Assembly (NCBI GenBank): GCA_963794235.1
Contig: CAWCCP010000011.1
Coordinates: 25,490 to 89,489 of the forward strand
Origin: an uncultured bacterium
Lineage (GTDB): Bacteria > Patescibacteriota > Saccharimonadia > Saccharimonadales > UBA4665
Direction of reading: 5' to 3'
DNA length: 64,000 nt
The notes under the pieces are model-generated. The model saw only the letters and a program-made list of their open reading frames with translations. It searched no databases and was not told the origin of the DNA. How positions within the stretch are numbered: position 1 is the stretch's first letter; each line of letters starts with the position of its first letter. Made by a program: the position numbers and the translations under genes. Of the stretch, positions 1-64,000 are shown one piece after another.

Positions 1-1284
1 GTTACCGTTACCATGGTCTTCTAATTCCTGTAGAATTGCTTTCTGTTTTACTTCAGTGTCTTTGACTAGCTCCTCGAACAGTTCGGGGCGTAAATTGAAC
101 TTACTACGTTCTTTGAATAGTCGCTTTACTTCATCGTCCTGAACTTTTAATTCATTCAGTAGTCGTGCTTTATTGTCCTTGTAGGATTCTTGCTCGTTAT
201 CAAAGCGTCGTTCAACTTCAGCTTGAAGCTGAGGTAGGAGCTTCTTCGGCACTTGGATTGATTTAAGTAATTCTATGACTTGGTTTATTAATACTCGCTC
301 ATCTACCCATGTAGCACCATGTTTCCCACCGTACTCGGTACACTTTCCGTAAACCTGTCCGTTGTGTTTAGGTCCGTCAAAGGATATTGAAAAACCACAC
401 TTACTACATTTCAGATTCCTGAATAGAAACGGCTTGTTGTTGTACTGAGTTCTGGCGGTGCTTCTCATTTTCTTTACCTGTTGGCATTTCTCCCATAACC
501 ATACTGGCACAATCGGCTCGTATTTGTGAGGATAGAGTTTGTTAACATAGCGCATTTCACCATAGTAGAACGGATTTTGTAGCATTTCTTCCCACTGACC
601 CTTCGTAATGGGCTTTTTGAGTTTAGTATTGCTTACAAGTCCTGCTTCTTTACGGTCTTTGGCGATTGCTCCGTAACTCATACCATTGGAGCGCATTTTG
701 AAACCTTCAAATATATGTTCTGAACGCTCAGGGTCGGGCATTATGTCTTTGATAGGTTCGCCTTTACTGTCTTCACCCTTAACGTAGTTCAAATACCCAA
801 TTGGACTTTTTCCAGGCCACTCTCGGTCATGTAGTTTTTGGTCAATCCTACGTTTTACATTGTCCCGAATAGCACTTGAATAGTAACCAGCTAAGGCTAC
901 ACCAATATCTAGCCTAAATAAGTCGGCTGCTGGTGAATCTTTATGGATAAACAGGTTATCACTTGGAAAATGCAGTTCTATTTTTCCAGCACGGAATAAT
1001 TTAGTCAGGGTAGCCTTTTCTTCAGACGAGGAATCTCTACTAAAGCGGTCAATCTTATCGAAAACTATTATTGATAAGTCTTTAGCAGCCAATAAGGGCT
1101 TCATGACGTTTTCGTTGAATTTCTTTCTAGTATTTTTAAAAGCAGTTTCATCGAACTCGGTATATAGGAAGTCTTTTTTCTCAATCCAGTTCCGTTTCTC
1201 GGCATAATCAAATAGCTTTTGCTTTTGAGCTGGAAGTGCGTCTAATTGTTTTGGGTCAGATACTCGTGCGATTAGGTAATTCAT
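1..1284 (-). CDS. large serine recombinase (integrase); C-terminus runs off window start
   Basis: Own translation from ATG at 1284: MNYLIARVSDPKQ...DKIDRFSRD (resolvase catalytic domain), recombinase domain, Cys-rich zinc ribbon (CSKCG...GKC), then coiled coil. No stop before position 1, so it is absent from the ORF track. Confidence 0.8.
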   Translation of the reverse strand, partial: MNYLIARVSDPKQLDALPAQKQKLFDYAEKRNWIEKKDFLYTEFDETAFKNTRKKFNENVMKPLLAAKDLSIIVFDKIDRFSRDSSSEEKATLTKLFRAGKIELHFPSDNLFIHKDSPAADLFRLDIGVALAGYYSSAIRDNVKRRIDQKLHDREWPGKSPIGYLNYVKGEDSKGEPIKDIMPDPERSEHIFEGFKMRSNGMSYGAIAKDRKEAGLVSNTKLKKPITKGQWEEMLQNPFYYGEMRYVNKLYPHKYEPIVPVWLWEKCQQVKKMRSTARTQYNNKPFLFRNLKCSKCGFSISFDGPKHNGQVYGKCTEYGGKHGATWVDERVLINQVIELLKSIQVPKKLLPQLQAEVERRFDNEQESYKDNKARLLNELKVQDDEVKRLFKERSKFNLRPELFEELVKDTEVKQKAILQELEDHGNGN

Positions 1285-1361
1285 ACCTATAATTCTCACG
1301 GTTTTTATCTAAAAACTCACGGCTATAACCATAAACTATATTGGATAAGAGGCTAGGCTTA

Positions 1362-1760
1362 CTATCGTGTGGTGCAAGTCATATCGAGGTTAGCATATGG
1401 ATAATATTGAGTTACTAAATCAGTATTTATGTTGCCTGAACAGGAGAGGTCGTTTGTACTACCATTAGAAGGCGTACAAAGTGCATTAATATCACCACCC
1501 AGACTCATATCTACAGAGTCAGTACATAACCATGATTGAGAAGCGGCTACGGTTGGTGCTGGAGTAGTAACTGTTGGTGCTTGAGTAGTTGACGAACTAT
1601 TACTTGATGATTGGTCGCTAGTCTGAGCAGAACTTAATTGACCATTCAGATACTTTATCTTATCCGACTTCTGATAGTTAGTAGTTACTGTTACAGCCAA
1701 TAAGAGTAGTAGTATAAAGAAACCTATTATCCAACCTTCACCATGTTTCTTTGCGCTCAT
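1362..1760 (-). CDS. hypothetical N-terminally membrane-anchored Ser/Thr-rich protein
   Basis: 132-aa ORF with an N-terminal hydrophobic helix, then a low-complexity S/T/P tract and Cys-containing C-terminus. Same strand as neighbours. Confidence 0.5.
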   Translation of the reverse strand: MSAKKHGEGWIIGFFILLLLLAVTVTTNYQKSDKIKYLNGQLSSAQTSDQSSSNSSSTTQAPTVTTPAPTVAASQSWLCTDSVDMSLGGDINALCTPSNGSTNDLSCSGNINTDLVTQYYPYANLDMTCTTR

Positions 1761-1772
1761 ATTGATACTGCC

Positions 1773-2354
1773 TTAGCTATACTCACTATATTTTTTATTT
1801 AATTCTTTCTGCTGTTTTTCTTCCGCCTCTATCTCATCTTGCATATTCTCAAAGTCAGCCTTTAACATTCTTTTTAACATCTTCTCGTATTTCTCGTCGT
1901 TAGCGTCCCAGGCTTCTTGACTCCATTCCTTACCATTAAGCGTGTTATGCTCTATCATTGCTAATTGGCTTGAGAATTGTTCAGGAAGGTTATGGTCTTT
2001 ATAGATTTTCTTCAAAAGTTCTGTCGTGTAACCTGTATTGTTAACATTTGCTATGTATATTGAAGCGGCTTGAGCAGTAACGCTAGTTTCGTTATAGGAT
2101 TTCTTGAAAGCGTCTAGTTCTTTTTTATTTTTAGCATTAGCCATTTTGTTTACTGTCTCATTCATGCCTCTAACCACATTGAGCAAGGTTCTCCTTAATA
2201 TGAAGACTTCAGTTTCGAGAGTGTTGATATTGTTATCTATTTCTTTTGCTGCCTCAGGCAATTTGCGCAAATGCGATTTAACCTGCTCAAGCTGATAGTA
2301 AAGGGAGACAATCCAGACTGCGGCGATAATAAGTGCTATTACAAGTAACGTCAT
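1773..2354 (-). CDS. hypothetical membrane-anchored coiled-coil protein
   Basis: 193-aa ORF with an N-terminal TM helix followed by charged heptad-like sequence. Tightly packed with 1362-1760. Confidence 0.5.
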   Translation of the reverse strand: MTLLVIALIIAAVWIVSLYYQLEQVKSHLRKLPEAAKEIDNNINTLETEVFILRRTLLNVVRGMNETVNKMANAKNKKELDAFKKSYNETSVTAQAASIYIANVNNTGYTTELLKKIYKDHNLPEQFSSQLAMIEHNTLNGKEWSQEAWDANDEKYEKMLKRMLKADFENMQDEIEAEEKQQKELNKKYSEYS

Positions 2355-2523
2355 ATCTTAATCATACCACCCAGAGAGCTAGCCCTCTTATTAATGAATC
2401 TACACTTCATATAGGCGATATACTGCGACTTCTCCCGTTTGACGCAGAAGTCTGTATCTTTCATGGTATTCAGCGATTCTACGCGCGTTATGTGCTTCAA
2501 TGTGTATTCCTATTTCTTTTAGT

Positions 2524-3177
2524 TTATAGCTGGGCTAAATCAGCCTTTGCTTTAGTTAAGTCTGTTTGGTAGGTTTGCATAGCTGTAGTTGCAGTCTGCT
2601 GGTCAGTAGATAATGAAGAACTACCAGTTACGTCATCATCTGCCACAACTTCTTCTGCATTAGCCCATTCCGTTATATCACCTGGTAAGTTACCAGCGTC
2701 AGTATCCCAATTATTTAGTGCGTCTGGTGCTGTTTGATGTGCGTTGTAATAGGCATTGTCTGCTTTATTGTAAGCGTCAACTTGCTCTGTGTTATTAGAG
2801 ACATTCTCTTTATCTTGTTCTGCTGTTTCCCATGTATGGAAATCACTACTAACATCACCAGCATTTGATTCAGCAGCATACGACTGACCCTGCGACATTT
2901 GCTGTTCAAAATCAGCTAATACAGGAGTTAGTGTGGTTACTGATTGTGCGTTAAGGGTGGCGAGCGGGACAGTGGATGCTTGAACTGCGGACTTAGTAGT
3001 AGATTTGATACTTACAGTTTTCGTTTTCTTAGAGCTGCCACTAAATAAGCTAACAATGACTACTATAACGACAATGATAATTCCAAAGACTACTAAGTAG
3101 CCAAAAGTCATAGCTACTTTGCCTGGTGGTTTTTTACCTGCTTTGATTGGGTGTTTAGCTGATATTGGTTCGTTCAC
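2524..3177 (-). CDS. hypothetical membrane-anchored protein
   Basis: 217-aa ORF with a GTG start, a single TM helix (VVFGIIIVVIVVIV) and an acidic, polar extracellular-like tail. Confidence 0.5.
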   Translation of the reverse strand: MNEPISAKHPIKAGKKPPGKVAMTFGYLVVFGIIIVVIVVIVSLFSGSSKKTKTVSIKSTTKSAVQASTVPLATLNAQSVTTLTPVLADFEQQMSQGQSYAAESNAGDVSSDFHTWETAEQDKENVSNNTEQVDAYNKADNAYYNAHQTAPDALNNWDTDAGNLPGDITEWANAEEVVADDDVTGSSSLSTDQQTATTAMQTYQTDLTKAKADLAQL

Positions 3178-3794
3178 GGGTTTTCTCCTATTAGAGTTAA
3201 TAAAACATAAAGCTCACCGCTAGGTGGAATCTTGCGACCCCTACACACCTTTCGATGTGTAACCCGTGAAGATACCTAAACGATGAGCTTAGTATTCTTC
3301 ACGGGATTTATAACCATGCCTTTCGCTAAATTAGCTACTCAGGTTAGGTCATACCAAATTGTTTTAAAACCTGTTGGTTTGATTGAATTATACATTATTA
3401 AGACTATCAGAGGTGAGGGGTTGGCCAACTATACGCCAACTCATAGCCGATTTTAACGATTTGGTGGTGTGCAACTACTCGGTAACTCATCGGCGATTTT
3501 ACAATAATATAGTGCTACAAGTGATACATGATTATAAAAATTACTCACCTCTGTTAAGGGTGGGGTAAAAGGTGGGCAACTCTTGGGTGAAATTACGCTT
3601 ATTCTGTTGTTCTAAATAATACAGCGAAAAATAGTTGCAAAGCGCTACGAACGTGAGGACAATAATAGATAGCGAAGTAACTCTTTCTTAATTACTGATT
3701 TTGCGGAAGCTATATCAGTATTAATAACAAATAAAAAAGTATACAAGTAAGCTGTCTGCGTTATAACAGACTGTTTGCTTGGGGAGATAATATT

Positions 3795-4640
3795 GTGGGA
3801 AATGATAGGTTAAACGCTACGTTCGCAGCCAAATGGACTGAAGAGGTAGCTCAACGAGGGTTCGTGCCAATACATAAGTGTTTAGTTACCTGTATGGGTG
3901 ATTTAGGTCTTAAACCGCAGGAAGTGGGTGTACTTGGGAACATCATCGAGAAGTGCTGGTTCGTAGGTGAAAAGTCATGGAAAAAGGTCGATACCATGGC
4001 AACCGATATAGGACGGTGCAATAGTACCATAAGAGCTATTACCAAAAGCTTAGAAGAAAAACGATTTATCGTCAAAGAACATCGGTTCAACACCAGTAAC
4101 TTATACGACCCAACTCCTACTGGTCAGCGCATACAAGAGCATTTACCAAGCTGTAGGTACTACTCCGCCGAAAAACTGAAGGCTGGTGGTCAGAATACTA
4201 GCGTTCAGGTTAGTCAGAATACTAGCGACTATATAGAACCAGAATTACTTAGAACCAATAATATACAACTTAATAAGGTACAAGATACTTTTTCTAATTT
4301 GCCTAATATAGGTAATGAATTAAGATTTTTAGAGCTCATTAATAAGTATACTAATAGTAATTATCGCTACTTACCAAAAGAGGCTAAAGAAACCCTAAAG
4401 TTATTTAGTCTAGAAGAAATTGACAAAGCTCTACAAGTTGCTACCGTCGACTCTTGGCATAAAGATAAACTTCAAGAACTCAGCGTTAATTATCTATGTC
4501 GTGCAAGTACCATTGATAATTTACTAAGTCGAAGCGACAGTAAGGAAATAAAAAGAACACTAAAACTTAAGCAACTACATGAAGCCAATTTGGACAATCA
4601 GGCAAAATTAGTCGAAAAGGAAGCAGTGGGAGTTTATTAA
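3795..4640 (+). CDS. hypothetical winged-helix/HTH-like protein (possible element replication or regulatory protein)
   Basis: 281-aa ORF with a GTG start after GGGGAG. The N-terminal ~110 aa resemble a wHTH DNA-binding module. The assignment is weak. Confidence 0.4.
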   Translation: MGNDRLNATFAAKWTEEVAQRGFVPIHKCLVTCMGDLGLKPQEVGVLGNIIEKCWFVGEKSWKKVDTMATDIGRCNSTIRAITKSLEEKRFIVKEHRFNTSNLYDPTPTGQRIQEHLPSCRYYSAEKLKAGGQNTSVQVSQNTSDYIEPELLRTNNIQLNKVQDTFSNLPNIGNELRFLELINKYTNSNYRYLPKEAKETLKLFSLEEIDKALQVATVDSWHKDKLQELSVNYLCRASTIDNLLSRSDSKEIKRTLKLKQLHEANLDNQAKLVEKEAVGVY

Positions 4641-4692
4641 GACTGGGTAAATAGAGCTTTGGTATACTAATAAAATAACTTAGGAGAACAAT

Positions 4693-4986
4693 ATGAATGA
4701 TAATGAAGCAAATGAATATCTTGAAACACAAGTAAGAAAAGAGTGGGAAAAAGAATCAGGCGTTGACGACCTAGGTGATTTAATGATGTTGGATACAACA
4801 GATGTAAATGGTCATAAGGCTTGGTCATTCTTTTTTGATAAATTACCAGACGAGTTAGCTAGAGTTGACTTGTGGTTACTCGATAACAAAGTACAAGCGC
4901 AAACAGATAAAGACATTAGTAAGGAAGAACTTCATAAGGAACTTGCCGATAGATTAAACTGGCCTCCTGGAAGCGGTGTGAAGTAA
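4693..4986 (+). CDS. hypothetical acidic protein
   Basis: 97-aa ORF with AGGAG 7 nt upstream of the ATG. Confidence 0.5.
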   Translation: MNDNEANEYLETQVRKEWEKESGVDDLGDLMMLDTTDVNGHKAWSFFFDKLPDELARVDLWLLDNKVQAQTDKDISKEELHKELADRLNWPPGSGVK

Positions 4987-5249
4987 CGAAACTAGAACAA
5001 AAACGCTATCTTCTAAACTTTATTGTTGCGACCACTACTTTTGACGGAGAAAAGCTAGTATTTAACCTAAAAGAGCCATTCAAGGCTCTATTAAACAGCA
5101 AAAATAAAAACACTTGGCTCGACGTACCAGCAATGTTGCGGACTAAGTACTACCGATACGTTGTTGAGCTATCTAGAGAGATTGAAATAGCTCGGAGTTA
5201 CTTACAGAGTCCGTTAGGGCTGTTTAATGGTGAGCTTGGGGTTGCTTAA
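4953..5249 (+). CDS. ORF without canonical start, possibly fused to 4693-4986 by an indel; its C-terminal 45 aa lie inside the inverted repeat
   Basis: Own translation: open frame ...VTKLEQKRYLLNFIVATTTFDGEKLVFNLKEPFKALLNSKNKNTWLDVPAMLRTKYYRYVVELSREIEIARSYLQSPLGLFNGELGVA*. It has no ATG/GTG/TTG near its 5' end and overlaps the end of the upstream ORF. Confidence 0.3.
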   Translation: MKLASWKRCEVTKLEQKRYLLNFIVATTTFDGEKLVFNLKEPFKALLNSKNKNTWLDVPAMLRTKYYRYVVELSREIEIARSYLQSPLGLFNGELGVA

Positions 5250-5340
5250 AAAGCGTATCCTAATTGCAACTTCTTCTTAACAATGTAGACTTGAAGCCTT
5301 ACTTACTAAATATAAGCGAATTTAAGGGTTCAGGCTGTAG
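5115..5340. repeat. left arm of perfect 226-bp inverted repeat
   Basis: The reverse complement of 5115-5340 is identical base for base to 6414-6639 (checked in 10-nt blocks). The outer end is TGGCTC, the reverse complement of GAGCCA. Confidence 0.95.
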
Positions 5341-5933
5341 TACTTTTCGCAAGAATGGTTTTGGGTTTTCTTGGGAACTTAATTAAGAAAACCAAAGTAG
5401 CGCAACATAAAGCAATATACAGAGGAAACCCATACTGAGCAAAAGACCATTGTTTAATAGTAAGTAGTGTTATAACAGCACTTATTGTGCCAAATAGGAA
5501 TACTCCGTAATGTTCAGTTTCGGGTTCCCTGTAAGCTTTAATCATTGTGGGAGTTGCAGCCAGTAAATCAGAGGCGATACTAAATGCAATAGCTATGTTA
5601 CCTTTACCCGTAACACCCCAAGCTATTAAAGCCAGTACTGACAAAACACCACAGATTATATCAAGTCTAGTAATCTTCCAAACAGATTTACGATTAATGA
5701 ACGAAGCAATCAATACCATAGCTGGTCCGAAACCAACCATGAATGTCATTATTGAGCGTAAACCAACGTGTTGACCGAGTTCAGCACTAAAAGCTATTAA
5801 CGGAGCTACCGCCCATAAAAACCATGTAACCCGATTTGGTCTAGTCTTACCTTTTAGCGTTTGAAAAACATAGCTGAGAACTACCAAATAAGTTTAAGGC
5901 CGCCCCAACTAAAACAAAGTTTTCGTTTATCAT
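5330..5933 (-). CDS. multi-pass membrane protein (apparent 1-nt frameshift near 5875-5880)
   Basis: The track ORF 5330-5887 starts at TTG. An ATG at 5933 overlaps the HIT stop as ATGA and encodes MINENFVLVGAALNLFGS in the adjacent frame, which would supply a missing first TM helix. The stop lies in the last 11 nt of the left IR arm. Confidence 0.6.
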
Positions 5934-6400
5934 ACCAAGCAGCTTTTGAGTTTAGCAGCTATTTCATCAATCACTTCATCATTAACAATTCTTTCGGCTT
6001 TATCGTCATAGAACTCGCCATAAAGCGGGTCTTCATACGTCGTATCGCCAATGACGGTAGCTTGTTTATATCGAGGAATGATATGCCAGTGAACGTGTGG
6101 ATTACCTGGCAAAGCTCTGAAAGCATTATTCATATTGCAACCCCAATTAAGTGGTTCTGCTCCAAAAGCAACTTTATATGCTTTCTCAAGTTTCCTAACG
6201 ATTTCTTTGAATTCCTGCCACTCTGATTGATTAAGCTCACTAAGACTTGATTTGTGGGTGCGTAATGTAGCATAGGCTCTACCTAAGTATGCTTGGTTGT
6301 TACCAAGACCAATATTCCAGCTATTCGTTACTAGAATCTGGTGTTTGGGGTCAGCGAGGAACTTGCAAGCGTCGCAGTCTTTATCCATACTGATTATCAT
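5930..6400 (-). CDS. HIT-family (histidine triad) hydrolase
   Basis: HVHWHIIPR matches the H-x-H-x-H-x-x HIT motif. The likely start is MIISMDKD at 6400. The longer track ORF extends into the IR arm. Confidence 0.75.
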   Translation of the reverse strand: MIISMDKDCDACKFLADPKHQILVTNSWNIGLGNNQAYLGRAYATLRTHKSSLSELNQSEWQEFKEIVRKLEKAYKVAFGAEPLNWGCNMNNAFRALPGNPHVHWHIIPRYKQATVIGDTTYEDPLYGEFYDDKAERIVNDEVIDEIAAKLKSCLV

Positions 6401-6413
6401 AACATCAGAGAGC

Positions 6414-6639
6414 CTACAGCCTGAACCCTTAAATTCGCTTATATTTAGTAAGTAAGGCTTCAAGTCTACATTGTTAAGAAGAAGTTGCAATTAGGATACG
6501 CTTTTTAAGCAACCCCAAGCTCACCATTAAACAGCCCTAACGGACTCTGTAAGTAACTCCGAGCTATTTCAATCTCTCTAGATAGCTCAACAACGTATCG
6601 GTAGTACTTAGTCCGCAACATTGCTGGTACGTCGAGCCA
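6414..6639. repeat. right arm of perfect 226-bp inverted repeat
   Basis: Identical to the reverse complement of 5115-5340. The outer end is GAGCCA (6634-6639). Confidence 0.95.
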
Positions 6640-6677
6640 GACCAAGCACCAACAGAGGTAGACCGGGTTCCAAGACC
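6634..6677 (+). repeat. cassette-boundary repeat, GAGCCA core plus GACCAAGCACCAA...GACCGGGTTCCAAGACC
   Basis: About 85% identical to 8256-8298 over ~44 nt, in the same orientation. Confidence 0.8.
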
Positions 6678-6842
6678 GGTCTTCCTTTATTTTTGACAGT
6701 AACTTCTTAATTTTCCACCTCTGTTAGAGGTTCGAATCCAGTTCCTGTTATTACCACAATGGGTTGGAACTGCTAAATATGCGAGTTTACAAGATTTACC
6801 TCTGTAAGTTGGTTCCAGAAGCGACCAGTCACCACTATGGCA

Positions 6843-6878
6843 ACCAAGCAGCATGAAAGCCGACCAGGTTCCATGACC
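6843..6878 (+). repeat. partial third copy of the ACCAAGCA...GACC.GGTTCCATGACC unit
   Basis: ACCAAGCAGCATGAAAGCCGACCAGGTTCCATGACC aligns with the right halves of the 6634 and 8256 copies but lacks the GAGCCA core. Confidence 0.5.
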
Positions 6879-6961
6879 AATTCCAGCCCCACTTGACTCC
6901 TCAGTAGGCCAAAATGTAACGTTAGCAATACTCAGACTTCAAACTGTAATGCGTACCAATA

Positions 6962-6984
6962 TAAAAAGCCCCTCTAAAGGAGCT
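6962..6984 (-). terminator. rho-independent terminator candidate
   Basis: On the minus strand, AGCTCC-TTTAGA-GGGGCT hairpin followed by TTTTT. It overlaps the stop of the small ORF 6974-7135. Confidence 0.5.
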
Positions 6985-7135
6985 CTCTGGTCTGCAAGTC
7001 ATTAGGCTGACGCTTTACGTGCTTGAGACGCTTGCGGCGACGGTTGGCTTCGGTGATAGCAGCCTGCTGGCCGTACTTCACCTTGCGTCTCGCTGCCTGT
7101 ATTGGACCGCAATGGCGGTGTTGATTATGCGCCAT
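6974..7135 (-). CDS. small Arg/Lys-rich protein (53 aa), hypothetical
   Basis: Own translation: MAHNQHRHCGPIQAARRKVKYGQQAAITEANRRRKRLKHVKRQPNDLQTRELL*. It is below the track length cutoff, locally GC-rich, and followed by a terminator hairpin. Confidence 0.35.
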   Translation of the reverse strand: MAHNQHRHCGPIQAARRKVKYGQQAAITEANRRRKRLKHVKRQPNDLQTRELL

Positions 7136-7305
7136 CAGGTCAACCTGCGTTGATTTCCACTACCTAGAATTAGCTCGGTCAGGCTAATACATAATGGGTA
7201 AGTTAAAGTGCCCTTAAATTATATCATGAATTTGTCATGGGGAGACCCGCATCCGCAATTCTTATTATGGCGCTAAGCAGCTTCTATAACGGTTAGATGT
7301 CTCAA

Positions 7306-7572
7306 TTATGCGCTCGTGCGCACCGAACCATGTTTATCAAATACTAAGACCTTAGAATTTCGTTTAGCGGCTCGGGTTCGGGCTGCGCTTATAGCTTCCG
7401 ACTCCGTAGGAAATAAAGTGCCAGGACTAGTACGAACACTCGCTTTTCGTACGTACCAACCTTTACCATTTTGAACCACAAAGTAACTATTGCGTCCTTT
7501 TTCGACAGCATTAACGTACTCTTGAATTTGCTTATTGGATTTAGCTGGTGGTTTCAGTGTCTTAAAAGTCAT
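7306..7572 (-). CDS. DUF2188-like small protein
   Basis: 88 aa. The GKGWYVRK...FPTESEAISAARTRA...VLVFDKHG pattern resembles the DUF2188 family. Confidence 0.55.
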   Translation of the reverse strand: MTFKTLKPPAKSNKQIQEYVNAVEKGRNSYFVVQNGKGWYVRKASVRTSPGTLFPTESEAISAARTRAAKRNSKVLVFDKHGSVRTSA

Positions 7573-7649
7573 ATAGTCCTTGCGCTCGTTTTATCTCATC
7601 TTCATTATACTGGTTTTTCTTTATGAATTCAACGAGATCATTCCTATTC

Positions 7650-8177
7650 TTATCTGTTAAAACTTGAAACTCCATTTTTTTGGCCCTGTCTTTTATGGTC
7701 GTAGTTACTCACGATAATAGTTATAGGAATATCGGGATATGCTTGAGAGATCTTCAAAAGAGTGGCTCGAGAATCACTATGCGTTCGATAGAAATGCTTT
7801 GGTGAAAATTGTCTATCCCGACTAAAGAAAGCTTCAAAGGCAGTTACAAAATCGGCTGGCCAGACTGCATGCACCTCTACATTCTTTTTAAATTGTAAGG
7901 CTTTTTCTATCTTGGTGGTTGCTCGTCTAAGACTTGAAGATGTTCCATCATAGACAATGACAGGCGCACGCTCTAAATATGCTGATACATATTCAGACTT
8001 ACCTGAAGCACTACCGCCAGACATGACAATGACCGTTTTCTCAGACCTGGTCTTTAGTGCATCTTCAAAAGCCTTATCAGCAAGCCGGGTGGATGCTTCA
8101 TGGAACTCTTCAGCTCTACTCGGATCATAACCCGGCAAGCTCTCTTTCATATCGTCGGCAGAAATAATGAAGGCCAT
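7650..8177 (-). CDS. P-loop kinase, zeta-toxin/AAA_33-like
   Basis: 175 aa with Walker A MSGGSASGKSE and the size and layout of small zeta-type nucleotide kinases. Confidence 0.5.
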   Translation of the reverse strand: MAFIISADDMKESLPGYDPSRAEEFHEASTRLADKAFEDALKTRSEKTVIVMSGGSASGKSEYVSAYLERAPVIVYDGTSSSLRRATTKIEKALQFKKNVEVHAVWPADFVTAFEAFFSRDRQFSPKHFYRTHSDSRATLLKISQAYPDIPITIIVSNYDHKRQGQKNGVSSFNR

Positions 8178-8255
8178 ATAGAAATTGTAACCTAATACAC
8201 CCTAGTCTAACAGCGTGATCGATCCATGGGCCATGTTTAACTCATGAGCGATGGT

Positions 8256-8298
8256 GAGCCAGACCAAGCACCAAATTAGGTGACCGGGTTCCATGACC
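8256..8298 (+). repeat. cassette-boundary repeat, GAGCCA core plus GACCAAGCACCAA...GACCGGGTTCCATGACC
   Basis: Direct repeat of 6634-6677. Confidence 0.8.
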
Positions 8299-8319
8299 AG
8301 CCCTCGATTGATGACTCAT

Positions 8320-10002
8320 CTACACGATCGCACCATGACACTTCTTATACTTCTTACCACTTCCACACGGACAAGGTTCATTACGCCCAATCTTCTCCCC
8401 GGTTTGCAGAGAAAAAGCTGTTAATTTATCATTAGTGGGTTCCCGCGTGCTAAAATCTAGTCCAAGCGACAATACGAAATTTTCATAAGCAAAAAGCTCG
8501 TGATATTTGTTCTCTTGTCTGAGTAAATCTTCGGTAGGCTTCTGACCGGCTTTCCGCCGCTCTTTTGCTTCACTCAGTCGTCTTGACTCAAGTGAACGAT
8601 CAATTTGTTCCGCCTCTTTCTGCGTCTGTTTATAACCATGTTTATCGCCGAGGTTCTCGTAAGCTGCTAGCAGGTAATCCTCTAGGCACTGCAGCGGCCA
8701 TTCATCTGGCTCAAGTTCGCCAGCAAGCACCCTGTCCCAGACTGTATGACTTACCCCGATTGTCTTGTGGTCTTCGCCAGTCTCCAGCAAGCCGCGGGCA
8801 ATTCCCATAGCCATCATTTGACTGTGCTCTGGATAACGCTTGAGTAACTGCTCTAATTGATACTGCCAATTCGTATCTGCAGCAATTCGCCTAATCACAT
8901 CAGCTACCGCAAAGTCTGGGAAAAAGCCGCTGGCCAGACCGGCTTCAGCAATAGTGAGCATGTGTTCCGCAACACCCGATTGCCGAAGCACCTCATACGC
9001 TAACAAATCATGAATAGTAGCCCGCAAATTTGCAACCTCATGAGGATATTTCTGATATGTTTCAAAGACCGCTTTGTCAGCTTGCTCAAAAGCCCAGGCT
9101 AAGCGCTCTATGGTAGAGAAATAGAGGCTGCTGTCGGGCTCAACATCTTCCAGATCTAAAACGATTGACATAAAAGTCTCTATGAGCGGCCGGGTAATCA
9201 AGCGATCCCACAGCACCTCGCAGGCGGCATAGAGATAATCATCATCAACTTCTTTAATGCCAGATGCTCGTGCTTTAACTTTGTCAACGACAGCTTCGAT
9301 AGTATCTTTAACCGGACGGCCGATGGTTTTGAACTCTATCTCACCAAGCTTAATACCCATTTTGGCCAACTTTTTTAGAATATGCTCGGTCGATGTGGTC
9401 TCTAGATCTTTAGACGATACAAAATCAAAACGCGGGTTGTCTGCAAGCTTGCGCAGGCTATATTGCAAAAAGTCACCCCGTAGAGCCTGTTCTTGTAGCT
9501 TTTGTCCGAAACTATATTGCGGATTTAAACGCAGCGCGATGTTTAGCGCTGCTTCGCCCAGTAGCAAATTACCATTAAGATATGCCGTTGATGCAACATT
9601 ACCAAACAAACGATAGGGTTCGGCGAGGATCATGCGTTCATCCAGAGCCATCTGCAACGTCTGCAGCCAGAGTGTCTCGCTTTCTTCCGCGTTACCGCGG
9701 CGTAGCGCAGCATCGGCTGCCATCGACATTTCAACGATGAATGTCGGATCTATGGTATGTAACATAGCTCCGCTCAAGGCCGATCTATCTGTTGCGACTG
9801 GCTTAGCGGCTTGAAGGATATTGTCAATCTCTGACGGTTTAATATTGAGACTGGCTGCCATGCTAATCAAAACCGATAACCAAAGAGGTGCCTTGTCGGC
9901 ACTGGCCGTATCCATTTGACGCCACCGCTCCAAATCCTCAGCCGTCAATATGCTTTCAAGCTGTGTACCACGAATTGCGTCGTTGATTGCTTTAGTATTC
10001 AT
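8320..10002 (-). CDS. SEC-C motif domain protein
   Basis: C-terminal [14 protein letters not shown] matches the SEC-C zinc-binding motif, and the body is helical-repeat-like. The preferred start is MNTK at 10002, preceded by GGAGGA. The track ORF extends further upstream, overlapping the next gene. Confidence 0.6.
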
Positions 10003-10018
10003 TAACGAATCCTCCATA

Positions 10019-10660
10019 TTATTCCAGATATAGCTTAAAGGATTTCTTGCCATCAATAACTTGTAGCACCGATCCATCGCCAAAAGGGCTGCCGTCAGGC
10101 ATGGTAGAGAACGTATCGATGCACCACACTCCATGTTTAACTTCATAACAGGTATCGGAAGGGGTGTGCCCGAATACTTGAGGTATATTTTTGTATGTAA
10201 TACTGCCGCCAGGTCGTGCCCAAAGAGGGCTTGTATCATTCCACAGGCCACTCACGTCTTCTGCACCAGACCACTCGTTAGCTATGCCAGCGTGAGAATA
10301 AGTAACGCCATCAATTTCGATAATAACAGGCAAGCTAGTAAGCCATTCTTTCAGGTTTTTATTTTCTGGGGCGTCAATTAAAACGTGTGTAATCGGGTTG
10401 TAGCCAGATTGCAATGAAGGTGTATCATTGACATATATGTAGTCGTGATTACCTGTAACGAGCTCAACTTTGCCTTGGTTTTTAGTCTGCAGATCTTTTA
10501 GAGTGTTCCAGGTGTTCAGGGTATCTTGCGGACTAGCGCTAAAGTCGTCTGCATAATCACCACAGAAAATAACTCTATCGTAGTCGCCGATGACTTTAGC
10601 GACTTTCTCAATAATCCAGATCTTCGTGTGAACGTCACCAATTGCTAGTACTTTTGCCAT
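10019..10660 (-). CDS. metallophosphoesterase (calcineurin-like, PP-lambda/ApaH type)
   Basis: Motifs GDVH, CGDYADD and GNHD occur in canonical order. 213 aa. Confidence 0.75.
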
Positions 10661-10675
10661 GCCAACAGTATATAG

Positions 10676-11026
10676 CTAGTCGTGCTGACTGTGCAGTTTT
10701 CGTATGCGCTGCCGTACTGACTCTTGATACTGCGCAGGGTTCTGCATCTGGTGATAGGCACGAACAGCAATCACCTCAAAATGATTGTCATCCACAAGAT
10801 ACACAATCGCTACTTTATGATTTTCCATCTGAACTTTGCGCACATCCGGATCGTCTTTGAATACGGCATTGGTTCGTGGCAAGTTTTCCAAGTTCGCTAC
10901 GGTTTCCATAGCTTCATCAAAAAACTTCACCGCTGATTCAGCATCCACCAGCTCTTCGTAAAATGCCATTAGCTCGGCAATATCGTTCTCGGCATCTTCT
11001 GTAAGATTGACGCTATACTTTTGCAC
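10676..11026 (-). CDS. type II toxin, ParE/RelE family
   Basis: 116 aa with a GTG start and ParE-like sequence (DAENDIAEL...FEVIAVRAYHQ). It overlaps a small upstream ORF. Confidence 0.65.
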   Translation of the reverse strand: MQKYSVNLTEDAENDIAELMAFYEELVDAESAVKFFDEAMETVANLENLPRTNAVFKDDPDVRKVQMENHKVAIVYLVDDNHFEVIAVRAYHQMQNPAQYQESVRQRIRKLHSQHD

Positions 11027-11180
11027 CAGTAAGTTCCTGATATTTCTTTAGAATATCTTTCTTGGCCTGGCTGAGCGGTATACGGTTTTTAGGATTTTTA
11101 GCAAGTTTAATGCGTCGTTCCAACTCAATTAAGAATTCTGGGCTGTTTTCATCTACATTAATAACTCTGCTATTTTTCAT
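11013..11180 (-). CDS. putative cognate antitoxin (55 aa)
   Basis: Own translation: MKNSRVINVDENSPEFLIELERRIKLAKNPKNRIPLSQAKKDILKKYQELTGAKV*. It overlaps the toxin start by 14 nt. Confidence 0.45.
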   Translation of the reverse strand: MKNSRVINVDENSPEFLIELERRIKLAKNPKNRIPLSQAKKDILKKYQELTGAKV

Positions 11181-11287
11181 ACTTTTATTTTACCACATAT
11201 CATGCATAAAATATACGCAAAAATTTGACAAATAACAGGTGTAAGCTAAGGTAAAGCGAGCCCAATATTTAGGCGGTAATTGAGTTT

Positions 11288-11318
11288 GGTGCGAATCCAG
11301 TTTGGGGAGCCATAAGCA
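11288..11318 (+). repeat. cassette-boundary repeat (GGTGCGAATCCAGTT...GAGCCATAAGCA)
   Basis: The core GAGCCATAAGCA at 11307-11318 is shared with 14873, 15637 and 16649. The left part GGTGCGAATCCAGTT matches 6729-6743 at 14 of 15 positions. Confidence 0.7.
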
Positions 11319-11338
11319 CTATACAAATATCACTTTTT

Positions 11339-11725
11339 GTGGTATTATTTAGTTTTATGCCTGATTTTGAAATTGTTGGAGTGCCAGACCATAGCTATGC
11401 TCATTGGTTTCTAGACGCTAGTGCTAAGCGCGGCATGACTGAAGTACGAGTAGTTACTGCCTGGGGTCCAAAACTTGCTCAAATTGACAACTACAGACTA
11501 GCCCAGGAAACTACTCCAGACGATGTTGAATATATTTTTGGGGGCACTCTAGGTAGATTCGCAGTAACTGGAATGGCACATAGTTTGGATCAGAGCGGCA
11601 GTTTGCATATTGAGGTTGATGAAACGGATGAGCCTGAACTACTCCTACTTCTCAAGAAAGATGCTCCTTTGACGCCTGATGAATGGTTTTTTGGATGGGA
11701 TGCTCAGCAGCCACATCAGGACTAA
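11339..11725 (+). CDS. hypothetical protein
   Basis: 128-aa ORF (GTG; alternative ATG at 11357). No recognisable motif. Confidence 0.4.
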   Translation: MVLFSFMPDFEIVGVPDHSYAHWFLDASAKRGMTEVRVVTAWGPKLAQIDNYRLAQETTPDDVEYIFGGTLGRFAVTGMAHSLDQSGSLHIEVDETDEPELLLLLKKDAPLTPDEWFFGWDAQQPHQD

Positions 11726-11760
11726 TTTTAAGGCTGCGAAGTACTTCCACTACGTAAGAC

Positions 11761-12024
11761 ATGAGTAGTGATATAATTAAGAACATGCAAAGTCTTAGTG
11801 ATGACGAACGAAAACAAGTGCTAGGGGAAGTTTTAGCTGATGAGCTAAAAGCAATTCATGAGCTAGTTAAAGATGTGCCTTCTATTAAGCAAGATGTTCA
11901 AGTTCTCAAAGAGGATGTAAGTGAGCTTAAATCAGATGTGAAAATCATAAAGGCTGCTGTCACTGATTTAAGCAAACAAGTAAACGATCATGAACAACGC
12001 ATAACTCACCTTGAAGCAGCATAA
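11761..12024 (+). CDS. hypothetical coiled-coil protein
   Basis: 87 aa, heptad-rich (VQVLKEDVSELKSDVKIIKAAV). Confidence 0.5.
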   Translation: MSSDIIKNMQSLSDDERKQVLGEVLADELKAIHELVKDVPSIKQDVQVLKEDVSELKSDVKIIKAAVTDLSKQVNDHEQRITHLEAA

Positions 12025-12091
12025 CCGCCTAAATATACTGTAACCCAATTAAATCCTGCTTTATTACGGTTATAACTTCCTCTATTGTGGG

Positions 12092-12103
12092 GAGCCAAGA
12101 TTA
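12092..12103 (+). repeat. cassette-boundary core variant GAGCCAAGATTA
   Basis: GGGGAGCCA, as at 11304-11312 and 15994-16002. It is followed by the terminator hairpin. Confidence 0.5.
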
Positions 12104-12114
12104 GAGCTGATATT

Positions 12115-12140
12115 AACAGAGGTAATTGCCTCTGTTTTTC
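12115..12140 (+). terminator. rho-independent terminator
   Basis: AACAGAGG-TAATTG-CCTCTGTT followed by TTTTC. Confidence 0.6.
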
Positions 12141-12192
12141 ATTTTGGGATACCAGGGTGGCACTTGTTAGAACTTTTGCTATGATTAGTCAC

Positions 12193-12312
12193 ATGAAACG
12201 GGTTGCTATTATCGGCTCACCTGGCACCGGCAAATCAACATTTGCGAAACGGCTTGCACAACAAGTTGGATTACCACTCATACATCTCGATTACTTGTAT
12301 ATTACCCAGTAG
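12193..12312 (+). pseudogene. N-terminal fragment of topology-modulation/adenylate-kinase-like P-loop protein (FlaR-like)
   Basis: [36 protein letters not shown] then a premature stop. The rest of the protein resumes at 14406. Confidence 0.7.
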
Positions 12313-13658
12313 CCTTAACAGATTGCTAAGGCTACAATGAGCGTGTACGGAGGACAACCAGTTTCGATTATTGAGGGACCTTTATATAGGTTATTTCCTG
12401 TCGTAGTTTGTTGCTTCCGAAACACTTGGTGGTAACCAGCAATAATGAGGTTATTGAGAAAAACCTTGGCATTTTATCCCTGTTCCGAACGTTGAGATCG
12501 ATCTAAGAACAAAGGGTACCAAGGCTTTTCTACAGTCAATAACGAACAAGTCTATGGTATCACCGAGGCACCTTCATTGGAAGCGATGCCACCGTACCCA
12601 ATACTAAGCTTTTGACCATGGTTCTGTTCAGTAGAGCCAGAGGGGGTGTTTGTTATGACCAAAAATACGTATGTGCTTGGCTGCGACGTATCCAAGCTAA
12701 GAATTGATGTCGCTCTGCTTGATGGGTACGGTAAAGTGCAGTGGCACGACATTGTGCCGAATGAAGTTACTGAGTTCACGGCTTATTTGTTGACGCTTCA
12801 AGGCAACTATCCCGAGACCGAGATAGAATGCGCCGTTGAAGCCACCGGACCCTATCACTATGCATTACTCGATGCTTGCCAGCATGCAGGCATACCCTGC
12901 CGGGCATTCAACCCCATTATGACCAAAGACCAGTCGAGCGTTCGAGGGAAGAAGACAGACAAGATTGACGCCATTAAGATCGCTCGCGTTGGTATGAATG
13001 GAGAGGTACCAATTTGGCGTCCTGAGCCGTATCTGACAGCAAAGACTCTGGCCCGTTCCATGCAAAAGTTGCGGAAGCTAAGCCTCTCATTAAACGCTCA
13101 CTGTAATTACCTTACGGAAACAGCCGCATTGGCTATACCGGACAGTGCCACGAAAGTAATTGAAGACATTAGGGTGTCAATTACTACTGCACATGAGCAG
13201 CTTTTTGCCGAACTTATACAAAGCACGCAAGGCAAGACCTACCAGCTATTACAGACTATTCCCGGTGTCGGTCCAATTACCGCGACCAGCGTTATTGCCG
13301 AGATTCAGGACATGAAACGCTTCACAAAAGCCTGTCGGTTGGTCGCCTATGCCGGTCTTGACTTTCCAGTTAAACAGAGTGGCGAAACATCGAGACGTGG
13401 CAAACATCTGACCAAGCGTGGCTCAAGTCACTTAAGGCGAAGCCTGTTCGTAGCCGCCAGCGTAGCTCGGCAACACGACCCATATTTCCGGTCGGTCTAC
13501 GAAAAGAAACTGAGGCGAGGGCAAGACATACAAGGCTGCGGTCATTGCCGTGGAGCGGAAACTGTTACTGGTAATACGGGCAGTGTGGCTGAGTGGTAAG
13601 GCGTATAACGGAGATTTGTTGCTCAAGGAAGCACCTTAATGAGCTTCAGATGGCTCGA
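12313..13658 (+). mobile_element. IS110-family insertion sequence (ends approximate)
   Basis: Higher-GC block inside the split kinase gene, comprising a 333-nt non-coding 5' region and a DEDD-type IS110 transposase. No terminal inverted repeats were seen, as is typical for this family. Confidence 0.7.
12646..13639 (+). CDS. IS110-family transposase (apparent frameshift near 13515-13520)
   Basis: LGCDVSK, EATGPYH, KTDKIDA, IPGVGPITA and KQSGE...G.HLTKRGSSHLR motifs. The expected C-terminus GKTYKAAVIAVERKLLLVIRAVW...* is read in the +1 frame and ends at 13639. Confidence 0.8.
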
Positions 13659-14130
13659 TTAGGAACTAGGAGTTGGCGATGGCTGACTAGACATAGCAAT
13701 TTGTGCCAGTGTGAGAATCTCGATCCCTGAAGCGGTAACTTCTGCGCCATTTTTAGTACGCTCCATCTGTATCTGTTGCCCACCAGGATTAGAGTCATCT
13801 GTATTGTACGTGTAGCCAATTTCGTAATACTTCTTGTCCATCGGCTGCTTTCGGGGCTTTTCCTGAACCCAGAAGCTCGATGCTAGACGGCGAATTGTAG
13901 GTGTTTGAGGAGCCCCTACAGTCAACATCTACCGTTCCCATGTCTCCTTCTGGAGATACGCCATTGATTAAATCTATATCTAGGCGCGTACCTGTTGGAC
14001 ATGTAACGCCGACATTCCATTCTCCGCTAACATTGTGTCCAACAACACTGCTACAGCCCGCAGCGCCAAGCGCCATCGCTGTCAAAGAAGCTACGGCTAC
14101 TGGCCCTCTCCATCCTTCAAGTTTATTCAT
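13659..14130 (-). CDS. putative lipoprotein, split into two overlapping frames (13795-14130 and 13659-13928)
   Basis: The N-terminus has a lipobox-like LGAAGCSS. The two track ORFs overlap in different frames around G/T runs at ~13850-13870. GC-rich like the IS. Confidence 0.4.
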
Positions 14131-14230
14131 CTCGCTACCTCAGTTATTTATGGACATTACATTAACATGTTGCCAGTCCTAGGTCAAGTTTGACTCTGGA
14201 CGACGTGCCAGTGACAGTAAATTCTAATAA

Positions 14231-14261
14231 CTATTTGACATTGATATATGAGGCTATGACC
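14231..14261 (+). repeat. 31-nt direct repeat, copy 1
   Basis: CTATTTGACATTGATATATGAGGCTATGACC versus 14386-14416 CTACTTGACATAGATATATGAGGCTACTACC, matching at 27 of 31 positions. Confidence 0.7.
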
Positions 14262-14385
14262 TTAACATCACACTGATCAAAGGCTTCACCACCTCTGTCT
14301 CTTTTAAACATACTAATACTATAGCATATTAGAGTTATTCTATCAACAATCCCGTATTTTCGACCCCATTTGGCGTGTGCTTGTC

Positions 14386-14416
14386 TACTTGACATAGATA
14401 TATGAGGCTACTACCA
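14386..14416 (+). repeat. 31-nt direct repeat, copy 2, at the resumption point of the split kinase gene
   Basis: See 14231-14261. It also contains ACTTG...TATAT...TACC, echoing the left junction GATTACTTGTATATTACCC at 12290-12308. Confidence 0.7.
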
Positions 14417-14816
14417 TGATAAGCAACAGGACTATTACACAAACAAAGAAGGCTGGCGTACTAAAGCGGATGGCTTCACAAATGCCGATAGCTGGATTAT
14501 AGACGGTAATTTTGGTGCAACTATGGCAAAACGTTTTGAACAGGCAGACACTACCTTCTATTTCAATATGCCAACATGCATTGCTCTTAAGGGTGTGGTG
14601 AGGCGTTGGCTGACAGCCAATCATTCTGACCGACCAGAAATGCCCGATGACTGGCAAGAGAAACCAAGCTTCTCATTCTTTTGGAGAGTACTTTGGTTCC
14701 GCCACCACTACGCTTCTGGCACACAACAATTACTTGCAGATAATAAAGATAAGACAATCATTATCTTTAGAAGTCGTAAACAAATTGCTACATATCTGAG
14801 TACGGGTACTAATTAA
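14406..14816 (+). pseudogene. C-terminal fragment of FlaR-like P-loop kinase
   Basis: The frame is open from 14406: ...YYHDKQQDYYTNKEGWRTKADGFTNADSWIIDGNFGATMAKRFEQADTTFYFNMP... This matches the core and lid region expected after the 12193-12312 fragment. Confidence 0.7.
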
Positions 14817-14872
14817 CGCGCTCATACAGTCATTATCTCGCAAATCGCAGTTCTAACATCCATCACTACAAC

Positions 14873-14884
14873 GAGCCATAAGCA
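14873..14884 (+). repeat. cassette-boundary core GAGCCATAAGCA
   Basis: Exact 12-mer shared with 11307, 15637 and 16649. Confidence 0.65.
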
Positions 14885-14923
14885 GTACTTGACTTACTAA
14901 CCAAAGTGTATACAATAGTTAGT

Positions 14924-15205
14924 ATGAGTACAGTACTAAATGTAAAGATTGATCCCGATCTAAAGAAGAGGGCTCAGAGCGTCGCAAAAGAGCTTGGCTT
15001 GCCTATGAGCATTGTTATAGCCGCCGGGCTACGGGAATTCGTCAATACCCGCAGTATCACCATTTCTGATTCGCCAAGACTAACTCCAGAAATTGAAACC
15101 GAACTTCTGGAGTTATCGAAGAAAGCGAGAGCGGGTAAGCTCGACGACTTCTCTCCAGCCTTCAAGAGTATAGAAGAAAGCTTTACTTGGCTTGATTCAA
15201 AATGA
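14924..15205 (+). CDS. RelB/DinJ-family antitoxin
   Basis: MSTVLNVKIDPDLKKRAQSVAKELGLPMSIVIAAGLREF is a typical ribbon-helix-helix DinJ N-terminus. It overlaps the downstream toxin by 4 nt. Confidence 0.75.
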   Translation: MSTVLNVKIDPDLKKRAQSVAKELGLPMSIVIAAGLREFVNTRSITISDSPRLTPEIETELLELSKKARAGKLDDFSPAFKSIEESFTWLDSK

Positions 15206-15462
15206 TCATCAGATACAGCAAAAAATTTAAGAAACAATACGAAAAGCTTTCTCCCAAATTACAGCAAAAAACGAAGAATGTTATCAGCCTATGGTCAACC
15301 AACCCCGCTGATGAATCGCTAAGATTACATCAGCTTAGTGGTAAGTTAAAGCGATTTTATAGCATAGACATTACTGGTGACGTTAGAGCACTATATGAGG
15401 TCATTGACGATGAAGTATACCTTTATCAGATGATCGGTACTCATTCTCAGCTTTACGGTTAG
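15202..15462 (+). CDS. YafQ/RelE-family mRNA interferase toxin
   Basis: 86 aa. The LHQLSGKLKRFYSIDITGDVRALY...IGTHSQLY pattern is characteristic of YafQ/RelE toxins. Confidence 0.8.
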   Translation: MIIRYSKKFKKQYEKLSPKLQQKTKNVISLWSTNPADESLRLHQLSGKLKRFYSIDITGDVRALYEVIDDEVYLYQMIGTHSQLYG

Positions 15463-15513
15463 CGACGTAAGGCATTAATTCTGCTAGCGCACTTCTCGTT
15501 AGTTAGCCTAGCG

Positions 15514-15648
15514 TTATTTCGAGCCACACTTGTCTTCGTCGCTAGATTCAAACAGCTGGCGGATTTGTTGAGCTTCCACCTCCTTATTCTTAACGCTATC
15601 CAACTCTTCGAAAGTTTGGAATAAAAACCATTTGCCGAGCCATAAGCA
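15514..15648 (+). repeat. gene 3'-end remnant (minus strand: ...WLGKWFLFQTFEELDSVKNKEVEAQQIRQLFESSDEDKCGSK*) plus core GAGCCATAAGCA
   Basis: One of three copies, the others at 18205-18315 and 19051-19167. A 31-nt block AAAGTTTGGAATAAAAACCATTTGCCGAGCCA is identical in all three. Confidence 0.85.
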
Positions 15649-15677
15649 TTTTGGCCTCTGTTAATCAGAGGTCTTTT
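15649..15677 (+). terminator. hairpin plus T-run
   Basis: GGCCTCTG-TTAAT-CAGAGGTC followed by TTTTT, immediately after the core. Confidence 0.5.
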
Positions 15678-15727
15678 TGATTCAATGACACAAATATGAA
15701 ATGACGTAAACATGTTAAAATAGATCT

Positions 15728-15973
15728 ATGAGTCAAGATGAATTTACCAAGCTATTCAATTACATGGAAAAACGATTTGATAGCATTGACCAAGCACTTG
15801 AAAATAAAGCAGACAAACAAGATGTTCAAAAACTGATTGACGCTATCGATGCGTTTGCGAAACGACAAGAAATTGACGATGAGGAAAGGCTCGTTATGGC
15901 TCACCAGCTCGAAAGGCTCGATAAGTGGGTGCATGAGCTTGCAGATAAAATCGGCGTTTCGCTTTCCGTGTAG
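15728..15973 (+). CDS. hypothetical coiled-coil protein
   Basis: 81-aa ORF filling one cassette. Confidence 0.5.
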   Translation: MSQDEFTKLFNYMEKRFDSIDQALENKADKQDVQKLIDAIDAFAKRQEIDDEERLVMAHQLERLDKWVHELADKIGVSLSV

Positions 15974-16002
15974 TTGCGGAGCTCGTCCACTAGGGGGAGC
16001 CA
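15973..16002 (+). repeat. cassette-boundary repeat GTTGCGGAGCTCGTCCACTAGGGGG + GAGCCA
   Basis: Its 25-nt left flank matches 19823-19847 with 2 mismatches. Confidence 0.75.
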
Positions 16003-16075
16003 GACTTGTTATGGTACAAACTTGAGTAAAGATCCAGTAGGCATTAATACTGCTGGATTTTGTTATGATAGCTAT

Positions 16076-16627
16076 ATGCGAAAAGTATTTCTGTTTATGA
16101 TGACCACTCTTGATGGCTACTTTGAAGGCAAAAACCATGATATCTCGTGGCACAACGTTGATGCCGAGTTTAACACATTTGCCAATGCTCAGCTCGATGA
16201 AGCAGATACACTTATTTTCGGCCATAGAACCTATGAGCTTATGGCGAATTTCTGGCCAACAACTCAAGGCATAGAAGCAGCGCCCGAGACCACTAGCCGG
16301 ATGAATTCACTGCCAAAGATTGTATTTTCTCATCAACCATTTACCCCAGTCTGGAAATCAACAGTGGCGTATACGGATATACGGAAGCTAGCTGATATTA
16401 AACAGCAGCCAGGTAAAGCTATAGCCGTTTTAGGCAGCTCTAATTTATGTGTCTCTTTGCTAGAAGCAGGTTTACTAGAAGAAGTTCGAATCATGGTTAA
16501 CCCGGTAGTCATAGGCAAGGGAACTCCTTTGTTGGCTGGCATTAATACTTCGCATAAGTTCAGCTTCATCGATTCTCGCACCTTTACGAATGGCAATACC
16601 TTACTACGATACAACGTCAACGACTGA
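16076..16627 (+). CDS. dihydrofolate reductase-like (RibD C-terminal domain) family protein
   Basis: MRKVFLFMMTTLDGYFEG...LIFGHRTYELMANFW...VLGSSNL...NPVVIGKG is typical of RibD_C. The start is taken at the internal Met. Confidence 0.7.
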   Translation: MRKVFLFMMTTLDGYFEGKNHDISWHNVDAEFNTFANAQLDEADTLIFGHRTYELMANFWPTTQGIEAAPETTSRMNSLPKIVFSHQPFTPVWKSTVAYTDIRKLADIKQQPGKAIAVLGSSNLCVSLLEAGLLEEVRIMVNPVVIGKGTPLLAGINTSHKFSFIDSRTFTNGNTLLRYNVND

Positions 16628-16648
16628 TTTGTTCAAGACCGTTAGGCT

Positions 16649-16660
16649 GAGCCATAAGCA
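16649..16660 (+). repeat. cassette-boundary core GAGCCATAAGCA
   Basis: GAGCCATAAGCATTTT is a 16-mer identical to 15637-15652. Confidence 0.7.
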
Positions 16661-16714
16661 TTTTAACCTCAGTAAGTAGAGGCCATTTTTATAGGTTTTG
16701 TTATCATTAAGTGA

Positions 16715-17440
16715 ATGAAGAAAATCCTCAACATAGCACATCGCGGAGCTTCTGCGTATGAGCTCGAAAATACGTTCGCAGCTTTCATCAAAGCCATAGA
16801 AATGGGCGCAGATATGATAGAGATGGATTTGCATCTAACAAAAGATGGCGAAATAGTAATCATGCATGATTTTCAGTTACGCCATACCACTGATGGCGCA
16901 GGTCGGATCGAAGACTTAACATATGAAGAAGTACGGCAATTTCACGAGCGAAATAACGAGCAAATACCTATGCTCAAAGAAGTTATCCGTAAAACTTATG
17001 GAGAAATTGGATTATATTGCGAGCTCAAAACTTTCGGCATAGAAGATGTATTTATCAAAACTATTCGTGATTTAAAATATGAGCAATATGTAATTGCTGG
17101 AGGCTTCCTACACCCTGTAGTGAAAGCTGTAAAAGAAAAAGCTCCTCATATTAAAACATCTATTATGGTTGCCGACGTACCTATAAATCCTATAGAAATG
17201 GCTAAAGAAGCCCAGGCTGATTACATTCATCTGTGTTGGGAAGGTCGAGCGGCTCATCCATATGAACTGGTAACGACTGAATACGTTAGCAAAATTCAAG
17301 AAGCAGGATTTGGTGTTATTATCTGGCACGAAGAACATCTAGTACCAATGCGTCATCTCTTTGCAATAGGAATAGATGGTATATGCTCTAACAAGCCTGA
17401 TGTTATAGCTCGTGAGTTAGCGAGGGAGCCTTTCCATTAA
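16715..17440 (+). CDS. glycerophosphodiester phosphodiesterase
   Basis: HRGASAYELENTFAAF...GADMIEMDLHLTKDGEIVIMHD is the GDPD signature. Confidence 0.85.
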   Translation: MKKILNIAHRGASAYELENTFAAFIKAIEMGADMIEMDLHLTKDGEIVIMHDFQLRHTTDGAGRIEDLTYEEVRQFHERNNEQIPMLKEVIRKTYGEIGLYCELKTFGIEDVFIKTIRDLKYEQYVIAGGFLHPVVKAVKEKAPHIKTSIMVADVPINPIEMAKEAQADYIHLCWEGRAAHPYELVTTEYVSKIQEAGFGVIIWHEEHLVPMRHLFAIGIDGICSNKPDVIARELAREPFH

Positions 17441-17526
17441 AATCTGCTTCAAAGTTGTGAAGTATACCCACCGGAGGAAGCCCTAAAAGGTTGACTTTTA
17501 TAATATAAAGTAATAACATTGAAGAT

Positions 17527-17799
17527 ATGAAAACCATAACAGCAAAAGACTTTCAACTTCACCATTCTTCTATCGTTAAAGACGTTGCAAATGGACATGA
17601 ATATGAAGTCACGTTTCACCGCAAGCCTCTTATTAAATTGGTTCCCGTTACGAAGATGCCCACAAAAAACCTTGAACCGGGCAGTCGCGATGCGTTGATT
17701 AAAGCTTTGCAATATACGGCTTCTTCGAAAGGCGATCTTTATGATCTGCCATACAAGCAATTAAGAAGCCGCATGCTAAAGCAAAGATATGGCAGCTAA
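17527..17799 (+). CDS. Phd/YefM-like antitoxin
   Basis: 90 aa. The N-terminus MKTITAKDFQLHHSSIVKDV...EVTFHRKPLIKLVP is typical, and it overlaps the downstream PIN gene. Confidence 0.6.
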   Translation: MKTITAKDFQLHHSSIVKDVANGHEYEVTFHRKPLIKLVPVTKMPTKNLEPGSRDALIKALQYTASSKGDLYDLPYKQLRSRMLKQRYGS

Positions 17800-18187
17800 G
17801 CTAGTTTTTGTAGACACAAACATATTGATGGAGCTCTTCTTTCGTCGCTCCAAATATGATTTGGCCATGACAGGATTAACGGCAATATCCGAAGTAGATA
17901 TAGTTTGCACATCAATATTATCTCTCGCTACGCTACTCTACTATGTAGAAGCCGAAAAATTTGACAAAAAAACAGCTCATAATTTTGTGAAGGGCTTTAA
18001 GGTTTTGGATATGAATGAAGCCGACTATAAGTGGGCGGAAGCTAACGACCAAGGAGATTTTGAAGATGCGCTACAAGTAGCCTGTGCTCGACGCCATGAT
18101 TGCTCATATTTATTCACTTTAGATAAAAAGCTCGGCACAATGTATGGAAAATATTTATCGGTTCACACAATTACAAAAAAGAGCTAA
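17789..18187 (+). CDS. vapC: PIN-domain toxin (VapC family)
   Basis: LVFVDTNILMELF N-terminal acidic motif, later conserved D/E residues, 132 aa. Confidence 0.75.
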   Translation: MAAKLVFVDTNILMELFFRRSKYDLAMTGLTAISEVDIVCTSILSLATLLYYVEAEKFDKKTAHNFVKGFKVLDMNEADYKWAEANDQGDFEDALQVACARRHDCSYLFTLDKKLGTMYGKYLSVHTITKKS

Positions 18188-18204
18188 CAAACATACTTTA
18201 CTAG

Positions 18205-18315
18205 CTAGGATGAATTATCTTCAAACAGTTGATAAATTTGCCGGAAATCAGACTCATTATCCTTAACACTATCCAGCTCTTCAAAAGTTTGGAATAAAAA
18301 CCATTTGCCGAGCCA
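18205..18315 (+). repeat. gene 3'-end remnant copy 2 (minus: ...WLGKWFLFQTFEELDSVKDNESDFRQIYQLFEDNSS*) plus GAGCCA core
   Basis: See 15514-15648. Here the core is followed by AGCCAGAC instead of TAAGCA. Confidence 0.85.
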
Positions 18316-18379
18316 AGCCAGACTAGAAAAACACACCTCTTTAACGAGGTATGTTTTGTTTGATCGGCAGGGCTACCGT

Positions 18380-18688
18380 TTACTTTATACTTAATCCTCT
18401 CTTGCCCTCGGCAAAATCGTGGAGTACCGCTCCAAGTAAAGTCTGATAGGGTATATTATTCTGCTTAGCCTTTGCTTTAATTTTTATAAGGTCTAGTTGA
18501 TTAATGCGCAGCGTAACAGGCTTAGATGCATGAAGCTGCTTATAGTTGTGTGCCGCTTCTTGCAACATCTTCGTGGTATCGCCAAGATCTGAAGACACCT
18601 CAAAATCACCTCTCTCAATAGCGTCCTCTATAGCCCGTTCTTCATCATCCAGCACTAGATCACTGAACGGATCTTTGGTGTTACTCAT
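18380..18688 (-). CDS. brnA: BrnA-type (CopG/RHH) antitoxin
   Basis: 102 aa with C-terminal RINQLDLIKIKAKAKQNNIPYQTLLGAVLH, typical of BrnA. It overlaps brnT by 8 nt. Confidence 0.7.
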   Translation of the reverse strand: MSNTKDPFSDLVLDDEERAIEDAIERGDFEVSSDLGDTTKMLQEAAHNYKQLHASKPVTLRINQLDLIKIKAKAKQNNIPYQTLLGAVLHDFAEGKRGLSIK

Positions 18689-18974
18689 CTCGTCGCTCCT
18701 TTCTTATATATAACTTTGTAAGCGCCCTGCTAGGATAAATCGTTTTTAAAAAGATCTCACTCAACTCTGTATTCATAACATAGGGGACGGCATAGGCATA
18801 TTCGTTGATACGGATGACATATATTCGCTGATGAGCGCGTTTTACGCTCGGATGAGCCAAGTCGGCCAGAACGTCATTCTTCTCTATTGCGTCTATGATT
18901 TCTTCAAAGCTAATATTCCGCGTGACTTTTAGCAGTTGGTTCTTCTCCTCGTTAAACCTAATGCTAAAATCCAT
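18681..18974 (-). CDS. brnT: BrnT-type ribonuclease toxin (DUF497)
   Basis: 97 aa. F..EKNQLL...RNISFEEI...RIYVIRINEYAYAVPYV matches the BrnT/DUF497 pattern. Confidence 0.7.
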   Translation of the reverse strand: MDFSIRFNEEKNQLLKVTRNISFEEIIDAIEKNDVLADLAHPSVKRAHQRIYVIRINEYAYAVPYVMNTELSEIFLKTIYPSRALTKLYIRKERRDE

Positions 18975-19050
18975 ATGTCTATATTACTTAAATGTACATC
19001 AATTGTCAATACATAACCATGCTGGCAACTTGGTAGATACATAGACGACC

Positions 19051-19167
19051 TTACAACTTGTCGAGGGTCTCATCGACAAGCAAGCGTATCTGCCGAATTT
19101 CCAAATCCTTGTCTTTAACACTATCCAGTTCTTGGAAAGTTTGGAATAAAAACCATTTGCCGAGCCA
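19051..19167 (+). repeat. gene 3'-end remnant copy 3 (minus: ...WLGKWFLFQTFQELDSVKDKDLEIRQIRLLVDETLDKL*) plus GAGCCA core
   Basis: See 15514-15648. Here the core is followed by AGCCCAAG. Confidence 0.85.
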
Positions 19168-19287
19168 AGCCCAAGCTAAGATTTACAGATGTAATGTTTT
19201 ATGTTATTGCTTGTTTTACAAGAAATTCTTTATGCTCATTGAGGTATACTAACTGCATGAATCTCAACGATAAAACAGCCGTAGTCG

Positions 19288-19599
19288 TTGGCGGAAGTCA
19301 AGGAATTGGCCGAAGCAGAGCGCATAGAGAAGCTAGCAGCTGGACAGGCTGAAATTCTTCAGACAATGGAGACTTTGGCGAGCGGTGGTTACACCTGGGT
19401 AGGTATCATGGAAGTCAGGCTAAATAGCCCTATGGATTCTGTAGAAAAAATTAAGGGTTTCTACTCTGAGAAGTATGGGGTAGATCCCGAGGATATACAT
19501 ATTGTGGAAGATGCAGCGATATATGGAGGCACAACGCCTACTACAGCTCCAGGCAATGTGACCGTATATATTCGTAGAAATATGGATTCCGACTCTTAA
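19288..19599 (+). CDS. hypothetical protein
   Basis: 103-aa ORF (TTG; alternative internal ATG). No motif recognised. Confidence 0.4.
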   Translation: MAEVKELAEAERIEKLAAGQAEILQTMETLASGGYTWVGIMEVRLNSPMDSVEKIKGFYSEKYGVDPEDIHIVEDAAIYGGTTPTTAPGNVTVYIRRNMDSDS

Positions 19600-19822
19600 G
19601 AGGATGGGCAATACTCTATTTTTTTCTGATAAACAGGGTATGCTAGAGGTGATATGTCAGATGCAAGATCAACTAAGTTAAATATTCGCGAAGACCAGCC
19701 AACTGCAATAAGCAGCAGCATACACGGAGCAAACATTAACGTTACGTCATTCAATCGGCTGGAGCCCCTGAACGCATAGAGCTACGCTCGAGAGAAGCAT
19801 AATTTTCATCCAGAGTAGCATG

Positions 19823-19855
19823 GTTGCGAAGCTCGGCCACTAGGGGGCATAAGCA
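19823..19855 (+). repeat. last cassette-boundary repeat GTTGCGAAGCTCGGCCACTAGGGGG + degenerate core (GCATAAGCA)
   Basis: The left flank matches 15973-15997. The right flank TAAGCATT matches the 15643 and 16655 type. Confidence 0.7.
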
Positions 19856-19862
19856 TTACGAA

Positions 19863-19886
19863 AGAGGCTTCACTGCCTCTTTTTTA
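19863..19886 (+). terminator. rho-independent terminator
   Basis: AGAGGC-TTCACT-GCCTCT followed by TTTTTT. Confidence 0.65.
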
Positions 19887-19912
19887 TTTCAGAACATTTA
19901 GATCTGATTATT

Positions 19913-20393
19913 TTACTGCGACAAGCCGTCGAAAAGTTTTACAAGCAAAGCCATCAACTGAGTGTGCTCATCGCTACTTAATACTTGATTACCTTTTTCA
20001 ATTACATCGGCCAAAACAGCATCAGCGTTTTTAAGCATGCCCACTCCTTGATTAGTAATTGATGCATCCAAGGATTTGTTATTGCCTTTCACGGCACTTC
20101 GTTTAATAAGGTTACGATCCGCCATGCTTATAAGTAGGGTATGCATAGTTTGTGGTGTCACAAATGATTCCTTCGCTAATTTTGCGCCCGTTATAGGCCC
20201 ATGATCTTCAAGAACTTTTAATACGGAATACTGCGGTAACGTCAGAGATATAGTAAGCAGTAATGCCAGCAACATTTTTGCGGCAAGTATATTGTTGTTT
20301 ACTGTACTCTAGACCCAAATAGTTTTTACTACTCACTACATTGCAGATCGCCTTCAGAAAACCAAACTCCAAATTAGCACTATTCCTCGCCAT
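19913..20393 (-). CDS. MarR-family regulator (split by 1-nt indel in the T5/A5 run at 20275-20279)
   Basis: The track ORF 19913-20275 holds the wHTH and C-terminus. The N-terminus MARNSANLEFGFLKAICNVV... is in the adjacent frame (part of ORF 20208-20435). Removing one A joins them. Confidence 0.65.
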
Positions 20394-22068
20394 GTACATA
20401 TTTTTTCCCACGAAACCAGGATGCCGCAGCCGCAATTAAGCACGCAATTACAGCAAACGCAAAGGCTTCGTGTAGACCCGATGAGAATGGTTGGCTGATA
20501 AGACCTGGGAAAAATTCGTGGCCAGTGAGTATAGCTTTATTATGAGCTGATAGCTTATTTAATACTTGTGGTCTGATTAAGGTTTGTACGGGGTTATACC
20601 CAAGAAAAGCAGCAAATAGTACCGATACAGGTGGTAGATGGGCGACACTTGCTGCGGTTGCGGAAGGCACTCCAAACTTAGTTAAACCTGCAAAAAGTTT
20701 TGTTGATAAAGCCGACGATAAGCCAGCTATCATAAGCGTAAAGAAAATGCCGATTGAGAGTACTTGGGCCGAGTTTTGAAATGTTGAGTTCATGCCGCCA
20801 CCCGCTCCTCGATCTTCAGCCGGCAGGCTATTCATAACTCCAACACGGTTAGGTGCTGCGAAAGCACCCATTGAAAGGCCCATAAGCAATAGGATGAGAG
20901 CAAATATTACATAACTAAAATTAATTGGCAGGAAGTCCAGTAGTATAAATGTTAACGCTGAACCTATCATACCTGCAGTAGCAAATGGGCGAGAGCCAAT
21001 TCTATCCGTTAAAATACCTGAGATAGGTCCTGCAATGAGGAAACCCGCAGTTAGAGGAAGCATAAAAATTCCAGCCCATAAAGGGGTCCTCGCGAAGCTA
21101 TATCCATGTAAAGGTAGCCATATCCCTTGGAGCCATATTATTAACATGAACATGAGACCACCTCTCGCTATGGCTGAGAGAAAGCTTGAAAGTACACCAG
21201 CCGTAAAAGCCCTGATCTTAAATAGGTGTAGCTGAAACATCGGATTTTTAACAGTTTTTTCTATGAAGATAAAAGCCGCTAAGAAAACTAGCCCGGAAAT
21301 TAGTTCCGCCATAACAGCCGGGCTAGTCCAACCCATAACGTTTGATTTATAAGGCTCAATACCATAAGTTATTCCGACCATTATTAAAATCAGACCGAGT
21401 GCGAAAGTAATGTTGCCAAGCCAATCTATTTTGCCACCCGACTTAGTATCTTTACTATCATGCAGCATAAAATAGGCCCAAAGCGTGCCGGCTATACCGA
21501 ACGGGACAGACACCAGAAAGATTAAACGCCAATCGATTGGCCCAAGCAGCCCGCCCAATATCAAACCTAGAAACGTCCCGCTAATAGCAGCAACATTGTT
21601 AATACCAAGTGCCAGGCCCCTTTGGTTTGAAGGGAAGGCATCAGTTAAAATAGCGGCCGAGTTAGCGATAATAAAGGCTGCTCCTACCCCTTGAAAAACG
21701 CGCATACCAACCAAGTAGAGTGCCGCTGATGTGCCACTCATCCACGTAATAGTCAGTAGTATTGAGGATATCGTGTATATCAAAAAACCGAGATTATACA
21801 TCTTAACCCTGCCATACATGTCTCCAAGCCTACCAAAACTAACAACTAGAACACTGCTGACTATCAAAAAACTTAATATCATCCAAAGTAAATAAAAGCT
21901 GTTTCCTGGAAGTAAAGGATTTAACTTGATAGCGCGGAAAATATCAGGCAAAGCAATAAGCATAATTGAGGAATCGATAGTTGCCATGACAACCCCGAGT
22001 GTTGTATTGGCCAGGGCTACCCATTTATAGTTCTGTGATTTTCTAATGGTACTGCTTAGAATTGGCAT
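20380..22068 (-). CDS. MFS transporter, DHA2 (EmrB/QacA, 14-TMS) type
   Basis: 562 aa, highly hydrophobic, with the GRLGDMYGR motif after TM2. Confidence 0.85.
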   Translation of the reverse strand: MPILSSTIRKSQNYKWVALANTTLGVVMATIDSSIMLIALPDIFRAIKLNPLLPGNSFYLLWMILSFLIVSSVLVVSFGRLGDMYGRVKMYNLGFLIYTISSILLTITWMSGTSAALYLVGMRVFQGVGAAFIIANSAAILTDAFPSNQRGLALGINNVAAISGTFLGLILGGLLGPIDWRLIFLVSVPFGIAGTLWAYFMLHDSKDTKSGGKIDWLGNITFALGLILIMVGITYGIEPYKSNVMGWTSPAVMAELISGLVFLAAFIFIEKTVKNPMFQLHLFKIRAFTAGVLSSFLSAIARGGLMFMLIIWLQGIWLPLHGYSFARTPLWAGIFMLPLTAGFLIAGPISGILTDRIGSRPFATAGMIGSALTFILLDFLPINFSYVIFALILLLMGLSMGAFAAPNRVGVMNSLPAEDRGAGGGMNSTFQNSAQVLSIGIFFTLMIAGLSSALSTKLFAGLTKFGVPSATAASVAHLPPVSVLFAAFLGYNPVQTLIRPQVLNKLSAHNKAILTGHEFFPGLISQPFSSGLHEAFAFAVIACLIAAAASWFRGKKYVHGEE

Positions 22069-22071
22069 GTT

Positions 22072-22641
22072 TTAACTTTTCTCCTTTTCCACTTCACTTA
22101 TCCATTGTTTGCTTGTCATAACCTCCGCTTGCTTGGGGAATACTTTTTCTAGAAGTATCGAGTGTACCTCTGCGTCGAAATCGGCACACAGATCGGATAA
22201 TACAGTCAACCTAAAATCCCTGTCAGCTGCTTCGCGAAGGGTAGATAGCACCACCCCACTTGTCGCAATACCCGTAAGCACAAGTTGCTCAATGCCGCGA
22301 GCGCGCAAAAGTACCTCCAGATCACTCCCGCTAAAGGCACTGACCCGCCGCTTAATCACCACAACATCTTCTTTTGTAGGCACGAAGGTTGGCTCAGGCA
22401 CTACTAGGCTAGCTGATGAAGTTTTTTTTATCGAGCTGAATGATTTATTACGGGAGCTAATCTCGGGGAAACCAGAGCGAAATCCCACCACAACGTATAT
22501 GACAGGTATAAGCTTTTGATGTGCCGAATCTACAATAGACTTCAACCGCGCTAGGTATGTATCCTTATCATCTAACATATCAACAATCCCTGGCTGCACA
22601 TCCATAACCAAAAGAGCTTTTTTTTCGACTTCTTGTGCCAT
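22072..22641 (-). CDS. isochorismatase-family cysteine hydrolase
   Basis: ALLVMDVQ...KRRVSAFSGSDLEVLLRARGIEQLVLTGIATSGVVLST is the family signature. Confidence 0.8.
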   Translation of the reverse strand: MAQEVEKKALLVMDVQPGIVDMLDDKDTYLARLKSIVDSAHQKLIPVIYVVVGFRSGFPEISSRNKSFSSIKKTSSASLVVPEPTFVPTKEDVVVIKRRVSAFSGSDLEVLLRARGIEQLVLTGIATSGVVLSTLREAADRDFRLTVLSDLCADFDAEVHSILLEKVFPKQAEVMTSKQWISEVEKEKS

Positions 22642-22679
22642 ATAAACCCCCTAAATTTGCATCTTAGATATAATAAAGG

Positions 22680-22958
22680 TCAATCAGCTTTTTCTATGTT
22701 GTGAAGTTTTTCCTGCAATTTTTTAGACTTTTCATTAATATGATCAGCTTTCTCACTCATATGTAGTGCGAGCTGTCTTATATTCTCTTCTTTCATTAGT
22801 AAGACTCCATTGCCATGCCTACTTGGCAGCACTATTAGTTTATCACCGGCAGATAAGCCCAATGCTTTTCTAGCCTCCTTCGGTATAACCACTTGGCCTC
22901 GTTCACCTATTGTAGTAATGCTAAAAAAATCCGGTCTATTTTCATCATAATGCTTCAT
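22680..22958 (-). CDS. AbrB/MazE/SpoVT-family DNA-binding protein
   Basis: TIGERGQVVIPKEARKALGLSAGDKLIVL is a SpoVT-AbrB fold motif. Confidence 0.75.
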   Translation of the reverse strand: MKHYDENRPDFFSITTIGERGQVVIPKEARKALGLSAGDKLIVLPSRHGNGVLLMKEENIRQLALHMSEKADHINEKSKKLQEKLHNIEKAD

Positions 22959-23253
22959 AGTTAATCCTCCATCGAATTAGTGTCCTTACTAATCATACTA
23001 TTCCTACTAATATGATGTAAACATGTGTAGGTGTTAACTAAAATCTGAGGTCATATGGGTCATAAATTAGCGCTAAACTTCAACTACAATACATATTTTA
23101 GTCATGCCTGCGATAACGTTAAGCCTAATCTACTCAACCTATAGGTAACCTAGTTAAACATGCTCATTATAGTTGTAACTGCCTCTACCATGGAGACTGA
23201 CATATACGGCACAAGCCTGTACATTCACTGAGGATGCACATAGTAACTAAAAA

Positions 23254-23412
23254 TTATTTCTCAGTTATTTGCTTTTTATCTTTTATGTAGCAAAAGTGAA
23301 TACCGTCTTTTGGTGATCGATACGAGCCGATAAAAACAACCCAGAGAACAACTGTTGCTGCTAATAACGCCAAGGCAATGATAATAAGTATCGTACTCGG
23401 CTCATTATTCAT
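23254..23412 (-). CDS. small membrane protein (52 aa), hypothetical
   Basis: Own translation: MNNEPSTILIIIALALLAATVVLWVVFIGSYRSPKDGIHFCYIKDKKQITEK*. Below the track cutoff. Confidence 0.3.
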   Translation of the reverse strand: MNNEPSTILIIIALALLAATVVLWVVFIGSYRSPKDGIHFCYIKDKKQITEK

Positions 23413-23435
23413 AGCTTAATACTAGCACCCCGTCT

Positions 23436-24296
23436 TTAGCTAAGGCCAATTACGAGTTGTTGAGCGGGAGCTTGCTCAAAAGAAACGTCTAAACCTGCTT
23501 GATACTCTACTAATAATCTACCGATTTCCCCGGCATCAGCCTCAAATCGATGTGTTGGATCGGCAGATATTTCATTGAGTGACGTTGTTTTTACGGCTTC
23601 AGCCAATGTGTTATCTGTTTCGACAAGAGATACAAGTATACGACGGGATGCGACTTCTGCCTGATTATATAGTGCTTCATGTTCAGTGCCTAGGTCGGTC
23701 ACTTCTTCTAAGTTGGTAGTCAGCTGATCAGCTTGAGCCAGCTCCTCTTCTACAAACGCATCAAACGATACACTGGGTTGAGCTGCTTCTGAGAATGGTT
23801 GCAGGACAACTTCATCTCCAAGTATCGGTGAAAACCGCGTAGGTTCGCTCTTTTCAACTTCAGCACCATTTGGAAAGGTCTCGCTGTTTGCATCGGCAGA
23901 CTCTTCCAGAGAGCCATCCCTTACCCCATCCATCCAGCTCTCAGGGATATAGTCATTATCCTGTAAGTCAGCAACGACATCGGGCGCAAATTCATCAATT
24001 GGATCTGGTCGATCATCATCGTATACTGCACGACCGATTTCATTAATTGTACGGACTAAATCGCCATCAACTATCGGATTGCCGATGTTTCCTCGACGGA
24101 TAAAAGTTTCCTCTATTTCGGAAACGACTTTCGGACCTGAAAATGCATTTGGGATACGAAACCGCTGGGCAAATGCATCAACTATCTCTCCTGAACCCAG
24201 TGTGACCACCATAGCAATCTCCGGAGTTTCTTGTGGACGCTCAGCCTCTATTGCAAGTGGATTAGTATTATATCTAGGTAATTGCTCCCTGGCCAT
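23436..24296 (-). CDS. hypothetical acidic protein
   Basis: 286-aa ORF, D/E-rich, no recognised domain. Confidence 0.5.
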   Translation of the reverse strand: MAREQLPRYNTNPLAIEAERPQETPEIAMVVTLGSGEIVDAFAQRFRIPNAFSGPKVVSEIEETFIRRGNIGNPIVDGDLVRTINEIGRAVYDDDRPDPIDEFAPDVVADLQDNDYIPESWMDGVRDGSLEESADANSETFPNGAEVEKSEPTRFSPILGDEVVLQPFSEAAQPSVSFDAFVEEELAQADQLTTNLEEVTDLGTEHEALYNQAEVASRRILVSLVETDNTLAEAVKTTSLNEISADPTHRFEADAGEIGRLLVEYQAGLDVSFEQAPAQQLVIGLS

Positions 24297-24562
24297 GATA
24301 GTTTATATTATACAATTTACTGTCAACCTATTCAAATATTATCTCTGTTAGCATAACAATAAACGCTGGCTACAATGGCTCTAACAATGCCCCGTGAATC
24401 CTGTCGAGATTAAGTTGTTAAGCTGTTTTAACAAGGCAGAACATAAGCAACTCTATTTAACACTAATGAGCCGAAGCCAGTACTCATTTAAAGTAATAAT
24501 TTAATAATACCCACCTAACTGTGAGCCGAATCACAGTATCTAATATGATCTATAGATACTAT

Positions 24563-25156
24563 ATGTACTATCAATTAATTCAGGAAAAATAACTATATAA
24601 AAAACGCAAAATCAGACAGAAAGACAATTGATAAAGTATTCGTACTGCTCGGGCTAGCAATAATGGGAGTACTGCTAGTTGTAGGTGCATTAGCATACTA
24701 TGCAGATGGCTTTGCTAAAAACACCGTTACGAGTGAGTTGAGCTCTCAAAAGATATACTTCCCATCAAAAGGGAGCTCAGCAATAGCCGCGCTACCGAAG
24801 GCCGATCAAACCGAAATGAATAAATACGCCGGGGAACAGCTGGTGAACGGTGCACAGGCAAAGGTATGGGCAGATAATTTCATAGCGTATCATTTGTCCG
24901 AGATAGCAGGCGGTGAAACATATGCCCAAGTCAGCGCTGCTTCATTAGCGAACCCAACCAATACACAGTTAAAGGAAGAAGCACAGACGTTATTCCAGGG
25001 TGAGACACTGCGTGGCTTACTCTTAGGCGATGGATACGCTTACTGGACGTTTGGCCAAATTGCTCAATACGCCGCTATCACCGCTTTTTTATTGGTGCTG
25101 TACTTATGGGGATGCTAGTATTGCTTGGATTAAGACATCTATATAGCCTTAAATGA
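24563..25156 (+). CDS. membrane protein with two TM anchors (probable indels at the A5 run 24585-24589 and the T6 run 25085-25090)
   Basis: The track ORF 24663-25118 starts inside a TM helix and ends inside another. One base fewer in the A5 run links ATG 24563 (MYYQLIQENNY...). One more T yields ...ITAFFIGAVLMGMLVLLGLRHLYSLK*. Confidence 0.45.
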
Positions 25157-25224
25157 GCTAGATAGGGTAGAGCTAAAAAGTGATTGATAGCGAAGACTTG
25201 CTTAACCAATCATAGGAGCTAACA

Positions 25225-25736
25225 ATGCTAAAACTAAAATACATGGTCTATCTGAGCGTCAACAGCGAGTATTTGATTTTATCGATGCAAACCCTACGAG
25301 AGTTTTAGCAAGTGTTGATCCTAATGGTGAACCTCATGCCACTGTCATATATCATTCAATTAGCAACAAAGATTTTAGCGTATGCTTTATAACTAAGAAG
25401 GAAACGAAGAAATACGATGACCTCATTCGTAATAACTTCGTCATGCTAGTCACCTACGAGCCACTAAGTCAAACCGTGGCACAGATTATTGGAAAAGCAA
25501 AAGAAATAACTGAAGCAAACTCTATTAATGCCGTAGCCAATACAGTTTTTAGAACAAGCATGAAAATGAGCAGGGGTGGCATCGTTCCTATTCCCAAACT
25601 AGAAGACGGCGATTACGTAGCATTCAAAATTATACCAGTTCAGATTCGTCTGGCATCTTATGAGCGACCAGATTCAGGTGAGTATTCAGACATATTTGAA
25701 TCTCTCGAGTCATTCGAATTGAAGCCAAATAGTTAA
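25225..25736 (+). CDS. pyridoxamine 5'-phosphate oxidase-family protein (indel in A4 run 25230-25233)
   Basis: ATG 25225 sits 6 nt after AGGAG. One additional A gives MLKTKIHGLSERQQRVFDFIDANPTRVLASVDPNGEPHATVIY..., continuous with track ORF 25443-25736. Confidence 0.6.
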
Positions 25737-26383
25737 TAGTCTAGGGCTGCTTCATGCTCTAAAGTAGCCAGATCTTTAATTAAAATACCCTTGGCTACAA
25801 GCTCCAAAAGTCCACTCTCCTTGAAGTGTTTCATTTCTCGACTGACTGTCTCACGAGTCATTCCCGCACGAGCGGCTAAGTCTATTTCAGTAATGTTTAG
25901 CTTGTATGTACCGTCGGCGTCCTGATGTCCAAAACGGCGGCACTCTATAAGTAATTCATAGAGCAGGCGAGACCTAGCTGATCCAGACATTAAATGAACT
26001 AATCGTCCAAGTAAGCCATCGACACCACGATAGATTCGACTCAGTAAATCGAGCATCACGTCAGGATTATCTTTTAGAAATTGAACAGCAACATCCATTG
26101 GTACAATATGTAACTCTGTAAACACTTCTGTTTTATAGAAATATGCATTCTGAGAATGATTAATCGCTTCAGACATAGGGAAGAAAGCTGGTGGCTTAAA
26201 TATATTGACAATGATCTCGTCACCACGGGAAGAGAGATCATATTTTCGTACCCGCCCTTTAGTGATATAGAAGATATATTCCGGCGTCTCATCTGCAAAT
26301 ATTAATATCTGGCCTTTTTGATACGACCTCTGAGGATATTTTGAAAATGCATTATCAATCTTTTCAGCTATTAAGTCATTCAT
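25733..26383 (-). CDS. Crp/Fnr-family transcriptional regulator
   Basis: cNMP-binding-like N-terminal domain and C-terminal HTH (RAGMTRETVSREMKHFKESGLL). Confidence 0.8.
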   Translation of the reverse strand: MNDLIAEKIDNAFSKYPQRSYQKGQILIFADETPEYIFYITKGRVRKYDLSSRGDEIIVNIFKPPAFFPMSEAINHSQNAYFYKTEVFTELHIVPMDVAVQFLKDNPDVMLDLLSRIYRGVDGLLGRLVHLMSGSARSRLLYELLIECRRFGHQDADGTYKLNITEIDLAARAGMTRETVSREMKHFKESGLLELVAKGILIKDLATLEHEAALDY

Positions 26384-26413
26384 GATTTTTTCCTATCCTT
26401 AACTATAGTCTAG

Positions 26414-26445
26414 AAACAGCACCGCCTAAAATGACGGTGCTGTTT
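26414..26445 (-). terminator. strong hairpin terminator after small ORF 26459-26647
   Basis: AAACAGCACCG-N10-CGGTGCTGTTT, with a T-run on the minus-strand side. Confidence 0.65.
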
Positions 26446-26458
26446 GCTGGCGGAAGTA

Positions 26459-26647
26459 TTACTTCCAGCCAAAGGCCTGGCTCAGAATCCAGAGCGTTAC
26501 CGCAATGGAAATGAAGAACAGACCGAGACCAACTGGGCTACCCCAGCTGAACCACGAACCCCACGAGCGCCAGTGTTTCAGGTATTCTCGTGGCTGTAGC
26601 CGTAGTCCTTTTCGTAGGTCTTGGAGACTTTTGCCTTGGTGTTGCAT
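26459..26647 (-). CDS. small Trp-rich membrane protein, hypothetical
   Basis: 62 aa with C-terminal TM helix LGLFFISIAVTLWILSQAF. Locally GC-rich, with a terminator downstream. Confidence 0.4.
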   Translation of the reverse strand: MQHQGKSLQDLRKGLRLQPREYLKHWRSWGSWFSWGSPVGLGLFFISIAVTLWILSQAFGWK

Positions 26648-26945
26648 AAGTGTCCCTTTATTAATTGATGAGAGCCTGTCGCCACGTGGGTTCGACGATG
26701 CCCTTGAGCGGCGCAGGCCTACTCATTCATCTTCAGTGGTCCTGGTGTCCGTCCATGTCGTTCGCCGAATGAGCAGCGCATGGTTGCAGTGGGACGACCA
26801 CGTTATCGGTATTTAAGCACAAAATAACAGATACAGCAATTAGATTAAAGTTATCAAGAGCAGTTAATTAGTAGAAAGCATAATTAGATTGAAACGTAAC
26901 TCTAATTTTGTCCAATAAGAAAAGCTTAAAAATAGTGTACTTACA

Positions 26946-27800
26946 TTACGCGTGAAACATAAGAACATCTTCAAGCTGTAAGTCTAATTTTTTGCATGCA
27001 TTTCCTCGCACCAAAGCAAGATCAACCATATCAGGTAAGGAAGTACTCGGATAAATAACGAATGAATTGGTTGTATGGCTCATCATTCTGTCATCAATAT
27101 ATTCTGCTTCGGCAATTTTTTGATCATCTCTGAAGATATTTAGCTTTGTGCCAGGAGAAAATGGTAATGATCCATAAATTTTTGCATTCCCGTAATTATC
27201 AATGTGGACGACCTCGCCGTTACTAATTTCCAACGGTATTATAAAATCCATATCTCGATCTTCGCCAAATTTTCTATAGTCGATATCATAAGCTAGTGCT
27301 ACGGCAATGGATCCATAAATAACATGTGCGCTAAAAGTAAGGTAATCACTCTTCTTCGCAAATGTCGCATCATATTTTTCAGGAGGATTAGAGCCAGGTG
27401 TATATATTAATTTACCGTCAACAACATATGGCCGCCTGACAGTTATTTCGGCCAGATATTCAAAACCAAAATCTTTAGCGAGCCAGTCAAAAGTCCCGTT
27501 ATTTGATCCGATAACAAGAATGTCTCTACCTTTTAACTTGCCTATAACATCCGATGTATAAGTGGGGTGCGGAGCAACATTAGTAAAGAGTACTGCAGGC
27601 GATATATACGATTTAGCAAGCAATCTTGTTAGGAAGGCTCCATGTATTATAGAAAGTTCCTTAACAGCTGCTAGGGGGGCAAAGATAGGCGGCTCTTCGG
27701 ATATTGCTTTTGCAACGCCGCTCATAATACCGAACATCTCGTTATAACTTACATCAGATATGTCGGAAATTACTTGGATTGTTCTGGTGGCTGTTGACAT
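26946..27800 (-). CDS. hypothetical; weak resemblance to SAM hydroxide adenosyltransferase (DUF62, chlorinase/fluorinase fold)
   Basis: 284 aa. The two-domain length and segments such as FSAHVIYGSIAVALA and VHIDNYGNAKIY recall FHGRDIFAPVAA and IDRFGNLITN of DUF62. Judged by eye only. Confidence 0.35.
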   Translation of the reverse strand: MSTATRTIQVISDISDVSYNEMFGIMSGVAKAISEEPPIFAPLAAVKELSIIHGAFLTRLLAKSYISPAVLFTNVAPHPTYTSDVIGKLKGRDILVIGSNNGTFDWLAKDFGFEYLAEITVRRPYVVDGKLIYTPGSNPPEKYDATFAKKSDYLTFSAHVIYGSIAVALAYDIDYRKFGEDRDMDFIIPLEISNGEVVHIDNYGNAKIYGSLPFSPGTKLNIFRDDQKIAEAEYIDDRMMSHTTNSFVIYPSTSLPDMVDLALVRGNACKKLDLQLEDVLMFHA

Positions 27801-27964
27801 GTTTATAAAGTTAGCAAAGCAAGGGCAGAATGTCAGTGAAATTAGTCATAGTTATCAAACTCACCATCAGAAATAGTCAAACATACCCTCTATAAAGAAG
27901 TGCTTGTTTTTAGAGAAACCAAGCCTCAATATATATACGGCTTAAAAAGTATCTGAGAGTTATG

Positions 27965-28210
27965 TCAGTCAATTATTGGCAGGGCCTCAACCGGCACCGC
28001 AAGCACTCTGGCTAAACGTTCAATCTGCTGAAATTTACAGTACTTAATTGGCTCACCACTGCTGCTATAAATACGATAGTAGTATGCGTAATTAATCACA
28101 TCGCCTTTAAAATTTTTCGCATGTGTTGGTTCATTGATTCGCTTAATTACCCATCCATCAGATTGCTGTTCTAAGATACGTTTTATTTTTGCGTAATGAT
28201 TAAACGACAT
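27965..28210 (-). CDS. hypothetical small protein
   Basis: The internal Met MSFNHYAKIK is preferred. The C-terminal IERLARVLAVPVEAL is HTH-like. Confidence 0.35.
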   Translation of the reverse strand: MSFNHYAKIKRILEQQSDGWVIKRINEPTHAKNFKGDVINYAYYYRIYSSSGEPIKYCKFQQIERLARVLAVPVEALPIID

Positions 28211-28304
28211 ATGATAAGCATAGCAAAACTCTACTCTCAACTATCAAATTCAAAATTGGCATACTGAATCATCTTTGACGGTATATGATTAGAGTAGTAT
28301 TTTT

Positions 28305-29168
28305 ATGTCAAAGCTACTTCATAGAGCATACCTTCTTCATCTACCGGTTATGGGTAAACGTTTTGCTGATCTGCTGACTTTGAGAACGCAAGAAGTCGCT
28401 TTAGCCACAAAAGATCTACCGGATCCAAACATTAGCGTCGTTATCCGCTCCCAGAACAAAGCTCATGAATTAGAAATGCTATTTAAAGATATCCTTGAAC
28501 AAAAATATAACGGAAAAGTGGAACTAATATTAGTAGATACGGAATCATATGACCGGACAGTTGAAATAGCAAAAAAATACGGCGCAAAAATTGTTTACAT
28601 TAAGCAATCAGAATTTAGCTACCCTAAAGCGCTCAATTTAGGTTTTAAATCTGCAAGTCATAAATGGGTTTTTACATTCACGGACCATGGACTGCTGTCA
28701 AACAATCAAATTTTTCGCATAGCTACTCGTTCAGAAAACGAGAAATTAATTGGCGGAGTGTCTGGTTTAACATTTCCGAATGCCAATGCTTCTTGGACTG
28801 AGCGTATTGGCACGGTGCTTGTTTTTTCGGGAAGACTGCGAAAAAGTGCCAAACCTGCAACTAAAATGTTTATTGGCATACTTCCAGCTAATGCTTCGCT
28901 AATCAACCGGCTGGCTTGGCTTAAGATAGGTGGATTTGACGAAAGCTTTGGCGCGGGAGGTGAAGATAGTGCTTTAGCGGCAATTTTAATTAAATCTGGT
29001 TATACGATAGTAATTGACCCGGCTATGTCAGTCCATCACTCACATGGCTTAAGTTTTATCGACTCTCTACGTCAGTTTCACTACTGGTTGAGATTAGATA
29101 AGCCTCGCGCTTTTGACTTGGCTAAGTTGAGACAATTTCGCAAAGAATATCGGCGCGCAAAAGATTAA
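28305..29168 (+). CDS. family 2 glycosyltransferase
   Basis: ISVVIRSQN...ELILVDTESYDRTVEIAKKYGAKIV (GT-A N-terminus) and a later GGEDSALA motif. Confidence 0.75.
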   Translation: MSKLLHRAYLLHLPVMGKRFADLLTLRTQEVALATKDLPDPNISVVIRSQNKAHELEMLFKDILEQKYNGKVELILVDTESYDRTVEIAKKYGAKIVYIKQSEFSYPKALNLGFKSASHKWVFTFTDHGLLSNNQIFRIATRSENEKLIGGVSGLTFPNANASWTERIGTVLVFSGRLRKSAKPATKMFIGILPANASLINRLAWLKIGGFDESFGAGGEDSALAAILIKSGYTIVIDPAMSVHHSHGLSFIDSLRQFHYWLRLDKPRAFDLAKLRQFRKEYRRAKD

Positions 29169-29276
29169 TAAAGACCTCATGAAGACATGTTTTGCGAGGC
29201 ATACATCTTGTGAGAATTTTCGCCTCACATTTCCACGAGCCATGGTAGAGTTCACTATATAATTAAGGAGTACGAC

Positions 29277-29696
29277 ATGAGTGATATCCAGCAGACAGTT
29301 ACGCGCAAAGATGTTACGGCTACAGACGATTCAGGACAATTAGCTCAGCAAACAGTTCGAAAGGTCCATACTGAATCTTCAGTCAATACGAGATCAACGC
29401 TAATAAATCTAACTTGGTTCGTGTATGGAGTAATCGCAGTACTCTTAGGATTACGTTTTGTTCTCCTTGCTCTGGGCGCAAATTCCTCCAATGGCTTCGT
29501 TTCGTTTATATACAGCGTAAGTAGGGTATTCAGTATGCCCTTTGACACGATATTTAACACTAAGACTGTTCAGACCACCAATACGCAATCTGTTATAGAA
29601 CCATCCATCCTTGTAGCCATAGTAATTTACACCTTGATTGCCTGGGGGATAGTAAAACTATTGACCATTCGAACGCCCCATCAGGTAAATGAGTAA
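29277..29696 (+). CDS. YggT-family membrane protein
   Basis: LLGLRFVLLALGANSSNGFVSFIYSVSRVFSMPFDTIF resembles the YGGT repeat. There are two TM segments. Confidence 0.6.
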   Translation: MSDIQQTVTRKDVTATDDSGQLAQQTVRKVHTESSVNTRSTLINLTWFVYGVIAVLLGLRFVLLALGANSSNGFVSFIYSVSRVFSMPFDTIFNTKTVQTTNTQSVIEPSILVAIVIYTLIAWGIVKLLTIRTPHQVNE

Positions 29697-29697
29697 T

Positions 29698-29952
29698 TCA
29701 ATACTTCCGCGAACTAGTCATATCTTTTAAATTTGCAACGTATTTTTTTATTAATTCTTCATCGTCCGTTAAAAGTGCTACAGCTAGACTAATCCATCTT
29801 ATAAGAGTTGCAAGGTCTTGTTTACATAACTGCTCCGGGCTTTTGTGCAAATGATTGTGTATTTGACGAGTTACAAATCGTTCTGCTGCAATACCAAAAT
29901 ATTCATTAGTAACGTCTACGACTGCTTCAAACAGCTGAGGTTGCTCCGCCAC
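29698..29952 (-). CDS. hypothetical protein
   Basis: 84-aa ORF immediately downstream of 29962-30900. Confidence 0.45.
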   Translation of the reverse strand: MAEQPQLFEAVVDVTNEYFGIAAERFVTRQIHNHLHKSPEQLCKQDLATLIRWISLAVALLTDDEELIKKYVANLKDMTSSRKY

Positions 29953-29961
29953 AATCTTGTT

Positions 29962-30900
29962 TTAAACTTCTTCCATTCGTTGCAACTTCCGGCAGCCGGC
30001 TGCAATCAGTACGAATCCGACTGACAGTATCAATAATAAGGAATAAATAATACCCAATATCCAATAAATTGAAAGCTGATCCAGACGACTGGCTACCGTC
30101 GTCAGATATTGAAAACCGATTGACACAATTATAAGCCACCACAGGCCAAGGGCGAGAAAACGCCAACAATCACGATAGACTATGCCTGGAGCCTTTAAGC
30201 GATAACTAAAGATTTCATAAGCAGCCAGCAAGCCAATGAACCACATACAGATATATGGAGCGACAAGGGTAGTCGTAATCAGCCAGAACGACATATGATA
30301 AATGTCTGCTCGACCAGGAGTTGAGGCCACGAGATGATAGTCAGCGAGACCAATATATATTAAAAAGATCGCAAGCAAGTTAGCAGCACGCTGGGAAGGA
30401 CGTTGCTTAACTAATTCACTTAGACCTCTTGCCCCGTTACTTATATAAGCAAATCCGATGAGCGGGAAAAGAAGGTTAACGTAATTATTAACAATTACTA
30501 CCCCGTCACGTACCCCTGGATGCTTAACGACAAAGTAGTTTAAAATAGCAGAGCTAACTGATGTCACAGGTAACCAGAGCACTAAGAATAACAGGCCTGT
30601 TACAAGTTTAGCGATCTGTTTGCCGTCTTTAGTTTTCCGAATTAACTCGCTATACGCCCGAAGCTTGGCGTAGCCATAGAAACCAACGAACCAAATAGCT
30701 GCCAAAATCAAAATAATCGTAATGTCGAGGATGCGCAATCTGTCGGCGCTGATGTGGTATCGTATTAACGTAGCTGGTAAGGGAGGTGGTAAAAGCGTAA
30801 CAGCACTGTAAATAAGCACGAAGGCGACATAACAATAAAAAAGTTTAGACTGTAATTTCACGCCCAACGCTTCCTCACTTTTAATACCCTCACTATACAT
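29962..30900 (-). CDS. multi-pass membrane protein, hypothetical
   Basis: 312 aa with about 8 hydrophobic segments. Confidence 0.6.
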   Translation of the reverse strand: MYSEGIKSEEALGVKLQSKLFYCYVAFVLIYSAVTLLPPPLPATLIRYHISADRLRILDITIILILAAIWFVGFYGYAKLRAYSELIRKTKDGKQIAKLVTGLLFLVLWLPVTSVSSAILNYFVVKHPGVRDGVVIVNNYVNLLFPLIGFAYISNGARGLSELVKQRPSQRAANLLAIFLIYIGLADYHLVASTPGRADIYHMSFWLITTTLVAPYICMWFIGLLAAYEIFSYRLKAPGIVYRDCWRFLALGLWWLIIVSIGFQYLTTVASRLDQLSIYWILGIIYSLLLILSVGFVLIAAGCRKLQRMEEV

Positions 30901-31010
30901 GAATTAGCAACGTTTTACAGTAAAACATAATCCGTATAAGTTACTCAGTACGTTCACTAAGAGAAACTATAAGCATTTTTACGCTTATAGTTGAAGGCTA
31001 TACTAATTAT

Positions 31011-31522
31011 ATGGCAACATTAAAATTTACTGCTTTAATAAAAAACGTGGAGTCAATCCATATGTTGACGTCACCAAAAATCAAGCAGCACTTCTAAAGT
31101 TGGCTTGGCGTAAACCAATGCCAGTTCTTATCAGAATTAACGGTCAACCAAAATCATCCTGGCATATTAATATGATGCCAACAGGGAAGGGCGATTTCTT
31201 TCTTTACCTTCATGGTGATGTACGAAAGGCTTCGGGGACAAAAGTTGGCGATACAGTGCTCGTAGAAATAGATTTTGATCAAGACTACAGAAATGGTCCA
31301 ATGCATGCCATGCCGGAACAATTCGCTACGGCGCTTAAACAAAACCCTATCACCCTAAAAAATTGGGATGAGCTTCCACCAAGTCGACAAAAAGAATTAC
31401 TTCGATATTTTGCCAACTTGAAATCATTAGAAGCCAGAGCAATAAACATAAAACGAGCACTGGATGTTCTATCCGGAAAACCAGAACAATTTATGGGCCG
31501 TTCTTGGCATCATGGCTCATGA
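31011..31522 (+). CDS. DUF1905/YdeI-family protein (indel in A6 run 31040-31045)
   Basis: ATG 31011 gives MATLKFTALIK. One extra A continues as KRGVNPYVDVTKNQAALLKLAWRKPMPVLIRINGQ..., joining track ORF 31100-31522 with the YdeI-like tail ELPPSRQKELLRYF. Confidence 0.6.
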
Positions 31523-31650
31523 CAACATACCAGTTTGGTGACATATTGCAGGAAATGAAGGAACTTAATTGATATTTTTATTCGTTGAAGTTTTGGGCAA
31601 GCTGGGGCCTGTATGAGAATGTAGGAATGTCCAAGTCGTAATTATTCTTT

Positions 31651-32576
31651 ACCTGAATCTCGAAACCTACCACCCCAGCTGTAACAACTGGTAGCCAAGC
31701 AGTACCCGCAGGTAATGCAGGGCGTAGCCCTGCAGACTCCTCGGGAAACTGGTCTGGAGGTGCAGGTGTTCTTTCAGGTAGTCGAAGACGGTTTCAATCT
31801 TTGGTCTACGCTTCAGGAGCTTCCACTGGCTTTTGGTGATGACCTGTTTCTGCTGTTTGTAGTGTAGTGGTGTCAGAATGTAGGTACCAAAAGCTTTACG
31901 GACCTTACGGTGTAGTGGTGCACTACGGTAGCCACTGTCACCAACAGCTAGCTTGGTGTACTCATTCACGAGCTTTGGTATAGCTCGGCTGTCATGGACT
32001 GTCGCTGTGGTAAAGACGTAGGCACAGAGCTTACCATCGTTGTCCACGGATGCATGCAACTTAAAGCCATAGTGCTCACCTTGCCAATTGTGCCCGGTGT
32101 GAGCATAGCCACGAGCGGTTTTGTGGAACTTTCTCCGTACCAGTCGACAAACTTCCAGCATGGTACTGTCTATGAAGCGAAGCTGCGCTTCGCTCATGAG
32201 TAAGTCGTCTAGGATAGTAGTAATCTGCGGAATGACCCGGTGACAATGCTTCAGGAAGTTCTGGTAGTTGGGTAGGGCTGGAAAGTCTGTTTGGTGATAC
32301 TGGATAACCCAGTCGTAGATCTGGCGAATAGTGTGCTGTTGAGCAGTAAACAGACTGAAGACAAGTATGGTAATGACCTCACTGTCACGCAGGACACTTG
32401 GTCGTCCGCCTTTGCTCTTTACTAGAGTAGGTGTCGCTAAGGCGTCGTCTATCCAGACGAATAACGGTAGTATATGATGTTGGTGCAGCACTGCCATCTT
32501 TGTTTTCTCCTTTTTGTTTAGACACTAAAAGAGTAACAGACTATGGAGTGCTGCTATTTAGTTTCGAGATTCAGGT
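31651..32576 (-). mobile_element. IS982-like insertion sequence, complete, with 8-bp target-site duplication
   Basis: Terminal inverted repeats ACCTGAATCTCGAAAC (31651-31666) and GTTTCGAGATTCAGGT (32561-32576). It is flanked by direct TATTCTTT at 31643-31650 and 32577-32584. Higher GC than its surroundings. Confidence 0.8.
31667..32497 (-). CDS. DDE transposase (IS982/IS5-like)
   Basis: 276 aa: GGRPSVLRDSEVITILVF...FIDSTMLEVC...GFKLHASV...VGDSGY...RPKIETVFDYLK pattern. Confidence 0.8.
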   Translation of the reverse strand: MAVLHQHHILPLFVWIDDALATPTLVKSKGGRPSVLRDSEVITILVFSLFTAQQHTIRQIYDWVIQYHQTDFPALPNYQNFLKHCHRVIPQITTILDDLLMSEAQLRFIDSTMLEVCRLVRRKFHKTARGYAHTGHNWQGEHYGFKLHASVDNDGKLCAYVFTTATVHDSRAIPKLVNEYTKLAVGDSGYRSAPLHRKVRKAFGTYILTPLHYKQQKQVITKSQWKLLKRRPKIETVFDYLKEHLHLQTSFPRSLQGYALHYLRVLLGYQLLQLGW

Positions 32577-32624
32577 TATTCTTTCACTTGACAACAAAAT
32601 CAGTCTACTGTATCGTTCAACCAT

Positions 32625-32951
32625 ATGGTTGAACAATCTTTCAGTTTAGACGCTATCTTCGGATCGTTAAGCGATCCTACCAGGAGAGATATTATAAAAC
32701 GTATTAGCGAACGTAGTATGAGTGTCAGTGCTATCGCAAAACATTATAAATTTTCTTTTGCTGGAGTAGCGAAGCACCTTGAGGTACTAGAGCGTGCAGG
32801 TCTAATACGTAAAGCCAGAAAAGGGAAAGAACAAATAGTTACAATTGATCCAGCGGCATTAGCCGCTGCGAATGGTTATTTAGAAGACTACAAACAACTC
32901 TGGGAGCAACGACTCGATTCATTGGATCAATTTTTAAAAACAATAAAGTAG
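32625..32951 (+). CDS. ArsR/SmtB-family transcriptional regulator
   Basis: FGSLSDPTRRDIIKRIS...MSVSAIAKHYKFSFAGVAKHLEVLERAGLI. Confidence 0.85.
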   Translation: MVEQSFSLDAIFGSLSDPTRRDIIKRISERSMSVSAIAKHYKFSFAGVAKHLEVLERAGLIRKARKGKEQIVTIDPAALAAANGYLEDYKQLWEQRLDSLDQFLKTIK

Positions 32952-32964
32952 AGAGGAACGAGTT

Positions 32965-33336
32965 ATGACTGAAGATAAACTAGCAAAGAAAAACGCAAAG
33001 AAAGCTGAAGATGAAAAAGCAGTTCGCGAGGCGATCACTGCAATGCCCGACAAAGATCGTGCCGTGGGTGAAAAACTCGATGCTATTATCAAAGCTAGCG
33101 CACCTGATCTTTTACCGAGAACCTGGTACGGAATGCCCGCATACAGTGACGGTAACAAGATAGTCTGCTTTTTTCGAAGTCGGCAAAAATTTGGTGAGAG
33201 ATTCATGACACTAGGCTTTAACGATGTAGCAAAACTTGATGACGGTTCTATGTGGCCCATCTACTATGCCCTAACAGAGTTAACCGCTAGCGACGAGGCA
33301 AAGATCGCAGCACTCGTTAAAAAAGCAGTGAGTTGA
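32965..33336 (+). CDS. DUF1801 (YdhG-like) domain protein
   Basis: 123 aa. The WYGMPAYSDGNKIVCFF pattern and position in an ArsR-SRPBCC operon are typical. Confidence 0.6.
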   Translation: MTEDKLAKKNAKKAEDEKAVREAITAMPDKDRAVGEKLDAIIKASAPDLLPRTWYGMPAYSDGNKIVCFFRSRQKFGERFMTLGFNDVAKLDDGSMWPIYYALTELTASDEAKIAALVKKAVS

Positions 33337-33379
33337 ACATAAAACTTTAATTTTTAACAGAACTAAAAAGGAGAAAACG

Positions 33380-33859
33380 ATGGCACCAATTAAAGAAATC
33401 GAGTTTGAACGAATAGTTAATTCCTCGCCTGAGACAGTTTGGCAGGCATGGACCGATCCAGAGATGCTAAAGCAATGGTGGGGACCAGAAAACGTTAGCA
33501 TTCCAGAATGCGAAGTAGACCTACGAATAGGCGGAAAATTTTATCTCGTCATGGAAGCTGGCGAAGGAATGGGACCATACAAAGGGACAAGATGGCCAAT
33601 GGAAGCCAAATATACAATTATTGAACAGAATCTAAGGCTATCCTACGCAGCAAAAGCGTGGACTGAAGGCCAAGAAGATACGACTGAAATTGATCAAGTA
33701 ACTGATCTCATCCTGTCTAATGAAAATGGAAAGACAAAAATGAAAGTGAAAGCCGCGATTAACAAGACTGGATCGAATGCCGGTATGGCAGTCCAGGGGA
33801 TGGAACATGGTTTTAATCAACAGTTCGATAAACTCAATATATTTTTGGAAAAAAATTAG
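33380..33859 (+). CDS. SRPBCC/AHSA1-family protein
   Basis: SPETVWQAWTDPEMLKQWWGP is the typical N-terminus of AHSA1-like START-fold proteins. Confidence 0.75.
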   Translation: MAPIKEIEFERIVNSSPETVWQAWTDPEMLKQWWGPENVSIPECEVDLRIGGKFYLVMEAGEGMGPYKGTRWPMEAKYTIIEQNLRLSYAAKAWTEGQEDTTEIDQVTDLILSNENGKTKMKVKAAINKTGSNAGMAVQGMEHGFNQQFDKLNIFLEKN

Positions 33860-33905
33860 AATTAAGCCTAAATTTGCCAAATACATGCTAAAGTACTAGT
33901 GAATT

Positions 33906-34901
33906 ATGAAAAACATACTTACTAACGACGACTTATTTAATCCTAAAGCACTCTTGCTTGAAAAAATTAAAGTACGAGGCGGCTGGGTTAACACGCATGC
34001 GCATATCGATCGAGCCTACATTTTAAACGAAGAGAACTTCAAATTAACCTACGCGCCATTGCAGGAAAAATGGAATTTTCCAGACGAATATAAAAGGAAA
34101 GCAACGGTTGATGATATTTATACCAATATGGCCCGTGCTATTGAGAGAATGTGCGAACAGGGAGTCCAAGCAATCGGGACATTTATAGACGTTGATCCAG
34201 TTATTGAAGACAAAGCAATTAAAGCAGCCCAAAAATTACGTGACACATTTAAGACCGATATTAAGATTAAATATATCAATCAGGTAGTAAAAGGCGTACT
34301 GGAGCCCGATGCCCGCCGTTGGTTCGATATTGGTGCTGAATTTGTCGACATAATTGGTGGTCTTCCAGAAAAAGATGCCGGTCATGAAGCCGAACATTTG
34401 GATGTGCTGTTTGAGGCAGCCAAAAAAAATGGCAACAAAATGCTACACGTTCATGTTGATCAATTTGATTTGCCAAGTCAGCGTGATACCGAACTTTTAG
34501 TTGATAAAACAATAGAGCACGGCTACCAGGAGAAGGTTGTCGCGATACACTGTATATCAGTTGCCGCGCACCCTAAAGCGTATCGAGAGAAATTATATGT
34601 AAAAATGAAAGATGCCGGTGTAATGGTTGTCACGTGCCCTGACGGATGGATCGACTGGCGACGCAGGGAAGAGCTTGCTCCCTTGCACAATTCCATTGCC
34701 CCCGTTGACGAAATGGTGCCTGCTGGTTTAACCGTCTCCCTTGGTACTGATAATATTCAAGATATCTATAAACCTTTCGTTGATGGAGATATGTGGACCG
34801 AGTTGCGCTTTCTACTTGAAACATGTCACTTTTATGATCTTGACGCACTTGCAGATATCGCGTCGGTTAACGGATTGAAAACACTTGGTATAGAAAATTA
34901 A
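33906..34901 (+). CDS. amidohydrolase, cytosine deaminase (CodA)-like
   Basis: Metal-ligand pattern NTHAHIDRAY, HVHVDQ, AIHCIS, LGTDN in the order expected for CodA-type deaminases. 331 aa. Confidence 0.6.
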   Translation: MKNILTNDDLFNPKALLLEKIKVRGGWVNTHAHIDRAYILNEENFKLTYAPLQEKWNFPDEYKRKATVDDIYTNMARAIERMCEQGVQAIGTFIDVDPVIEDKAIKAAQKLRDTFKTDIKIKYINQVVKGVLEPDARRWFDIGAEFVDIIGGLPEKDAGHEAEHLDVLFEAAKKNGNKMLHVHVDQFDLPSQRDTELLVDKTIEHGYQEKVVAIHCISVAAHPKAYREKLYVKMKDAGVMVVTCPDGWIDWRRREELAPLHNSIAPVDEMVPAGLTVSLGTDNIQDIYKPFVDGDMWTELRFLLETCHFYDLDALADIASVNGLKTLGIEN

Positions 34902-34989
34902 AGAAGTTGTTACATCTATAGTAAAGTGGATATCTCCTAAGACTATATTTTGTATTTTTTAAATAATATGCTATAAATATACTTATATT

Positions 34990-37239
34990 ATGCCTCACGG
35001 ACCAATATCCCCAGATGGAGTGTTGTCGCACTATCCAGATGCGACTCCACACAGTACTAACTTATCAATATCATTTCGCGCAGCTGATTTAGGTGAAGAA
35101 TTTGTACAGAGAGTTTTAACAAGAGATGAAAAATTAAGGCTTTACGGCAGAAGCGTGCTTGCACAGGCCGGAATCGATATTGCGCAGCCTACAGACGTAA
35201 TGCCGATCGTCGATGATAGTATTCTGTATGTACCGATTTCAATACAATCACATTCAACACTTGGTCATCAAATTGCAAATGACATCGGTGCAATACAGTG
35301 TGAAACTGGGCAAGGTAAGCAACTCAAGCGTCGAGATGAAGGCATTCGTTTTGGGAGATTTGTCGATTATAGCCAACTAGTACGAGTAGAAGCTGCCGAG
35401 GCAATGGACGCAACAAGAGGTTTATTGGTAGGTTTTAATGATACGATTAATGGCAACGCAAGTTCGGCCGAAAAAAGGAGGATTAATCCTGACGGATCCG
35501 TAAGTATAGGGATAAGTCCAGTCGAATTTGTTATCAACACGACAATTATGGGCTCCGATAATCGTTTTGATGCTTTACGACATGGTCGTGCAGGCCTGAT
35601 ACCCTTTATGGACAGCATTAATCATGAACCGGGCGATCCAATACCCGAATATTTAATAGGAGGAGTAATTCTGTCCTCTGGCCCTTATCATATGAACATC
35701 CGATCCGAGGGGGGTAAGGGTCGGCAAGTACCGAGTGGCAGTTTTATTGACGGAGGACGCCTGATGGGCATTGGCGAACAATTGGGAAGCTATGAAGGAC
35801 ACCGTCAGGTTGAGCTGGTTAGCCCGCAAGATGACAAACCTCCACTAACTTTTGACGAAACATCCGTTACGTTAGATTTATATCGTAACCGTGAACCGCA
35901 AGTCGGCCCACATCGCACATTCATTGATTGGCGAAGCAGCCCTGAGACCCGACGCAGGTTACATAAAACCGGTATTAGTGCTCTTGAGGTAGTGCAGGCC
36001 GCAGACCCCTCAACTCAGGAGGCATTGCTTTCATTCGTGGCAAACGATGAAGTAGCCGGTATCGTACTATCTCGTCATGGTGCAACAATTGCACCAGCAG
36101 GTGTTACATCCAAATTTAATGCCCAGAATATACGTAAGGCCGCACAAAGCGTTGGAGCAAACAGATCAATTCCACCAGAATTGAGCAGCCTGACTGGTTT
36201 CGTGACTGCTCTCGAAAATGCCGGCGATCGATCACGTATCCTTGTAGCGGATCAACTTGAAGTTAAGTATTTCCGGGGGATTGTGGATTCCGGTGACATT
36301 AGGGCAATCCTGGTACGAAACTTCGGTAATACGGCTCTGAGCAAAGAAGATCACAGTGCTTTAGTGGGTATAGTAGAGAATGGGGTATCCGTTGGTTGGT
36401 CACCTGAAGGAGACGCATACCGCGAGATGCATCGTAGCGGCTTATGGATTAAGCCCGAATTTGAAGATAGGATGGAAGATCTCGATTTAGTGGTAGCCAT
36501 GTACGGTGGAAATAAAGACTTGGTGGGAGATGCGCTCCAACCCCAAATCGACAAATTCTTTGATGGCTTAACCGCTATTGTTCCCGCTCAAAATCTGGCT
36601 GTTGCTCACGGTAGCGGCCCAGGTGTCATGAGGGTAGCCGATGAAACAGCACGCAGTAAAAATATTATGAGTCTAGGCGTGGGTATATCTGTAGAAAAGA
36701 TTGGTCAGGAAGAGAATACCCGCCCAGACGGTGTCGTTAGATTTGCTACAAGCGATCGGCTTTACCGTCAACAAATGCTTGATACCTTCAATACTATTTC
36801 AATTTTTAATGCAGGAGGCTATGGAACTTTAGAAGAAATGGCTATTTCCGTTTGCACACATAAATTACTTTCATGCCTGCCTACACCAAAAATAGCAATT
36901 GATCCCGATGGTTATTACAGGAATGCTGATCGAATGATTAGCGAAGTGGCACAACGAACAAATATACAAGCCGGTGGCGGCACCATTGATATTGCTGAGC
37001 ATCCATTTGGAGATGCTTGGGTACCGAATACATTTCATCGTGTTAAAGATTATGACCAAGCCCTCGAAATTATAAAAAAATTCACTAATGATCCTGCCGC
37101 ATATTGGCGTGAAGCTGGTATACCAGCAGAAAAAATACAAATCGCTTATGCAAGCCACCAACGTCGCTTAGCAGAAGTAGGCATGAATATTCCCACATAT
37201 ATGAGACGCGCAGCAGAGAGTTATATACAAGCAGCGTAA
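34990..37239 (+). CDS. 749-aa protein with an unknown ~480-aa N-terminal region and a C-terminal LOG/TIGR00730 (PpnN-like nucleotide nucleosidase) domain
   Basis: The C-terminal third has GSGPGVMRVADE... and NAGGYGTLEEM (PGGxGTxxE-type LOG motif) followed by DPDGYYRN. No motif was recognised in the N-terminal part. Confidence 0.6.
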   Translation: MPHGPISPDGVLSHYPDATPHSTNLSISFRAADLGEEFVQRVLTRDEKLRLYGRSVLAQAGIDIAQPTDVMPIVDDSILYVPISIQSHSTLGHQIANDIGAIQCETGQGKQLKRRDEGIRFGRFVDYSQLVRVEAAEAMDATRGLLVGFNDTINGNASSAEKRRINPDGSVSIGISPVEFVINTTIMGSDNRFDALRHGRAGLIPFMDSINHEPGDPIPEYLIGGVILSSGPYHMNIRSEGGKGRQVPSGSFIDGGRLMGIGEQLGSYEGHRQVELVSPQDDKPPLTFDETSVTLDLYRNREPQVGPHRTFIDWRSSPETRRRLHKTGISALEVVQAADPSTQEALLSFVANDEVAGIVLSRHGATIAPAGVTSKFNAQNIRKAAQSVGANRSIPPELSSLTGFVTALENAGDRSRILVADQLEVKYFRGIVDSGDIRAILVRNFGNTALSKEDHSALVGIVENGVSVGWSPEGDAYREMHRSGLWIKPEFEDRMEDLDLVVAMYGGNKDLVGDALQPQIDKFFDGLTAIVPAQNLAVAHGSGPGVMRVADETARSKNIMSLGVGISVEKIGQEENTRPDGVVRFATSDRLYRQQMLDTFNTISIFNAGGYGTLEEMAISVCTHKLLSCLPTPKIAIDPDGYYRNADRMISEVAQRTNIQAGGGTIDIAEHPFGDAWVPNTFHRVKDYDQALEIIKKFTNDPAAYWREAGIPAEKIQIAYASHQRRLAEVGMNIPTYMRRAAESYIQAA

Positions 37240-37369
37240 AATATTTATTACTATTTTATAAAATGCACAGTGGGTTTAGTAGATAAAATATTCGGACACT
37301 ATAGTTAATTATGTTAACTATTACCTAAAGAACGGGTATACTTATAAATAGTAATGGGTATACATAATC

Positions 37370-38443
37370 ATGCACGTGCATTCAATCTCTAAGCTAAAGA
37401 TAACAAAACGAGGCATCCAGATTGCATTAGGCTTATTATGGCTCTTAGATGGAGCGCTACAACTTCAACATCAAATGTTTAGCAGTGCGTTCGCAACACA
37501 AGTGATCGCGCCGGCTGGTCAGGGTCAACCGATTCCAGTGTATGGACCAATCAATTTCGAAATTCATATGCTGCTTTTACACCCCGCTCTCTATGACATG
37601 TTATTCGCGCTTGTTCAGCTCGCACTCGGAGTACTTATCTTACATAAAAAGACATCACAACTTGGGTTACGGACATCAGTTATTTGGGGATTTGCAGTCT
37701 GGTACTTAGGAGAGGGTATGGGAGGCTTGCTAAGTGGCCAGACTTCTGTTCTCATGGGCGCGCCGGGCGCGGCATTGATATATGCACTACTTGCTCTTGC
37801 TGTATTGCCAAGTAAAGAAAGAAAAGAATCAGATAGCAAAGATAAACCAGCTAGTTGGCTCCCAATAGTTTGGGCTGTTTTATGGTTCGTTGGGGCAATC
37901 TACCAGTTATTACCAGGCCAAAATTCGATTTCAGACCTATCCTCATCGATCGCAGCCAATGCTGGCAATGGCGCTCCTGGATGGCTAAGTTCAGTAGATA
38001 TTCACGTGTCAAATATCATAGCAGGCTTCGGGAAAAACGCTGCGATGAATACCAAGATGAAAGGCATGACTATGTCAAATGGCCAAATGGGACAATTTGC
38101 ACTTCAGACTCATCACAGTTCCGGGCTCTGGTTTATTATCTTGCTCGCTGCGATACAAGCCGCTATCGGTTTAATGGTGTTCTTACCACGCATATACAAA
38201 ATAACCGTAATATATATAGGTATAGCGCTATCACTCTTGTTCTGGTTGATTGGCCAAAGTCTTGGTGCGTACTTTTCCGGACTTGCGACCGATCCGAATA
38301 CGGCACCACTTATTATATTGCTCGGGGTGGCAGTTTTAGGGACAGATCGACTAAACTTCAAACGACTAAAAAACGGAATTAAAAATGCGGTGCAGTGGAT
38401 TGATAACGAGCTCGGTAATCGTCCAGTTATAAAAGCTCAGTAA
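37370..38443 (+). CDS. multi-pass membrane protein, hypothetical
   Basis: 357 aa with about 8 TM segments. The alternative-frame track ORF 37855-38382 was rejected. Confidence 0.6.
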   Translation: MHVHSISKLKITKRGIQIALGLLWLLDGALQLQHQMFSSAFATQVIAPAGQGQPIPVYGPINFEIHMLLLHPALYDMLFALVQLALGVLILHKKTSQLGLRTSVIWGFAVWYLGEGMGGLLSGQTSVLMGAPGAALIYALLALAVLPSKERKESDSKDKPASWLPIVWAVLWFVGAIYQLLPGQNSISDLSSSIAANAGNGAPGWLSSVDIHVSNIIAGFGKNAAMNTKMKGMTMSNGQMGQFALQTHHSSGLWFIILLAAIQAAIGLMVFLPRIYKITVIYIGIALSLLFWLIGQSLGAYFSGLATDPNTAPLIILLGVAVLGTDRLNFKRLKNGIKNAVQWIDNELGNRPVIKAQ

Positions 38444-38610
38444 ATGCATGCACTTTCATTAAAGCTAGCGTAAGAATGTATGCTCTTAATTATTATGCTG
38501 TAAGCATGATTTTTTACGCTCAATCAGATGGGTTATATTTCATTGTAAGCAGCTCGATTATGTAGTAGCTTTAATTCATAAACACTTAACGTAATACGAC
38601 GGGGAGAAGA

Positions 38611-40311
38611 ATGGTTCACCAAAAACAACAACTCAAACCGCTCGCTAAAGCACCTACCGGCATTGCTGGGTTGGATGAGATTACTATCGGTGGTTTTCCC
38701 AAAGGCAGGCCAACGTTAGTTGCAGGTAATGCAGGATGTGGCAAGACTTTGCTCGCGATGGAGTTTCTTGTTAATGGAGTGACAGAATATAATGAACCGG
38801 GCGTATTTATGTCTTTTGAAGAGTCAAAGTTCGACTTATCACAAAATGTCGCCTCACTCGGCTATGATCTTGAAAAGCTTATTAAACAAAAGAAACTTGC
38901 AATTGATCATGTTGAAATCGAGCGCCACGAAATCGAGGAAACAGGAGCCTATGATCTTGAAGGTTTATTTATACGAATGGGCCATGCCATCGATTCAATC
39001 AAAGCAAACCGCCTGGTACTTGACACCATCGAGTCGCTTTTTGGTGGTTTTCAAGATGATACTATTTTACGCGCCGAGCTACGTCGACTCTTTCGGTGGT
39101 TAAAGACCAAAGGCATAACAACGCTAATTACAGGAGAACGAGGGGAAAAGACGCTTACGAGGCAAGGGCTCGAGGAATATGTTTCGGATTGCGTAATCCT
39201 GCTTGATCATCGTGTTGAAGACCAAAATTCTACAAGAAGACTACGAGTCGTAAAGTATCGCGGCTCAAGCCACGGTACAAATGAATACCCATTCTTAATA
39301 GATGAAGATGGCATTACAATTATGCCAATCACCTCGCTTAAGCTCGACAAAGTCGTTTCCACAAAACGAATCTCCTCAGGTATCCCCGAACTCGATAGTA
39401 TGACAGGTGGTGGTTTCTATAAAGGCTCGAATATTTTACTATCCGGTACGGCCGGTACAGGTAAAACAAGTGTTGCCGTATATCTTGCCGATTCAGCCTG
39501 TAAACGAGGAGAGCGAGTGTTATTTATTGCATTTGAAGAATCCCCGGCTCAAATAGTACGAAACGCTCGATCGATCGGTATCGAATTACAGAAACACATT
39601 GATAGAGGCCTATTAAGATTTGAAGCATCTCGTTCAACTTCTCTGGGGCTAGAGATGCAACTCGCTACAATTTATAAGCATGTAGAGCAATTCGACCCAC
39701 AAGTAGTTATTGTTGATCCCATTACAAATCTAATAACAACTGGCAACGTGATTGAAGTTCGATCAATGCTCGGCCGATTAATGGACATGCTTAAGGAGAA
39801 AAAAGCCACCGCACTTTTTACTTCACTTACGCAAGGCGGTGCTAACCTTGAGCAAACAGAGTATGGTGTTTCTTCATTTGTAGATACATGGTTATTGCTA
39901 CGTGATATCGAATCCAATGGCGAGCGCAACAGGGTAATACATGTCTTAAAGTCGAGGGGGACAAACCATTCGAATCAAGTCCGAGAATTTATTATTAGTG
40001 ATAACGGCATACAACTAGTTGATGTATACATCGGAGCTGCTGGCACGCTAACTGGATCTGCTCGAGTCGTGCAAATTGCCCGGGATGAATCCGATGCAGC
40101 CCTGCAGCGCGACAATTTAGCAAGTAAACGACACAAAATTGAAAATAGACAACGCATATTAAAGGCAAAGATCGCTAATCTAACTGAGGAATTAACCAGC
40201 GAGGCTGAGGAGCTTGAAGAACTAGAATACCTTGAGAACGAACGAAACGTCGCAATTGAAAATGAGCGTTCAGTCCTAAAAACATCACGCAGTAGGGGAA
40301 CGAATGAATAA
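38611..40311 (+). CDS. kaiC: KaiC-family double RecA-like ATPase with extended coiled-coil C-terminus
   Basis: Two Walker A motifs ([16 protein letters not shown]) and catalytic EE pairs (SFEES, AFEES). [12 protein letters not shown] aligns with HISTITDTIILL, the phosphosite region of cyanobacterial KaiC. 566 aa. Confidence 0.9.
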
Positions 40312-40591
40312 AGCAGACTACCAATTACGTCTATATGTCGCAGGTCAAACACCTAAATCAATGCTCGCGCTCAGAAACCTAAAGCGCTACTGTGAAGAAC
40401 ACCTTAAAGATCAGTACACCATTGAAGTTATAGATCTCCTTAAAAATCCTCAATTAGCTGCTGGGGATCAAATTATTGCTGTTCCAACACTCGTGAGAAA
40501 AGTACCCCAACCAATTCGAAAAATCATTGGTGATTTATCAAATGAGCAAAAAGTTCTCGTTGGATTAGATTTAAGAGAGTTAAAGCCTTGA
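40304..40591 (+). CDS. kaiB: KaiB (copy 1)
   Basis: [12 protein letters not shown]...[51 protein letters not shown] is near-canonical KaiB. Confidence 0.9.
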
Positions 40592-40878
40592 AAAACACTA
40601 AGAAATTTATACTAAAACTCTACGTGTCGGGAGCAACGCCTCATTCGACGAGAGCCGTAAAAAGCGTTACATCAATTTGTGAAGAACATATTAAAGATGA
40701 TTACTCTTTGGAAATTATCGATATCTATCAAAGGCCCGAATTTGCCAAGCAAGATGATATTATTGCCGTTCCAACGCTCCTAAAATGCAAGCCAGAACCT
40801 ATGCGTCGTTTGATTGGTGATATGTCACGAGAAGAAAAAGTTTTAACAGGACTCGACCTTAAAGGTTTTACAGATTAA
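40588..40878 (+). CDS. kaiB: KaiB (copy 2)
   Basis: [12 protein letters not shown]...[49 protein letters not shown]. It overlaps copy 1 by 4 nt. Confidence 0.9.
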
Positions 40879-40881
40879 GCG

Positions 40882-42066
40882 ATGGTTCATAAATCTCACA
40901 CCATGACCGAGGAAGATATAGCTGAACTTCAGGCTCGACTTCGAGAAGCCGAAGACACACTCGAAGCAATTCGTTCAGGCGCTATTGATGCCATCGTGGT
41001 AGAGGGAAAAAATCAGCAGCAAATCTTTACACTTAAATCGGCGGATTATACCTATCGAATGCTTATTGAGTCAATGAATCAAGGGGCGATAACAATCAGC
41101 GAAGACGGTACTATACTTTACAGTAATCGGCAATTTGGTAACATGATAGGCGTTCCGCTCGAACAGATTATTGGGACACAAATCCAAGATTACATAATTG
41201 CAAGTAATCGCCCGCAACTTATGAATCTCATTAATAAACCAAGCCTGCGTGATCAAGAGTTAACGCTGCAAATTGATCGATCGCCATTTATGGCCGTTAT
41301 GATCTCAGCCACTAAATTACCACATGAGGACTCAACTGCTTACATGTACATGGTCATTACAGACGTCACAGAACGAAAGAAAGCTGAAGATGCAAAGGAT
41401 GAGTTTATTTCGCTCGCTTCTCACCAGTTACGCACCCCAGCAACCGGTGTTAAGCAATATCTTGGAATGCTGCTTGAAGGCTATGCAGGAGAACTTTCCG
41501 AAAAGAATAGGCTTTTCATCAAGACCGCCTATGATAGTAATGAAAGACAACTCACAATAATTAACGACATACTGAAAACTGCGCAAATAGACTCAGGTAT
41601 GTATGAGTTGAGCAAAGCACCAGAAAATATCGCAAGTATTATCGACAAAGTCATTGAGGAATATTCCCCGATTTTTAATAGTCGCGAACAAAAAATTCAT
41701 TTTGATTCCGATAGGGATTTAATTAGCAATGTCGATAGAGATGAACTAAGTTTAGCAATCTCTAATATCGTAGAAAACGCAAGCAAATACTCTCCGAAAG
41801 GTAGCATAATTTCTGTTATGGTATATCGAAAAGATGGGCTTGTGTGCATAGACATTAAAGATCAGGGAGTAGGTATAGCCGAAGCTGATAAGGGACATAT
41901 TTTTGATAAATTTACACGGATAGACAATGCATTATCTGATACCGTAAGTGGAAGTGGACTTGGGTTATACTGGGTGAAGCGAATAATTAAAATGCATGAC
42001 GGTGAGATAATTATAAAATCTTCACCAAATCACGGATCAATCTTTACGATTTGTTTACCAGCATGA
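40882..42066 (+). CDS. PAS-domain sensor histidine kinase
   Basis: N-terminal coiled coil, a PAS-like region, H-box FISLASHQLRTPAT, and HATPase_c motifs (NASKYSP, DQGVGI, GSGLGL). Confidence 0.85.
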   Translation: MVHKSHTMTEEDIAELQARLREAEDTLEAIRSGAIDAIVVEGKNQQQIFTLKSADYTYRMLIESMNQGAITISEDGTILYSNRQFGNMIGVPLEQIIGTQIQDYIIASNRPQLMNLINKPSLRDQELTLQIDRSPFMAVMISATKLPHEDSTAYMYMVITDVTERKKAEDAKDEFISLASHQLRTPATGVKQYLGMLLEGYAGELSEKNRLFIKTAYDSNERQLTIINDILKTAQIDSGMYELSKAPENIASIIDKVIEEYSPIFNSREQKIHFDSDRDLISNVDRDELSLAISNIVENASKYSPKGSIISVMVYRKDGLVCIDIKDQGVGIAEADKGHIFDKFTRIDNALSDTVSGSGLGLYWVKRIIKMHDGEIIIKSSPNHGSIFTICLPA

Positions 42067-42443
42067 ATACGTTAAAAACAATATTTGTAGTCGAAGATGA
42101 AACGATCCTAAGAGATGCCTATAAAATTATTCTTACAAGCAAAGGTTATCGGGTTGAGACTGCAGCAAATGGGCTGAGCGCTCTCCAACTTTTAAATCAT
42201 ATCGAGCCTGATTTAATTCTCTTAGATTTACTGATGCCAGTCATGGGCGGCAAGGATTTTTTAATTGAAGCTAACATGGCAGTCCGCCATCCAAAAGTAA
42301 AAGTTATAGTCTATAGTAATTTGTCCGACTCAGACACGATCAACCAGGTGATTGAGCTTGGAGTTGACCAGCATGTGCTTAAATCGAGTATGTCTCCTAA
42401 TAACCTTGTCGAGTATGTTGATAGCTTATTATCGCGAAAATAA
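42063..42443 (+). CDS. single-domain response regulator (CheY-like receiver)
   Basis: IFVVEDE...PDLILLDLLMPVMGG...VIVYSNL. Its ATG overlaps the kinase stop (ATGA). Confidence 0.85.
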   Translation: MNTLKTIFVVEDETILRDAYKIILTSKGYRVETAANGLSALQLLNHIEPDLILLDLLMPVMGGKDFLIEANMAVRHPKVKVIVYSNLSDSDTINQVIELGVDQHVLKSSMSPNNLVEYVDSLLSRK

Positions 42444-42482
42444 ACTTCTTAAAATTAACCAATTAGATTTCTGCGGATGAGC

Positions 42483-42947
42483 TTAGATCTTATCCTGGAG
42501 GGTCTTCAAATCTTTTATAATATCACTAGCATGCGTTTGCGGATCGGCATGTATATATTTTTTCACGATATGACTTTCAGGATCAATTATAAACGTATTT
42601 CGTTCAACACCCATAAACTCCTTACCGTTATAATTCTTCGATTTCCACGAATCATATGCCTCAATTACAGCATGTTCGGGGTCGCTCAGGAGCGTGAAGT
42701 TAAGCTGGTATTTATCAACGAAAGACTTGTGCGAATCAACTGAATCCTGACTTACGCCCACTACTTCCGCCCCACCTAGTTCAGTAATAACTTCTCGAGC
42801 ATCTCTAAAATTACACGCCTCCGTTGTGCATCCAGCTGTATCATCTTTAGGATAAAAATAAAGTACTAGCCATTTTCCCTTATACTCATTAAGTGTATGA
42901 AAAATGCCATTCTGGTCGGCTAGATTAAAATCATAAGCTTGTTCCAT
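42483..42947 (-). CDS. bcp: thiol peroxidase Bcp (peroxiredoxin Q type)
   Basis: WLVLYFYPKDDTAGCTTEAC active-site motif. Confidence 0.85.
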   Translation of the reverse strand: MEQAYDFNLADQNGIFHTLNEYKGKWLVLYFYPKDDTAGCTTEACNFRDAREVITELGGAEVVGVSQDSVDSHKSFVDKYQLNFTLLSDPEHAVIEAYDSWKSKNYNGKEFMGVERNTFIIDPESHIVKKYIHADPQTHASDIIKDLKTLQDKI

Positions 42948-42994
42948 GTATGTTCTCCTTAAAAATATTTGTTAAATATTAACAATTCGTTTCG

Positions 42995-45193
42995 CTAATT
43001 AATCGGTTGTCTAATCTTAGGCGGAGCGCTTACATGATGAGCGTGAATAGGTTGCCGGGGAGGCAAGGGATTATCGGGATGATGAGGCGGTTCAATATGG
43101 TTCCGTTTCGGGCGATGCCCGGGCCACCATATTGCGTATCCAATGAGAGCTGACAAACTTGGAATAAGGAACGGAGCAATTACAAACGCTGCAAGGATAA
43201 CCCCGATTGCTATTGCGCTCCCCATTTGTGAAAGAAAGCTTATGCCTGCAAGAAGCAATGAACCAAACGTCGCTGCAAGAATAAGTCCCGCGGATGCAAC
43301 CGTAGCACTGCTATGTTCTACTGCAAGGTCAGCTGCTTTGCGCGGCGAATGTCCCTCTTGAATCTCTTCTCTTAAACGAGTAATAGTTAGAATATTATAG
43401 TCAGTTCCGATCGCGACAACGAAAATATACATAAATAATGGAATGAAAAATATCAGTCCTGGAGCATTTCCGATGCGTAAAAAGATTAAGGTAGTTGCTC
43501 CAAGTGTTGCAATATATCCAAGGCCTACACAAAGTAACAAGAAGACAGGTGCTACTAAACTTCTAAGAAGGAGTGCCAAAATTATAAAGATAAATACCCC
43601 TGCAATAGGGAATATAACCTTAAGATCACGATTTGTGACAGCCTTTATATCCGCCAAGACTGCCGTACTACCACCAACATAGACCCGTGCATTTGGAATT
43701 GGAACCGAATGTGCTGCCTCATGTATCGGCCCTGCGACATTACTTATTGCTAAAGCACTCGATGGGTCACTAGCCAGAATTACTGATACGATAGCAATCT
43801 TGCCACCTGGAGCAATAACGACCGGTTGCACACTAGCGATTCCGGTCGTATGTACAAGTCGTTGTCGCAAAGGTGTAATTTCCTTCCGGTTAAGCTTGCT
43901 TGTACTTGTTATATAAATTTGCGTGGGTTCAAGAACACCTGCTGGAAATGCACTAACAAGTTCGTTGTAGCCTGTTGCTGATTCGGTATTCTTTGGAGGT
44001 TGAGAAAATGAGCTAAAATCAGGTTTATATCCAAGAGCAGAAACCCCTAAAGCTATCAACAATACTAAAACAGCACCGACCATCCTGGCAGGATGACGAG
44101 CAATCATGCCACCAATTTTTTTCGAAAATGTAGGATTAAGAGACTTACTCTTCCATGCTTTACTGGGCCAGAATACTTTTTCTTGTACGACGGCAACTAG
44201 TGCCGGAATAAGCGTTAAGGCAGCCAACATCATTACAAAAACACAAATGACCAAACTTGGCGCCATAGACGAAAAAATACCGAACTTAGCAAAGAACAGT
44301 GCAGAGAATGAAGTCAGGACAACAAGGGCAGCAGATAAAATTGCAAGTCCTGCGCGACTTAGTGCAAACGTCACAGCTTCACGGCTGTGATCACCGCTTC
44401 GCAAACGCTCGCGGTACCGAAAGAGTAGGAAAAGTATATAATCAGTACCGATACCGAATAAGACAACGGTAAATATAACACTTAACTGCTGACTGACGAC
44501 AAAATTAAAGGTTTTAGCAGCGTCTGCAATTAATGCGTTAGCTATTAAGCTAACGACTCCAACGGATACAATTGGCAAGAGCCCTGCAAAAGGACTTCGA
44601 AAAATTAGGGCCGGCAATATTAATACTAGGAGTAATGTTCCGATACCGACGATTTTTAGCGCCTTTTCTGATTCCCCTTGAGTATCATAACTAATTGCTT
44701 CTTCTCCCGTGACTGCAACTTTAAGGTTGGTTCCATCTGTCTGTTCACTGAAGCTATCGCGTACAGTCTTAACGGCATCAATAGTAGCCGTGTCCTGAGC
44801 ATTGCCAGAATATGTTATTTGTGCAAGCTGTACTTTTCGATTTGGAGCAAGTTGTCGGCTACTCGTTGTAACTGAAAGTATGTGGGATAGGTGTTCAGCT
44901 GATATGGTATCAACAACTTTGCTTATAAGTTGAGAATCGGCTTTTGTAAGTACCGTGCCAGATGTATTCGTAAATACAGCTGAATCGATGGCATCTTGGC
45001 TATTTGGTGATACCTTTTTCGCAATATTAATTGCTTCGACCGATTCGTAGCCTTTAGGAAGAAAACTACTCTGATTATTACTTTCGACACTGCTTAAACT
45101 CGGCGAGAGAGAAACAATGACGATTGCAGCAACTATCCATATTGCAATAACCCGCTTTCTTCTTTTAACGATTAATCGGCTAAATTTCTCCAT
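42995..45193 (-). CDS. MMPL-family (RND superfamily) transporter
   Basis: 732 aa with two 6-TM bundles, GTDYILFLLFRYRE and GTDYNILTITRLREE motifs, and a Pro-rich tail. Confidence 0.85.
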   Translation of the reverse strand: MEKFSRLIVKRRKRVIAIWIVAAIVIVSLSPSLSSVESNNQSSFLPKGYESVEAINIAKKVSPNSQDAIDSAVFTNTSGTVLTKADSQLISKVVDTISAEHLSHILSVTTSSRQLAPNRKVQLAQITYSGNAQDTATIDAVKTVRDSFSEQTDGTNLKVAVTGEEAISYDTQGESEKALKIVGIGTLLLVLILPALIFRSPFAGLLPIVSVGVVSLIANALIADAAKTFNFVVSQQLSVIFTVVLFGIGTDYILFLLFRYRERLRSGDHSREAVTFALSRAGLAILSAALVVLTSFSALFFAKFGIFSSMAPSLVICVFVMMLAALTLIPALVAVVQEKVFWPSKAWKSKSLNPTFSKKIGGMIARHPARMVGAVLVLLIALGVSALGYKPDFSSFSQPPKNTESATGYNELVSAFPAGVLEPTQIYITSTSKLNRKEITPLRQRLVHTTGIASVQPVVIAPGGKIAIVSVILASDPSSALAISNVAGPIHEAAHSVPIPNARVYVGGSTAVLADIKAVTNRDLKVIFPIAGVFIFIILALLLRSLVAPVFLLLCVGLGYIATLGATTLIFLRIGNAPGLIFFIPLFMYIFVVAIGTDYNILTITRLREEIQEGHSPRKAADLAVEHSSATVASAGLILAATFGSLLLAGISFLSQMGSAIAIGVILAAFVIAPFLIPSLSALIGYAIWWPGHRPKRNHIEPPHHPDNPLPPRQPIHAHHVSAPPKIRQPIN

Positions 45194-45632
45194 ATTTTTC
45201 CTTTCGAACTGTTACGTATTTTTGGCTTACTTTTTCGACAAGTTGAACAAGAGTGTCCAATTCCAGATCACTTAGCTCAGTAAATATCTCGTTAAGAATC
45301 TTTGTTTTTGCATGTCTTAATTCTCTATAAATATCCCACCCTTTTTCGGTCATTTTTAATATAACCTCACGACGATTCTGAAGATTCATTTCTCGAATCA
45401 GTAAACCTGCTTTTTCCAACGCATCTACGTGCTGCGTGGCGGCACCGGACGTGACACAGAGAATCCTTGCAAGTTGCTTGATTCCCACGTCACCAGTCTG
45501 CATGCCAACAACAATCAACGCATGATTTTGAGCAGGCGAGCAGCCAGAATAGTGTAAGGTATCGTCGTGCATGCCTTTACTAATCGCAAACATACTATCT
45601 TCAAGCCGGTTGAGTAAAGCTTCTCGATTCAT
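45180..45632 (-). CDS. MarR-family regulator
   Basis: wHTH core (GIKQLARILCVTSGAATQHVDALEKAGLIRE). It overlaps the MMPL start. Confidence 0.8.
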   Translation of the reverse strand: MNREALLNRLEDSMFAISKGMHDDTLHYSGCSPAQNHALIVVGMQTGDVGIKQLARILCVTSGAATQHVDALEKAGLLIREMNLQNRREVILKMTEKGWDIYRELRHAKTKILNEIFTELSDLELDTLVQLVEKVSQKYVTVRKEKYGEI

Positions 45633-45701
45633 ATTAGATACTAAATAGTTTAGCTGCTAATAAATTAAAGTCAAACATAGGTTCTTATTTGTTATGATTT
45701 A

Positions 45702-46384
45702 ATGCCTAGGAAAGTACTCGTATATTTTGTTAAAATATCTATATCAAACAAGATCCTAAATTACCGATATCCAATACAAGCGACTCTCGAAAACTAACGC
45801 GAAAAGAATTAGCAATTTTAATCCTCGCGATTCTTATTCTGCTCGGTTTAGGCTTCGTAAACCACTGGTCTATACTCCAGCACACCGCATTAAAAGCACT
45901 ATCTACTGAACGGCTGACCACAACGAAAACTAATCCAAACAAAGTATACACAATACCAAAATCTAAAGTTACCAATAACCAGATCTACGTTATAATACCG
46001 CAGCTTTCCATATCATTTTATCTGCCAAGCACTTTTCAAAATCTGGTATATATAACCAAAGACCTCCCTGGAGAGAATAGCAAACCAAATCCTGCTGCCT
46101 ATTTCTCGACCAGCTCACTTGCTCAAATTGATAGTGGATGTAATGCTCAATCAGCACCGCTCGGAGCGCTAGTAAAGATGAATGGTACCTATCCTGTTAA
46201 TAATCCGAATGCGGTTCAAAATTATGGCATTCTCATAAAACAATTTAATTCATTTTATATATCGGCTGCGTATCAACAAAAAGGTTGCGCTCACAACAGT
46301 CTTGATAGTGCGGACTCACTTGCTGAAACTGAGGCTCCTATTTTCTTGAATGCCGTTCACACGACTATACGTACCACCGACTAA
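45702..46384 (+). CDS. membrane-anchored secreted protein, hypothetical (probable indel in A4 run 45732-45735)
   Basis: The frame is open from 45734 to 46384 (...RKELAILILAILILLGLGFVNHW...) with no start codon. ATG 45702 (MPRKVLVYFVK) joins it if the A-run has one more A. The track shows only 46178-46384. Confidence 0.45.
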
Positions 46385-46404
46385 ATCTCGTATGTTTACA
46401 TGCA

Positions 46405-47871
46405 TTATTGAATGGTAGATTTGATCATACGTTCCGCATTTCTACGTGCTGTATTTTTTGCCCAGGTTCCTGTCGTCAAGACTCCGAGAACTAAAATAAT
46501 AAACCCCGATGCTGCAACAAGATCCCAGCTCACTCGATATGCCGCATTAAATCCGCTACCAGCCCTTAAGCTGGTTACGTGTGATGCGATTACCGTTCCG
46601 ATAATAGCCACCCCAAGCGTTTGACCTAATTGTCTCATTGTCGATGTGATACCAGCAGCTACGCCAGCTTGATCACGCGGCATACCCGATAGAGCTGTAT
46701 TACTTATGGCCGTGTTAATAAAACCGATGCCGATGCCAATTAATGCATATATACAATAGAGCAATATGCCTGTGGCATTTTTATGCAGTAAGGCCGCGAC
46801 CAAACCGGCACAGATAATACTCGTTCCACCAAGTAATAACGAGGGCCTTGGACCAAATTTACCAACAATTCTTCCCGAAAGAGGACCTATAATCGCCATC
46901 ATTGCTGGCATAGGTAAAATTGCAAGTCCGGCCTGAAGAGGTGAAAAATGTCGAATATCTTGGAGGTAAAATGTGTTAAGCAATAAGAAGCCGCCTTGAG
47001 CAATAAATGTACAGACCGCAATAGCAGTAGCACCGCTAAATGGTGCTGATCGGAAAAATCGCATATCAAGCAACGGTTGTCTATGCTGTAATTCGTACAA
47101 AATCAAACCAAAAAGACTTATTGCTGAGCCAACCAAACAGGACAATATATGAAAAGATAACCACCCATGGGTCGGGGCTTCAATTATGCCATAAATGAGC
47201 AAGCCTAAAGTACTGATTATAAGCACCTGACCTATAGGATCAATATGTCGAGGTTTGGCAGCTTTTGATTCAGGCACAAATTTACGAGCAAGTAAAAATG
47301 CAACGAGGCCAATCGGAACATTTATCCAAAAGATAGCCCGCCATCCGATCGACTCTACCAGAGCTCCTCCGAGCAAAGGCCCTACCGCAATGCTAATTCC
47401 AATCACACCGCCCCAAATACCGATTGCCCGAGCTCTCATTTTGGGATCAATAAAAGTGTTGGTTATAATTGAAAGTGCAACTGGGTTCAACATGCTACCT
47501 CCAACTGCTTGAAACATCCGAAAAAATATTAAAAACGACAGATTCGGAGCTAGGCTGCAGAGTAGGGAGCCTAGAGAAAATACACTAAGTCCAATTTGAA
47601 ATACTTTCCGACGTCCAATACGATCAGCAGTCGATGCTGAAACCATCAATAAACAAGAGAGAACCAGTGTATATGCATCAAGTGTCCATTGAGCTCCGGA
47701 GATTGAAGCCTTGAGCTCGTGCTGTATTGAAGGAAGTGCGACATTGAGTACGCTCGCATCCATACCCACAATAAAAATGCTCGTGCAGCAAATTGCAAGT
47801 ATTAAGCCACGTCTAACAGGTTGAACTGAAACGTTTTGAGACATTTCGGCATGATTTAATGTAGAAGCCAA
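46405..47871 (-). CDS. MFS transporter, DHA2 family
   Basis: 488 aa with 14 predicted TMs and the DRIGRRKVF motif. Confidence 0.85.
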   Translation of the reverse strand: MASTLNHAEMSQNVSVQPVRRGLILAICCTSIFIVGMDASVLNVALPSIQHELKASISGAQWTLDAYTLVLSCLLMVSASTADRIGRRKVFQIGLSVFSLGSLLCSLAPNLSFLIFFRMFQAVGGSMLNPVALSIITNTFIDPKMRARAIGIWGGVIGISIAVGPLLGGALVESIGWRAIFWINVPIGLVAFLLARKFVPESKAAKPRHIDPIGQVLIISTLGLLIYGIIEAPTHGWLSFHILSCLVGSAISLFGLILYELQHRQPLLDMRFFRSAPFSGATAIAVCTFIAQGGFLLLNTFYLQDIRHFSPLQAGLAILPMPAMMAIIGPLSGRIVGKFGPRPSLLLGGTSIICAGLVAALLHKNATGILLYCIYALIGIGIGFINTAISNTALSGMPRDQAGVAAGITSTMRQLGQTLGVAIIGTVIASHVTSLRAGSGFNAAYRVSWDLVAASGFIILVLGVLTTGTWAKNTARRNAERMIKSTIQ

Positions 47872-48030
47872 AAATCTACCTCCGGAATATACTTACTTTT
47901 TGTGTATTAAGCTCCGTATCATTATAAATACAATTTCATTTTTATACAGCGCTGACGAATCGTAATGTTGCTTGCGCATACTTACTGAAATGCTACCATG
48001 TAATTATCCTAATGAACGTAATACTCATAT

Positions 48031-48669
48031 ATGCATAAACACACTTGGCGTCACGCAAATGCCCGCCTAATACCTTGTGGCATACTTTTGGTAGGCGGGG
48101 CTGCGCTAAGTGGGGTATACGGTAATGTACGCCAAGGTGATTTTGACCATAAACTTATCGCATTATCAGGCGTTTTAATTTTCGTAATCTTCGCAGTCGC
48201 ATTTCTTAATGTTCTTTGTAATGCAGTACGCGAAATTATCACATTTTACGATCTATCTTCAGGACGCGCGGCTTCAATCCCATTTATTCTTCGGCTAGTT
48301 GGATATATTACCATTCTTTTAAGCAGCCTCGAATTACTCGGCATTTCAGTTGAAAGACTGCTGCTAGGCGGAGCCGTACTCGGGATTATTCTCGGTGTTG
48401 CAGCTCAGCAGGCTCTAGCAAATTTCTTTGCAAGTATCGTTCTTGTCATTTCACATCCTTTTTCCGTTGGTGAAAATATAACATTAACGTCTGGCTCTCT
48501 CGGAGGCCAGTATACCGGCAAAGTAATGTACATTGGCCTTACCCATACTCGACTCAAAGACGAAGAGGGCAATATAGTGTACCTCCCGAATGCAACTATC
48601 TTGTCTAGTGCGACAATCATGGCTCAACATCGTAAAAAAGTGACCACTACTGACGAACACCGTACTTAA
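48031..48669 (+). CDS. small-conductance mechanosensitive channel (MscS family)
   Basis: GVAAQQALANFFASIVLVISHPFSVGENITL plus a beta-domain. Confidence 0.75.
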   Translation: MHKHTWRHANARLIPCGILLVGGAALSGVYGNVRQGDFDHKLIALSGVLIFVIFAVAFLNVLCNAVREIITFYDLSSGRAASIPFILRLVGYITILLSSLELLGISVERLLLGGAVLGIILGVAAQQALANFFASIVLVISHPFSVGENITLTSGSLGGQYTGKVMYIGLTHTRLKDEEGNIVYLPNATILSSATIMAQHRKKVTTTDEHRT

Positions 48670-48674
48670 GAGCC

Positions 48675-49244
48675 ATGCAAAAGCTATTTATTCCTGTACT
48701 TATTGGTACCACGCGAACACAACGCAAAAGCATTTATGCAGCCAAGTTCATTAAAAATATAGGCGATTCATTTGATGAAATTGAATCTGTGCTTATTGAC
48801 CCCTTAGATTTTAATTTTCCAGGTGATGGAAACGATAGCGAGGCAAAAGATCCTAGATATAGCGCACTTACCAAAAAGGCAGATGGATTTTTTATTGTTT
48901 CCCCGGAATATAACCATAGTTTTCCAGGTAGTCTAAAGCGCATGCTAGATAGTGAGCTCGAAAACTATATACATAAGGCTGTCTCATTTGCAGGAGCTTC
49001 AAGTGGCCCCTGGGGCGGTGTCCGCGCAATAGAGGCACTCGTACTTACTACGCGAGAAATGGGTATGGTCTCAACTTTTACAGATGTACATTTTCCTCGG
49101 TTACAAGACTTGTTCGATGATCAAGGAAATATATTAGACCAAAAATACGTAGAGCGCGTTAAATCGTCTTGGACAGAGCTTATATGGATGGCTCAGGTCT
49201 TAAAACAGGGGACAGAATCGGTACCAAACAAATACGACAATTAA
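48675..49244 (+). CDS. NADPH-dependent FMN reductase family protein
   Basis: GTTRTQRKS...FIVSPEYNHSFPGSLKRMLD is the family signature. Confidence 0.75.
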   Translation: MQKLFIPVLIGTTRTQRKSIYAAKFIKNIGDSFDEIESVLIDPLDFNFPGDGNDSEAKDPRYSALTKKADGFFIVSPEYNHSFPGSLKRMLDSELENYIHKAVSFAGASSGPWGGVRAIEALVLTTREMGMVSTFTDVHFPRLQDLFDDQGNILDQKYVERVKSSWTELIWMAQVLKQGTESVPNKYDN

Positions 49245-49247
49245 AAA

Positions 49248-49739
49248 TTACGGTATAGGCGCGAACACCGCTGTCACTACTACGATAGTTCCTAAAATGA
49301 GAAAGGCTACACCCAGTTTAACTTGATCCACAAGTATACAGCCGATGCTTAGGATTACCAAAACAGTACCGATAGCAACAAGAAGGATAACTTTTCGATC
49401 AGATGTTTCACTAATATCTTCTGTAGCAACAGGCTTCGGGGGCTTAAACGGAGCTTCGAGTATATCAGATAACTTATAACCACCTATAAACGGTAAACTT
49501 TGACCTGAGCTATATGTAACATCCGTTGCATTATTGCTCGCTGGAGCGGAGCCGGAATCTGTTGTTGTTTCTTGCTCACTAGAATCGGAATCTGTAGTCC
49601 CATCAACTTTTGATGAGCTCGCTATCGTTTGATTTTCCGGTGTAGCTCTTGGCTTGTCAAGTGGTATCGACTTCACGCCTGAGCGTAATGTATCTTTGAT
49701 CTCTTTAGCTTTTGCCTGCAGAAGTACGTCGTTTTCCAT
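49248..49739 (-). CDS. hypothetical protein with C-terminal TM helices
   Basis: 163-aa ORF with an S/T/D-rich centre. Confidence 0.5.
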   Translation of the reverse strand: MENDVLLQAKAKEIKDTLRSGVKSIPLDKPRATPENQTIASSSKVDGTTDSDSSEQETTTDSGSAPASNNATDVTYSSGQSLPFIGGYKLSDILEAPFKPPKPVATEDISETSDRKVILLVAIGTVLVILSIGCILVDQVKLGVAFLILGTIVVVTAVFAPIP

Positions 49740-49889
49740 AATTATTAAACATAGTTAAATGTTCCCCTGTAAGCCGTAGAGGTCGAGCTTAGAAAAAGCC
49801 GTTCGAAGACAAATAGTAAACAGACTAATTTCTAATGCCCGACTCATACGGTCCTAAAACATGCCTTAATTCCGCGAATTTATATATTT

Positions 49890-50159
49890 TTACAAAGCAC
49901 TATGGTGCGAACGGTGTTGAAATGCATTTAAGAGCGCAGAGAATATGACTGCGCCAATTAACGACCATACCACACCAGACCAGGAGAACATGAAGTAGCT
50001 CTGGCTACCACTTCCGACTAACCTTGCTAACGCACTACCAATAATCGCTCCTACGATTCCTATTAATACACTAGGAATAATCCCTTCGTCCCTTCCCATT
50101 ATATGGGCACCTAACCAACCTATAATTGCCCCTAGGACTAACACTACGATCAAATTCAT
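49890..50159 (-). CDS. GlsB/YeaQ/YmgE-family stress membrane protein
   Basis: LGAIIGWLGAHIMG...IGIVGAIIGSAL. The start is taken at MNLIVVL after GGAGAA. Confidence 0.75.
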   Translation of the reverse strand: MNLIVVLVLGAIIGWLGAHIMGRDEGIIPSVLIGIVGAIIGSALARLVGSGSQSYFMFSWSGVVWSLIGAVIFSALLNAFQHRSHHSAL

Positions 50160-50451
50160 ATATTCTCCTTTCAGATTTACATCGGTTTTCAAATACTATT
50201 AATTGTTCAGTACAGTACGGAAAATTTATCATTTTCTAACTTCTTTCGTAAAATTCAACCAATTCAGCCATACAAACTCTTTGGAGTAACAATTTGTCTC
50301 TGTGCTACGTGCTTACCTTTCATGCGCTCTCCTTTCATGAACTTACATTCCTGTAACATATGCAATTCTATAGATTATGCCGTAACGAGGCAGTAACAAT
50401 AATCGCACAGTAGCTAAGATAACGTTCACATTTTATGTGTCAGATATTTTA

Positions 50452-51207
50452 CTAACGGTTAGAGCCAACTCGTTCCTCTGGTTCGATATTACTCAGACGT
50501 AATTCATCAGGATCCGTTTCGTCATCACCAGATAAAATTTCTATCTCGTCTTCGTCATTTATTTGATCTCGTATTTTATCGTATCCCATCGATCGTAGTC
50601 TCGAATCTTCCTCAGTTTGAAATTCAGTCCTTCCAGCAATTGTGTCGTTTCCCGTCTGTAATTCACCTGGTTCGCGTTGACTAAGCATTTTAATGATAGC
50701 CTTATTAAAAGCAGGCAAGTCATCTGGGTCACGGCTTGTGATGAGGTTTCCATCGACCACCACTTCTTTATCGACCCAGTCACCGCCCGCATTGACTACG
50801 TCATCCTTAATTGTATAATAGCTAGTTAATCTTTTACCCTCTACTAGGTCTGCCGATACGAGTAACCACGGAGCATGACAAATGGCAGCCATAGGTTTAT
50901 TATCTTCGAAAAACTCTAAAACAAGACGTTGTGCAGCTTCATTGACACGTAAGCTGTCAGCATTGAGCGCACCTCCAGGCAACACGATCGCATCATAATC
51001 CTCGCTTGAAACTTGATCTAGTAAAAGATCAGCCTTAAATGAGTCAGCTAACTTAACATGATTCATGCCTTGTAGTTCAAGTTGTTTAGATGCAATGATA
51101 GTTACTTCAGCGCCGGCATCTTTAAGGGCGCTTATAGGCTCTTCAAACTCTGCTTGTTCAAAATAATTATCCACTAATATTGCCACGTACTTCCCTGAAA
51201 TATCCAT
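50452..51207 (-). CDS. DJ-1/PfpI-family protein with ~70-aa acidic C-terminal extension
   Basis: Nucleophile-elbow AAICHAPWLL. The core is ~180 aa, followed by a D/E-rich tail. Confidence 0.8.
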   Translation of the reverse strand: MDISGKYVAILVDNYFEQAEFEEPISALKDAGAEVTIIASKQLELQGMNHVKLADSFKADLLLDQVSSEDYDAIVLPGGALNADSLRVNEAAQRLVLEFFEDNKPMAAICHAPWLLVSADLVEGKRLTSYYTIKDDVVNAGGDWVDKEVVVDGNLITSRDPDDLPAFNKAIIKMLSQREPGELQTGNDTIAGRTEFQTEEDSRLRSMGYDKIRDQINDEDEIEILSGDDETDPDELRLSNIEPEERVGSNR

Positions 51208-51336
51208 AAATAATCTCCTTTCTACGTTAGATCTCTATAGTAACGCTGGCCCGTCATAAGCGCAGTGACGTTTTTTATACATATACTGTGAATTATCTGG
51301 CATTGATGAAGTACAAAAAATTATACAATAGAAGTA

Positions 51337-51996
51337 ATGCACTCCTTACCCGATCACCTCGATACTGTCTTTGGAAGTGAAATTACCAGACGCTACCCTA
51401 AAGGACAGGCCATACTATTTCAAAATGATCCAGTACTCGACGTCGTATATCTCAGAAGGGGATTGATAAAAATCTTTGACACAGACAATAACGGCATAGA
51501 TAAAATTCTTCACTTATTGAAACCGCCCGCAATTTTACCATTCGTATTTTTCTCGGGTGATGCTACGATTACGCAGTGGAACTATTCTGCACTCACGGAT
51601 TGTGATGTGTCAGTCATGCCATCGGAAAGACTTATGGCTCTTATGGGCACTAACGCCCCACTAACTTTAACCTTACTAAAATGGTTTTCAGTTGAGGCGA
51701 ATGAACTCATGGTGCGTCTTAGTAGTATGAGTAAGACGAATACACGCGATAAGTTTATCGCAGCGTTAAAGTTTCTAGTTATGCATCACGCTGTTGAACG
51801 CAGAAACGGATGGTGGAGAGTGACATTTTCTGTCAACCAGCAACTACTCGCAGATATGACAGGGATGACAAGAGAAAGTGGCGCAATGATTATGAAGCTT
51901 TTCAAAAATGAAAAAATTATCCGTCAACCCCGTCTGACAATTCTTGAGATCAATCGAGTAAATCTCTTGCACGAAGATCATATCCTAAAAATATAA
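51337..51996 (+). CDS. Crp/Fnr-family transcriptional regulator
   Basis: cNMP-binding-like domain plus HTH (LADMTGMTRESGAMIMKLFKNEKII). Confidence 0.75.
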   Translation: MHSLPDHLDTVFGSEITRRYPKGQAILFQNDPVLDVVYLRRGLIKIFDTDNNGIDKILHLLKPPAILPFVFFSGDATITQWNYSALTDCDVSVMPSERLMALMGTNAPLTLTLLKWFSVEANELMVRLSSMSKTNTRDKFIAALKFLVMHHAVERRNGWWRVTFSVNQQLLADMTGMTRESGAMIMKLFKNEKIIRQPRLTILEINRVNLLHEDHILKI

Positions 51997-52119
51997 TCTT
52001 TATACTATTCCTGCTCAGCTAACACGCCTGAAAGTCCTGTAAAATTATTAAGGAGATTAATACATAAAGGAGATCCTATTAAATTTAAAGATTTTATCAC
52101 TCGGCAACGAGTAGGTATT

Positions 52120-52821
52120 TTGGTTATTGGGACACTGAGCTTTATTGTTTCATTAATGATAGCGCGAAAGACAGGCTATTCAAGCATTTCAGGAGATTTA
52201 TTTATCGACCTAGCTGCGTCTGCTACGACAGTCGTTTTTACTGCTCTAATTATTGATTACTTAGGCTTGAAAGAACAGGTAAATAAAACTAAAAATGCCG
52301 CTGGCCTTGCAGAAGATGAAATTCGAGCAACTTGTTTTCGTGTTAAGTGGCGCATGGCAAGGCTATTCGGCCTACAACGAAATCGTATTATAGAAAGAGA
52401 AAATATTAGTAATCGACAAGAGGCAAGAGAGTATCTCGATAAAGCAGAGCAAGAAGTTAACAGCTATTTGAACTCATATCAACTTACAAATCCTAAGACC
52501 CCCTTAGAATCCTCAAGATTTTCTAAATATTTAGAGCGCCTGGTAGCTGCACGTGCCGAACTAGAGCAAACCCTTGTTCTCTATGAATATGCTATGAACT
52601 ATAGTTTACGTGAACGAGTTTTAAGTTTAAGAACGGAACTACAAATTGCAGATAACATACTCGGTTTTATTGACAACTCTGATGACTTGAACGACGCGAA
52701 CATATCTTTAATACGTGTGCTCTCGCAATCTATATATGAAGCCATAGAAAAAGTACTCGAACATGATTCGCAAATTACATCGGGAACACCACTTCATGCA
52801 AAAGACAGTAGTCTTGTATGA
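52120..52821 (+). CDS. hypothetical membrane protein with helical C-terminal domain
   Basis: 233-aa ORF (TTG) with two N-terminal TM helices. Confidence 0.5.
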   Translation: MVIGTLSFIVSLMIARKTGYSSISGDLFIDLAASATTVVFTALIIDYLGLKEQVNKTKNAAGLAEDEIRATCFRVKWRMARLFGLQRNRIIERENISNRQEAREYLDKAEQEVNSYLNSYQLTNPKTPLESSRFSKYLERLVAARAELEQTLVLYEYAMNYSLRERVLSLRTELQIADNILGFIDNSDDLNDANISLIRVLSQSIYEAIEKVLEHDSQITSGTPLHAKDSSLV

Positions 52822-52943
52822 TAATTCAATCACTGATAATGTTGATCACTAAAGATTAATCTTTTAGATCATATAATTTCGCAAAAGCTTGAGCTTTAAT
52901 GGTACAATATTGACGTTGCATATAAAAAACTAACAGGGCAAAA

Positions 52944-53357
52944 ATGATAAAAAAACACTCTGACGACCCAAACGTAGAGCTTGCCGCTACCCAAGCGTTG
53001 TCTATCATAAAAACAGTTCTTGAAAGTCTACCACCAGCTAGTTCATTCGACTATGGAGGTCATACGCTCAGTATTGGCGAGTACGACGTTTGCGCCACAT
53101 GTACAAAGCCAATAGCCGAGGCTCAACAAGCCAGTAATGCTTTATTGAAACGAGCAAAAGAAATTGATGATGAGATTATTGAAGAACATCTCGAAGTAGC
53201 CGCACAGCTTTTCCACACAGAAGCGGAAGCTGCAGTCATACGCGCTGAATTACACAATGGGTTCGGAACGGAAAAAATACTGAATTTTATACTCGGTTTT
53301 CAATACGAACATGATATTCATGATGATTATCACCACAGTCATAAGAATGGAAATTAA
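52944..53357 (+). CDS. hypothetical protein
   Basis: 137-aa ORF, 3 nt upstream of the GH15 gene. Confidence 0.5.
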   Translation: MIKKHSDDPNVELAATQALSIIKTVLESLPPASSFDYGGHTLSIGEYDVCATCTKPIAEAQQASNALLKRAKEIDDEIIEEHLEVAAQLFHTEAEAAVIRAELHNGFGTEKILNFILGFQYEHDIHDDYHHSHKNGN

Positions 53358-53360
53358 TCT

Positions 53361-54407
53361 ATGAACCAAGAAGAAACAGTTAAACGACACCTCGATAATC
53401 TAAGAAAATTAATAACTCCACGCGGTCTTTTTCTCGCATCTTCCAAAAATGTAGAAACAGGTTATGACAAAGCCTGGTTACGAGACAATGTCTACGAGGC
53501 ATTGGCCTTTGAATATGCAGATGATTGGAAAGTAGTCGAAAAAGATTATCACACACTCCTAGATATATTTGACAAACATATCGATAAAATAAATTGGGCC
53601 ACCACAAACAAGCCCTTCGAAACATGGCAATTTATCCACGCACGTTATAATCCTGATACACTTGAAGAATTTTGGGAATCTTGGGGCAATAAGCAACATG
53701 ATGCCGTTGGGGCCGTTTTATTTAAGCTAGCCGATTTCGAAGCTAAGGGTAAAAGTGTCTTACGAAATCAAAAAGACCGACGAACTGTCCAGACACTTAT
53801 ATATTACATCTGTAATGTTGAGTACTGGCATGACACGGATTCAGGCATGTGGGAAGAAAATGAAGAAGTTCATGCAAGCTCGATTGGTGCAGTCGTAGCA
53901 GGCTTGAAAAAATGGCAAGACGTGGGTGGTATGGATGTTGATCCAGATGCAATTGCTCGTGGCGAAGCAGCCCTACACGCACTATTGCCCAGGGAGTCCG
54001 AGTCAAAGTTTACTGACCTAGCATTATTGTCTTTAATTTATCCATACAACATTGTCGACCACGAGATGGCACAATTAATTGTCGATAATCTTGTCTATCA
54101 TCTTACAAAAGACAAGGGGGTGATGCGCTACAAATTTGATCATTACTACAATAAAAATAGTGACGGCTACTCAGAAGAAGCCGAGTGGTGTTTCGGCTTA
54201 TCTTGGCTTGCTATAGCATATGAAAAATTGGGCGATCATATAAAAGCAAAAGAATACCTGAATAAAGCTACCGCAACAGTGACTATAGACGGCAAAATTC
54301 CTGAGTTATATTTTTCGCATTCAAACCGAGCTAATGAAAACACACCATTGGGCTGGTCAGAAAGTATGTATGTCGCGGCGATCTATGAAGTCACACTGCA
54401 AAAATAA
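53361..54407 (+). CDS. glycoside hydrolase family 15 (glucoamylase-like catalytic domain)
   Basis: AWLRDNVY, NKQHDAVGAV, MWEENEEVHASSIGAVVAGL and GWSESMY are typical (alpha/alpha)6 GH15 motifs. Confidence 0.7.
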   Translation: MNQEETVKRHLDNLRKLITPRGLFLASSKNVETGYDKAWLRDNVYEALAFEYADDWKVVEKDYHTLLDIFDKHIDKINWATTNKPFETWQFIHARYNPDTLEEFWESWGNKQHDAVGAVLFKLADFEAKGKSVLRNQKDRRTVQTLIYYICNVEYWHDTDSGMWEENEEVHASSIGAVVAGLKKWQDVGGMDVDPDAIARGEAALHALLPRESESKFTDLALLSLIYPYNIVDHEMAQLIVDNLVYHLTKDKGVMRYKFDHYYNKNSDGYSEEAEWCFGLSWLAIAYEKLGDHIKAKEYLNKATATVTIDGKIPELYFSHSNRANENTPLGWSESMYVAAIYEVTLQK

Positions 54408-54451
54408 TTTATTTCTCATCTCTAAAATAATGACTTTTGCAATCTATTACT

Positions 54452-56950
54452 ATGCATAAAGATGACGTTCTTAAACTTGACGAAAATCAAGTCGTAGATG
54501 CATTACAAACCTCCGTTGACGGTCTTGCTAGTAACGAAGCTCAGCACAGACTTGACCGATTCGGCCCAAATATATTACGTAATGAAAGTAAAACAAAGAC
54601 TGTCGATCTACTTATAAAACAGTTCAAAAGTCCTTTAATCTATCTTTTAATATTAGCCGGTGTCTTATCATTTATTTTGAAAGATATTAGTGACGGTGCA
54701 GTGATAACTTTCATTTTACTTATTAATACGGGCCTCGGTTTTTATCAAGAACTTAAATCAAAAAATGCAATTGAAAGTCTTCAGAAATTAGTTAGTAAAG
54801 AGATACTAGTAAAAAGAGATGGCAAACAAAATTTAATTAATGAGAACCAGCTCGTAGTCGGGGATTTAGTGATACTCAGAGAAGGTGATATTGTCCCCGC
54901 AGATATTAAGCTGTACCGTGTTAATAATCTTTCTGTGAATGAGTCACAACTGACTGGGGAATCACTTCCCGTAAGCAAAACGACGTCTGGTAATGAATCG
55001 TTAGTTTTTGCTGGTAGTACAATCGAAAAGGGAGAAGCAGAGGGCTTTATATATGCAACTGCTGCCGATACAGAACTTGGCAAAATTGCACACCTTTCAA
55101 CCGCAACAAAAAGAGTTACACAGTATGAACAATCACTTTCCTCATTTAGTACCTTTCTCGTAAAACTAACTTTAGTAACGCTTTTGATACTTTTCATCTT
55201 TAAATTAGTCCTAACCCACGATGTCTCACACATATCCGCATTACTGCTGTTTATTATTGCACTTTCAATCGCAGTCGTTCCCGAAGCTATGCCGGTTATT
55301 GCAACCGTAACGCTATCGAATGGAGCGCTTAAACTCGCGAAGCGTCACGTGATCGCTAAAACCCTATCTGCCGTAGAAGACTTGGGCAACATATCGATTC
55401 TTTGTAGTGACAAAACAGGTACCCTTACTATGAACGATCAGACAGTGAAGAAGTTAATCGCTGACGATCCTGAGCTCTTTCAGAAACTAGCGATAGCAAG
55501 CCTTGAACTTGTTGATGAAAAACGTAAAAAGTCACAAAGCTCATTCGATCGAGCTTTTTTAAAATTTGTACCCGAAGCAATACAAGCCCAAACCCATAAT
55601 TATGTCAGGCTCGCAGACGCGCCATTTGATCCTGCAGCGCGACGACGAAGAGTCGTCTATAAAGATGGCCAAAAAACATACCTTGTGGAAGTAGGCTCCG
55701 TAGAGACACTGCTAAAACTCACACGGGACCCTAAAGCCGAAGAGTATTTGGCTGTTATAAAAGAAGACGGACGCATAGGTTTGCGGCACCTTGGAATCGC
55801 TTACCGAGAAGTGACATATACGACCAATGAAGACTTCGACATACTGAAGCATGAGGAAAACTTGCAGTTTGTCGGTTTTGTGGCGCTCGAAGATCCTCTT
55901 CGTCCATCCGCCAACCGCACTGTCCGACTTGCTAAAAGTCTCGGTGTTACGATTAAAATACTATCTGGTGATAGTCGGGAAGTTACCCAATATGTGGCAA
56001 GTGAAGTCGGACTAATGACCGATAAACAATTTGTATATACCGGTGATGAGATTGATAAAATGTCGGATACAAAGTTAAGCGAGGTTTTAAAAACAAACAA
56101 TGCTTTTGCGCGCTTAAATCCTGAGCAAAAATATCGAATTATTAAACTTCTTAAGCTTCACGATAATGTCGTCGGCTACCAAGGAGATGGAATAAATGAT
56201 GCTCCAGCACTCAAGCTTGCTGATGTCGCAATAGCAGTAAATAATGCCACTGATGTAGCCCAAGATAGTGCCGATATTTTACTTTTGCGAAATGATATTG
56301 CCGTAATCATACAAGGCATAGAATATGGACGAGGAATATTTTCAAATATCAACAAATATATTCGCTATACAATGATTGGTAATTTCGGTAACTTTTTTGC
56401 CCTAGGAGCGTTATATCTATTATCGGCAAGCTTACCTCTATTGACTATCCAACTGCTACTCACTAACCTACTTGGTGACGTGCCGCTCGTAGCTATATCT
56501 ACCGATAATGTAGAACTTTTGGAACTTAAACACCCTAGTCATTACGATATTAAGTCACTGATGTATGTATCGATGATACTCGGATCTTTTACGGCACTTT
56601 TTGAGCTTATCTTTTTTGCCCTGATCAAAGATCAGCCGCTCGCAGTATCACGTACTAGCTTATATCTCTATCTAACACTGCTCGGATTTGCAGTTATTTT
56701 CTGCGTGCGGAATAAGGACCATTTTTGGAGAGCACCTAAACTATCAGTACCTCTCTGTTTATCATTTGCGATCGTAGTTGTTATATCGACCGTCATAATC
56801 TATATCAAACCGACGCAAGAGCTTTTCTCATTCAGAGCGCTATCTCCCGGTCTAATTTGCTTGATTTTGGGCATGACTGTGTTTTATCTATTGTTTTTAG
56901 ACACGATCAAGATATGGTTTTACAAAACGCGAGTATCGTCGACTAACTAA
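54452..56950 (+). CDS. cation-transporting P-type ATPase (P2/P3-like)
   Basis: TGES, PEAMP, CSDKTGTLT and GDGINDAPALK motifs with 10 TM segments. ATG 54452 is preferred to the TTG at 54437. Confidence 0.9.
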   Translation: MHKDDVLKLDENQVVDALQTSVDGLASNEAQHRLDRFGPNILRNESKTKTVDLLIKQFKSPLIYLLILAGVLSFILKDISDGAVITFILLINTGLGFYQELKSKNAIESLQKLVSKEILVKRDGKQNLINENQLVVGDLVILREGDIVPADIKLYRVNNLSVNESQLTGESLPVSKTTSGNESLVFAGSTIEKGEAEGFIYATAADTELGKIAHLSTATKRVTQYEQSLSSFSTFLVKLTLVTLLILFIFKLVLTHDVSHISALLLFIIALSIAVVPEAMPVIATVTLSNGALKLAKRHVIAKTLSAVEDLGNISILCSDKTGTLTMNDQTVKKLIADDPELFQKLAIASLELVDEKRKKSQSSFDRAFLKFVPEAIQAQTHNYVRLADAPFDPAARRRRVVYKDGQKTYLVEVGSVETLLKLTRDPKAEEYLAVIKEDGRIGLRHLGIAYREVTYTTNEDFDILKHEENLQFVGFVALEDPLRPSANRTVRLAKSLGVTIKILSGDSREVTQYVASEVGLMTDKQFVYTGDEIDKMSDTKLSEVLKTNNAFARLNPEQKYRIIKLLKLHDNVVGYQGDGINDAPALKLADVAIAVNNATDVAQDSADILLLRNDIAVIIQGIEYGRGIFSNINKYIRYTMIGNFGNFFALGALYLLSASLPLLTIQLLLTNLLGDVPLVAISTDNVELLELKHPSHYDIKSLMYVSMILGSFTALFELIFFALIKDQPLAVSRTSLYLYLTLLGFAVIFCVRNKDHFWRAPKLSVPLCLSFAIVVVISTVIIYIKPTQELFSFRALSPGLICLILGMTVFYLLFLDTIKIWFYKTRVSSTN

Positions 56951-56957
56951 CAGAATA

Positions 56958-58352
56958 CTAGGCAATAGCTATCTGATTATTTGAGAGTACTTCTTCGGCG
57001 TCTTCCTGAGCTTTTTTTATGATTAGAGGAAGCTCTGGGTCACCATGCTTATCGGCTTCCTGAGTAACAGGGCCATTCAGGAAGTCACCTAATTGCTTTA
57101 CAAAATCTAAGGTGCTTCGTGCAAATATGGTTTGCTGAGCACTGTAAGCGGCAAGTGCGCTCTCGAGATCATCTGGATGCTGCAGTAAATGATAAACCAG
57201 CGTTGCCGAGCTAAACATAGCTGAGTTAGCACCGAAACCTGCCCAAGGAGGAACTACACAGCCAGCATCCCCACTAAGTACCGCTCGTTCACCAACTCTA
57301 TAGGATGATGCTGCCTTGTAGTGAAACTTGTAACGACGTCTCTCGGGAAGAAAATGAATCATCTGTGGATTGTATTTTAAGATTTCAGGAAAATCACGTG
57401 CAAGTCTCACAGCCGCAAGCTCTGGAGTTGCAAACGGATGTTCTTCCTGACCAATGTCGTCATAGCTAGAAATAAGAAGAACCGCAATGCTCCCATCGCT
57501 ATTTGGTATGCCAATAGCACATGCCTCAGCTTCTAGAACATGCCAGAAGTGTATATGGTTAAGTGACAAACCATGCTTGTTTTCCGGATATATCATGCCC
57601 GAGACGCAACTACGAGATTCAGGTTTTAAATAATAATCAGCAAGGCGATTTTTGATTGGAAGTTTATCGCTCATACTGTGCAATCCATCACCCATGACCA
57701 CAAGATCTGCCGTAATTTTATGGGCCGTTAGGGAAGGGTCCGTATACCATACAATGGCGTTGTCAGGGTCAACCTCAGTAACCTTTGCGTGAAAAAGAAT
57801 TTCTGCACCTTCAGCAACTGCTAAGTCGACCATTTTTTGTCTCAAAATAGGGCGAGGAATACTAACAAGCGCAGCTTCAGGCACCGTACCGTACGTCGAA
57901 TGATACGGTTTCCCTGTACCTTTATAATTATGTACCGCACGGCCAATTATGTCCGTACCAGCTTCCCAAATACTACTATCGCCCAAAATGTATCTTCCTA
58001 CATTATCAAGAGTAATATTAAACGACCGATCGGTATAACCTGGATCTTCGGTTCTCGGATCTCCTGCTTGTTCAAGTACGATCACATGAGCCCCTTGCGC
58101 ACATGCAGCGCGCGCGAATGTCAGCCCAGCAGGGCCAGCGCCAACAACAATTACATCAAGATCTTGTAATTTTGTACTTCGAGTTTCTTTTTTAATGGGG
58201 ATAACGTTAAGGAAAGAAAGGTCGCCTGTATTAAGCGGATCATCCTTTGACTTTGACCTAGACACGATCTTGGCCGAACTATCTGTCAAATCTGTTGTAA
58301 TATCCCTAATTAACATGGTTTCTACAATAACACATTTTGAATTATATAACAA
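56958..58352 (-). CDS. FAD-dependent monooxygenase (UbiH/kynurenine-monooxygenase-like)
   Basis: VIVVGAGPAGLTFARAACAQGAHVIVLEQ (GxGxxG) and a later GDAG...G.GAN motif. The start is uncertain. Confidence 0.7.
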   Translation of the reverse strand: MLYNSKCVIVETMLIRDITTDLTDSSAKIVSRSKSKDDPLNTGDLSFLNVIPIKKETRSTKLQDLDVIVVGAGPAGLTFARAACAQGAHVIVLEQAGDPRTEDPGYTDRSFNITLDNVGRYILGDSSIWEAGTDIIGRAVHNYKGTGKPYHSTYGTVPEAALVSIPRPILRQKMVDLAVAEGAEILFHAKVTEVDPDNAIVWYTDPSLTAHKITADLVVMGDGLHSMSDKLPIKNRLADYYLKPESRSCVSGMIYPENKHGLSLNHIHFWHVLEAEACAIGIPNSDGSIAVLLISSYDDIGQEEHPFATPELAAVRLARDFPEILKYNPQMIHFLPERRRYKFHYKAASSYRVGERAVLSGDAGCVVPPWAGFGANSAMFSSATLVYHLLQHPDDLESALAAYSAQQTIFARSTLDFVKQLGDFLNGPVTQEADKHGDPELPLIIKKAQEDAEEVLSNNQIAIA

Positions 58353-58457
58353 TACCTTTTATGCTATAATCCAAAAAAATATACCATTTTTTTGAATACA
58401 TCCCTATTTGGCAGTTCTATAGTACTAGCGGCAGTAGAATTTACACCTTCTGAGCGC

Positions 58458-59582
58458 TTAATTACTAAGCAAAGATTGTATTACCGACTGAATTTGGCTG
58501 TAATTGGCATATCCTGCAGCCGGAATCAAAGCATCTTCACCATCGGGAGTATAGTATGATGTCAGTAAATCCTGCCCATTGATGTTATTAAGTGTTACAG
58601 ACTTAATGTTTTGGCTTTGTATAGACTTACTATCTCGATAGAGAGTTGCCATAACGCCAAGAGACATATCTGTTTTTAGATTGTCGCCTATTGAATCTGA
58701 AAGCTCTGCTACCTTGAGCGGATTGCTAATCACGCTGGCACTTGAAGCTTTATTTTTAAGTGCCACAAGTAATTGCTGCTGGTGCTGTGTCCGATTAAAA
58801 TCACCTTGGGGAAATCCATATGATCCAATGCCATCACCCCTCGCTCGTGCCAAATTTAATGCCTCCTGACCATTTAAAGCAACGATGCCATTAGGCAAAT
58901 TAAGATCCGTGTTAGGATCATACAAACCTCGAGGATCGGGACTTTGTATATCAACAGTCACTCCTCCGACAGCATTCACTGCATCTTTAAATGCAGTGTA
59001 GTCAAGTAATCCGTAATAGCTTGTTTGAATACCAAAATATTGGCTAATGACTTCCTCGAGCAAGCCCATACCGCCATTGTCGTACCCAGCTTGGCTAAAA
59101 CCTTCTTGTTGCCCATCTTCGTAAGCAGCATTAATCTTCTGGTAGCCAAATCCAGGAATGTTAACCCACATATCTCGGGGTATACTAATAAGATCAGCCG
59201 ATTTGGTTTGCGGATTAATACTTACCACCATAATTGAATCCGTCAGCGAGGCTCCCTGATGGTTTGGATCATCCACTGAATACCCGGCAAGAAGAATATT
59301 GACTCGGCCATTCGTTTCATTGAGAGGAACGTTACGAAAGAGGCTAAGAAGCTGCAGTGGGTTAGTATCGCCAGTAACCTTCGCTGTATTTTCATAGAAT
59401 TTCCAACCGAGCCACCCACCCCCAATAACCGCCAGTAATATGATTAACAACAACGTCCGCTTAATGAATTTTCCAATTGAAAAGCGTCGTCGTTTGACCT
59501 CTTGATTATAAGTTTGATTTTGAGGATAGGTTGCATTAAGTGGAATCGATTGAATTGTCTGCACGTGCTTTCGAGCGCTCAT
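58458..59582 (-). CDS. LCP (LytR-CpsA-Psr) family protein
   Basis: N-terminal TM anchor and NILLAGYSVDD...LTDSIMVVSINP...ISIPRDMWV. Confidence 0.85.
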   Translation of the reverse strand: MSARKHVQTIQSIPLNATYPQNQTYNQEVKRRRFSIGKFIKRTLLLIILLAVIGGGWLGWKFYENTAKVTGDTNPLQLLSLFRNVPLNETNGRVNILLAGYSVDDPNHQGASLTDSIMVVSINPQTKSADLISIPRDMWVNIPGFGYQKINAAYEDGQQEGFSQAGYDNGGMGLLEEVISQYFGIQTSYYGLLDYTAFKDAVNAVGGVTVDIQSPDPRGLYDPNTDLNLPNGIVALNGQEALNLARARGDGIGSYGFPQGDFNRTQHQQQLLVALKNKASSASVISNPLKVAELSDSIGDNLKTDMSLGVMATLYRDSKSIQSQNIKSVTLNNINGQDLLTSYYTPDGEDALIPAAGYANYSQIQSVIQSLLSN

Positions 59583-59720
59583 AAGTTTGCACCTTATAAT
59601 TATTTTATCCGGCCCCTAGCATGCCATAGAAAGATGAAAGTATCTTGAAAGAATTCAAATTTCTTATAAAAATGCTTTGGCGGGCGCCGAACCTAAATTC
59701 GATGGTATACTCGAGTCATA

Positions 59721-60071
59721 ATGCTCAAAAAAATTATGAGAAGTCTACTCTTAGGGCTGATTATACTATCAGCACTTACGGTCTATACCCATATACAATC
59801 CATCCAAATTAATGCGCCCCAAAGCGCAAGCATCTTTAGCATTACCGAAACATCAAAAGGAATACCACTTCGTTACATGAAAACGTACAGCAATACTTCC
59901 GGTATGTACGCCCCCGACATACCACAGAACAAAGGAATTCAATGGAGTGCTTTTATCTTTGATTATTTTTTCTGGACCATATTAGTATTTATCGTACTGA
60001 TCTTGCCGGGCGTTCTTCTACGTAAACACAAAAAGCCAGAAAACGATTCGCTCAGTAGACATCGTCACTGA
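59721..60071 (+). CDS. hypothetical membrane protein
   Basis: 116 aa with two TM helices. Confidence 0.45.
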   Translation: MLKKIMRSLLLGLIILSALTVYTHIQSIQINAPQSASIFSITETSKGIPLRYMKTYSNTSGMYAPDIPQNKGIQWSAFIFDYFFWTILVFIVLILPGVLLRKHKKPENDSLSRHRH

Positions 60072-60544
60072 GTTATTTCAATATTGCTATTGTCGACATT
60101 ATTACTTGTCGCTGAACCAGTTGAATTTGAGCCAGTAGTACTTGATCCAGTGGACTGCGACTGAGTGCTATTGTTATTAACGTTTACGCTACTGGAACCA
60201 TTTTGGTTCTGGTTATTGCCGGAACAATTGACTGACGTACTTGATTCATAGGTGGTGCCGCTGGCACTTTTTACTGTTTTGGTTGTCGTTGATTTCGTAC
60301 AATTACCAGCCGTTGAAACAGTTGTATGCGATGAAGGAGATGAGGTTTTTGTTTGTGTTTTTTCTGGAGCGACGGTCTTTGCATTCATGCTCATAGTTTC
60401 ATGCGATTTCTTGCCGACGGCGGTCGTTTTAAGCGCACTTTCACTATCAAGTTGATTATGATGATACTCGTTCACGGCACTCACCACGCCAATAATTATC
60501 CCGATAGAGAGAAATAATAGTAATGTTCGCTTTATACGTGACAT
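60065..60544 (-). CDS. hypothetical secreted Ser/Thr/Asn-rich protein
   Basis: Signal/anchor helix followed by low-complexity sequence. Confidence 0.5.
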   Translation of the reverse strand: MSRIKRTLLLFLSIGIIIGVVSAVNEYHHNQLDSESALKTTAVGKKSHETMSMNAKTVAPEKTQTKTSSPSSHTTVSTAGNCTKSTTTKTVKSASGTTYESSTSVNCSGNNQNQNGSSSVNVNNNSTQSQSTGSSTTGSNSTGSATSNNVDNSNIEITQ

Positions 60545-60625
60545 AAAATTACTCCTTTTAAAATTAATTTTTGCATATTCTAATGTATTATTTTACATGT
60601 AAACAAAAGCCTTTTATATCGAAAA

Positions 60626-61486
60626 TTATACAATACTTTGATACTGAAAAGCTTGCGGTAAAGCTTCAATTACATCCGATGCGATTAATGATGGCTGCGA
60701 CTTAGCTGCCGCGGCAAGATCGCCTGCAAAACCATGAAGATATACACCGGCTTTTGCTGCCATGAAAGGATCCGATACCTGTGCTAACATCGCCGCAATT
60801 ATTCCAGTTAGCACATCACCCGTACCAGCAGTGGCAAGACCAGGGTTACCGGTAGTATTCTTGTGAGTCCATCCATCTGGTCCCGTAATAAGCGTCTTTG
60901 AACTTTTAAGTACCACTATCAGATGGTGCTCCTGCGCAAACTGAGACGCAATCACCTCGACTTCGGGTGTATCTTTTATGGTCAACGTATGATCAGTCAT
61001 TTTTTTAAATTCTCCGAAGTGAGGCGTTAAGATTATGCTTCGCGTATTATCGGAGGACAAGTCATTGAGTAGCTTTTTAGCGATACTCAAACCACCACCA
61101 TCGATAATGAGCGGGGTAGTGCACCCAGAGATAAGCCAGTTGACAAGTTGAGTCGAATCTTCGTTTTGCGCTAAGCCGGGGCCGACAACTATAACATTTA
61201 CTCTTCTATTTATAATAAATTCTTTAAGATTCTCTATGCTTTGAGACATATCGTTTACAAAAGAAAAAGTCATAATTTCTTCAACGCGTGTTTCAAGTTT
61301 ATCTATAACTGCCGGAAACGAAGCTATACTGACTAATCCTGCCCCTGAACGTAAAGCGGCTCGCGCAGATAGATATGGCGCGCCCACCATACCGGGAGAT
61401 CCTCCCACTACTAATACATGACCATAATTATATTTATTGGTTTCGACATCTCTATTGAGAAACTTTGTAAAGAAATTCCTATCCAT
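60626..61486 (-). CDS. nnrD: ADP-dependent NAD(P)H-hydrate dehydratase (YjeF C-terminal type)
   Basis: KYNYGHVLVVGGSPGMVGAPYLSARAALRSGAGLV...TPHFGEF...GNPGLATAGTGDVLTG. Confidence 0.85.
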   Translation of the reverse strand: MDRNFFTKFLNRDVETNKYNYGHVLVVGGSPGMVGAPYLSARAALRSGAGLVSIASFPAVIDKLETRVEEIMTFSFVNDMSQSIENLKEFIINRRVNVIVVGPGLAQNEDSTQLVNWLISGCTTPLIIDGGGLSIAKKLLNDLSSDNTRSIILTPHFGEFKKMTDHTLTIKDTPEVEVIASQFAQEHHLIVVLKSSKTLITGPDGWTHKNTTGNPGLATAGTGDVLTGIIAAMLAQVSDPFMAAKAGVYLHGFAGDLAAAAKSQPSLIASDVIEALPQAFQYQSIV

Positions 61487-61492
61487 CGTAGT

Positions 61493-62167
61493 TCAAGCGA
61501 ATGATGACGTTATCTTAATTCTGCGCTGCTCTTTGCTTGCAGCATGCCCTTCAGCTGTAATTGTGTATATCAAAATATTGTCAAAGGGCATTTCTATGCC
61601 ATCAATATCATCATCATTAATTGTTTCGAGATACTTAATAAGTGAGCGAAGCGTATTGCCATGCGAAATAACAAGAACATTTTTGCCTAATATGAGTTCG
61701 GGTACAAGATAATCTCTGTAAAACGGAACCAAGCGAGCAAAAACCATTTTCAAAGTTTCTCCTCCTGGAATCGGATAGTCCCAGCTACGCCGTATTTTTT
61801 TAAAAGCCGCATCGCCAACTTGGTCCAACACTTCCCATTTATTGAGACCGGTATAGTCCCCGTAATCTCTTTCATTCAAATTTTTATTTCTCTTTATATC
61901 AATAGACTCCTTCTGAGCGGCCTTGAGGAGCACCTGCAAAGTTTCAAACGTTCGCATTTGTTCTGAGCAATACGCGACGTCAATTGGAATATTCCGCAAT
62001 GCCTCTCCAATGAGGACCGCATCGTTTTGACCCTTAGCGGTTAGATGAACATCGGCTACACCTGTCCACTTTCCAAGCCGATTCCATTCCGATTCAGCAT
62101 GACGAACAAGGATCAATTTTCCATAACCCACATCACCGGGCGTATAATGTGTTTCATTAGTCATCAT
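61493..62167 (-). CDS. gpmA: 2,3-bisphosphoglycerate-dependent phosphoglycerate mutase
   Basis: LVRHAESEWN catalytic His motif and the later SHGNTLR. Confidence 0.85.
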   Translation of the reverse strand: MMTNETHYTPGDVGYGKLILVRHAESEWNRLGKWTGVADVHLTAKGQNDAVLIGEALRNIPIDVAYCSEQMRTFETLQVLLKAAQKESIDIKRNKNLNERDYGDYTGLNKWEVLDQVGDAAFKKIRRSWDYPIPGGETLKMVFARLVPFYRDYLVPELILGKNVLVISHGNTLRSLIKYLETINDDDIDGIEMPFDNILIYTITAEGHAASKEQRRIKITSSFA

Positions 62168-62197
62168 TAATCTATTATAGACGAAAGAGGAGGAGCA

Positions 62198-63463
62198 ATG
62201 CTTATTGAAACGATTGTAGCGCGTCAGGTATTTGATTCACGAGGTAACCCAACTGTAGAATGCGACGTTATACTGCAAGACGGTAGCCTTGGAAGAGCAA
62301 TTGTTCCTTCCGGCGCTTCAACAGGAGTTGGTGAAGCACTCGAACTCCGAGATGGCGGGGACGTCTACGGAGGAAAAGGCGTCAGTAAAGCTATCAGTAA
62401 CATCACGGACCGTATTGCGCCAATTGTCAAGGGCCAGAATGCATCTGACCAACGCGCAATCGATACGCTTATGCTCAATTTAGATGGAACTGAAAATAAA
62501 AGCCAGCTTGGTGCCAATGCCATGCTTGCGGTTTCGCTTGCAACTGCACGTGCTGCTGCTGTCAGCAAAAAACAGCCACTTTATGTACATCTTGGTGGAC
62601 TCGTTAACAATGAAACATATACTCTCCCCATGCCAATGTTTAACATTTTAAATGGCGGAGCACACGCTGACGGCTCGACAGATATTCAGGAATTTATGAT
62701 AGTACCGGTTGGCGCCAAAGATATCGCTCAAGCCCTGCGTATGGCAAGCGAAATCTATCACACACTCGGGAAACTTCTCAAAGCACTTGGTTATGCGACT
62801 ACTGTCGGTGATGAAGGCGGCTTTGCGCCAAGCGTAAAGGGCGGATCGGAAGAAGCATTGGGCCTTGTTGTCCAAGCGATAACGCAAGCAGGCTACGTTG
62901 CAGGAGAGGACGTCTCTCTCGCACTCGACGTCGCAGCAAGTGAACTTACGAATGGTGCAGAATATAATTTCGCGCGCGAAGGTTCCGAATACACAGTCGA
63001 CCAACTGATTGATAGATATGCTGAAATTGCAAAAAAATATCCTCTCATATCACTTGAAGACGGCCTTTCAGAAAACGACTGGCTTGGATGGCAAAAGCTA
63101 AATACTCGACTAGGTTCAAGCTTACAACTTGTCGCTGATGATCTTCTAGTCACGAATTCAATTCTTCTTAAAAAGGCAATTGAAGAAAAATCAGCAAATG
63201 CAATCCTCATCAAGCCGAATCAAATTGGTACACTTAGCGAGACGATTGATGCAATCAAACTGGCTCAAGACGCTGGATGGCGAACAGTTATATCTCATCG
63301 ATCAGGCGAAACCGAAGATACATTCATAGCACACCTTGCCGTAGGCTTGAACGCAGGGCAAATTAAAACTGGTTCATTTGCTCGATCTGAAAGAATTGCA
63401 AAATACAACGAATTATTGCGTATCGCTGAGACTATGGATCATCCCAATTTGTTTCATTTCTAA
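62198..63463 (+). CDS. eno: enolase
   Basis: ARQVFDSRGNPTVE, SGASTG, LLKPNQIGTLSET and SHRSGETED are canonical enolase motifs. Confidence 0.95.
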   Translation: MLIETIVARQVFDSRGNPTVECDVILQDGSLGRAIVPSGASTGVGEALELRDGGDVYGGKGVSKAISNITDRIAPIVKGQNASDQRAIDTLMLNLDGTENKSQLGANAMLAVSLATARAAAVSKKQPLYVHLGGLVNNETYTLPMPMFNILNGGAHADGSTDIQEFMIVPVGAKDIAQALRMASEIYHTLGKLLKALGYATTVGDEGGFAPSVKGGSEEALGLVVQAITQAGYVAGEDVSLALDVAASELTNGAEYNFAREGSEYTVDQLIDRYAEIAKKYPLISLEDGLSENDWLGWQKLNTRLGSSLQLVADDLLVTNSILLKKAIEEKSANAILIKPNQIGTLSETIDAIKLAQDAGWRTVISHRSGETEDTFIAHLAVGLNAGQIKTGSFARSERIAKYNELLRIAETMDHPNLFHF

Positions 63464-63485
63464 TATTTGAAAGTTAATATAGCAA

Positions 63486-64000
63486 ATGTCTATAGTCAAA
63501 GCTGTAATTGCAGATGTTGACGGCGTGATGGTCGGTAAACATGCTGGAATAAACTTTCCATTGCCACACGAGCAAGAAATCACCGCGTTAATGAAGGTAT
63601 CTGCGTCGGGAATACCAGTTATTCTATGTACCGCCAAGTTTAATTTTGCAATTAAAGGAATCGCTCAGCTTGCCCATCTAGATAATCCACATATTACGGA
63701 TGGCGGAGGAGTGATTATAAGTTTCACGGATAACAAAGTTATAAAAAAGTTCCCAATTGAGAAAAAAATTGTCGGACAGTATGTTAAGGCCTGTCTCGAG
63801 CAATCCATCTATACTGAAATTTATGCAACAGATGCCTACTATATTGATGGTTCGCAAACGAACACATTCACTACTAAAAGGTCCCGTTTACTCCAGCAGA
63901 AACCTCAAGTTTCAAACTCGCTCTACGCGACATCTCAAGCCATTGAAACAATCAAAATAATAACATTCATCGAGACCGATGAACAACAAGCACTTCTTGA
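63486..64000 (+). CDS. HAD-superfamily hydrolase (Cof/IIB-like), runs off window end
   Basis: Own translation: MSIVKAVIADVDGVMVGKH... (DxDG motif I). The frame is open to the window end and is not in the track. Confidence 0.55.
   Translation, partial: MSIVKAVIADVDGVMVGKHAGINFPLPHEQEITALMKVSASGIPVILCTAKFNFAIKGIAQLAHLDNPHITDGGGVIISFTDNKVIKKFPIEKKIVGQYVKACLEQSIYTEIYATDAYYIDGSQTNTFTTKRSRLLQQKPQVSNSLYATSQAIETIKIITFIETDEQQALL

Follow-up and report, generated by a model that had tools for sequence, protein, structure and literature searches.

The window, by which we mean the whole stretch of 64,000 nucleotides that was analysed, carries a large serine recombinase (LSR) gene at its left edge, followed by a Rep-like gene, a small open reading frame and a two-gene cargo segment that is enclosed by two long, inverted arms (Table 1). 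The LSR gene is truncated by the window, its 3' end lying beyond the left edge, and its frame is intact over the 428 visible codons. Its counterpart in the related locus L010 has the Resolvase (PF00239) and Recombinase (PF07508) domains, and a search of PDB sequences with the full-length LSR gave no match. Relatives of the Rep-like protein, from 99% down to 38% identity, also adjoin LSR genes.

Table 1. Features of the locus, in window coordinates.
Feature	Position	Strand	Basis or remark
LSR gene, N-terminal 428 codons	1..1284	-	tblastn with the L010 LSR: residues 1-428, 95% identity
Rep-like HTH_36/DnaD_N protein	3795..4640	+	weak Pfam HTH_36 match
97-aa ORF after the Rep-like gene	4693..4986	+	called in all L010-L015 relatives
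Inverted copy of the ~43 LSR codons preceding the core; P arm of site S2; 129 bp	4986..5114	+	97% identity to the L010 LSR 3' end
Core TGGCTC of S2; invariant Trp and next Leu	5115..5120	+	LSR 3'-end identity ends and arm identity begins here
Left arm	5115..5340	+	LSR C-terminal tail (5115-5249) and cargo-specific extension (5250-5340)
'Exon B' (WLDVPAMLRTKYYRYVVELSREIEIARSYLQSPLGLFNGELGVA*)	5115-5249	+	LSR C-terminal tail within the left arm
Multi-pass membrane protein, ~200 aa, cargo gene 2	5330..5933	-	Patescibacteria family, >850 members
HIT-family hydrolase, cargo gene 1	5930..6400	-	Pfam HIT; 115 homologues
Right arm	6414..6639	-	identical tail and extension; directly upstream of the HIT gene
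Core GAGCCA of site S3, element-chromosome junction (attL/attR type)	6634..6639	+	comparison with L010
S3 chromosomal flank (GACCAAGCACCAA..GGTTCCA.GACC)	6640..6680	+	recurs after GAGCCA at 8256, partly at 6843
Unoccupied attB-like site	12029..12125	+	homologous to the site that the L010 element occupies

The cargo consists of a HIT-family hydrolase, which shares 60-74% identity with HIT proteins encoded by Saccharimonadia-type contigs, and a multi-pass membrane protein. The initial annotation had described the two as a pair coupled by an ATGA overlap, and both genes are indeed found, as is the overlap between the membrane gene and the HIT stop codon, but the membrane gene is not intact: a one-base insertion near 5876 (a +1 frameshift) shifts its frame after about codon 18. 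The idea that the cargo represents a recognised defence system was dropped, as PADLOC returned only weak matches (the HIT protein to ThsC and, for the KAP NTPase that forms the cargo of L010, to PifA/QatA).

The two arms are exact reverse complements of each other over 226 nt (100%) with 1073 nt between them, as the initial annotation had claimed, and form the sole inverted repeat of at least 30 nt in the window; their length makes a chance origin impossible. Their identity ends exactly at TGGCTC on the left and at GAGCCA on the right, again in agreement with the earlier claim that it stops just past this motif at both outer ends. Each arm is made up of this 6-bp core, the last 44 codons of the LSR and a 91-nt extension that is specific to the cargo. 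In the window, the extension includes the final 11 nt of the membrane gene, and in every case observed it covers the stop codon that closes the last cargo gene, the overlaps being 11, 44, 59, 55 and 49 nt. When the 91-nt extension was aligned with the native flanks of homologues of the HIT and membrane genes, the scores stayed within the range of shuffled sequences.

The LSR tail and its attachment site

The sequence leading into the left arm, at positions 4986-5120, matches the 3' end of the LSR gene of L010 (reverse complement of L010 3545-3679) with 97% identity. This match bears on an open frame at 4953-5249. Its C-terminal 44 residues are encoded by the left arm, much as initially annotated, but it is not a free-standing gene: it has no ATG, GTG or TTG before position 5133 and is a copy of the LSR gene 3' end. 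A programmed frameshift that would join the 97-aa ORF to the recombinase fragment was ruled out, as a slippery site is lacking and the corresponding copy in L017 contains an in-frame stop.

That the tail belongs to the recombinase is seen in LSRs where it is still attached. The full-length LSR P0286 (505 aa, Resolvase and Recombinase domains) and the partial sequences P0285 and P0279 align unbroken across the core, and the LSR of L016 (545 aa) bears the same tail contiguously. Among the aligned LSR C-termini, the Trp encoded by the core (W55 in alignment A2) is invariant, and so is R63. In L017, both copies of the tail retain open frames with a pN/pS of 0.19, and thus both look coding.

The LSR reading frame contains the attP-type site, with the core Trp 44 codons before the stop, so that integration is predicted to detach the C-terminal tail of the enzyme; integrated LSR copies end with a tRNA-antisense or other substitute tail. 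The core TGGCTC, which encodes Trp-Leu, is complementary to the six bases that end tRNA-Asn (..GGAGCCA). At seven loci (L017/L018, L024, L025, L032, L033 and L034), the 3' end of the LSR directly adjoins an antisense tRNA-Asn(GTT) that ends in GGAGCCA; the sites in L010 and L021 and those visible in the window are degenerate ..GGGGAGCCA sites without an intact tRNA. These junctions identify the tRNA-Asn 3' end as the integration target (attB) of the family. The host chromosome of the element is that of a member of the Saccharimonadia (TM7), with an insertion site of the tRNA-Asn type. Integron attC sites and a tmRNA target were also considered and dropped because the core matches the tRNA-Asn 3' end.

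The position of the putative crossover is fixed within the core by a comparison of an occupied with an empty site. When the sequence to the left of the first core in L010 is joined to the sequence to the right of its last core, the product aligns continuously across GAGCCA with window positions 12028-12185, where the site is empty; the right half of this reconstructed site by itself reaches a score of 48, while shuffled sequences reach 27 at most. At S3, the window and L010 are ~93% identical to the left of the core and unrelated to the right of it. Hybrid att boundaries together with a matching empty site were found for the 93%-identical L010 element, while the window element shows the right junction only (6634-6639); its tRNA-side junction lies off-window, and its ends are read by analogy with L010. 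The earlier proposal that GAGCCA/TGGCTC serves as recombination core and as cassette-boundary motif holds up, with GAGCCA recurring at the cassette boundaries.

A second, internal and inverted attP-like copy, S2, consists in this order of the LSR 3' fragment, the core and the tail; the left arm belongs to it. Repeats of 124-142 nt that match its LSR fragment are present in L010, L017 and L021. The window, L010 and L021 share the left boundary of the fragment, a sign that it arose once, long ago. The internal copy persists in relatives that share only 55-73% identity in their Rep-like proteins, and is 95-100% identical to the LSR 3' end of its own genome. In L017, the stop mentioned above falls in its LSR-fragment part, and in L021 its core is altered to TGGGTC.

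Scans of JGI metagenomes, GTDB genomes and IMG/VR found no circular or excised form and no reconstituted attP of the window element. Exact 27-mer scans with the tail gave no matches in the JGI metagenomes and GTDB genomes, no relatives were recovered from IMG/VR with the LSR, the Rep-like protein or the tail as query, and BLAST searches with window 3000-9000 against phage and plasmid collections matched only a SEC-C motif in an unrelated gene. The LOOT RNA, considered as a conserved part of the element, is absent from the relatives.

Relatives and the proposed module

The same layout, with unrelated cargo, recurs in four independently assembled relatives, with arms of 193-222 nt that are 93-100% identical and, in one case, decayed. 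In L010, the arms span 193 nt at 100% identity and enclose a KAP NTPase; in L017-L020, four assemblies with the same layout, they span 222 nt at 93% identity around a 737-aa and a 165-aa gene; in L021, located on a 1.12-Mb Saccharimonadia contig, they span 193 nt with one mismatch around a 415-aa gene; and L038 is a decayed copy in which an 80-nt repeat is left.

Arm divergence is 0% within the window and within L010, but about 7% between these two genomes. This shows, as far as sequence comparison goes, that the arms evolve in concert, and it bears out the initial reading of their zero divergence as a sign of ongoing homogenisation. The arm layout is older than the split from relatives with arms that differ by ~7% from genome to genome and by 0% inside one genome. 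The pattern in L017, where the extension is identical between the arms and the tail part has diverged, is not what simple whole-arm gene conversion predicts. In L016, a cargo gene is flanked by an isolated inverted repeat of 36-50 nt that is not contiguous with the tail, which suggests that some other process may also make repeats around cargo.

We consider it probable that the repeat represents two inverted copies of the detached LSR 3' tail, which form the right-end module of an LSR integrative element and bracket its cargo. Integration would split the LSR and leave its C-terminal tail at the far end of the element, as the right arm, followed by the S3 core and then by the chromosome; the internal inverted attP-like copy (the 129-bp LSR fragment, the core and the tail) would supply the left arm. 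The space between the two tails would act as a variable slot for accessory genes, occupied here by the HIT and membrane proteins, and the repeat would have spread 91 nt beyond the stop codon of the tail into cargo-adjacent sequence. Gene conversion or template-directed repair between the arms could keep them identical, as the sequence patterns suggest, and the inverted orientation of the arms keeps recombination between them from deleting the cargo. The same patterns are consistent with the arms serving as two homologous anchors for the swapping of whole cargo units between related elements. Excision between the off-window tRNA-side junction and S3 would restore the full-length LSR gene.

Alternative readings of the repeat

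A more elaborate version of this model, which we regard as rather doubtful, takes the internal copy as a working spare 3' end and second attP, where a flip of the element body across the ~135-bp repeat restores the tail and where the copy forms, together with the junction-side tail, a two-anchor platform for cassette exchange. With such a platform, bacteria of the CPR (Patescibacteria) would swap accessory and defence-like genes, among them those for the KAP NTPase, an AAA_13 ATPase and HIT, with no risk of losing them. The first part of this version can also be read on its own: a flip of the element body across the ~135-bp inverted repeat that the copy forms with the LSR's own 3' end would re-attach a full tail to the LSR truncated by integration, or the second attP would permit integration without splitting the LSR. 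The conservation of the internal copy across relatives with Rep-like proteins at 55-73% identity and its 95-100% match to the LSR 3' end of the same genome speak for such a role, as do the two open tail copies in L017 with their low pN/pS, the conservation of the tail in full-length LSRs with its invariant R63, and the L016 locus, where an LSR with a contiguous tail is convergent with the cargo, which is the gene order predicted after a flip. However, the stop in the LSR-fragment part of the L017 copy and the changed core of L021 argue against it, L016 has no second tail copy at the predicted place, and the flipped state of any single element was not seen. In the window itself, moreover, an intact attP-like copy and an empty attB-like site are both present, unrecombined. 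On balance, we find this reading unlikely.

We attach a similarly small probability to the proposal of the initial annotation that the segment is an expression switch, in which recombination between the arms flips the HIT/membrane segment; depending on its orientation, the segment would be read on the + strand from the Rep-like operon or on the - strand from the chromosomal side. A perfect inverted repeat of 226 bp would suit RecA-dependent inversion, a serine recombinase gene lies 4 kb away, the concerted evolution of the arms implies that they physically interact, and short-read contigs of the relatives break at the arm repeats. Promoter candidates are also found outside the segment, at 3763-3791 (+) and 7632-7604 (-); no consensus promoter was found in the arms, so that expression of the cargo could depend on them. 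However, when the initial suggestion to look for the opposite orientation in related genomes was followed, none was seen: with the two distinguishable arms as reference, the cargo keeps one orientation throughout the window, L010, L017-L020, L021 and L038, and the partial contigs L026, L028, L031, L037 and L040 show that same orientation. In L017, the layout is constant in four assemblies even though the arms are only 93% identical, and the contig breaks sit one k-mer into the repeat, as repeats alone would predict.

The anatomy of the arms points in the same direction. They consist of recombinase tail and att-site sequence and not of short invertase sites, the pairing of an attP-type with an attL/attR-type site is not one that canonical serine integrases recombine (PMC3783163), and the membrane gene that would be switched is frameshifted. 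The nearby recombinases comprise the LSR and an IS110-family transposase only, with no dedicated short-repeat invertase among them. As the arms are identical, a flip would leave all junctions within 226 bp unchanged, and only read-through from distant promoters could differ. The constant orientation, the lack of an arm promoter and the unchanged junctions together leave the switch reading unsupported, while rare flipping via homologous recombination may occur.

Two further explanations are highly improbable. A fold-back or chimeric assembly that created the second arm, raised as an alternative in the initial annotation, would account for perfectly identical arms in a source that appears to be metagenome-derived, but it is excluded by the recurrence of the same layout in four independently assembled relatives (L010, L017-L020, L021 and L038, from different assemblers and samples), which include the 1.12-Mb contig and arms that are only 93% identical; the repeat is, furthermore, internal to its contig and ends exactly at a biologically defined core. 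A non-autonomous transposon, in which 226-bp terminal inverted repeats flank two passenger genes, would fit the defined ends, the lack of a transposase inside and the IS110-family transposase 6 kb away, but there is no target-site duplication (the flanks read ..ACACT and GACCA..), the outer 135 nt of the arms are homologous to the LSR coding tail and run on the left into the LSR fragment, the inner arm ends share no motif with those of the relatives while the outer ends share the LSR core only, and IS110 elements are not known to use long terminal repeats.

Relation to known systems

With its detached tail and bracketed cargo, the locus shares with LSR elements and prophages such as phiC31, Bxb1, A118 and SPbeta the Resolvase and Recombinase domains of the LSR, att sites with a small common core, hybrid junctions flanking the element and the relation between occupied and empty sites. 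It differs from them in that the attP-type site lies within the LSR frame, so that integration would swap the last 44 codons, in its target, the 3' end of tRNA-Asn, and in the internal inverted attP-like copy, whose tail forms with the junction tail a long inverted repeat around the cargo. Targets at tRNA 3' ends are more typical of tyrosine integrases, and the Myxococcus phage Mx8 (intP/intX) has its attP within the integrase gene. The SSV1-type archaeal integrases and Mx8 intP/intX resemble the locus in that the recombinase gene spans its own attP and, on integration into a tRNA gene, is split or given a different 3' end; in SSV-type integrases, the attP within the integrase gene leads to its splitting on integration (reviewed in PMC8371274). 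Those enzymes are, however, tyrosine recombinases and not serine recombinases, and an internal inverted duplicate of the att region or tail is not described there.

Invertible systems (Hin/Gin/Cin, fimS-type invertons and shufflons) likewise have an inverted repeat around a gene segment and a serine-family recombinase nearby, but their repeats are binding sites of ~14-30 bp, in contrast to the 193-226 bp of coding tail and cargo flank found here, where there is also no orientation polymorphism among relatives and where a flip would change no local promoter-gene junction. The long inverted repeats of plastids and of the yeast 2-micron plasmid resemble the arms in their concerted evolution and in the creep of their boundaries into unique sequence; the scale and context are different here, with att cores at the outer ends and not in the middle, and with an accessory slot of 1-3 kb as the flanked sequence.

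The locus appears to represent a new, unusual variant of LSR integrative elements, in which the recombinase gene spans its own att site and an inverted duplicate of that site brackets a cargo that would be swappable. For Saccharimonadia and other CPR bacteria, mobile elements appear to be poorly described, and full-text literature searches for serine-recombinase elements in Saccharibacteria found nothing relevant. The locus and its relatives define a family whose ends are clear, whose target is tRNA-Asn and whose core is 6 bp long, and supply actual att sequences for a new group of serine integrases, which are in wide use as tools for genome engineering. They also carry a warning for annotation, in that fragments like the frame at 4953-5249 are recombinase tails and not genes, and raise the question of whether detachment of the tail locks an element in place and a spare copy unlocks it.

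The element is followed downstream by a 13-kb run made up of small cassettes, of which most are toxin-antitoxin pairs; each cassette is bounded by GAGCCA and either tRNA-flank-like sequence or remnants of the tRNA-Asn T-arm. Such a run, with GAGCCA and tRNA-like remnants at its boundaries, is reminiscent of tandem genomic islands at tRNA genes, but with 6-bp LSR cores and detached recombinase tails in place of the long tRNA 3'-end duplications made by tyrosine integrases. Integrations at one tRNA-type site that have since decayed would explain this neighbouring array.

Identity of the arms and of the element

The perfect inverted repeat of the initial annotation is confirmed: its arms are 226 nt long, 100% complementary and separated by a 1073-nt spacer, and they form the only inverted repeat of at least 30 nt within the 64-kb window. 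The match between the arms has sharp outer limits, TGGCTC on the left side and GAGCCA on the right side (hereafter, the core), and the adjoining bases differ. We worked out the identity of the arms by comparing the window with loci on other metagenome contigs that encode a 99%-identical relative of its 281-aa Rep-like protein. At the level of sequence, this comparison showed that the arms correspond to the detached tail of a large serine recombinase (LSR) at an element junction and to an internal, inverted attP-like copy of the LSR 3' end, core and tail, that they bracket a variable cargo slot, and that they are homogenised within genomes.

The LSR gene encodes 521 aa and is matched by window 1-1357, where it is intact for 428 codons before running off the left edge. 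Window 3418-5250 is 94% identical to 9589-11456 of the related locus L010, and window 4986-5120 matches the L010 LSR gene 3' end in reverse complement (97% identical, through GAGCCA). ORF 4953-5249, whose coding end had been placed in the left arm, does have its last 44 codons there but is not a gene of its own: its first possible start codon does not precede 5133, and it duplicates the final ~43 LSR codons before the core, the core itself, and 44 further codons (WLDVPAMLRTKYYRYVVELSREIEIARSYLQSPLGLFNGELGVA, then a stop). In an exhaustive protein search, the full-length LSR P0286 and the partial products P0285 and P0279 align across the core junction, and the two halves, LSR fragment and tail, are normally contiguous in LSR homologues. 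As the Trp from the core TGG is invariant in the aligned LSRs, and the 545-aa LSR of another related locus, L016, carries the same tail contiguously, this LSR family natively ends in the tail, and the recombination core falls within the LSR reading frame.

In the relatives L017/L018, L024, L025, L032, L033 and L034, the 3' end of the LSR gene continues, in antisense, into a tRNA-Asn(GTT) gene ending GGAGCCA. Once integrated, the LSR has a short substitute tail at its end, encoded by the tRNA antisense strand or, in L010, supplied by a degenerate ..GGGGAGCCA site instead, and the native tail is found at the opposite element end, followed by GAGCCA and the chromosome. Joining the L010 sequences left of the first core and right of the last core yields a continuous alignment with window 12028-12185 (right half alone: score 48, shuffle maximum 27), and this match between occupied and empty sites places the crossover inside GAGCCA. 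The window and L010 are ~93% identical left of the right-arm core and unrelated to its right; by the same logic as for L010, the right arm of the window is the element-chromosome junction, the only one visible, as the tRNA-side junction falls beyond the window edge. The intact attP-like internal copy and an empty attB-like site are both present, unrecombined, in the window, one possibility being that the tail-less LSR is inactive.

Features of the window and of related loci
Locus	Feature	Position	Strand	Details
Window	LOOT RNA (Rfam RF03000), full-length	3226-3350	-	72 bits; gathering score 46.4
Window	Rep-like gene	3795-4640		
Window	Left (internal) arm	5115-5340		
Window	Multi-pass membrane protein gene	5330-5933	-	~200 aa; Patescibacteria family, >850 members
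Window	HIT-family protein gene	5930-6400	-	Pfam
Window	Right (junction-side) arm	6414-6639		tail on minus strand; core 6634-6639
Window	GAGCCA run (6634-19900)	6634, 8256, 11307, 12092, 14873, 15637, 15997, 16649, 18310, 19162	+	
Window	tRNA-Asn T-arm remnants	6729-6742, 11287-11301		
Window	Empty attB-like site	12029-12125		homologous to L010 occupied site
Window	Its neighbours	12646-13599 listed		truncated P-loop kinase ORF, IS110-family transposase gene
Window	31-nt direct repeat	14231-14261, 14385-14415		87% identical
Window	96-nt copies	15547-15642, 18220-18315, 19072-19167		78-80% identical
L010	Arms 193 nt, 100%			KAP-family NTPase between arms
L017-L020	Arms 222 nt, 93%			737-aa and 165-aa genes between arms
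L021	Arms 193 nt, one mismatch			Saccharimonadia MAG, 1.12-Mb contig; 415-aa gene between arms
L038 (decayed)	Arms 80 nt, 100%			518-aa gene between arms
L009	Direct repeats (~59 nt)	1271-1316, 2027-2072		
L007	Direct repeats	9913-9971, 10668-10726		

A recurrent layout with variable cargo

A fold-back assembly artefact, the alternative first raised, is contradicted by the recurrence of the arm layout as a family trait in L010, L017-L020, L021 and L038, every relative compared being a metagenome assembly. Several of the relatives' short-read contigs end at the arm or internal repeats, some about one k-mer into the repeat, as would be expected from repeats alone.

The internal copy is conserved across intact family members, each of which has a second inverted repeat (124-142 nt, 95-99%) formed by this copy and the LSR's own 3' end. 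The left boundary of the copy directly follows the stop codon of the small ORF that comes after the Rep-like gene; the window, L010 and L021 have this boundary in common, and L017 has it too but for an 11-nt deletion, which indicates a single old origin. Neither the window nor L010 shows any difference between its own two arms, yet the arms of one differ from those of the other by ~7%; the arms thus evolve in concert, which upholds the earlier suggestion of ongoing homogenisation. In L017, all 15 arm mismatches lie in the outer 108 nt, the inner 114 nt being identical, and both tail copies have open frames (pN/pS 0.19). The cargo-specific extension beyond the tail's stop codon contains the stop codon of the cargo in every member compared.

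We propose that gene conversion or template-directed repair holds the arms identical and has also extended the repeat by 57-91 nt into the sequence next to the cargo. Their inverted layout would guard the cargo against deletion by arm-arm recombination, and the two anchors would permit whole cargo units to be swapped between related elements, which would account for elements that are 93% identical elsewhere yet carry unrelated cargo. If the element were excised between its tRNA-side junction and the right arm, the full LSR gene would be restored.

In L038 (8000-9920), a deletion between two CTGTTTAAT microhomologies, GCTGTTTAAT within the 3' end of the LSR and ACTGTTTAAT within the tail, took out both the LSR and Rep-like genes together with most of the internal copy. 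Left behind are the core, a tRNA-Asn 3' fragment and other remnants, along with the 80-nt inverted repeat, the cargo gene and the junction tail. L016, where an isolated 36-50-nt repeat lies on either side of a convergent AAA_13 cargo and the contig ends within the LSR-fragment repeat, may be another state of such an element. The internal attP-like core of L021 (2561-2568) reads TGGGTC, against TGGCTC at the element's two other sites; the difference is an assembly error or else a crossover-region change that inactivates the site.

Cargo orientation and known systems

The initial annotation had proposed an invertible expression switch. As the arms are not equivalent, with an LSR fragment on one and the chromosome on the other, they give a reference against which to score how the cargo is oriented. 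Both in the window and in L010, L017-L020, L021 and L038, cargo transcription heads for the internal arm, away from the junction-side one, and the internal arm takes in the final stop codon of the cargo (overlaps of 11, 44, 59, 55 and 49 nt). The partial contigs L026, L028, L031, L037 and L040 show the same orientation, and the opposite one was found in none of the resolved or partial relatives. A search of the arms for a consensus promoter found none, and, because the arms are identical, a flip leaves the 226 bp at either junction unchanged and could only affect read-through from distant promoters. For canonical serine integrases, the recombination partner of attP is attB and not a hybrid site (PMC3783163), so enzyme-driven inversion of the arm pair is not expected. 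Together, these observations do not support a switch; rare RecA-dependent flipping of the cargo segment is possible.

The element works like serine-integrase integrative elements and shows their testable features, while its likeness to invertible switches is limited to having an inverted repeat. In phage Mx8, attP is placed inside the recombinase gene. The same placement is found in SSV1-type archaeal elements (PMC8371274); the window element has it in common with both, but with a serine enzyme. A full-text literature search on serine-recombinase elements of Saccharibacteria returned nothing relevant.

Cargo genes and other repeats of the window

The cargo is, as first annotated, a coupled minus-strand pair, the membrane-gene ATG lying on the HIT stop codon (ATGA). 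The HIT protein has 115 homologues, the nearest non-self one 74% identical, and contigs carrying its close homologue P0003 resemble Saccharimonadia/Patescibacteria chromosome. Alignment with relatives revealed a one-base insertion near 5876 in the membrane gene (5870-5880, TCTCAGC for TCCAGC), shifting the frame past ~codon 18; the C-terminus is full length, with its final 11 nt, including the stop, within the left arm. The gene is a pseudogene, or has a shortened N-terminus from TTG 5887, or the shift could be an assembly error. An 85%-identical homologue lies between direct repeats ending ..CAGGGTCACCATAA in L009, an arrangement also found in L007, and adjoins an element whose large serine recombinase is a different one; this membrane-gene family therefore also rides another element type as cargo. 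The remainder of the window holds chromosomal genes, e.g., KaiC, enolase, and MMPL and MFS transporters.

Inside the element, a LOOT RNA lies between accessory genes and the Rep-like gene; none reaches the gathering score in L010, L016, L017 or L021. After most sites of the GAGCCA run comes either TAAGCA with a terminator-like hairpin or GACCAAGCACC. Toxin-antitoxin pairs make up most of the intervening cassettes, alongside RibD_C-like and glycerophosphodiester-phosphodiesterase-like ORFs; these names come from the translations, as the Pfam scan of this run covered the IS110 transposase only. As a whole, the run resembles a series of decayed integrations at a single tRNA-type site. Within it, the three 96-nt copies each end in GCCGAGCCA and read W-L-G-K-W-F-L-F-Q-T-F-E-E-L-D.. 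on the minus strand, in frame from TGGCTC; judged by this translation, these may be C-terminal tails detached from other serine recombinases. The 31-nt direct repeat (CTAYTTGACATWGATATATGAGGCTA..), which includes a TTGACA box, may be a duplicated promoter-like sequence.

Follow-up and report, generated by a model that had tools for sequence, protein, structure and literature searches.

The GAGCCA repeat that punctuates a gene array in the window (the whole stretch of 64,000 nucleotides analysed here, part of the chromosome of a Candidatus Saccharimonadia (TM7) bacterium) is the final six bases of the tRNA-Asn gene, the insertion site of a Saccharibacteria large serine recombinase (LSR). The array has the appearance of eleven or more small gene modules stacked by successive insertion at the tRNA-Asn end, that is, of a serine-recombinase counterpart of an integron, with a content that is wholly different among close relatives. 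We consider it probable that it constitutes the distal portion of an island on the 3' end of tRNA-Asn(GUU), built via serial site-specific recombination by the adjacent LSR or relatives of it.

The initial annotation had placed ten GAGCCA cores and a degenerate eleventh on one strand, and all of them are present in the sequence, the eleventh (at 19845) being mutated to GGGCAT. A twelfth core, at 5115, is inverted (TGGCTC) and has to be added to them. Over its 13.3 kb, the array contains 14 copies of GAGCCA on the plus strand and 5 on the minus strand, compared to 3.2±1.8 copies expected from 500 dinucleotide shuffles, the maximum of which is 9.

The flanks of the cores pair in a mosaic fashion, as had been claimed. 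A left flank of 96 nt is found in three copies (at 15637, 18310 and 19162; 78–80% identical, with the final 36 nt identical), each followed by another right flank, and the left flank GTTGCG.AGCTCG.CCACTAGGGGG is found in two (15997 and 19845) with unlike right flanks. The right flank TAAGCA, in turn, stands behind four different left flanks, or five with 19845 included, and GACCAAGCACCAA...GGTTCCA.GACC behind two. At most boundaries only the 6 nt are shared, and the heterogeneity of the right flanks counts against serial insertion. The array sites all have one orientation, and no attC-like internal symmetry is seen in their arms, in line with the earlier reading. Terminator-type hairpins, said to follow most cores, are found 3' of six of the eleven (Table 1; the one at 16667–16682 is weak), the last of them (19860–19883) closing the array before the chromosomal MarR/MFS genes.

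Table 1. Features of the array and of the LSR-proximal element. P arm, putative attP-type half-site; R1, arm model described in the text; F1, F2 and WLGKWFLFQ denote arm families.
Feature	Coordinates	Strand	Remarks
LSR gene	1..1284	-	Pfam Resolvase + Recombinase; first 428 codons, 3' end past the left edge of the window
HTH_36-like protein	3795..4640	+	Weak Pfam match; conserved LSR companion in these elements
Orphan LSR-gene end, last ~45 codons ('head', P' side of attP)	4980..5114	+	tblastn, residues 452-498 of LSRs
Inverted core TGGCTC and P arm 'tail A' (WLDVPAMLRT...)	5115..5340	+	Arm 1 of perfect 226-nt inverted repeat
Cargo between inverted arms: 185-aa membrane protein, HIT-family protein	5330..6412	-	
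Arm 2 of inverted repeat: P arm 'tail A', core GAGCCA (6634-6639)	6414..6639	-	Heptamer TGCGGAC at offset 23
Cassette 1: leader, DUF2188, zeta-like kinase, arm, core 8256	6640..8261	+	DUF2188 7306-7572 (-), kinase 7650-8177 (-); conserved 250-nt leader, terminator hairpin 6654-6688
Cassette 2: SEC-C protein, metallophosphoesterase, ParE with small upstream ORF, arm, core 11307	8262..11312	+	Arm is a decayed tRNA 3' half with B-type spacing, TTCGCAC at offset 18
Cassette 3a: 128-aa protein, then F1-type P arm without core	11313..11760	+	Arm 11735-11760, read on - strand; R1 E=0.048
Cassette 3b: 87-aa coiled-coil protein, F2-type P arm, core 12092	11761..12097	+	R1 E=6e-5
Cassette 4: P-loop kinase split by IS110-family element, P arm, core 14873	12098..14878	+	Leader hairpin 12115-12136; IS110 transposase 12646-13599; TTAGAAC at offset 23 in P arm
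Cassette 5: RelB/DinJ-YafQ pair, WLGKWFLFQ-family P arm, core 15637	14879..15642	+	
Cassette 6: 81-aa protein, F1 P arm, core 15997	15643..16002	+	R1 E=4e-7; leader hairpin 15653-15673
Cassette 7: RibD_C (DHFR-like) protein, B-type-spaced arm, core 16649	16003..16654	+	CTTGAAC at offset 18
Cassette 8: GDPD, Phd-VapC(PIN), WLGKWFLFQ-family P arm, core 18310	16655..18315	+	
Cassette 9: convergent small-gene pair, WLGKWFLFQ-family P arm, core 19162	18316..19167	+	Leader hairpin 18335-18350
Cassette 10: 103-aa protein, F1 P arm, mutated core GGGCAT at 19845	19168..19850	+	R1 E=0.0024

The gene sets listed in the initial annotation agree with Pfam, and two of them have to be corrected. The one assigned to a FlaR-like kinase does carry a kinase, which is interrupted by the IS110 transposase. 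The two small hypotheticals are both there, separated by the core-less arm into two cassettes. For the presumed BrnTA pair, two convergent small genes are present; one encodes a 102-aa CopG-type antitoxin, and its 97-aa partner has no Pfam match. The Pfam scan covered 46 ORFs of the window, namely 16 that lie within or next to the array and every ORF of at least 150 aa at 24.6–63.5 kb (30 in number), and none of them matches a tyrosine recombinase, which agrees with the reported lack of an IntI-type enzyme. Nor was any LSR gene debris or pseudogene fragment found inside the 13-kb array. The cores at 19845 and about 11760 have decayed, and part of the array is therefore fossil, which counts against serial insertion.

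We now turn to the recombinase. The gene noted earlier at 1–1284 is present, on the minus strand (1284 to 1) and cut by the edge of the window; its full product was recovered as a 100% identical full-length protein (P0076, 515 aa, ending ...NSKNKNT-WLTVVNALRTPNYGLSAIS). Its own junction with the tRNA falls beyond the window, a point that counts against serial insertion. The HTH_36-like protein, which is possibly a replication or regulatory protein, has homologues immediately upstream of the LSR in L003, L015, L029–L034, L039 and L058. Next to it lies the orphan LSR head, an ORF without start codon and in opposite orientation to the resident LSR, whose nucleotide identity with the 3' ends of the L003 and L058 LSR genes is 94–97% for this head. 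The cargo found in the same slot in these two loci is unrelated to that of the window, while a homologue of the HIT protein forms a single-gene cassette in L036. The second inverted arm forms the distal junction of the element that carries the LSR.

The linkage to the tRNA is seen in about 30 related loci, where the LSR gene adjoins an intact tRNA gene and runs antisense into it. The LSR ORF contains the core, and its stop codon lies within the antisense tRNA, which is Asn, Arg or Gly in three tRNA-specific clades. In the clade of the window it is tRNA-Asn, with the 3' end GAGCCA, and in L023 (91% amino acid identity to the window's LSR), P0078, P0081 and P0083 the C-terminus WLRGLDSNQRP is antisense tRNA-Asn. 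The identity of the core with the tRNA-Asn 3' end had gone unnoticed in the initial annotation, which had named the nearby LSR as the candidate enzyme; in all relatives the LSR gene indeed lies on the core. The proposal of repeated site-specific recombination at a short core, by insertion or tandem accretion, is likewise upheld by LSR elements that end at cores, singly and in tandem. The L014 and L040 elements, which have 94% identity, both end exactly at cores, one adjoining tRNA-Asn and the other lying behind a second, 9-kb element that adjoins the tRNA.

The cassettes are reshuffled and turn over rapidly. Cassette 6 (360-bp) recurs in L055 with 75% nucleotide identity, the homology ending at the core and both neighbours being different, and homologues of the Phd-PIN pair of cassette 8 are found in L003 downstream of the LSR, in another cassette. 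Four LSRs that are 87–96% identical to the window's run into a tRNA, into two F1-type arms and into an F2 arm, and their junctions and arrays are entirely different. In L058, the LSR ORF is fused to an F2 arm that is 91% identical to boundary 12092 of the window, and the HTH36/97-aa segment is 99–100% identical, but no array cassettes are in common. Arrays of small LSR-less modules also exist in L015/L043, L017, L036, L041 and L055. The cassette order is identical in the contigs of the same strain that two other samples yielded (L001, L002, L021, L022), and no circular cassettes, empty sites or alternative junctions were seen; both results count against serial insertion.

As judged from the sequence, most left flanks are attP-type half-sites, and they double as coding sequence for alternative C-terminal tails of the recombinase; neither role had been recognised in the initial annotation. 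The tRNA-side half-site has the consensus TGGCTC-CGGcGgC-TGG-A-TTCGAAC (n=17) and the distal arms TGGCTC-cCacTag-TGG-ACGTAC-TTCGCAAC (n=20), the T-loop-like heptamer being displaced away from the core by 5 nt in the latter relative to the former, the attB half-site. Such an outward shift of 5 nt is the established geometry of LSR attP versus attB half-sites (PMC3783163). In the window, the heptamer (at least 5 of 7 matches) is at offset 22–24 in four of eight independent arm families, against a background of 3.6%, and in the 15997/19845 family the attP-type position is taken by an 8-mer variant. In two more families (11307 and 16649) the heptamer stands at offset 17–19, as in attB, and these arms resemble decayed ends of the tRNA, not attP arms, and the 8256 arm has neither heptamer nor recognisable half-site; both observations count against serial insertion. 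An arm model (R1) built from the relatives' arms alone, with the window left out, matches three window boundaries (15997, 12092 and 19845; Table 1), and across 34 loci all its matches lie upstream of the LSR and on the same strand as it. The coding role is suggested by the three WLGKWFLFQ arms, which differ chiefly at third codon positions of the W-L frame, and by five F1 tails with a constant length of 29 aa and the ending LN(T/S)LQ(R/G)*. We infer that the heptamer is the motif for the zinc-ribbon domain.

In the mechanism that we propose, the crossover would fall inside the six bases G71 A72 G73 C74 C75 A76 of the tRNA, the body of which would supply the attB-type half-site. Every mobile module would bear a half-site of attP type, called the P arm and forming the left flank when read on the plus strand, which resembles the acceptor/T-arm of the tRNA with the T-loop-like heptamer 5 bp more distal, and on the opposite side of the core a short leader, often with a terminator hairpin. 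A new insertion beside the tRNA would displace the older modules outward. Each internal boundary would then consist of the P arm of one module, the core and the leader of the next, and the flanks would therefore be mosaic and freely assorting. The LSR ORF crosses its own att core and takes its last 13–44 residues from the antisense tRNA or from a neighbouring module's P arm, and the arms show coding-type conservation because the end of the ORF is encoded across the core. It counts against this mechanism that canonical LSRs recombine only attP with attB, hybrid sites requiring a directionality factor; repeated insertion beside an occupied tRNA would therefore need the demands on the right-hand half-site to be relaxed.

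It is also conceivable, though rather unlikely, that the cassettes were never mobile and that the array is the fossil record of successive 5–9 kb LSR elements at tRNA-Asn that lost the recombinase and most of the cargo. The tandem full-size elements of L040, the decayed cores or arms at 19845, 11735–11760 and 11307, and the lack of excision products in the same-strain contigs are all compatible with such a history. However, the modules are regularly built (leader, one to three intact genes, arm), the 13 kb are free of LSR remnants, and cassette 6 has been kept whole in another genome. Furthermore, the small LSR-less modules of L003 are tRNA-proximal to an intact LSR and therefore arrived after it, and arms of ~30–50 nt are common to otherwise unrelated modules in distant genomes.

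We attach very little probability to the LSR being a bystander and the array being due to another enzyme (a tyrosine integrase, Xer on dif-like sites or an integron integrase located elsewhere) or to homologous recombination between the arms. The length of the three 96-nt arms and of the 226-nt inverted arms would suffice for homologous exchange, but the 6 nt common to most boundaries are too short. Tyrosine-integrase islands at tRNA genes are commoner in bacteria (PMC4383910), yet the ORFs scanned contain no such enzyme, the core lies inside the LSR ORF in more than 30 loci, and the arm geometry fits LSR half-sites, with a single orientation and no attC-like symmetry. Finally, chance recurrence of GAGCCA, or its occurrence in the usual terminators of a syntenic core region, is refuted and retains next to no credence: terminator-like hairpins do follow about half of the cores, but the copy number exceeds anything in the shuffles, the strand bias is strong, the independent model from other genomes matches three boundaries, and synteny is absent even with L058, despite its near-identical neighbouring genes.

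For serial insertion by the LSR, the closest known systems are the ssrA islands of Dehalococcoides (DsiB), in which the LSR gene is beside attL on the strand opposite to the small-RNA gene, and which are tandem, bounded by direct repeats of the t(m)RNA gene 3' end, and in about half of the cases without integration module, mobilisation in cis or trans being presumed for these members (PMC3146451). The same paper likewise compares them with SCC. The array shares with them the LSR beside att and antisense to the RNA gene, the t(m)RNA 3' end as target, the tandem units, the RNA-end repeats and the recombinase-less members. It differs in its target (tRNA-Asn), in a repeat of 6 nt instead of 20 nt, in modules of 0.33–3 kb with one to three genes where theirs overlap SCC and typical phage genomes in size range, in an LSR ORF that crosses the core, and in its host, a ~1-Mb CPR bacterium; a second small serine recombinase, as in Dehalococcoides, is not seen with the array. 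SCCmec, composite SCC and pseudo-SCC (CcrAB/CcrC) similarly form tandems of serine-recombinase elements at the 3' end of a single gene, rlmH, with short direct repeats between them and recombinase-less members. Their target, in contrast, is protein-coding, the elements are tens of kb long, and the recombinase genes are internal, without overlap with the att site.

Prochlorococcus tycheposons occupy hypervariable tRNA islands in streamlined genomes, where new integrations push older ones outward and leave partial tRNAs and degenerate elements, a minority using large serine recombinases (10.1101/2020.12.28.424599). The tRNA-adjacent growth by successive integration is similar, but tycheposons mostly use tyrosine recombinases, carry replication modules and leave true partial tRNAs as repeats, whereas the array repeats are mostly attP-type arms and its modules are cassette-sized. 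With chromosomal integrons (IntI, attI, attC) the analogy is functional: a single recombinase adjoins a single primary site, small cassettes of unrelated content (often toxin-antitoxin) form a long array of uniform orientation, and families of cassette-borne sites are common to unrelated cassettes. The array does not belong to the integron family; its enzyme is a serine recombinase instead of a tyrosine one, its sites are not folded attC hairpins, its primary site is a tRNA 3' end, and its genes are found on either strand and have signals of their own. SSV-type integrases (Sulfolobus SSV1) are tyrosine recombinases with the att site in the integrase ORF. In both cases the site is within the recombinase coding sequence and the gene is therefore rewritten by integration, but the SSV gene is halved, while the LSR remains intact with only its last 13–44 codons swapped.

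Serine-recombinase-built tandem islands at tRNA/tmRNA genes, which the initial annotation had not considered, have already been described, and the system is therefore not unprecedented. We infer that the LSR-less cassettes, many of them toxin-antitoxin pairs, move as circles with the LSR acting in trans, and that the swap of the recombinase tail would have functional consequences. The array is best read as a miniature version of the tandem islands known from tRNA/tmRNA genes and similar targets, among them the ssrA islands of Dehalococcoides and the SCC composites.

The ten GAGCCA cores that the initial annotation placed on the plus strand are all present there, and the sites can be named by their core positions (see the table). 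For the eleventh site the position, 19845, is borne out, while the core itself is mutated to GGGCAT. In the 13.3-kb array the motif occurs 14 times on the plus strand and five times on the minus strand; dinucleotide-preserving shuffles give 3.2±1.8 copies against these 14, with a maximum of 9 in 500, and the recurrence of the motif is thus beyond chance. The mosaic pairing of the flanks was recovered as described: one left flank of 96 nt is found three times, each time with a different right flank, another of 25 nt is present twice with two different right flanks, and the TAAGCA right flank is preceded by four or five different left flanks. The gene sets assigned to the cassettes are supported by Pfam. 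It is important to point out that the two small hypothetical genes listed as one cassette do exist, and that they are split into two modules by a core-less arm, which is a decayed boundary absent from the earlier list. Hairpins, said to follow most cores, are present in terminator-like form after 6 of the 11.

Coordinates and sequences of the features discussed (window positions unless another locus is named)
Feature	Position	Strand	Remark
Large serine recombinase (LSR)	1284-1	-	cut by the window edge
Segment carrying the LOOT RNA	1358-3417		different 4.5-kb cargo in its place in L058
LOOT RNA (Rfam RF03000)	3226-3350	-	72 bits, gathering score 46.4
Start-less ORF	4953-5246	+	...KLEQKRYLLNFIVATTTFDGEKLVFNLKEPFKALLNSKNKNT-WL-...
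Perfect 226-nt inverted repeat	5115-5340 / 6414-6639		outer ends: inverted core and core 6634
Same arrangement in L003	964-1156 / 2376-2568		
Same arrangement in L058	1999-2191 / 3526-3718		
GAGCCA cores	6634, 8256, 11307, 12092, 14873, 15637, 15997, 16649, 18310, 19162	+	
Non-coding leader, 250 nt	6640-6890		after core 6634
Counterpart of the leader in L017	5640-5891		beside the distal core of a distant LSR element
Core-less F1-type arm	11735-11760	-	TAGTGGAAGTACTTCGCAGC; between 128-aa and 87-aa genes
IS110-family element	within 12313-14520		
IS110 transposase	12646-13599		DEDD_Tnp_IS110 + Transposase_20
Direct repeats, 31 nt	14231 and 14385		in the region of the IS110-family element
Cassette of the 81-aa protein (h81), 360 bp	15643-16002		
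Mutated core	19845	+	GGGCAT
DDE transposase (DDE_Tnp_1_3)	31667-32497	-	
Group I intron (Rfam RF00028) in L024	1683-1968	-	87 bits
Accessory block in L056	about 2150-17360		~15 kb, between rplK and rplJ
tRNA-side half-site (attB type), n=17			LSR strand: TGGCTC CGGcGgC TGG A TTCGAAC
Distal arm of LSR elements (attP type), n=20			LSR strand: TGGCTC cCacTag TGG ACGTAC TTCGCAAC

The IS110 transposase splits the P-loop kinase gene of cassette 4, and two direct repeats lie in the region of its element. At its terminus, the array ends with the mutated core 19845, which is followed by a terminator and then by chromosomal MarR and MFS genes. The rest of the window holds ordinary chromosomal genes, such as those for enolase and a P-type ATPase; a DDE transposase in this chromosomal part is unrelated to the array. 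A megablast search with positions 5000-20000 against plasmids gave no match.

The recombinase at the left edge carries the Resolvase and Recombinase domains of a serine recombinase (Pfam, 5e-12 and 2e-11), and Zn_ribbon_recom is also detected in the LSR of the relative L017. In the LSRs of the window's clade, Pfam gives no zinc ribbon, though Cys motifs are present, and a PDB sequence search with a full-length LSR had no match at E≤1e-3. All loci with relatives of the LSR belong to genomes and metagenomes of Candidatus Saccharimonadia/Saccharibacteria. There, the end of the LSR ORF falls within an intact tRNA gene encoded on the other strand, and integration at a tRNA 3' end with an adjoining recombinase gene is seen in about 30 relatives. 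The target is tRNA-Arg in one LSR clade, tRNA-Gly in another and tRNA-Asn(GUU) in a third, and tails (the C-terminal ends of the LSRs) such as WLRGLDSNQRPSG are antisense T-arms. The window's own LSR-tRNA junction falls off the left edge; its clade is placed on tRNA-Asn by L023, with a 91% amino-acid-identical LSR, by L024, and by the relatives' LSRs P0078, P0081 and P0083. Since the tRNA-Asn gene ends in ...GGAGCCA, the motif GAGCCA makes up the final six bases of this tRNA and is also the att core; with this core at the tRNA end and the LSR ORF ending inside the tRNA, the ORF of the recombinase extends across its own att site. The full window protein, P0076, reads into a P arm (an attP-type half-site), so that one or more further modules separate it from the tRNA. 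In L024, the tRNA-Asn gene entered by the LSR (78% identical) contains a group I intron, because of which this tRNA is not called by ARAGORN.

Read on the minus strand, every core becomes TGG CTC (Trp-Leu), after which 16-44 sense codons run to a stop; upstream start codons are missing. The three WLGKWFLFQTFEELDSVK... copies differ mostly at third codon positions in the Trp-Leu frame, and these thus are, or recently were, coding C-terminal ends and not N-terminal fragments. Another option considered was that the left-flank frames are N-terminal gene fragments or orphan toxin modules in the style of polymorphic toxins. This is excluded by their lack of start codons and their ending after so few codons, and also by their match to the C-terminal tails of the relatives' LSRs. 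The first part of a start-less ORF on the plus strand is the C-terminal region of the LSR itself. Pfam searches with the tails and with the 98-aa headless ORF gave no matches, and no LSR gene fragments were found inside the window's array.

The half-sites are of two types, attB on the tRNA side and attP in the distal arms. Their proximal part is the same, and in the distal arms a T-loop-like heptamer is set 5 nt farther from the core. For serine integrases, the zinc-ribbon-domain motif is shifted by 5 bp between attB and attP half-sites (PMC3783163), and the displacement found here, in the consensus sequences as well as in the window's arms, follows that geometry. We infer that the heptamer is the contact of the zinc-ribbon domain. 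It is present at the attP-type offset in arms 6634/5115, 12092, 14873 and 15637/18310/19162 (background 3.6%), and the 15997/19845 family has an 8-mer variant of it (TCCGCAAC / TTCGCAAC) at the attP-type position. In arms 11307 and 16649 it is found at the attB-type offset, and these arms look like decayed tRNA 3' halves; arm 8256 is unclassifiable. Some of the proposed boundaries can also be recognized from outside the window, using sequence-only models (A1 and R1) built from the relatives' arms alone with the window left out. The relatives-only model matches sites 15997 (E=4e-7), 12092 (6e-5) and 19845 (2e-3), and it also detects the core-less arm. When applied to 34 loci, its matches are confined to the LSR strand upstream of the LSR. 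The view that the array lies downstream of "its" recombinase is rejected, since in relatives the arrays sit upstream, on the LSR strand.

We now consider the evidence that the cores are points of recombination. L014 and L040 carry LSR elements with 94% identity, which stops within 1-2 nt of the cores at both ends, and over the comparisons L014 vs L040, L039 vs L041 and L015 vs L039 the breakpoints fall within 1-3 nt of the core. The L014 element abuts tRNA-Asn, while its L040 counterpart lies against the P arm of another element, 9 kb long, which is itself next to the tRNA. Such a layout is tandem accretion with the newest element beside the tRNA. On a smaller scale, the 360-bp cassette made up of the h81 gene and an F1 arm has a 75% identical counterpart in L055, a locus with at least seven arms, all on one strand. 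The similarity spans gene and arm and ends at the core; in L055 the cassette is flanked by an ADH cassette and by one for a 293-aa protein, in the window by DinJ-YafQ and RibD_C. The h81 homologues in L052 and L056 have surroundings without cores or arms, which means that the gene is not confined to these arrays. The L056 block of accessory genes (Saccharimonadales GCA_035758565.1), located in the secE-nusG-rplK...rplJ-rplL cluster, includes thymidylate metabolism, two RibD_C, peptidase S51, the h81 homologue, Fic and PNP. It contains no GAGCCA-type arms and is possibly a different kind of insertion hotspot.

The LSR endings also differ among close relatives. P0076 ends in WLTVVNALRT... and the LSR of L003 (96%) in WLPQVDVLRTF..., while that of L058 (P0077, 95%) ends in another arm and that of L023 in tRNA. 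The arm fused to the L058 LSR is 91% identical to the window's internal boundary 12092, and the 12092-type arm has apparently moved. Cassette content differs as well: L058 shares the HTH36 and 97-aa proteins at 99-100% identity and none of the array cassettes. With element ends at cores, a moved cassette and differing junctions, the initial annotation's reading of the mosaic as the product of repeated site-specific recombination is essentially right. Similar arrays of small recombinase-less modules are found in L015/L043, L017, L036 and L041, and their cargo includes NUDIX, ITPase-like, reverse transcriptase, restriction-modification and HIT genes. Look-ups of exact proteins gave no match for the 97-aa BrnT-like protein, the zeta-like kinase and P0076, and for others yielded nothing but short contigs of the same strain in which the order is identical. 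In two other samples, same-strain contigs have one fixed cassette order, and the evidence thus speaks for turnover in the course of evolution and not for rearrangement that is still going on.

A perfect inverted repeat has core 6634 at one outer end and an inverted core at the other; in front of the latter lies an orphan copy of the last ~45 codons of the LSR. The same arrangement is present in L003 and L058. Within a genome the arms are nearly identical (100% in L058, 99% in L003), while those of the window share about 93% identity with the arms of L058 and 75-83% with the arms of L003. The sequences enclosed by the arms are unrelated in the three genomes (HIT and a membrane protein; a 415-aa protein; a 451-aa KAP-like NTPase). 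This points to concerted evolution of the arms and to a cargo that is replaced or inverted at a pair of inverted att sites, and it suggests an invertible or exchangeable slot. The leader after core 6634 is about 71% conserved in L017. It starts with a strong terminator hairpin, has a fold z-score of -2.4 and holds several units (CCTCTGT...GGTTCCA/GGTTCGAATCC type) that resemble T-arms; a permissive Rfam scan of 6600-6950 gave nothing credible. The LSR-bearing element also contains, between the genes for a 217-aa protein and HTH36, a LOOT RNA that is absent from the seven related loci scanned.

In the mechanism proposed here, a module would consist of a leader, often with a terminator, followed by genes and a P arm, with the core joining neighbours. 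Insertion beside the tRNA would bring one module's arm together with the leader of its neighbour as a boundary, and the flanks would for this reason assort independently. The small modules may travel by themselves as circles, with the LSR acting in trans. The window's LSR-bearing element would then reach from beyond the left edge to core 6634, and the ten or eleven modules to the right of this core would be older arrivals. Canonical LSRs act on attP x attB only, and repeated insertion at an occupied tRNA would therefore require a loosely specified right half-site.

Other types of mobile arrays were weighed against this mechanism. The same-orientation layout resembles that of an integron, whose attC sites have paired inverse-core and core (R''/L''...L'/R') symmetry and whose cassettes are mostly promoterless, in one orientation and expressed from Pc. 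As previously noted, there is no IntI-type recombinase, with no Phage_integrase-type match among the window's Pfam-scanned ORFs, and no attC-like symmetry, the arms having no internal inverted repeat and the cassettes no inverse core; a GTTAGGC near 16640 is an isolated copy. The array genes moreover lie on both strands, with terminators at 6 of the 11 boundaries and no common expression orientation, and an integron is thus rejected. Modules of the pdif/Xer type are flanked by 28-bp XerC-spacer-XerD sites in alternating orientation; the boundaries here have one orientation and share 6 nt only, and on these two features this option is also discarded. IS200/IS605-like ends or MITEs do not fit either, as neither terminal inverted repeats nor target duplications accompany the modules.

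Among described systems, the series of ssrA islands in Dehalococcoides comes closest. There, the LSR (DsiB) adjoins attL on the opposite strand, the islands lie in tandem between repeats of the tmRNA 3' end, and about half of them are without an integration module (PMC3146451). SCC composites and tycheposon-shaped tRNA islands follow the same logic. The window array differs from the known islands in its cassette-sized modules, 6-nt core and CPR host, in having attP-type arms instead of tRNA copies, and in a recombinase ORF that spans the core. It is thus a miniature variant of the already known tRNA-anchored islands built by serine recombinases. In the literature searched, no description of such arrays in Saccharibacteria/Patescibacteria was found.

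A bolder reading, which we put forward only tentatively, is that of a serine-recombinase counterpart of the integron, in which a resident LSR with a permanent dock at the tRNA-Asn 3' end captures, excises and reshuffles recombinase-less mini-cassettes whose only site is an attP-type half-site. One specific half-site per partner would then suffice for the LSR, making it intrinsically reversible. If so, each capture would give the recombinase a new C-terminal tail and might thereby tune its activity, and the inverted-arm slot at 5115-6639 would provide another way of docking, by which cargo could be exchanged or inverted.

The tRNA-anchored array offers a case of an enzyme whose C-terminus is rewritten by its own reaction, and, for a single LSR family, dozens of naturally occurring half-sites of the attP and attB types that can be read directly from genomes. 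An LSR family with a compact tRNA target could also interest genome engineers. If the small cassettes are mobile in trans, the building of cassette arrays would be a trait of LSRs as well as of tyrosine integron integrases. In Saccharibacteria, whose genomes measure about 1 Mb, few routes of gene gain are recognized. A tRNA-anchored slot that gathers and exchanges single-gene modules, namely toxin-antitoxin pairs, kinases, HIT, NUDIX and restriction-modification systems, would explain their flexible gene pool.

Follow-up and report, generated by a model that had tools for sequence, protein, structure and literature searches.

Three short coding segments at cassette boundaries, probably detached 3' ends of large serine recombinase genes, in an uncultured Saccharimonadales bacterium

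Three short segments on the minus strand of the stretch of DNA analysed here (64,000 nt, hereafter the window) are probably the 3'-terminal 36-42 codons of genes for large serine recombinases (LSRs, integrases) from which they became detached; they would derive from a family of integrative elements whose crossover takes place inside the integrase open reading frame (ORF). This family of elements is found in Saccharibacteria/Patescibacteria assemblies. In the window, the three tails form the distal ends of three short cassettes within an array of ~20 kb. Each of these cassettes carries one toxin-antitoxin pair and the middle one contains, in addition, a GDPD gene.

Three tail copies at cassette boundaries

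The coordinates and strand of the three copies given in the first-pass annotation were reproduced on re-translation, as was the peptide that they have in common (WLGKWFLFQTF[E/Q]ELDSVK). The features are the following:

15514..15642, minus strand: orphan LSR tail, copy a; 42 codons plus stop; core TGGCTC at 15637-15642; no recombinase body upstream
18205..18315, minus strand: orphan LSR tail, copy b; 36 codons plus stop; core at 18310-18315
19051..19167, minus strand: orphan LSR tail, copy c; 38 codons plus stop; core at 19162-19167
15611..15642, 18284-18315 and 19136-19167: 32-nt block, the same in the three copies and nearly invariant at every codon position among 38 unique copies

Copies a, b and c translate to WLGKWFLFQTFEELDSVKNKEVEAQQIRQLFESSDEDKCGSK, WLGKWFLFQTFEELDSVKDNESDFRQIYQLFEDNSS and WLGKWFLFQTFQELDSVKDKDLEIRQIRLLVDETLDKL, respectively, each ending in a stop codon; after the common N-terminal part, their tails are diverged, yet related. 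All three begin at TGGCTC (GAGCCA on the plus strand). A 28-mer that ends in GAGCCA occurs exactly three times in the window, versus 0 expected from 100 shuffles, and a repeat search of the window groups the copies as a 96-nt family with 78-80% identity. Two details of the earlier description must be amended: (i) the nucleotides adjoining the core that are identical in the three copies are 26 instead of 31, since the actual block of 32 nt includes the 6-nt core; and (ii) the frames upstream of the Trp-Leu codons are indeed short (open for only 6, 19 and 5 codons), but the absence of a start codon holds for ATG only, as copy b has one in-frame GTG.

Coding signature of the tails

The tails carry a genuine coding signature. 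The codon differences listed previously (TTC/TTT, GAG/GAA, TTG/CTG, AGC/AGT and AAG/AAA, plus one change of GAA to CAA) are correct, and the dN/dS ratio that had been called for, computed over codons 1-33, is 0.20, 0.12 and 0.09 in the three pairwise comparisons. In codons 11-33 of the window copies, pS is 0.71-0.96 versus a pN of 0.22. Among the 38 unique copies (from the window and ~40 contigs of other metagenomes), the entropy at the three codon positions of codons 11-32 is 0.60, 0.44 and 1.28, third positions being ~2-3 times more variable than first and second ones. In codons 1-10 the entropy is about 0.1 at each of the three positions, indicating a constraint at the DNA level. The frame of the initial Trp is the only open one: it is open in 38/40 copies, versus 15/40 for the antisense frame with coinciding third positions. 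The proposal that the copies are relics of protein-coding genes under purifying selection thus finds support in the dN/dS values, the entropy by codon position and the single open frame. Conservation of an RNA structure, named at the outset as one of two circumstances that would overturn this proposal, was examined by folding both strands: z-scores ranged from +0.93 to -1.70, and no significant fold, nor one common to the copies, was found on either strand.

The parent gene

The parent of the tails is probably an LSR gene. A search with a tail profile against 1.84 billion representatives yielded 131 matches, ~105 of which start at position 1 of the profile; nearly all sit at the C-terminal end of the matched protein, and 129 of the 131 are no longer than 122 aa. 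Among the longer matches that were read, P0073 (locus L044) and P0026 (locus L046) contain an LSR C-terminal region that runs in frame through W-L-G into the tail. Relatives of this upstream region carry PF13408, PF07508 and PF00239: P0162 has the three domains (Zn_ribbon_recom, Recombinase and Resolvase, respectively) that define an LSR, P0154 and P0161 have PF07508 and PF13408, and P0146 matches PF13408 slightly below the cut-off (E 7e-5; 23.5 bits versus 25.3). A parent gene, whose absence would have refuted the proposal of the first-pass annotation, is thus seen in L044 and L046, in both cases with a truncated 5' end (cut by an inserted IS3 in one of them and by the end of a contig of only 1.2 kb in the other). 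The same search of 1.84 billion representatives recovered no full-length LSR with a WLGKW tail, which counts against the reading favoured here. Long intact parents of the tail are, in general, very rare in public data.

The window itself contains two segments of LSR genes, together with a further tail family:

1..1284, minus strand (that of the tails): LSR gene, first 428 codons; the 3' end runs off the left window edge
4990..5249, plus strand: LSR 3' remnant (...EQKRYLLNFIVATTTFDGEKLVFNLKEPFKALLNSKNKNT), whose frame continues from TGGCTC (5115-5120) into a second tail family (WLDVPAMLRTKYYRYVVELSREIEIARSYLQSPLGLFNGELGVA followed by a stop)
6505..6639, minus strand: second copy of tail family 2, beginning at the core 6634-6639

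The first of them is recognised by tblastn (E 2e-49), by Pfam (Resolvase, 46.5 bits; Recombinase, 44.5 bits; both above the cut-offs) and as a PHROG 95 integrase (E 1.2e-41). As for the second, the observation that ORF 4953-5249 has the same layout as the three copies was accurate: nucleotides 4990-5114 align to the C-terminal segment of LSRs, the W-L residues being in register (hhalign E 1.8e-5). The copies of tail family 2 are contained in a perfect inverted repeat of 226 nt (5115-5340 / 6414-6639).

A body contiguous and in frame with a tail is present in L044, L046 and, for the other tail family, at 4990-5249, while the three window copies have 5-19 open codons upstream. Five LSR queries, compared by tblastn (E < 1e-4) with the ~40 further loci that have a tail (L001-L043), gave no matches in the flanks (up to 10 kb on each side, as far as the contig reached); in consequence, orphan tails are the rule, a point against the favoured reading. 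Three diverged copies are found per array not only in the window but also in L001, L006 and L029.

Point of exchange and tRNA targets

The exchange point is located at the core, in agreement with the claim that the copies were cut at TGGCTC: (i) in all copies, homology starts at TGG; (ii) L046 and L059 have a common sequence through TGGCTC and diverge at once thereafter; and (iii) L044 matches L049 with 100% identity for 1657 nt, and the two split immediately 3' of TGGCTGGG, with the tail in one and a tRNA-Gln in the other. It is thereby bracketed to TGGCTC / TGGCTGGG, beside the invariant flank of ~30 nt. The attachment sites of LSRs span about 40-50 bp, with imperfect dyad half-sites that flank a central 2-bp crossover.

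In relatives, the same codons lead into a tRNA. The proteins P0144, P0145, P0146, P0150, P0153-P0155 and P0159 end in ...N-WLG-(M/K/W/V/R)RDSN(P/L)R..., which corresponds to antisense tRNA-Gln, and ARAGORN places a tRNA-Gln at this very spot in L047, L049, L055 and L057. Since these codons are joined to the reverse-complemented 3' end of a tRNA, and the split follows TGGCTGGG, the crossover is to be placed inside the integrase ORF, ~40 codons before its stop. The continuity of body and tail in the LSR genes of L044 and L046, along with the exchange point at the core, supports the earlier idea of a recombination site inside, or in the 3' part of, a gene carried by incoming elements. The tail would belong to the element side.

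The core coincides with the last 6 nt of tRNA-Asn (L009, 10606-10680; L027; L006; plus a fragment in L007). In genomes with the WLGKW tail family the target is probably tRNA-Asn, and relatives use tRNA-Gln or tRNA-Trp with TGGCTG(GG). A tRNA gene may likewise have been the target of the window array. Three observations count against the favoured reading: no tRNA genes were found in the window, its own LSR gene is cut off at the edge before the 3' end, and beyond the core the likeness of the three tails to tRNA is not significant (p 0.09). A fourth one comes from L001, L007 and L027, where core genes separate the tail and a PLD gene from a tRNA-Asn that lies ~4.5 kb away and is apparently unoccupied, so that simple insertion into a tRNA is no explanation.

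Alternative explanations

The tail could instead be the 3' end of the target (the attB side, either chromosomal or on resident cassettes), the LSR ORF merely reading into it after insertion, as happens with antisense tRNA in relatives. We consider this unlikely. The unit formed by the tail and the PLDc_2 gene does adjoin core genes (aminoacyl-tRNA synthetase, RNase J) in L001, L007, L027 and L028, with variable cassettes on its other flank, as expected of a fixed landing pad, and the searched flanks of the other tail-bearing loci gave no LSR by tblastn. Nevertheless, the several diverged copies per array fit import by successive elements better than a single resident target, and the attB side in relatives is a tRNA. 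Furthermore, constraint at the protein level requires translation, but the copies have no conserved start codon or non-LSR upstream ORF, and the LSR is the only in-frame upstream sequence with recognisable homology to known proteins.

An independent small gene, or a translated leader of a downstream gene such as the PLD-like nuclease of the relatives, duplicated together with the cassettes, is very improbable. In a subset of relatives the stop codon of the tail overlaps the ATG of a PLDc_2 gene of 160 aa, and the tail end there encodes K-E-E (AAAGAGGAA), resembling a ribosome-binding site. Yet a conserved in-frame start codon is present in 0/60 copies, the sequence 5' of the Trp is unrelated between copies, homology always starts at the recombination core, and the PLD gene follows none of the three window copies.

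The sites of integron cassettes (attC) are imperfect palindromes that fold into hairpins, have RYYYAAC / GTTRRRY core sites and are recombined by the IntI integrase. That the repeats are attC-like, or otherwise structured, sites with an incidental reading frame can be practically dismissed: the cassettes of the array are indeed short, look mostly promoterless, carry toxin-antitoxin genes and have a short boundary core in common, but the boundaries show neither a significant or common fold on either strand nor the GTTRRRY/RYYYAAC (R''/R') pair, the ORFs scanned include no integron integrase (IntI) and no tyrosine integrase, and strong 3-nt periodicity with one consistently open frame is unexpected for attC.

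Possible mechanism and comparison with known systems

If the segments are LSR tails, their detachment would be explained by elements that recombine at a site within their own integrase gene. The crossover site would lie at the conserved Trp-Leu(-Gly), TGG CTC (GGC), which reverse-complements the ...GAGCCA with which the target tRNA ends, and integration would hence split the integrase gene. The body would remain beside the tRNA and gain a tail read from antisense tRNA (WLGMRDSNPR...), while the native tail would move to the far end of the element, starting exactly at the core. In the tail, the initial ~30 nt are fixed as DNA and comprise a putative recombinase half-site plus the crossover core. 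Beyond them the constraint is on the protein, and selection must hence operate while the body is linked to the tail, presumably either in an excised circular form or in tandem hybrids. No body adjoins the three tails of the window, whether because it was lost or because there never was one. Tentatively, then, some Patescibacteria elements may encode an LSR with the attachment site in its own coding sequence, whose last ~40 residues are swapped for a tRNA-encoded tail on integration and restored on excision or tandem insertion. Such elements would be a bacterial serine counterpart of the archaeal "suicidal" integrases, the tail swap possibly acting as a switch of directionality or stability, and might drive the cassette-accumulating array.

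Staphylococcal cassette chromosome (SCC) elements with Ccr recombinases are alike in having LSRs and tandem cassette arrays between short direct repeats. Many SCC cassettes are devoid of a recombinase. They differ in that the target is the 3' end of rlmH instead of a tRNA gene and the att site is outside ccr; relatedness by sequence is not established, P0146 matching CcrC (NCBIfam) weakly (E 0.006, far below the cut-off).

In SSV-type ("suicidal") integrases (SSV1, pTN3, pT26-2) the site is inside the integrase gene, and integration into a tRNA gene partitions the latter, its fragments flanking the element (PMC8371274). According to a 2021 review, self-splitting integrases occur only in archaeal viruses and plasmids, being exclusive to Archaea (PMC8371274). 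The att site inside the integrase ORF and the partition of the gene on integration are common to both systems. However, SSV-type integrases are archaeal tyrosine recombinases disabled by the split, whereas here the domains are those of serine recombinases, the relatives belong to assemblies of Saccharibacteria/Patescibacteria, and the detached part is limited to the last ~40 codons. In mycobacteriophages BPs, Brujita and Charlie (integration-dependent immunity), a phage gene contains attP in its 3' part and the 3' end of a tRNA gene overlaps with attB, so that integration strips C-terminal residues from the protein and alters its properties (PMC9262239). There, a repressor is split by a tyrosine integrase at a common core of about 35 bp; here, it is the integrase itself, with a core of 6-8 bp. 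Finally, serial integration of tycheposons beside a tRNA gene of Prochlorococcus moves older elements deeper into an island, where partial tRNAs and degenerate elements remain; LSRs are used by a minority of tycheposons (bioRxiv 10.1101/2020.12.28.424599). Their repeats are partial tRNAs, while most boundary arms here are integrase tails with only the last 6 nt common to tRNA. In islands of the Islander type the distal repeat is the 3' part of a tRNA; in the window, which has no tRNA, the arm at 11281-11312 is a significant tRNA-Asn fragment and the three tails are not.

A self-splitting serine recombinase in bacteria would, if true, imply that the att-site-in-gene module evolved independently. 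An LSR with two C-terminal forms, depending on its integration state, would be a natural case bearing on the control of directionality, which is relevant for genome engineering, where LSR enzymes are widely used. For Saccharibacteria/Patescibacteria, it would mean a concrete route of horizontal gene gain, in genomes otherwise thought poor in gene-exchange machinery, whose recognisable scar (TGGCTC plus tail) allows arrays of toxin-antitoxin and other cargo to be mapped in assemblies. Likewise, "hypothetical proteins" of ~40 codons (131 clusters at 50% identity) could be re-annotated as integrase tails or attachment-site scars.

Other features of the array

The remaining boundary features of the window are the following:

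15643..15683, plus strand: TAAGCATTTT and a terminator-like hairpin, immediately after the core
11281..11312, plus strand: displaced fragment resembling the 3' part of tRNA-Asn, with T arm GGTGCGAATCCAGT and GAGCCA as its last nucleotides
15973..16002, minus strand: third short tail-like arm, WLPLVDELRNY, ending in the core 15997-16002
19823-19851: degenerate copy of the WLPLVDELRNY arm, with no intact core
6634..6639, 8256, 11307, 12092, 14873, 15997 and 16649, plus strand: further GAGCCA boundary cores

There are modules resembling 15643-15683 after the cores at 12092, 16649 and 18310, as well as after the degenerate junction at 19848, and the same kind of terminator module follows intact tRNA-Asn genes in related genomes. 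This repeated presence of tRNA-trailer-like terminator modules at internal junctions is not predicted by serial attP x attB integration by an LSR and counts against the favoured reading. The fragment at 11281-11312 is identical to the tRNA-Asn of L009 at 22/32 positions, a value matched by 0/2000 shuffles. The WLPLVDELRNY arm resembles the tail of the LSR relative P0151 (WQGLVDELEKNY). The GAGCCA cores bound short cassettes with HIT, DUF2188, SEC-C, metallophosphatase, RelB/YafQ, RibD_C, GDPD and Phd/PIN genes.

Three gene tails at a common core

The minus strand of the window carries three related sequences, each beginning with the core TGGCTC (GAGCCA on the plus strand), at the coordinates and with the peptide claimed by a first-pass annotation made from the sequence alone:

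15514-15642, minus strand, tail copy a, begins with TGGCTC
18205-18315, minus strand, tail copy b, begins with TGGCTC
19051-19167, minus strand, tail copy c, begins with TGGCTC

All of them encode WLGKWFLFQTF[E/Q]ELDSVK; a further 18-24 residues, diverged between the copies, lead to the stop. A 28-mer with GAGCCA at its end occurs exactly three times in the window versus zero times in 100 shuffles, and a repeat search of the window returned a 96-nt family with 78-80% identity. The block identical in the three copies spans 32 nt including the core; an identical block next to the core had been rightly described, but 26 nt adjoin the core and not 31. Upstream of WL, the frame is soon closed, as had been stated (6, 19, and 5 open codons before the W in a, b, and c); the accompanying claim that it has no start codon does not hold for copy b, which has one in-frame GTG. 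The window was also searched for an intact parent, but the three peptides, used as tblastn queries, matched only the three copies themselves.

Coding constraint versus structure

Purifying selection on a protein, as the annotation had proposed, agrees with the Nei-Gojobori dN/dS values over codons 1-33, which are 0.20, 0.12, and 0.09 for the three pairs. Synonymous sites come close to saturation over codons 11-33 (pS 0.71-0.96; pN 0.22). A set of 60 tail copies (38-40 of them unique) was collected from the window together with about 40 contigs from other genomes and from metagenomes. Codons 1-10 hardly vary at any of their three positions; the entropy at codon positions 1/2/3 of codons 11-32 is 0.60/0.44/1.28. 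Only the W frame is consistently open (38 of 40 copies). Antisense coding was rejected, as just 15 of 40 copies have an open antisense frame with common third positions. From this entropy pattern, the openness of the W frame and the closure of the antisense frame, it follows that the constraint acts on the DNA for some 30 nt at the core, and on the protein for the next 70-100 nt or so.

A structured RNA or DNA, or an attC site, was the alternative to coding. It was rejected on the folding results: z-scores of the copies run from +0.93 to -1.70 on either strand, none better than shuffled sequence, and the three copies have no common structure on either strand. The evidence on the copies is for coding, not structure.

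The parent gene

With the tail alone as query, 5.8 billion proteins searched by word index yielded no more than 21 short ORFs (40-71 aa), whose homology to the tail starts exactly at WL and whose N-terminal parts are mutually unrelated. Across 45 distinct junctions, no gene spanning the core was found; the longest upstream open stretch is 90 codons, and these stretches are also mutually unrelated. To reach informative matches, 1.84 billion cluster representatives had to be searched exhaustively with a profile. This search yielded 131 matches, about 105 of which start at profile position 1; in nearly all, the match lies at the C-terminal end of the protein, and 129 of the 131 proteins are at most 122 aa long. 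Two matches, missed by the word-index search, were informative:

P0073, 178 aa, body-tail junction ...RWEYKKPFDILARTAKTQN-WLGKGSLFQTFDDLDSIIDKETEIKEIRQVLDE...
P0026, 103 aa, body-tail junction ...EKRELLGLLGSNLLLRGEKVEITLYSPFNTLASCNEQSV-WLGKWFLFQTFDELDSVRDKES...

Both proteins join the tail in frame to the C-terminal region of a large serine recombinase (LSR), and thus provide the homologue with this C-terminus that had been sought. Some relatives of their upstream parts reach back to a CxxC...YYHC zinc ribbon, and PF13408 matches were obtained for P0146 (E 7e-5) and P0153 (E 2.4e-10). A profile of these relatives retrieves P0154, P0161, and P0162, with Recombinase, Zn_ribbon_recom, and Resolvase domains. 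Furthermore, P0158, from locus L059, is 87% identical to the P0026 body, i.e., the part before the core (tblastn), and the DNA just upstream of it encodes a Recombinase domain in another frame (26.6 bits). The tails have evolved as coding sequence and, since relatives of the upstream parts of P0073 and P0026 carry zinc ribbon, Recombinase, and Resolvase domains, their parent is, by homology, an LSR. The annotation's overall interpretation, in which gene relics were cut at the core and the site lies inside a gene of the incoming elements, is thereby supported, and the gene acquires a name.

The protein profile searches did not find a full-length LSR with the tail of copies a, b, and c; five LSR queries run by tblastn detected no LSR in the examined flanks of the other tail-bearing loci; solved structures gave no match to the LSR C-terminal region; and IMG/VR scans with P0146 and with the LSR of the window gave no matches. 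Many LSR relatives are pseudogenes, either frameshifted or IS3-cut. At four loci (L044, L047, L049, L051), an IS3-family element (HTH_Tnp_1 + rve) directly flanks the LSR fragment at the junction and apparently truncates the 5' end of the LSR; in L055, L057, and L059, the LSR genes are split or frameshifted. Integrase decay after integration seems to be common.

Exchange point and matching tRNAs

After W-L-G, eight proteins (P0144, P0145, P0146, P0150, P0153, P0154, P0155, P0159) read (M/K/W/V/R)RDSN(P/L)R..., an ending obtained by reading a tRNA in antisense. On the opposite strand, exactly at the LSR ending, ARAGORN places a tRNA-Gln in L047, L049, L055, and L057, and a tRNA-Trp adjoining the P0149 fragment in L052.

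The crossover can be bracketed by two sequence comparisons: (i) L044 and L049 show 100% identity over 1657 nt and split directly after TGGCTGGG, beyond which L044 has the tail, then Mrr-like and HTH genes, and L049 has the tRNA-Gln, then chromosomal genes; and (ii) L046 and L059 have common sequence through TGGCTC and then diverge. Both comparisons support a cut at the core. The codons at which DNA is exchanged, TGGCTC/TGGCTG(GG), precede the LSR stop by about 40 codons and are the antisense of tRNA-gene 3' ends.

The tRNA that matches the tail family of a, b, and c is tRNA-Asn(GTT), ending ...GGTTCGAATCCAGTCCCCGGAGCCA, found as follows:

L009, at the end of a tail-containing array
L027, complete
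L006 (chromosome OY969576.1), split by an intron
L007, 24-nt fragment only

ARAGORN missed the array-adjacent gene of L006 (17898-18316) because a group I intron (Rfam RF00028, 89 bits) interrupts its anticodon loop. In the window, ARAGORN found no tRNA or tmRNA. The idea that the tail mimics a tRNA T-arm was dropped, the likeness not being significant (p 0.09).

Cassette array

Further GAGCCA cores at 8256, 11307, 12092, 14873, 15997, and 16649 bound short cassettes, with two arms of note:

11281-11312, arm with a significant tRNA-Asn 3' fragment
15973-16002, WLPLVDELRNY arm, resembling the P0151 tail

Right of several cores stands TAAGCATTTT with a terminator-like hairpin, and relatives have a module of the same kind after their intact tRNA-Asn genes. 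The array may end distally at 19823-19893, where MarR and MFS genes follow a degenerate junction. At 6718-6745, 80 nt to the right of the 6634 core, a perfect T-loop motif of a tRNA (GGTTCGAATCCAGT, = tRNA-Asn positions 52-65) is probably, from its sequence, another displaced tRNA fragment. The cargo is rich in toxin-antitoxin pairs (14906-15462, 17527-18187, 18380-18974, 10676-11180). Pfam identifies RelB-like/YafQ and Phd/PIN, and gave no match for two more small gene pairs.

An LSR gene and a second tail family

The left end of the window holds an LSR gene and a tail of another family:

from 1284 off the left edge, minus strand (that of tails a, b, and c), LSR gene, 428 codons visible (Pfam, PHROG)
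4953-5249, ORF, LSR 3' remnant
6505-6639, minus strand, second copy of the tail of ORF 4953-5249

The LSR matches Pfam Resolvase and Recombinase, both above cut-offs, and PHROG 95 integrase (E 1.2e-41). A search via a window protein for the DNA to the left gave only a 4.2-kb contig ending inside the LSR. Beside the LSR gene of the window are a LOOT RNA, three unknown genes, and, at 3795-4640, a weak match to a replication initiator. The LOOT RNA (3226-3350, minus strand, full length; Rfam RF03000, 72 bits vs. a gathering score of 46.4), the only Rfam match in the window, sits in the LSR-bearing element, flanked by an unknown gene and by the putative replication initiator; eight related loci had no LOOT match.

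ORF 4953-5249 has the layout that had been described: its segment ...LEQKRYLLNFIVATTTFDGEKLVFNLKEPFKALLNSKNKNT can be aligned to the end of the LSR, W-L falling in register (hhalign E 1.8e-5), and at TGGCTC the remnant meets a different tail. The second copy of this tail lies within a perfect 226-nt inverted repeat (5115-5340 and 6414-6639) that starts exactly at two oppositely oriented cores. Between the repeats are 1073 nt that carry the gene of a membrane protein and most of one for a HIT-family protein; judged from this layout, the segment could be invertible, could have been rearranged recently by a recombinase, or could be an artefact of assembly.

PLD-like gene beside the tails

A 160-aa PLD-like gene (PLDc_2, Nuc-type) lies downstream of a subset of tails, with copies at 7419-7901 and 13036-13518 of L001 and further tail-PLDc_2 units in L006, L007, L027, L028, L033, L035, and L036-L039. 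Its ATG overlaps the stop codon of the tail, and such tails end ...KEE..C. These units suggest that the intact element may have an LSR-PLD operon. The window has no PLDc_2 gene; for this reason, and because only some tails are followed by one, a role as recombinase or obligatory partner was rejected. In L001, L007, and L027, tail and PLDc_2 adjoin core genes, and an apparently unoccupied tRNA-Asn lies about 4.5 kb away.

Proposed mechanism and known systems

LSR sites are about 40-50 bp long, with a central dinucleotide. In the proposed mechanism, (i) the tail would be the element-borne (attP) side, its invariant 30 nt serving as a recombinase half-site; (ii) integration would move the tail to the distal element end, while the body would gain a tRNA-encoded tail; (iii) purifying selection would act on the tail when body and tail are joined; and (iv) the three window tails would be scars of three imported body-less elements or cassettes. 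Four points misfit this model: (i) LSR integration normally needs attP x attB, so the model explains neither tandem growth nor the trailer-like modules of internal junctions; (ii) tail-PLDc_2 units stand near an apparently unoccupied tRNA-Asn; (iii) neither a full-length tail-bearing LSR nor an LSR in the examined flanks of the other tails was found; and (iv) many LSR relatives are pseudogenes.

Serine recombinases drive the cassette arrays of SCC/Ccr, which come close to the system proposed here. Tycheposons come close too, with tRNA-adjacent arrays of decaying elements (bioRxiv 10.1101/2020.12.28.424599). SSV-type integrases of archaeal viruses and plasmids likewise have the att site inside their own gene, but they are tyrosine recombinases, whereas the window parent is an LSR; a 2021 review regarded such self-splitting recombinases as exclusive to Archaea (PMC8371274). 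Mycobacteriophage integration-dependent immunity also comes close: the repressor gene, which is the gene split there, carries attP in its 3' part, and attB is at a tRNA 3' end (PMC9262239). In the literature searched, no paper was found on a serine recombinase or integrase splitting its own gene, nor any joining "large serine recombinase" with Patescibacteria or describing this self-splitting system there.

Other genes in the window

An IS110-family transposase gene (12646-13599, plus strand; DEDD_Tnp_IS110 + Transposase_20) lies in the array, 7 nt past a GAGCCA, and a DDE transposase gene (31667-32497, minus strand) further right. By eye, 38611-40878 holds a candidate KaiC-like double P-loop ATPase, then two small genes that look KaiB-like, then a candidate histidine kinase with a response regulator.
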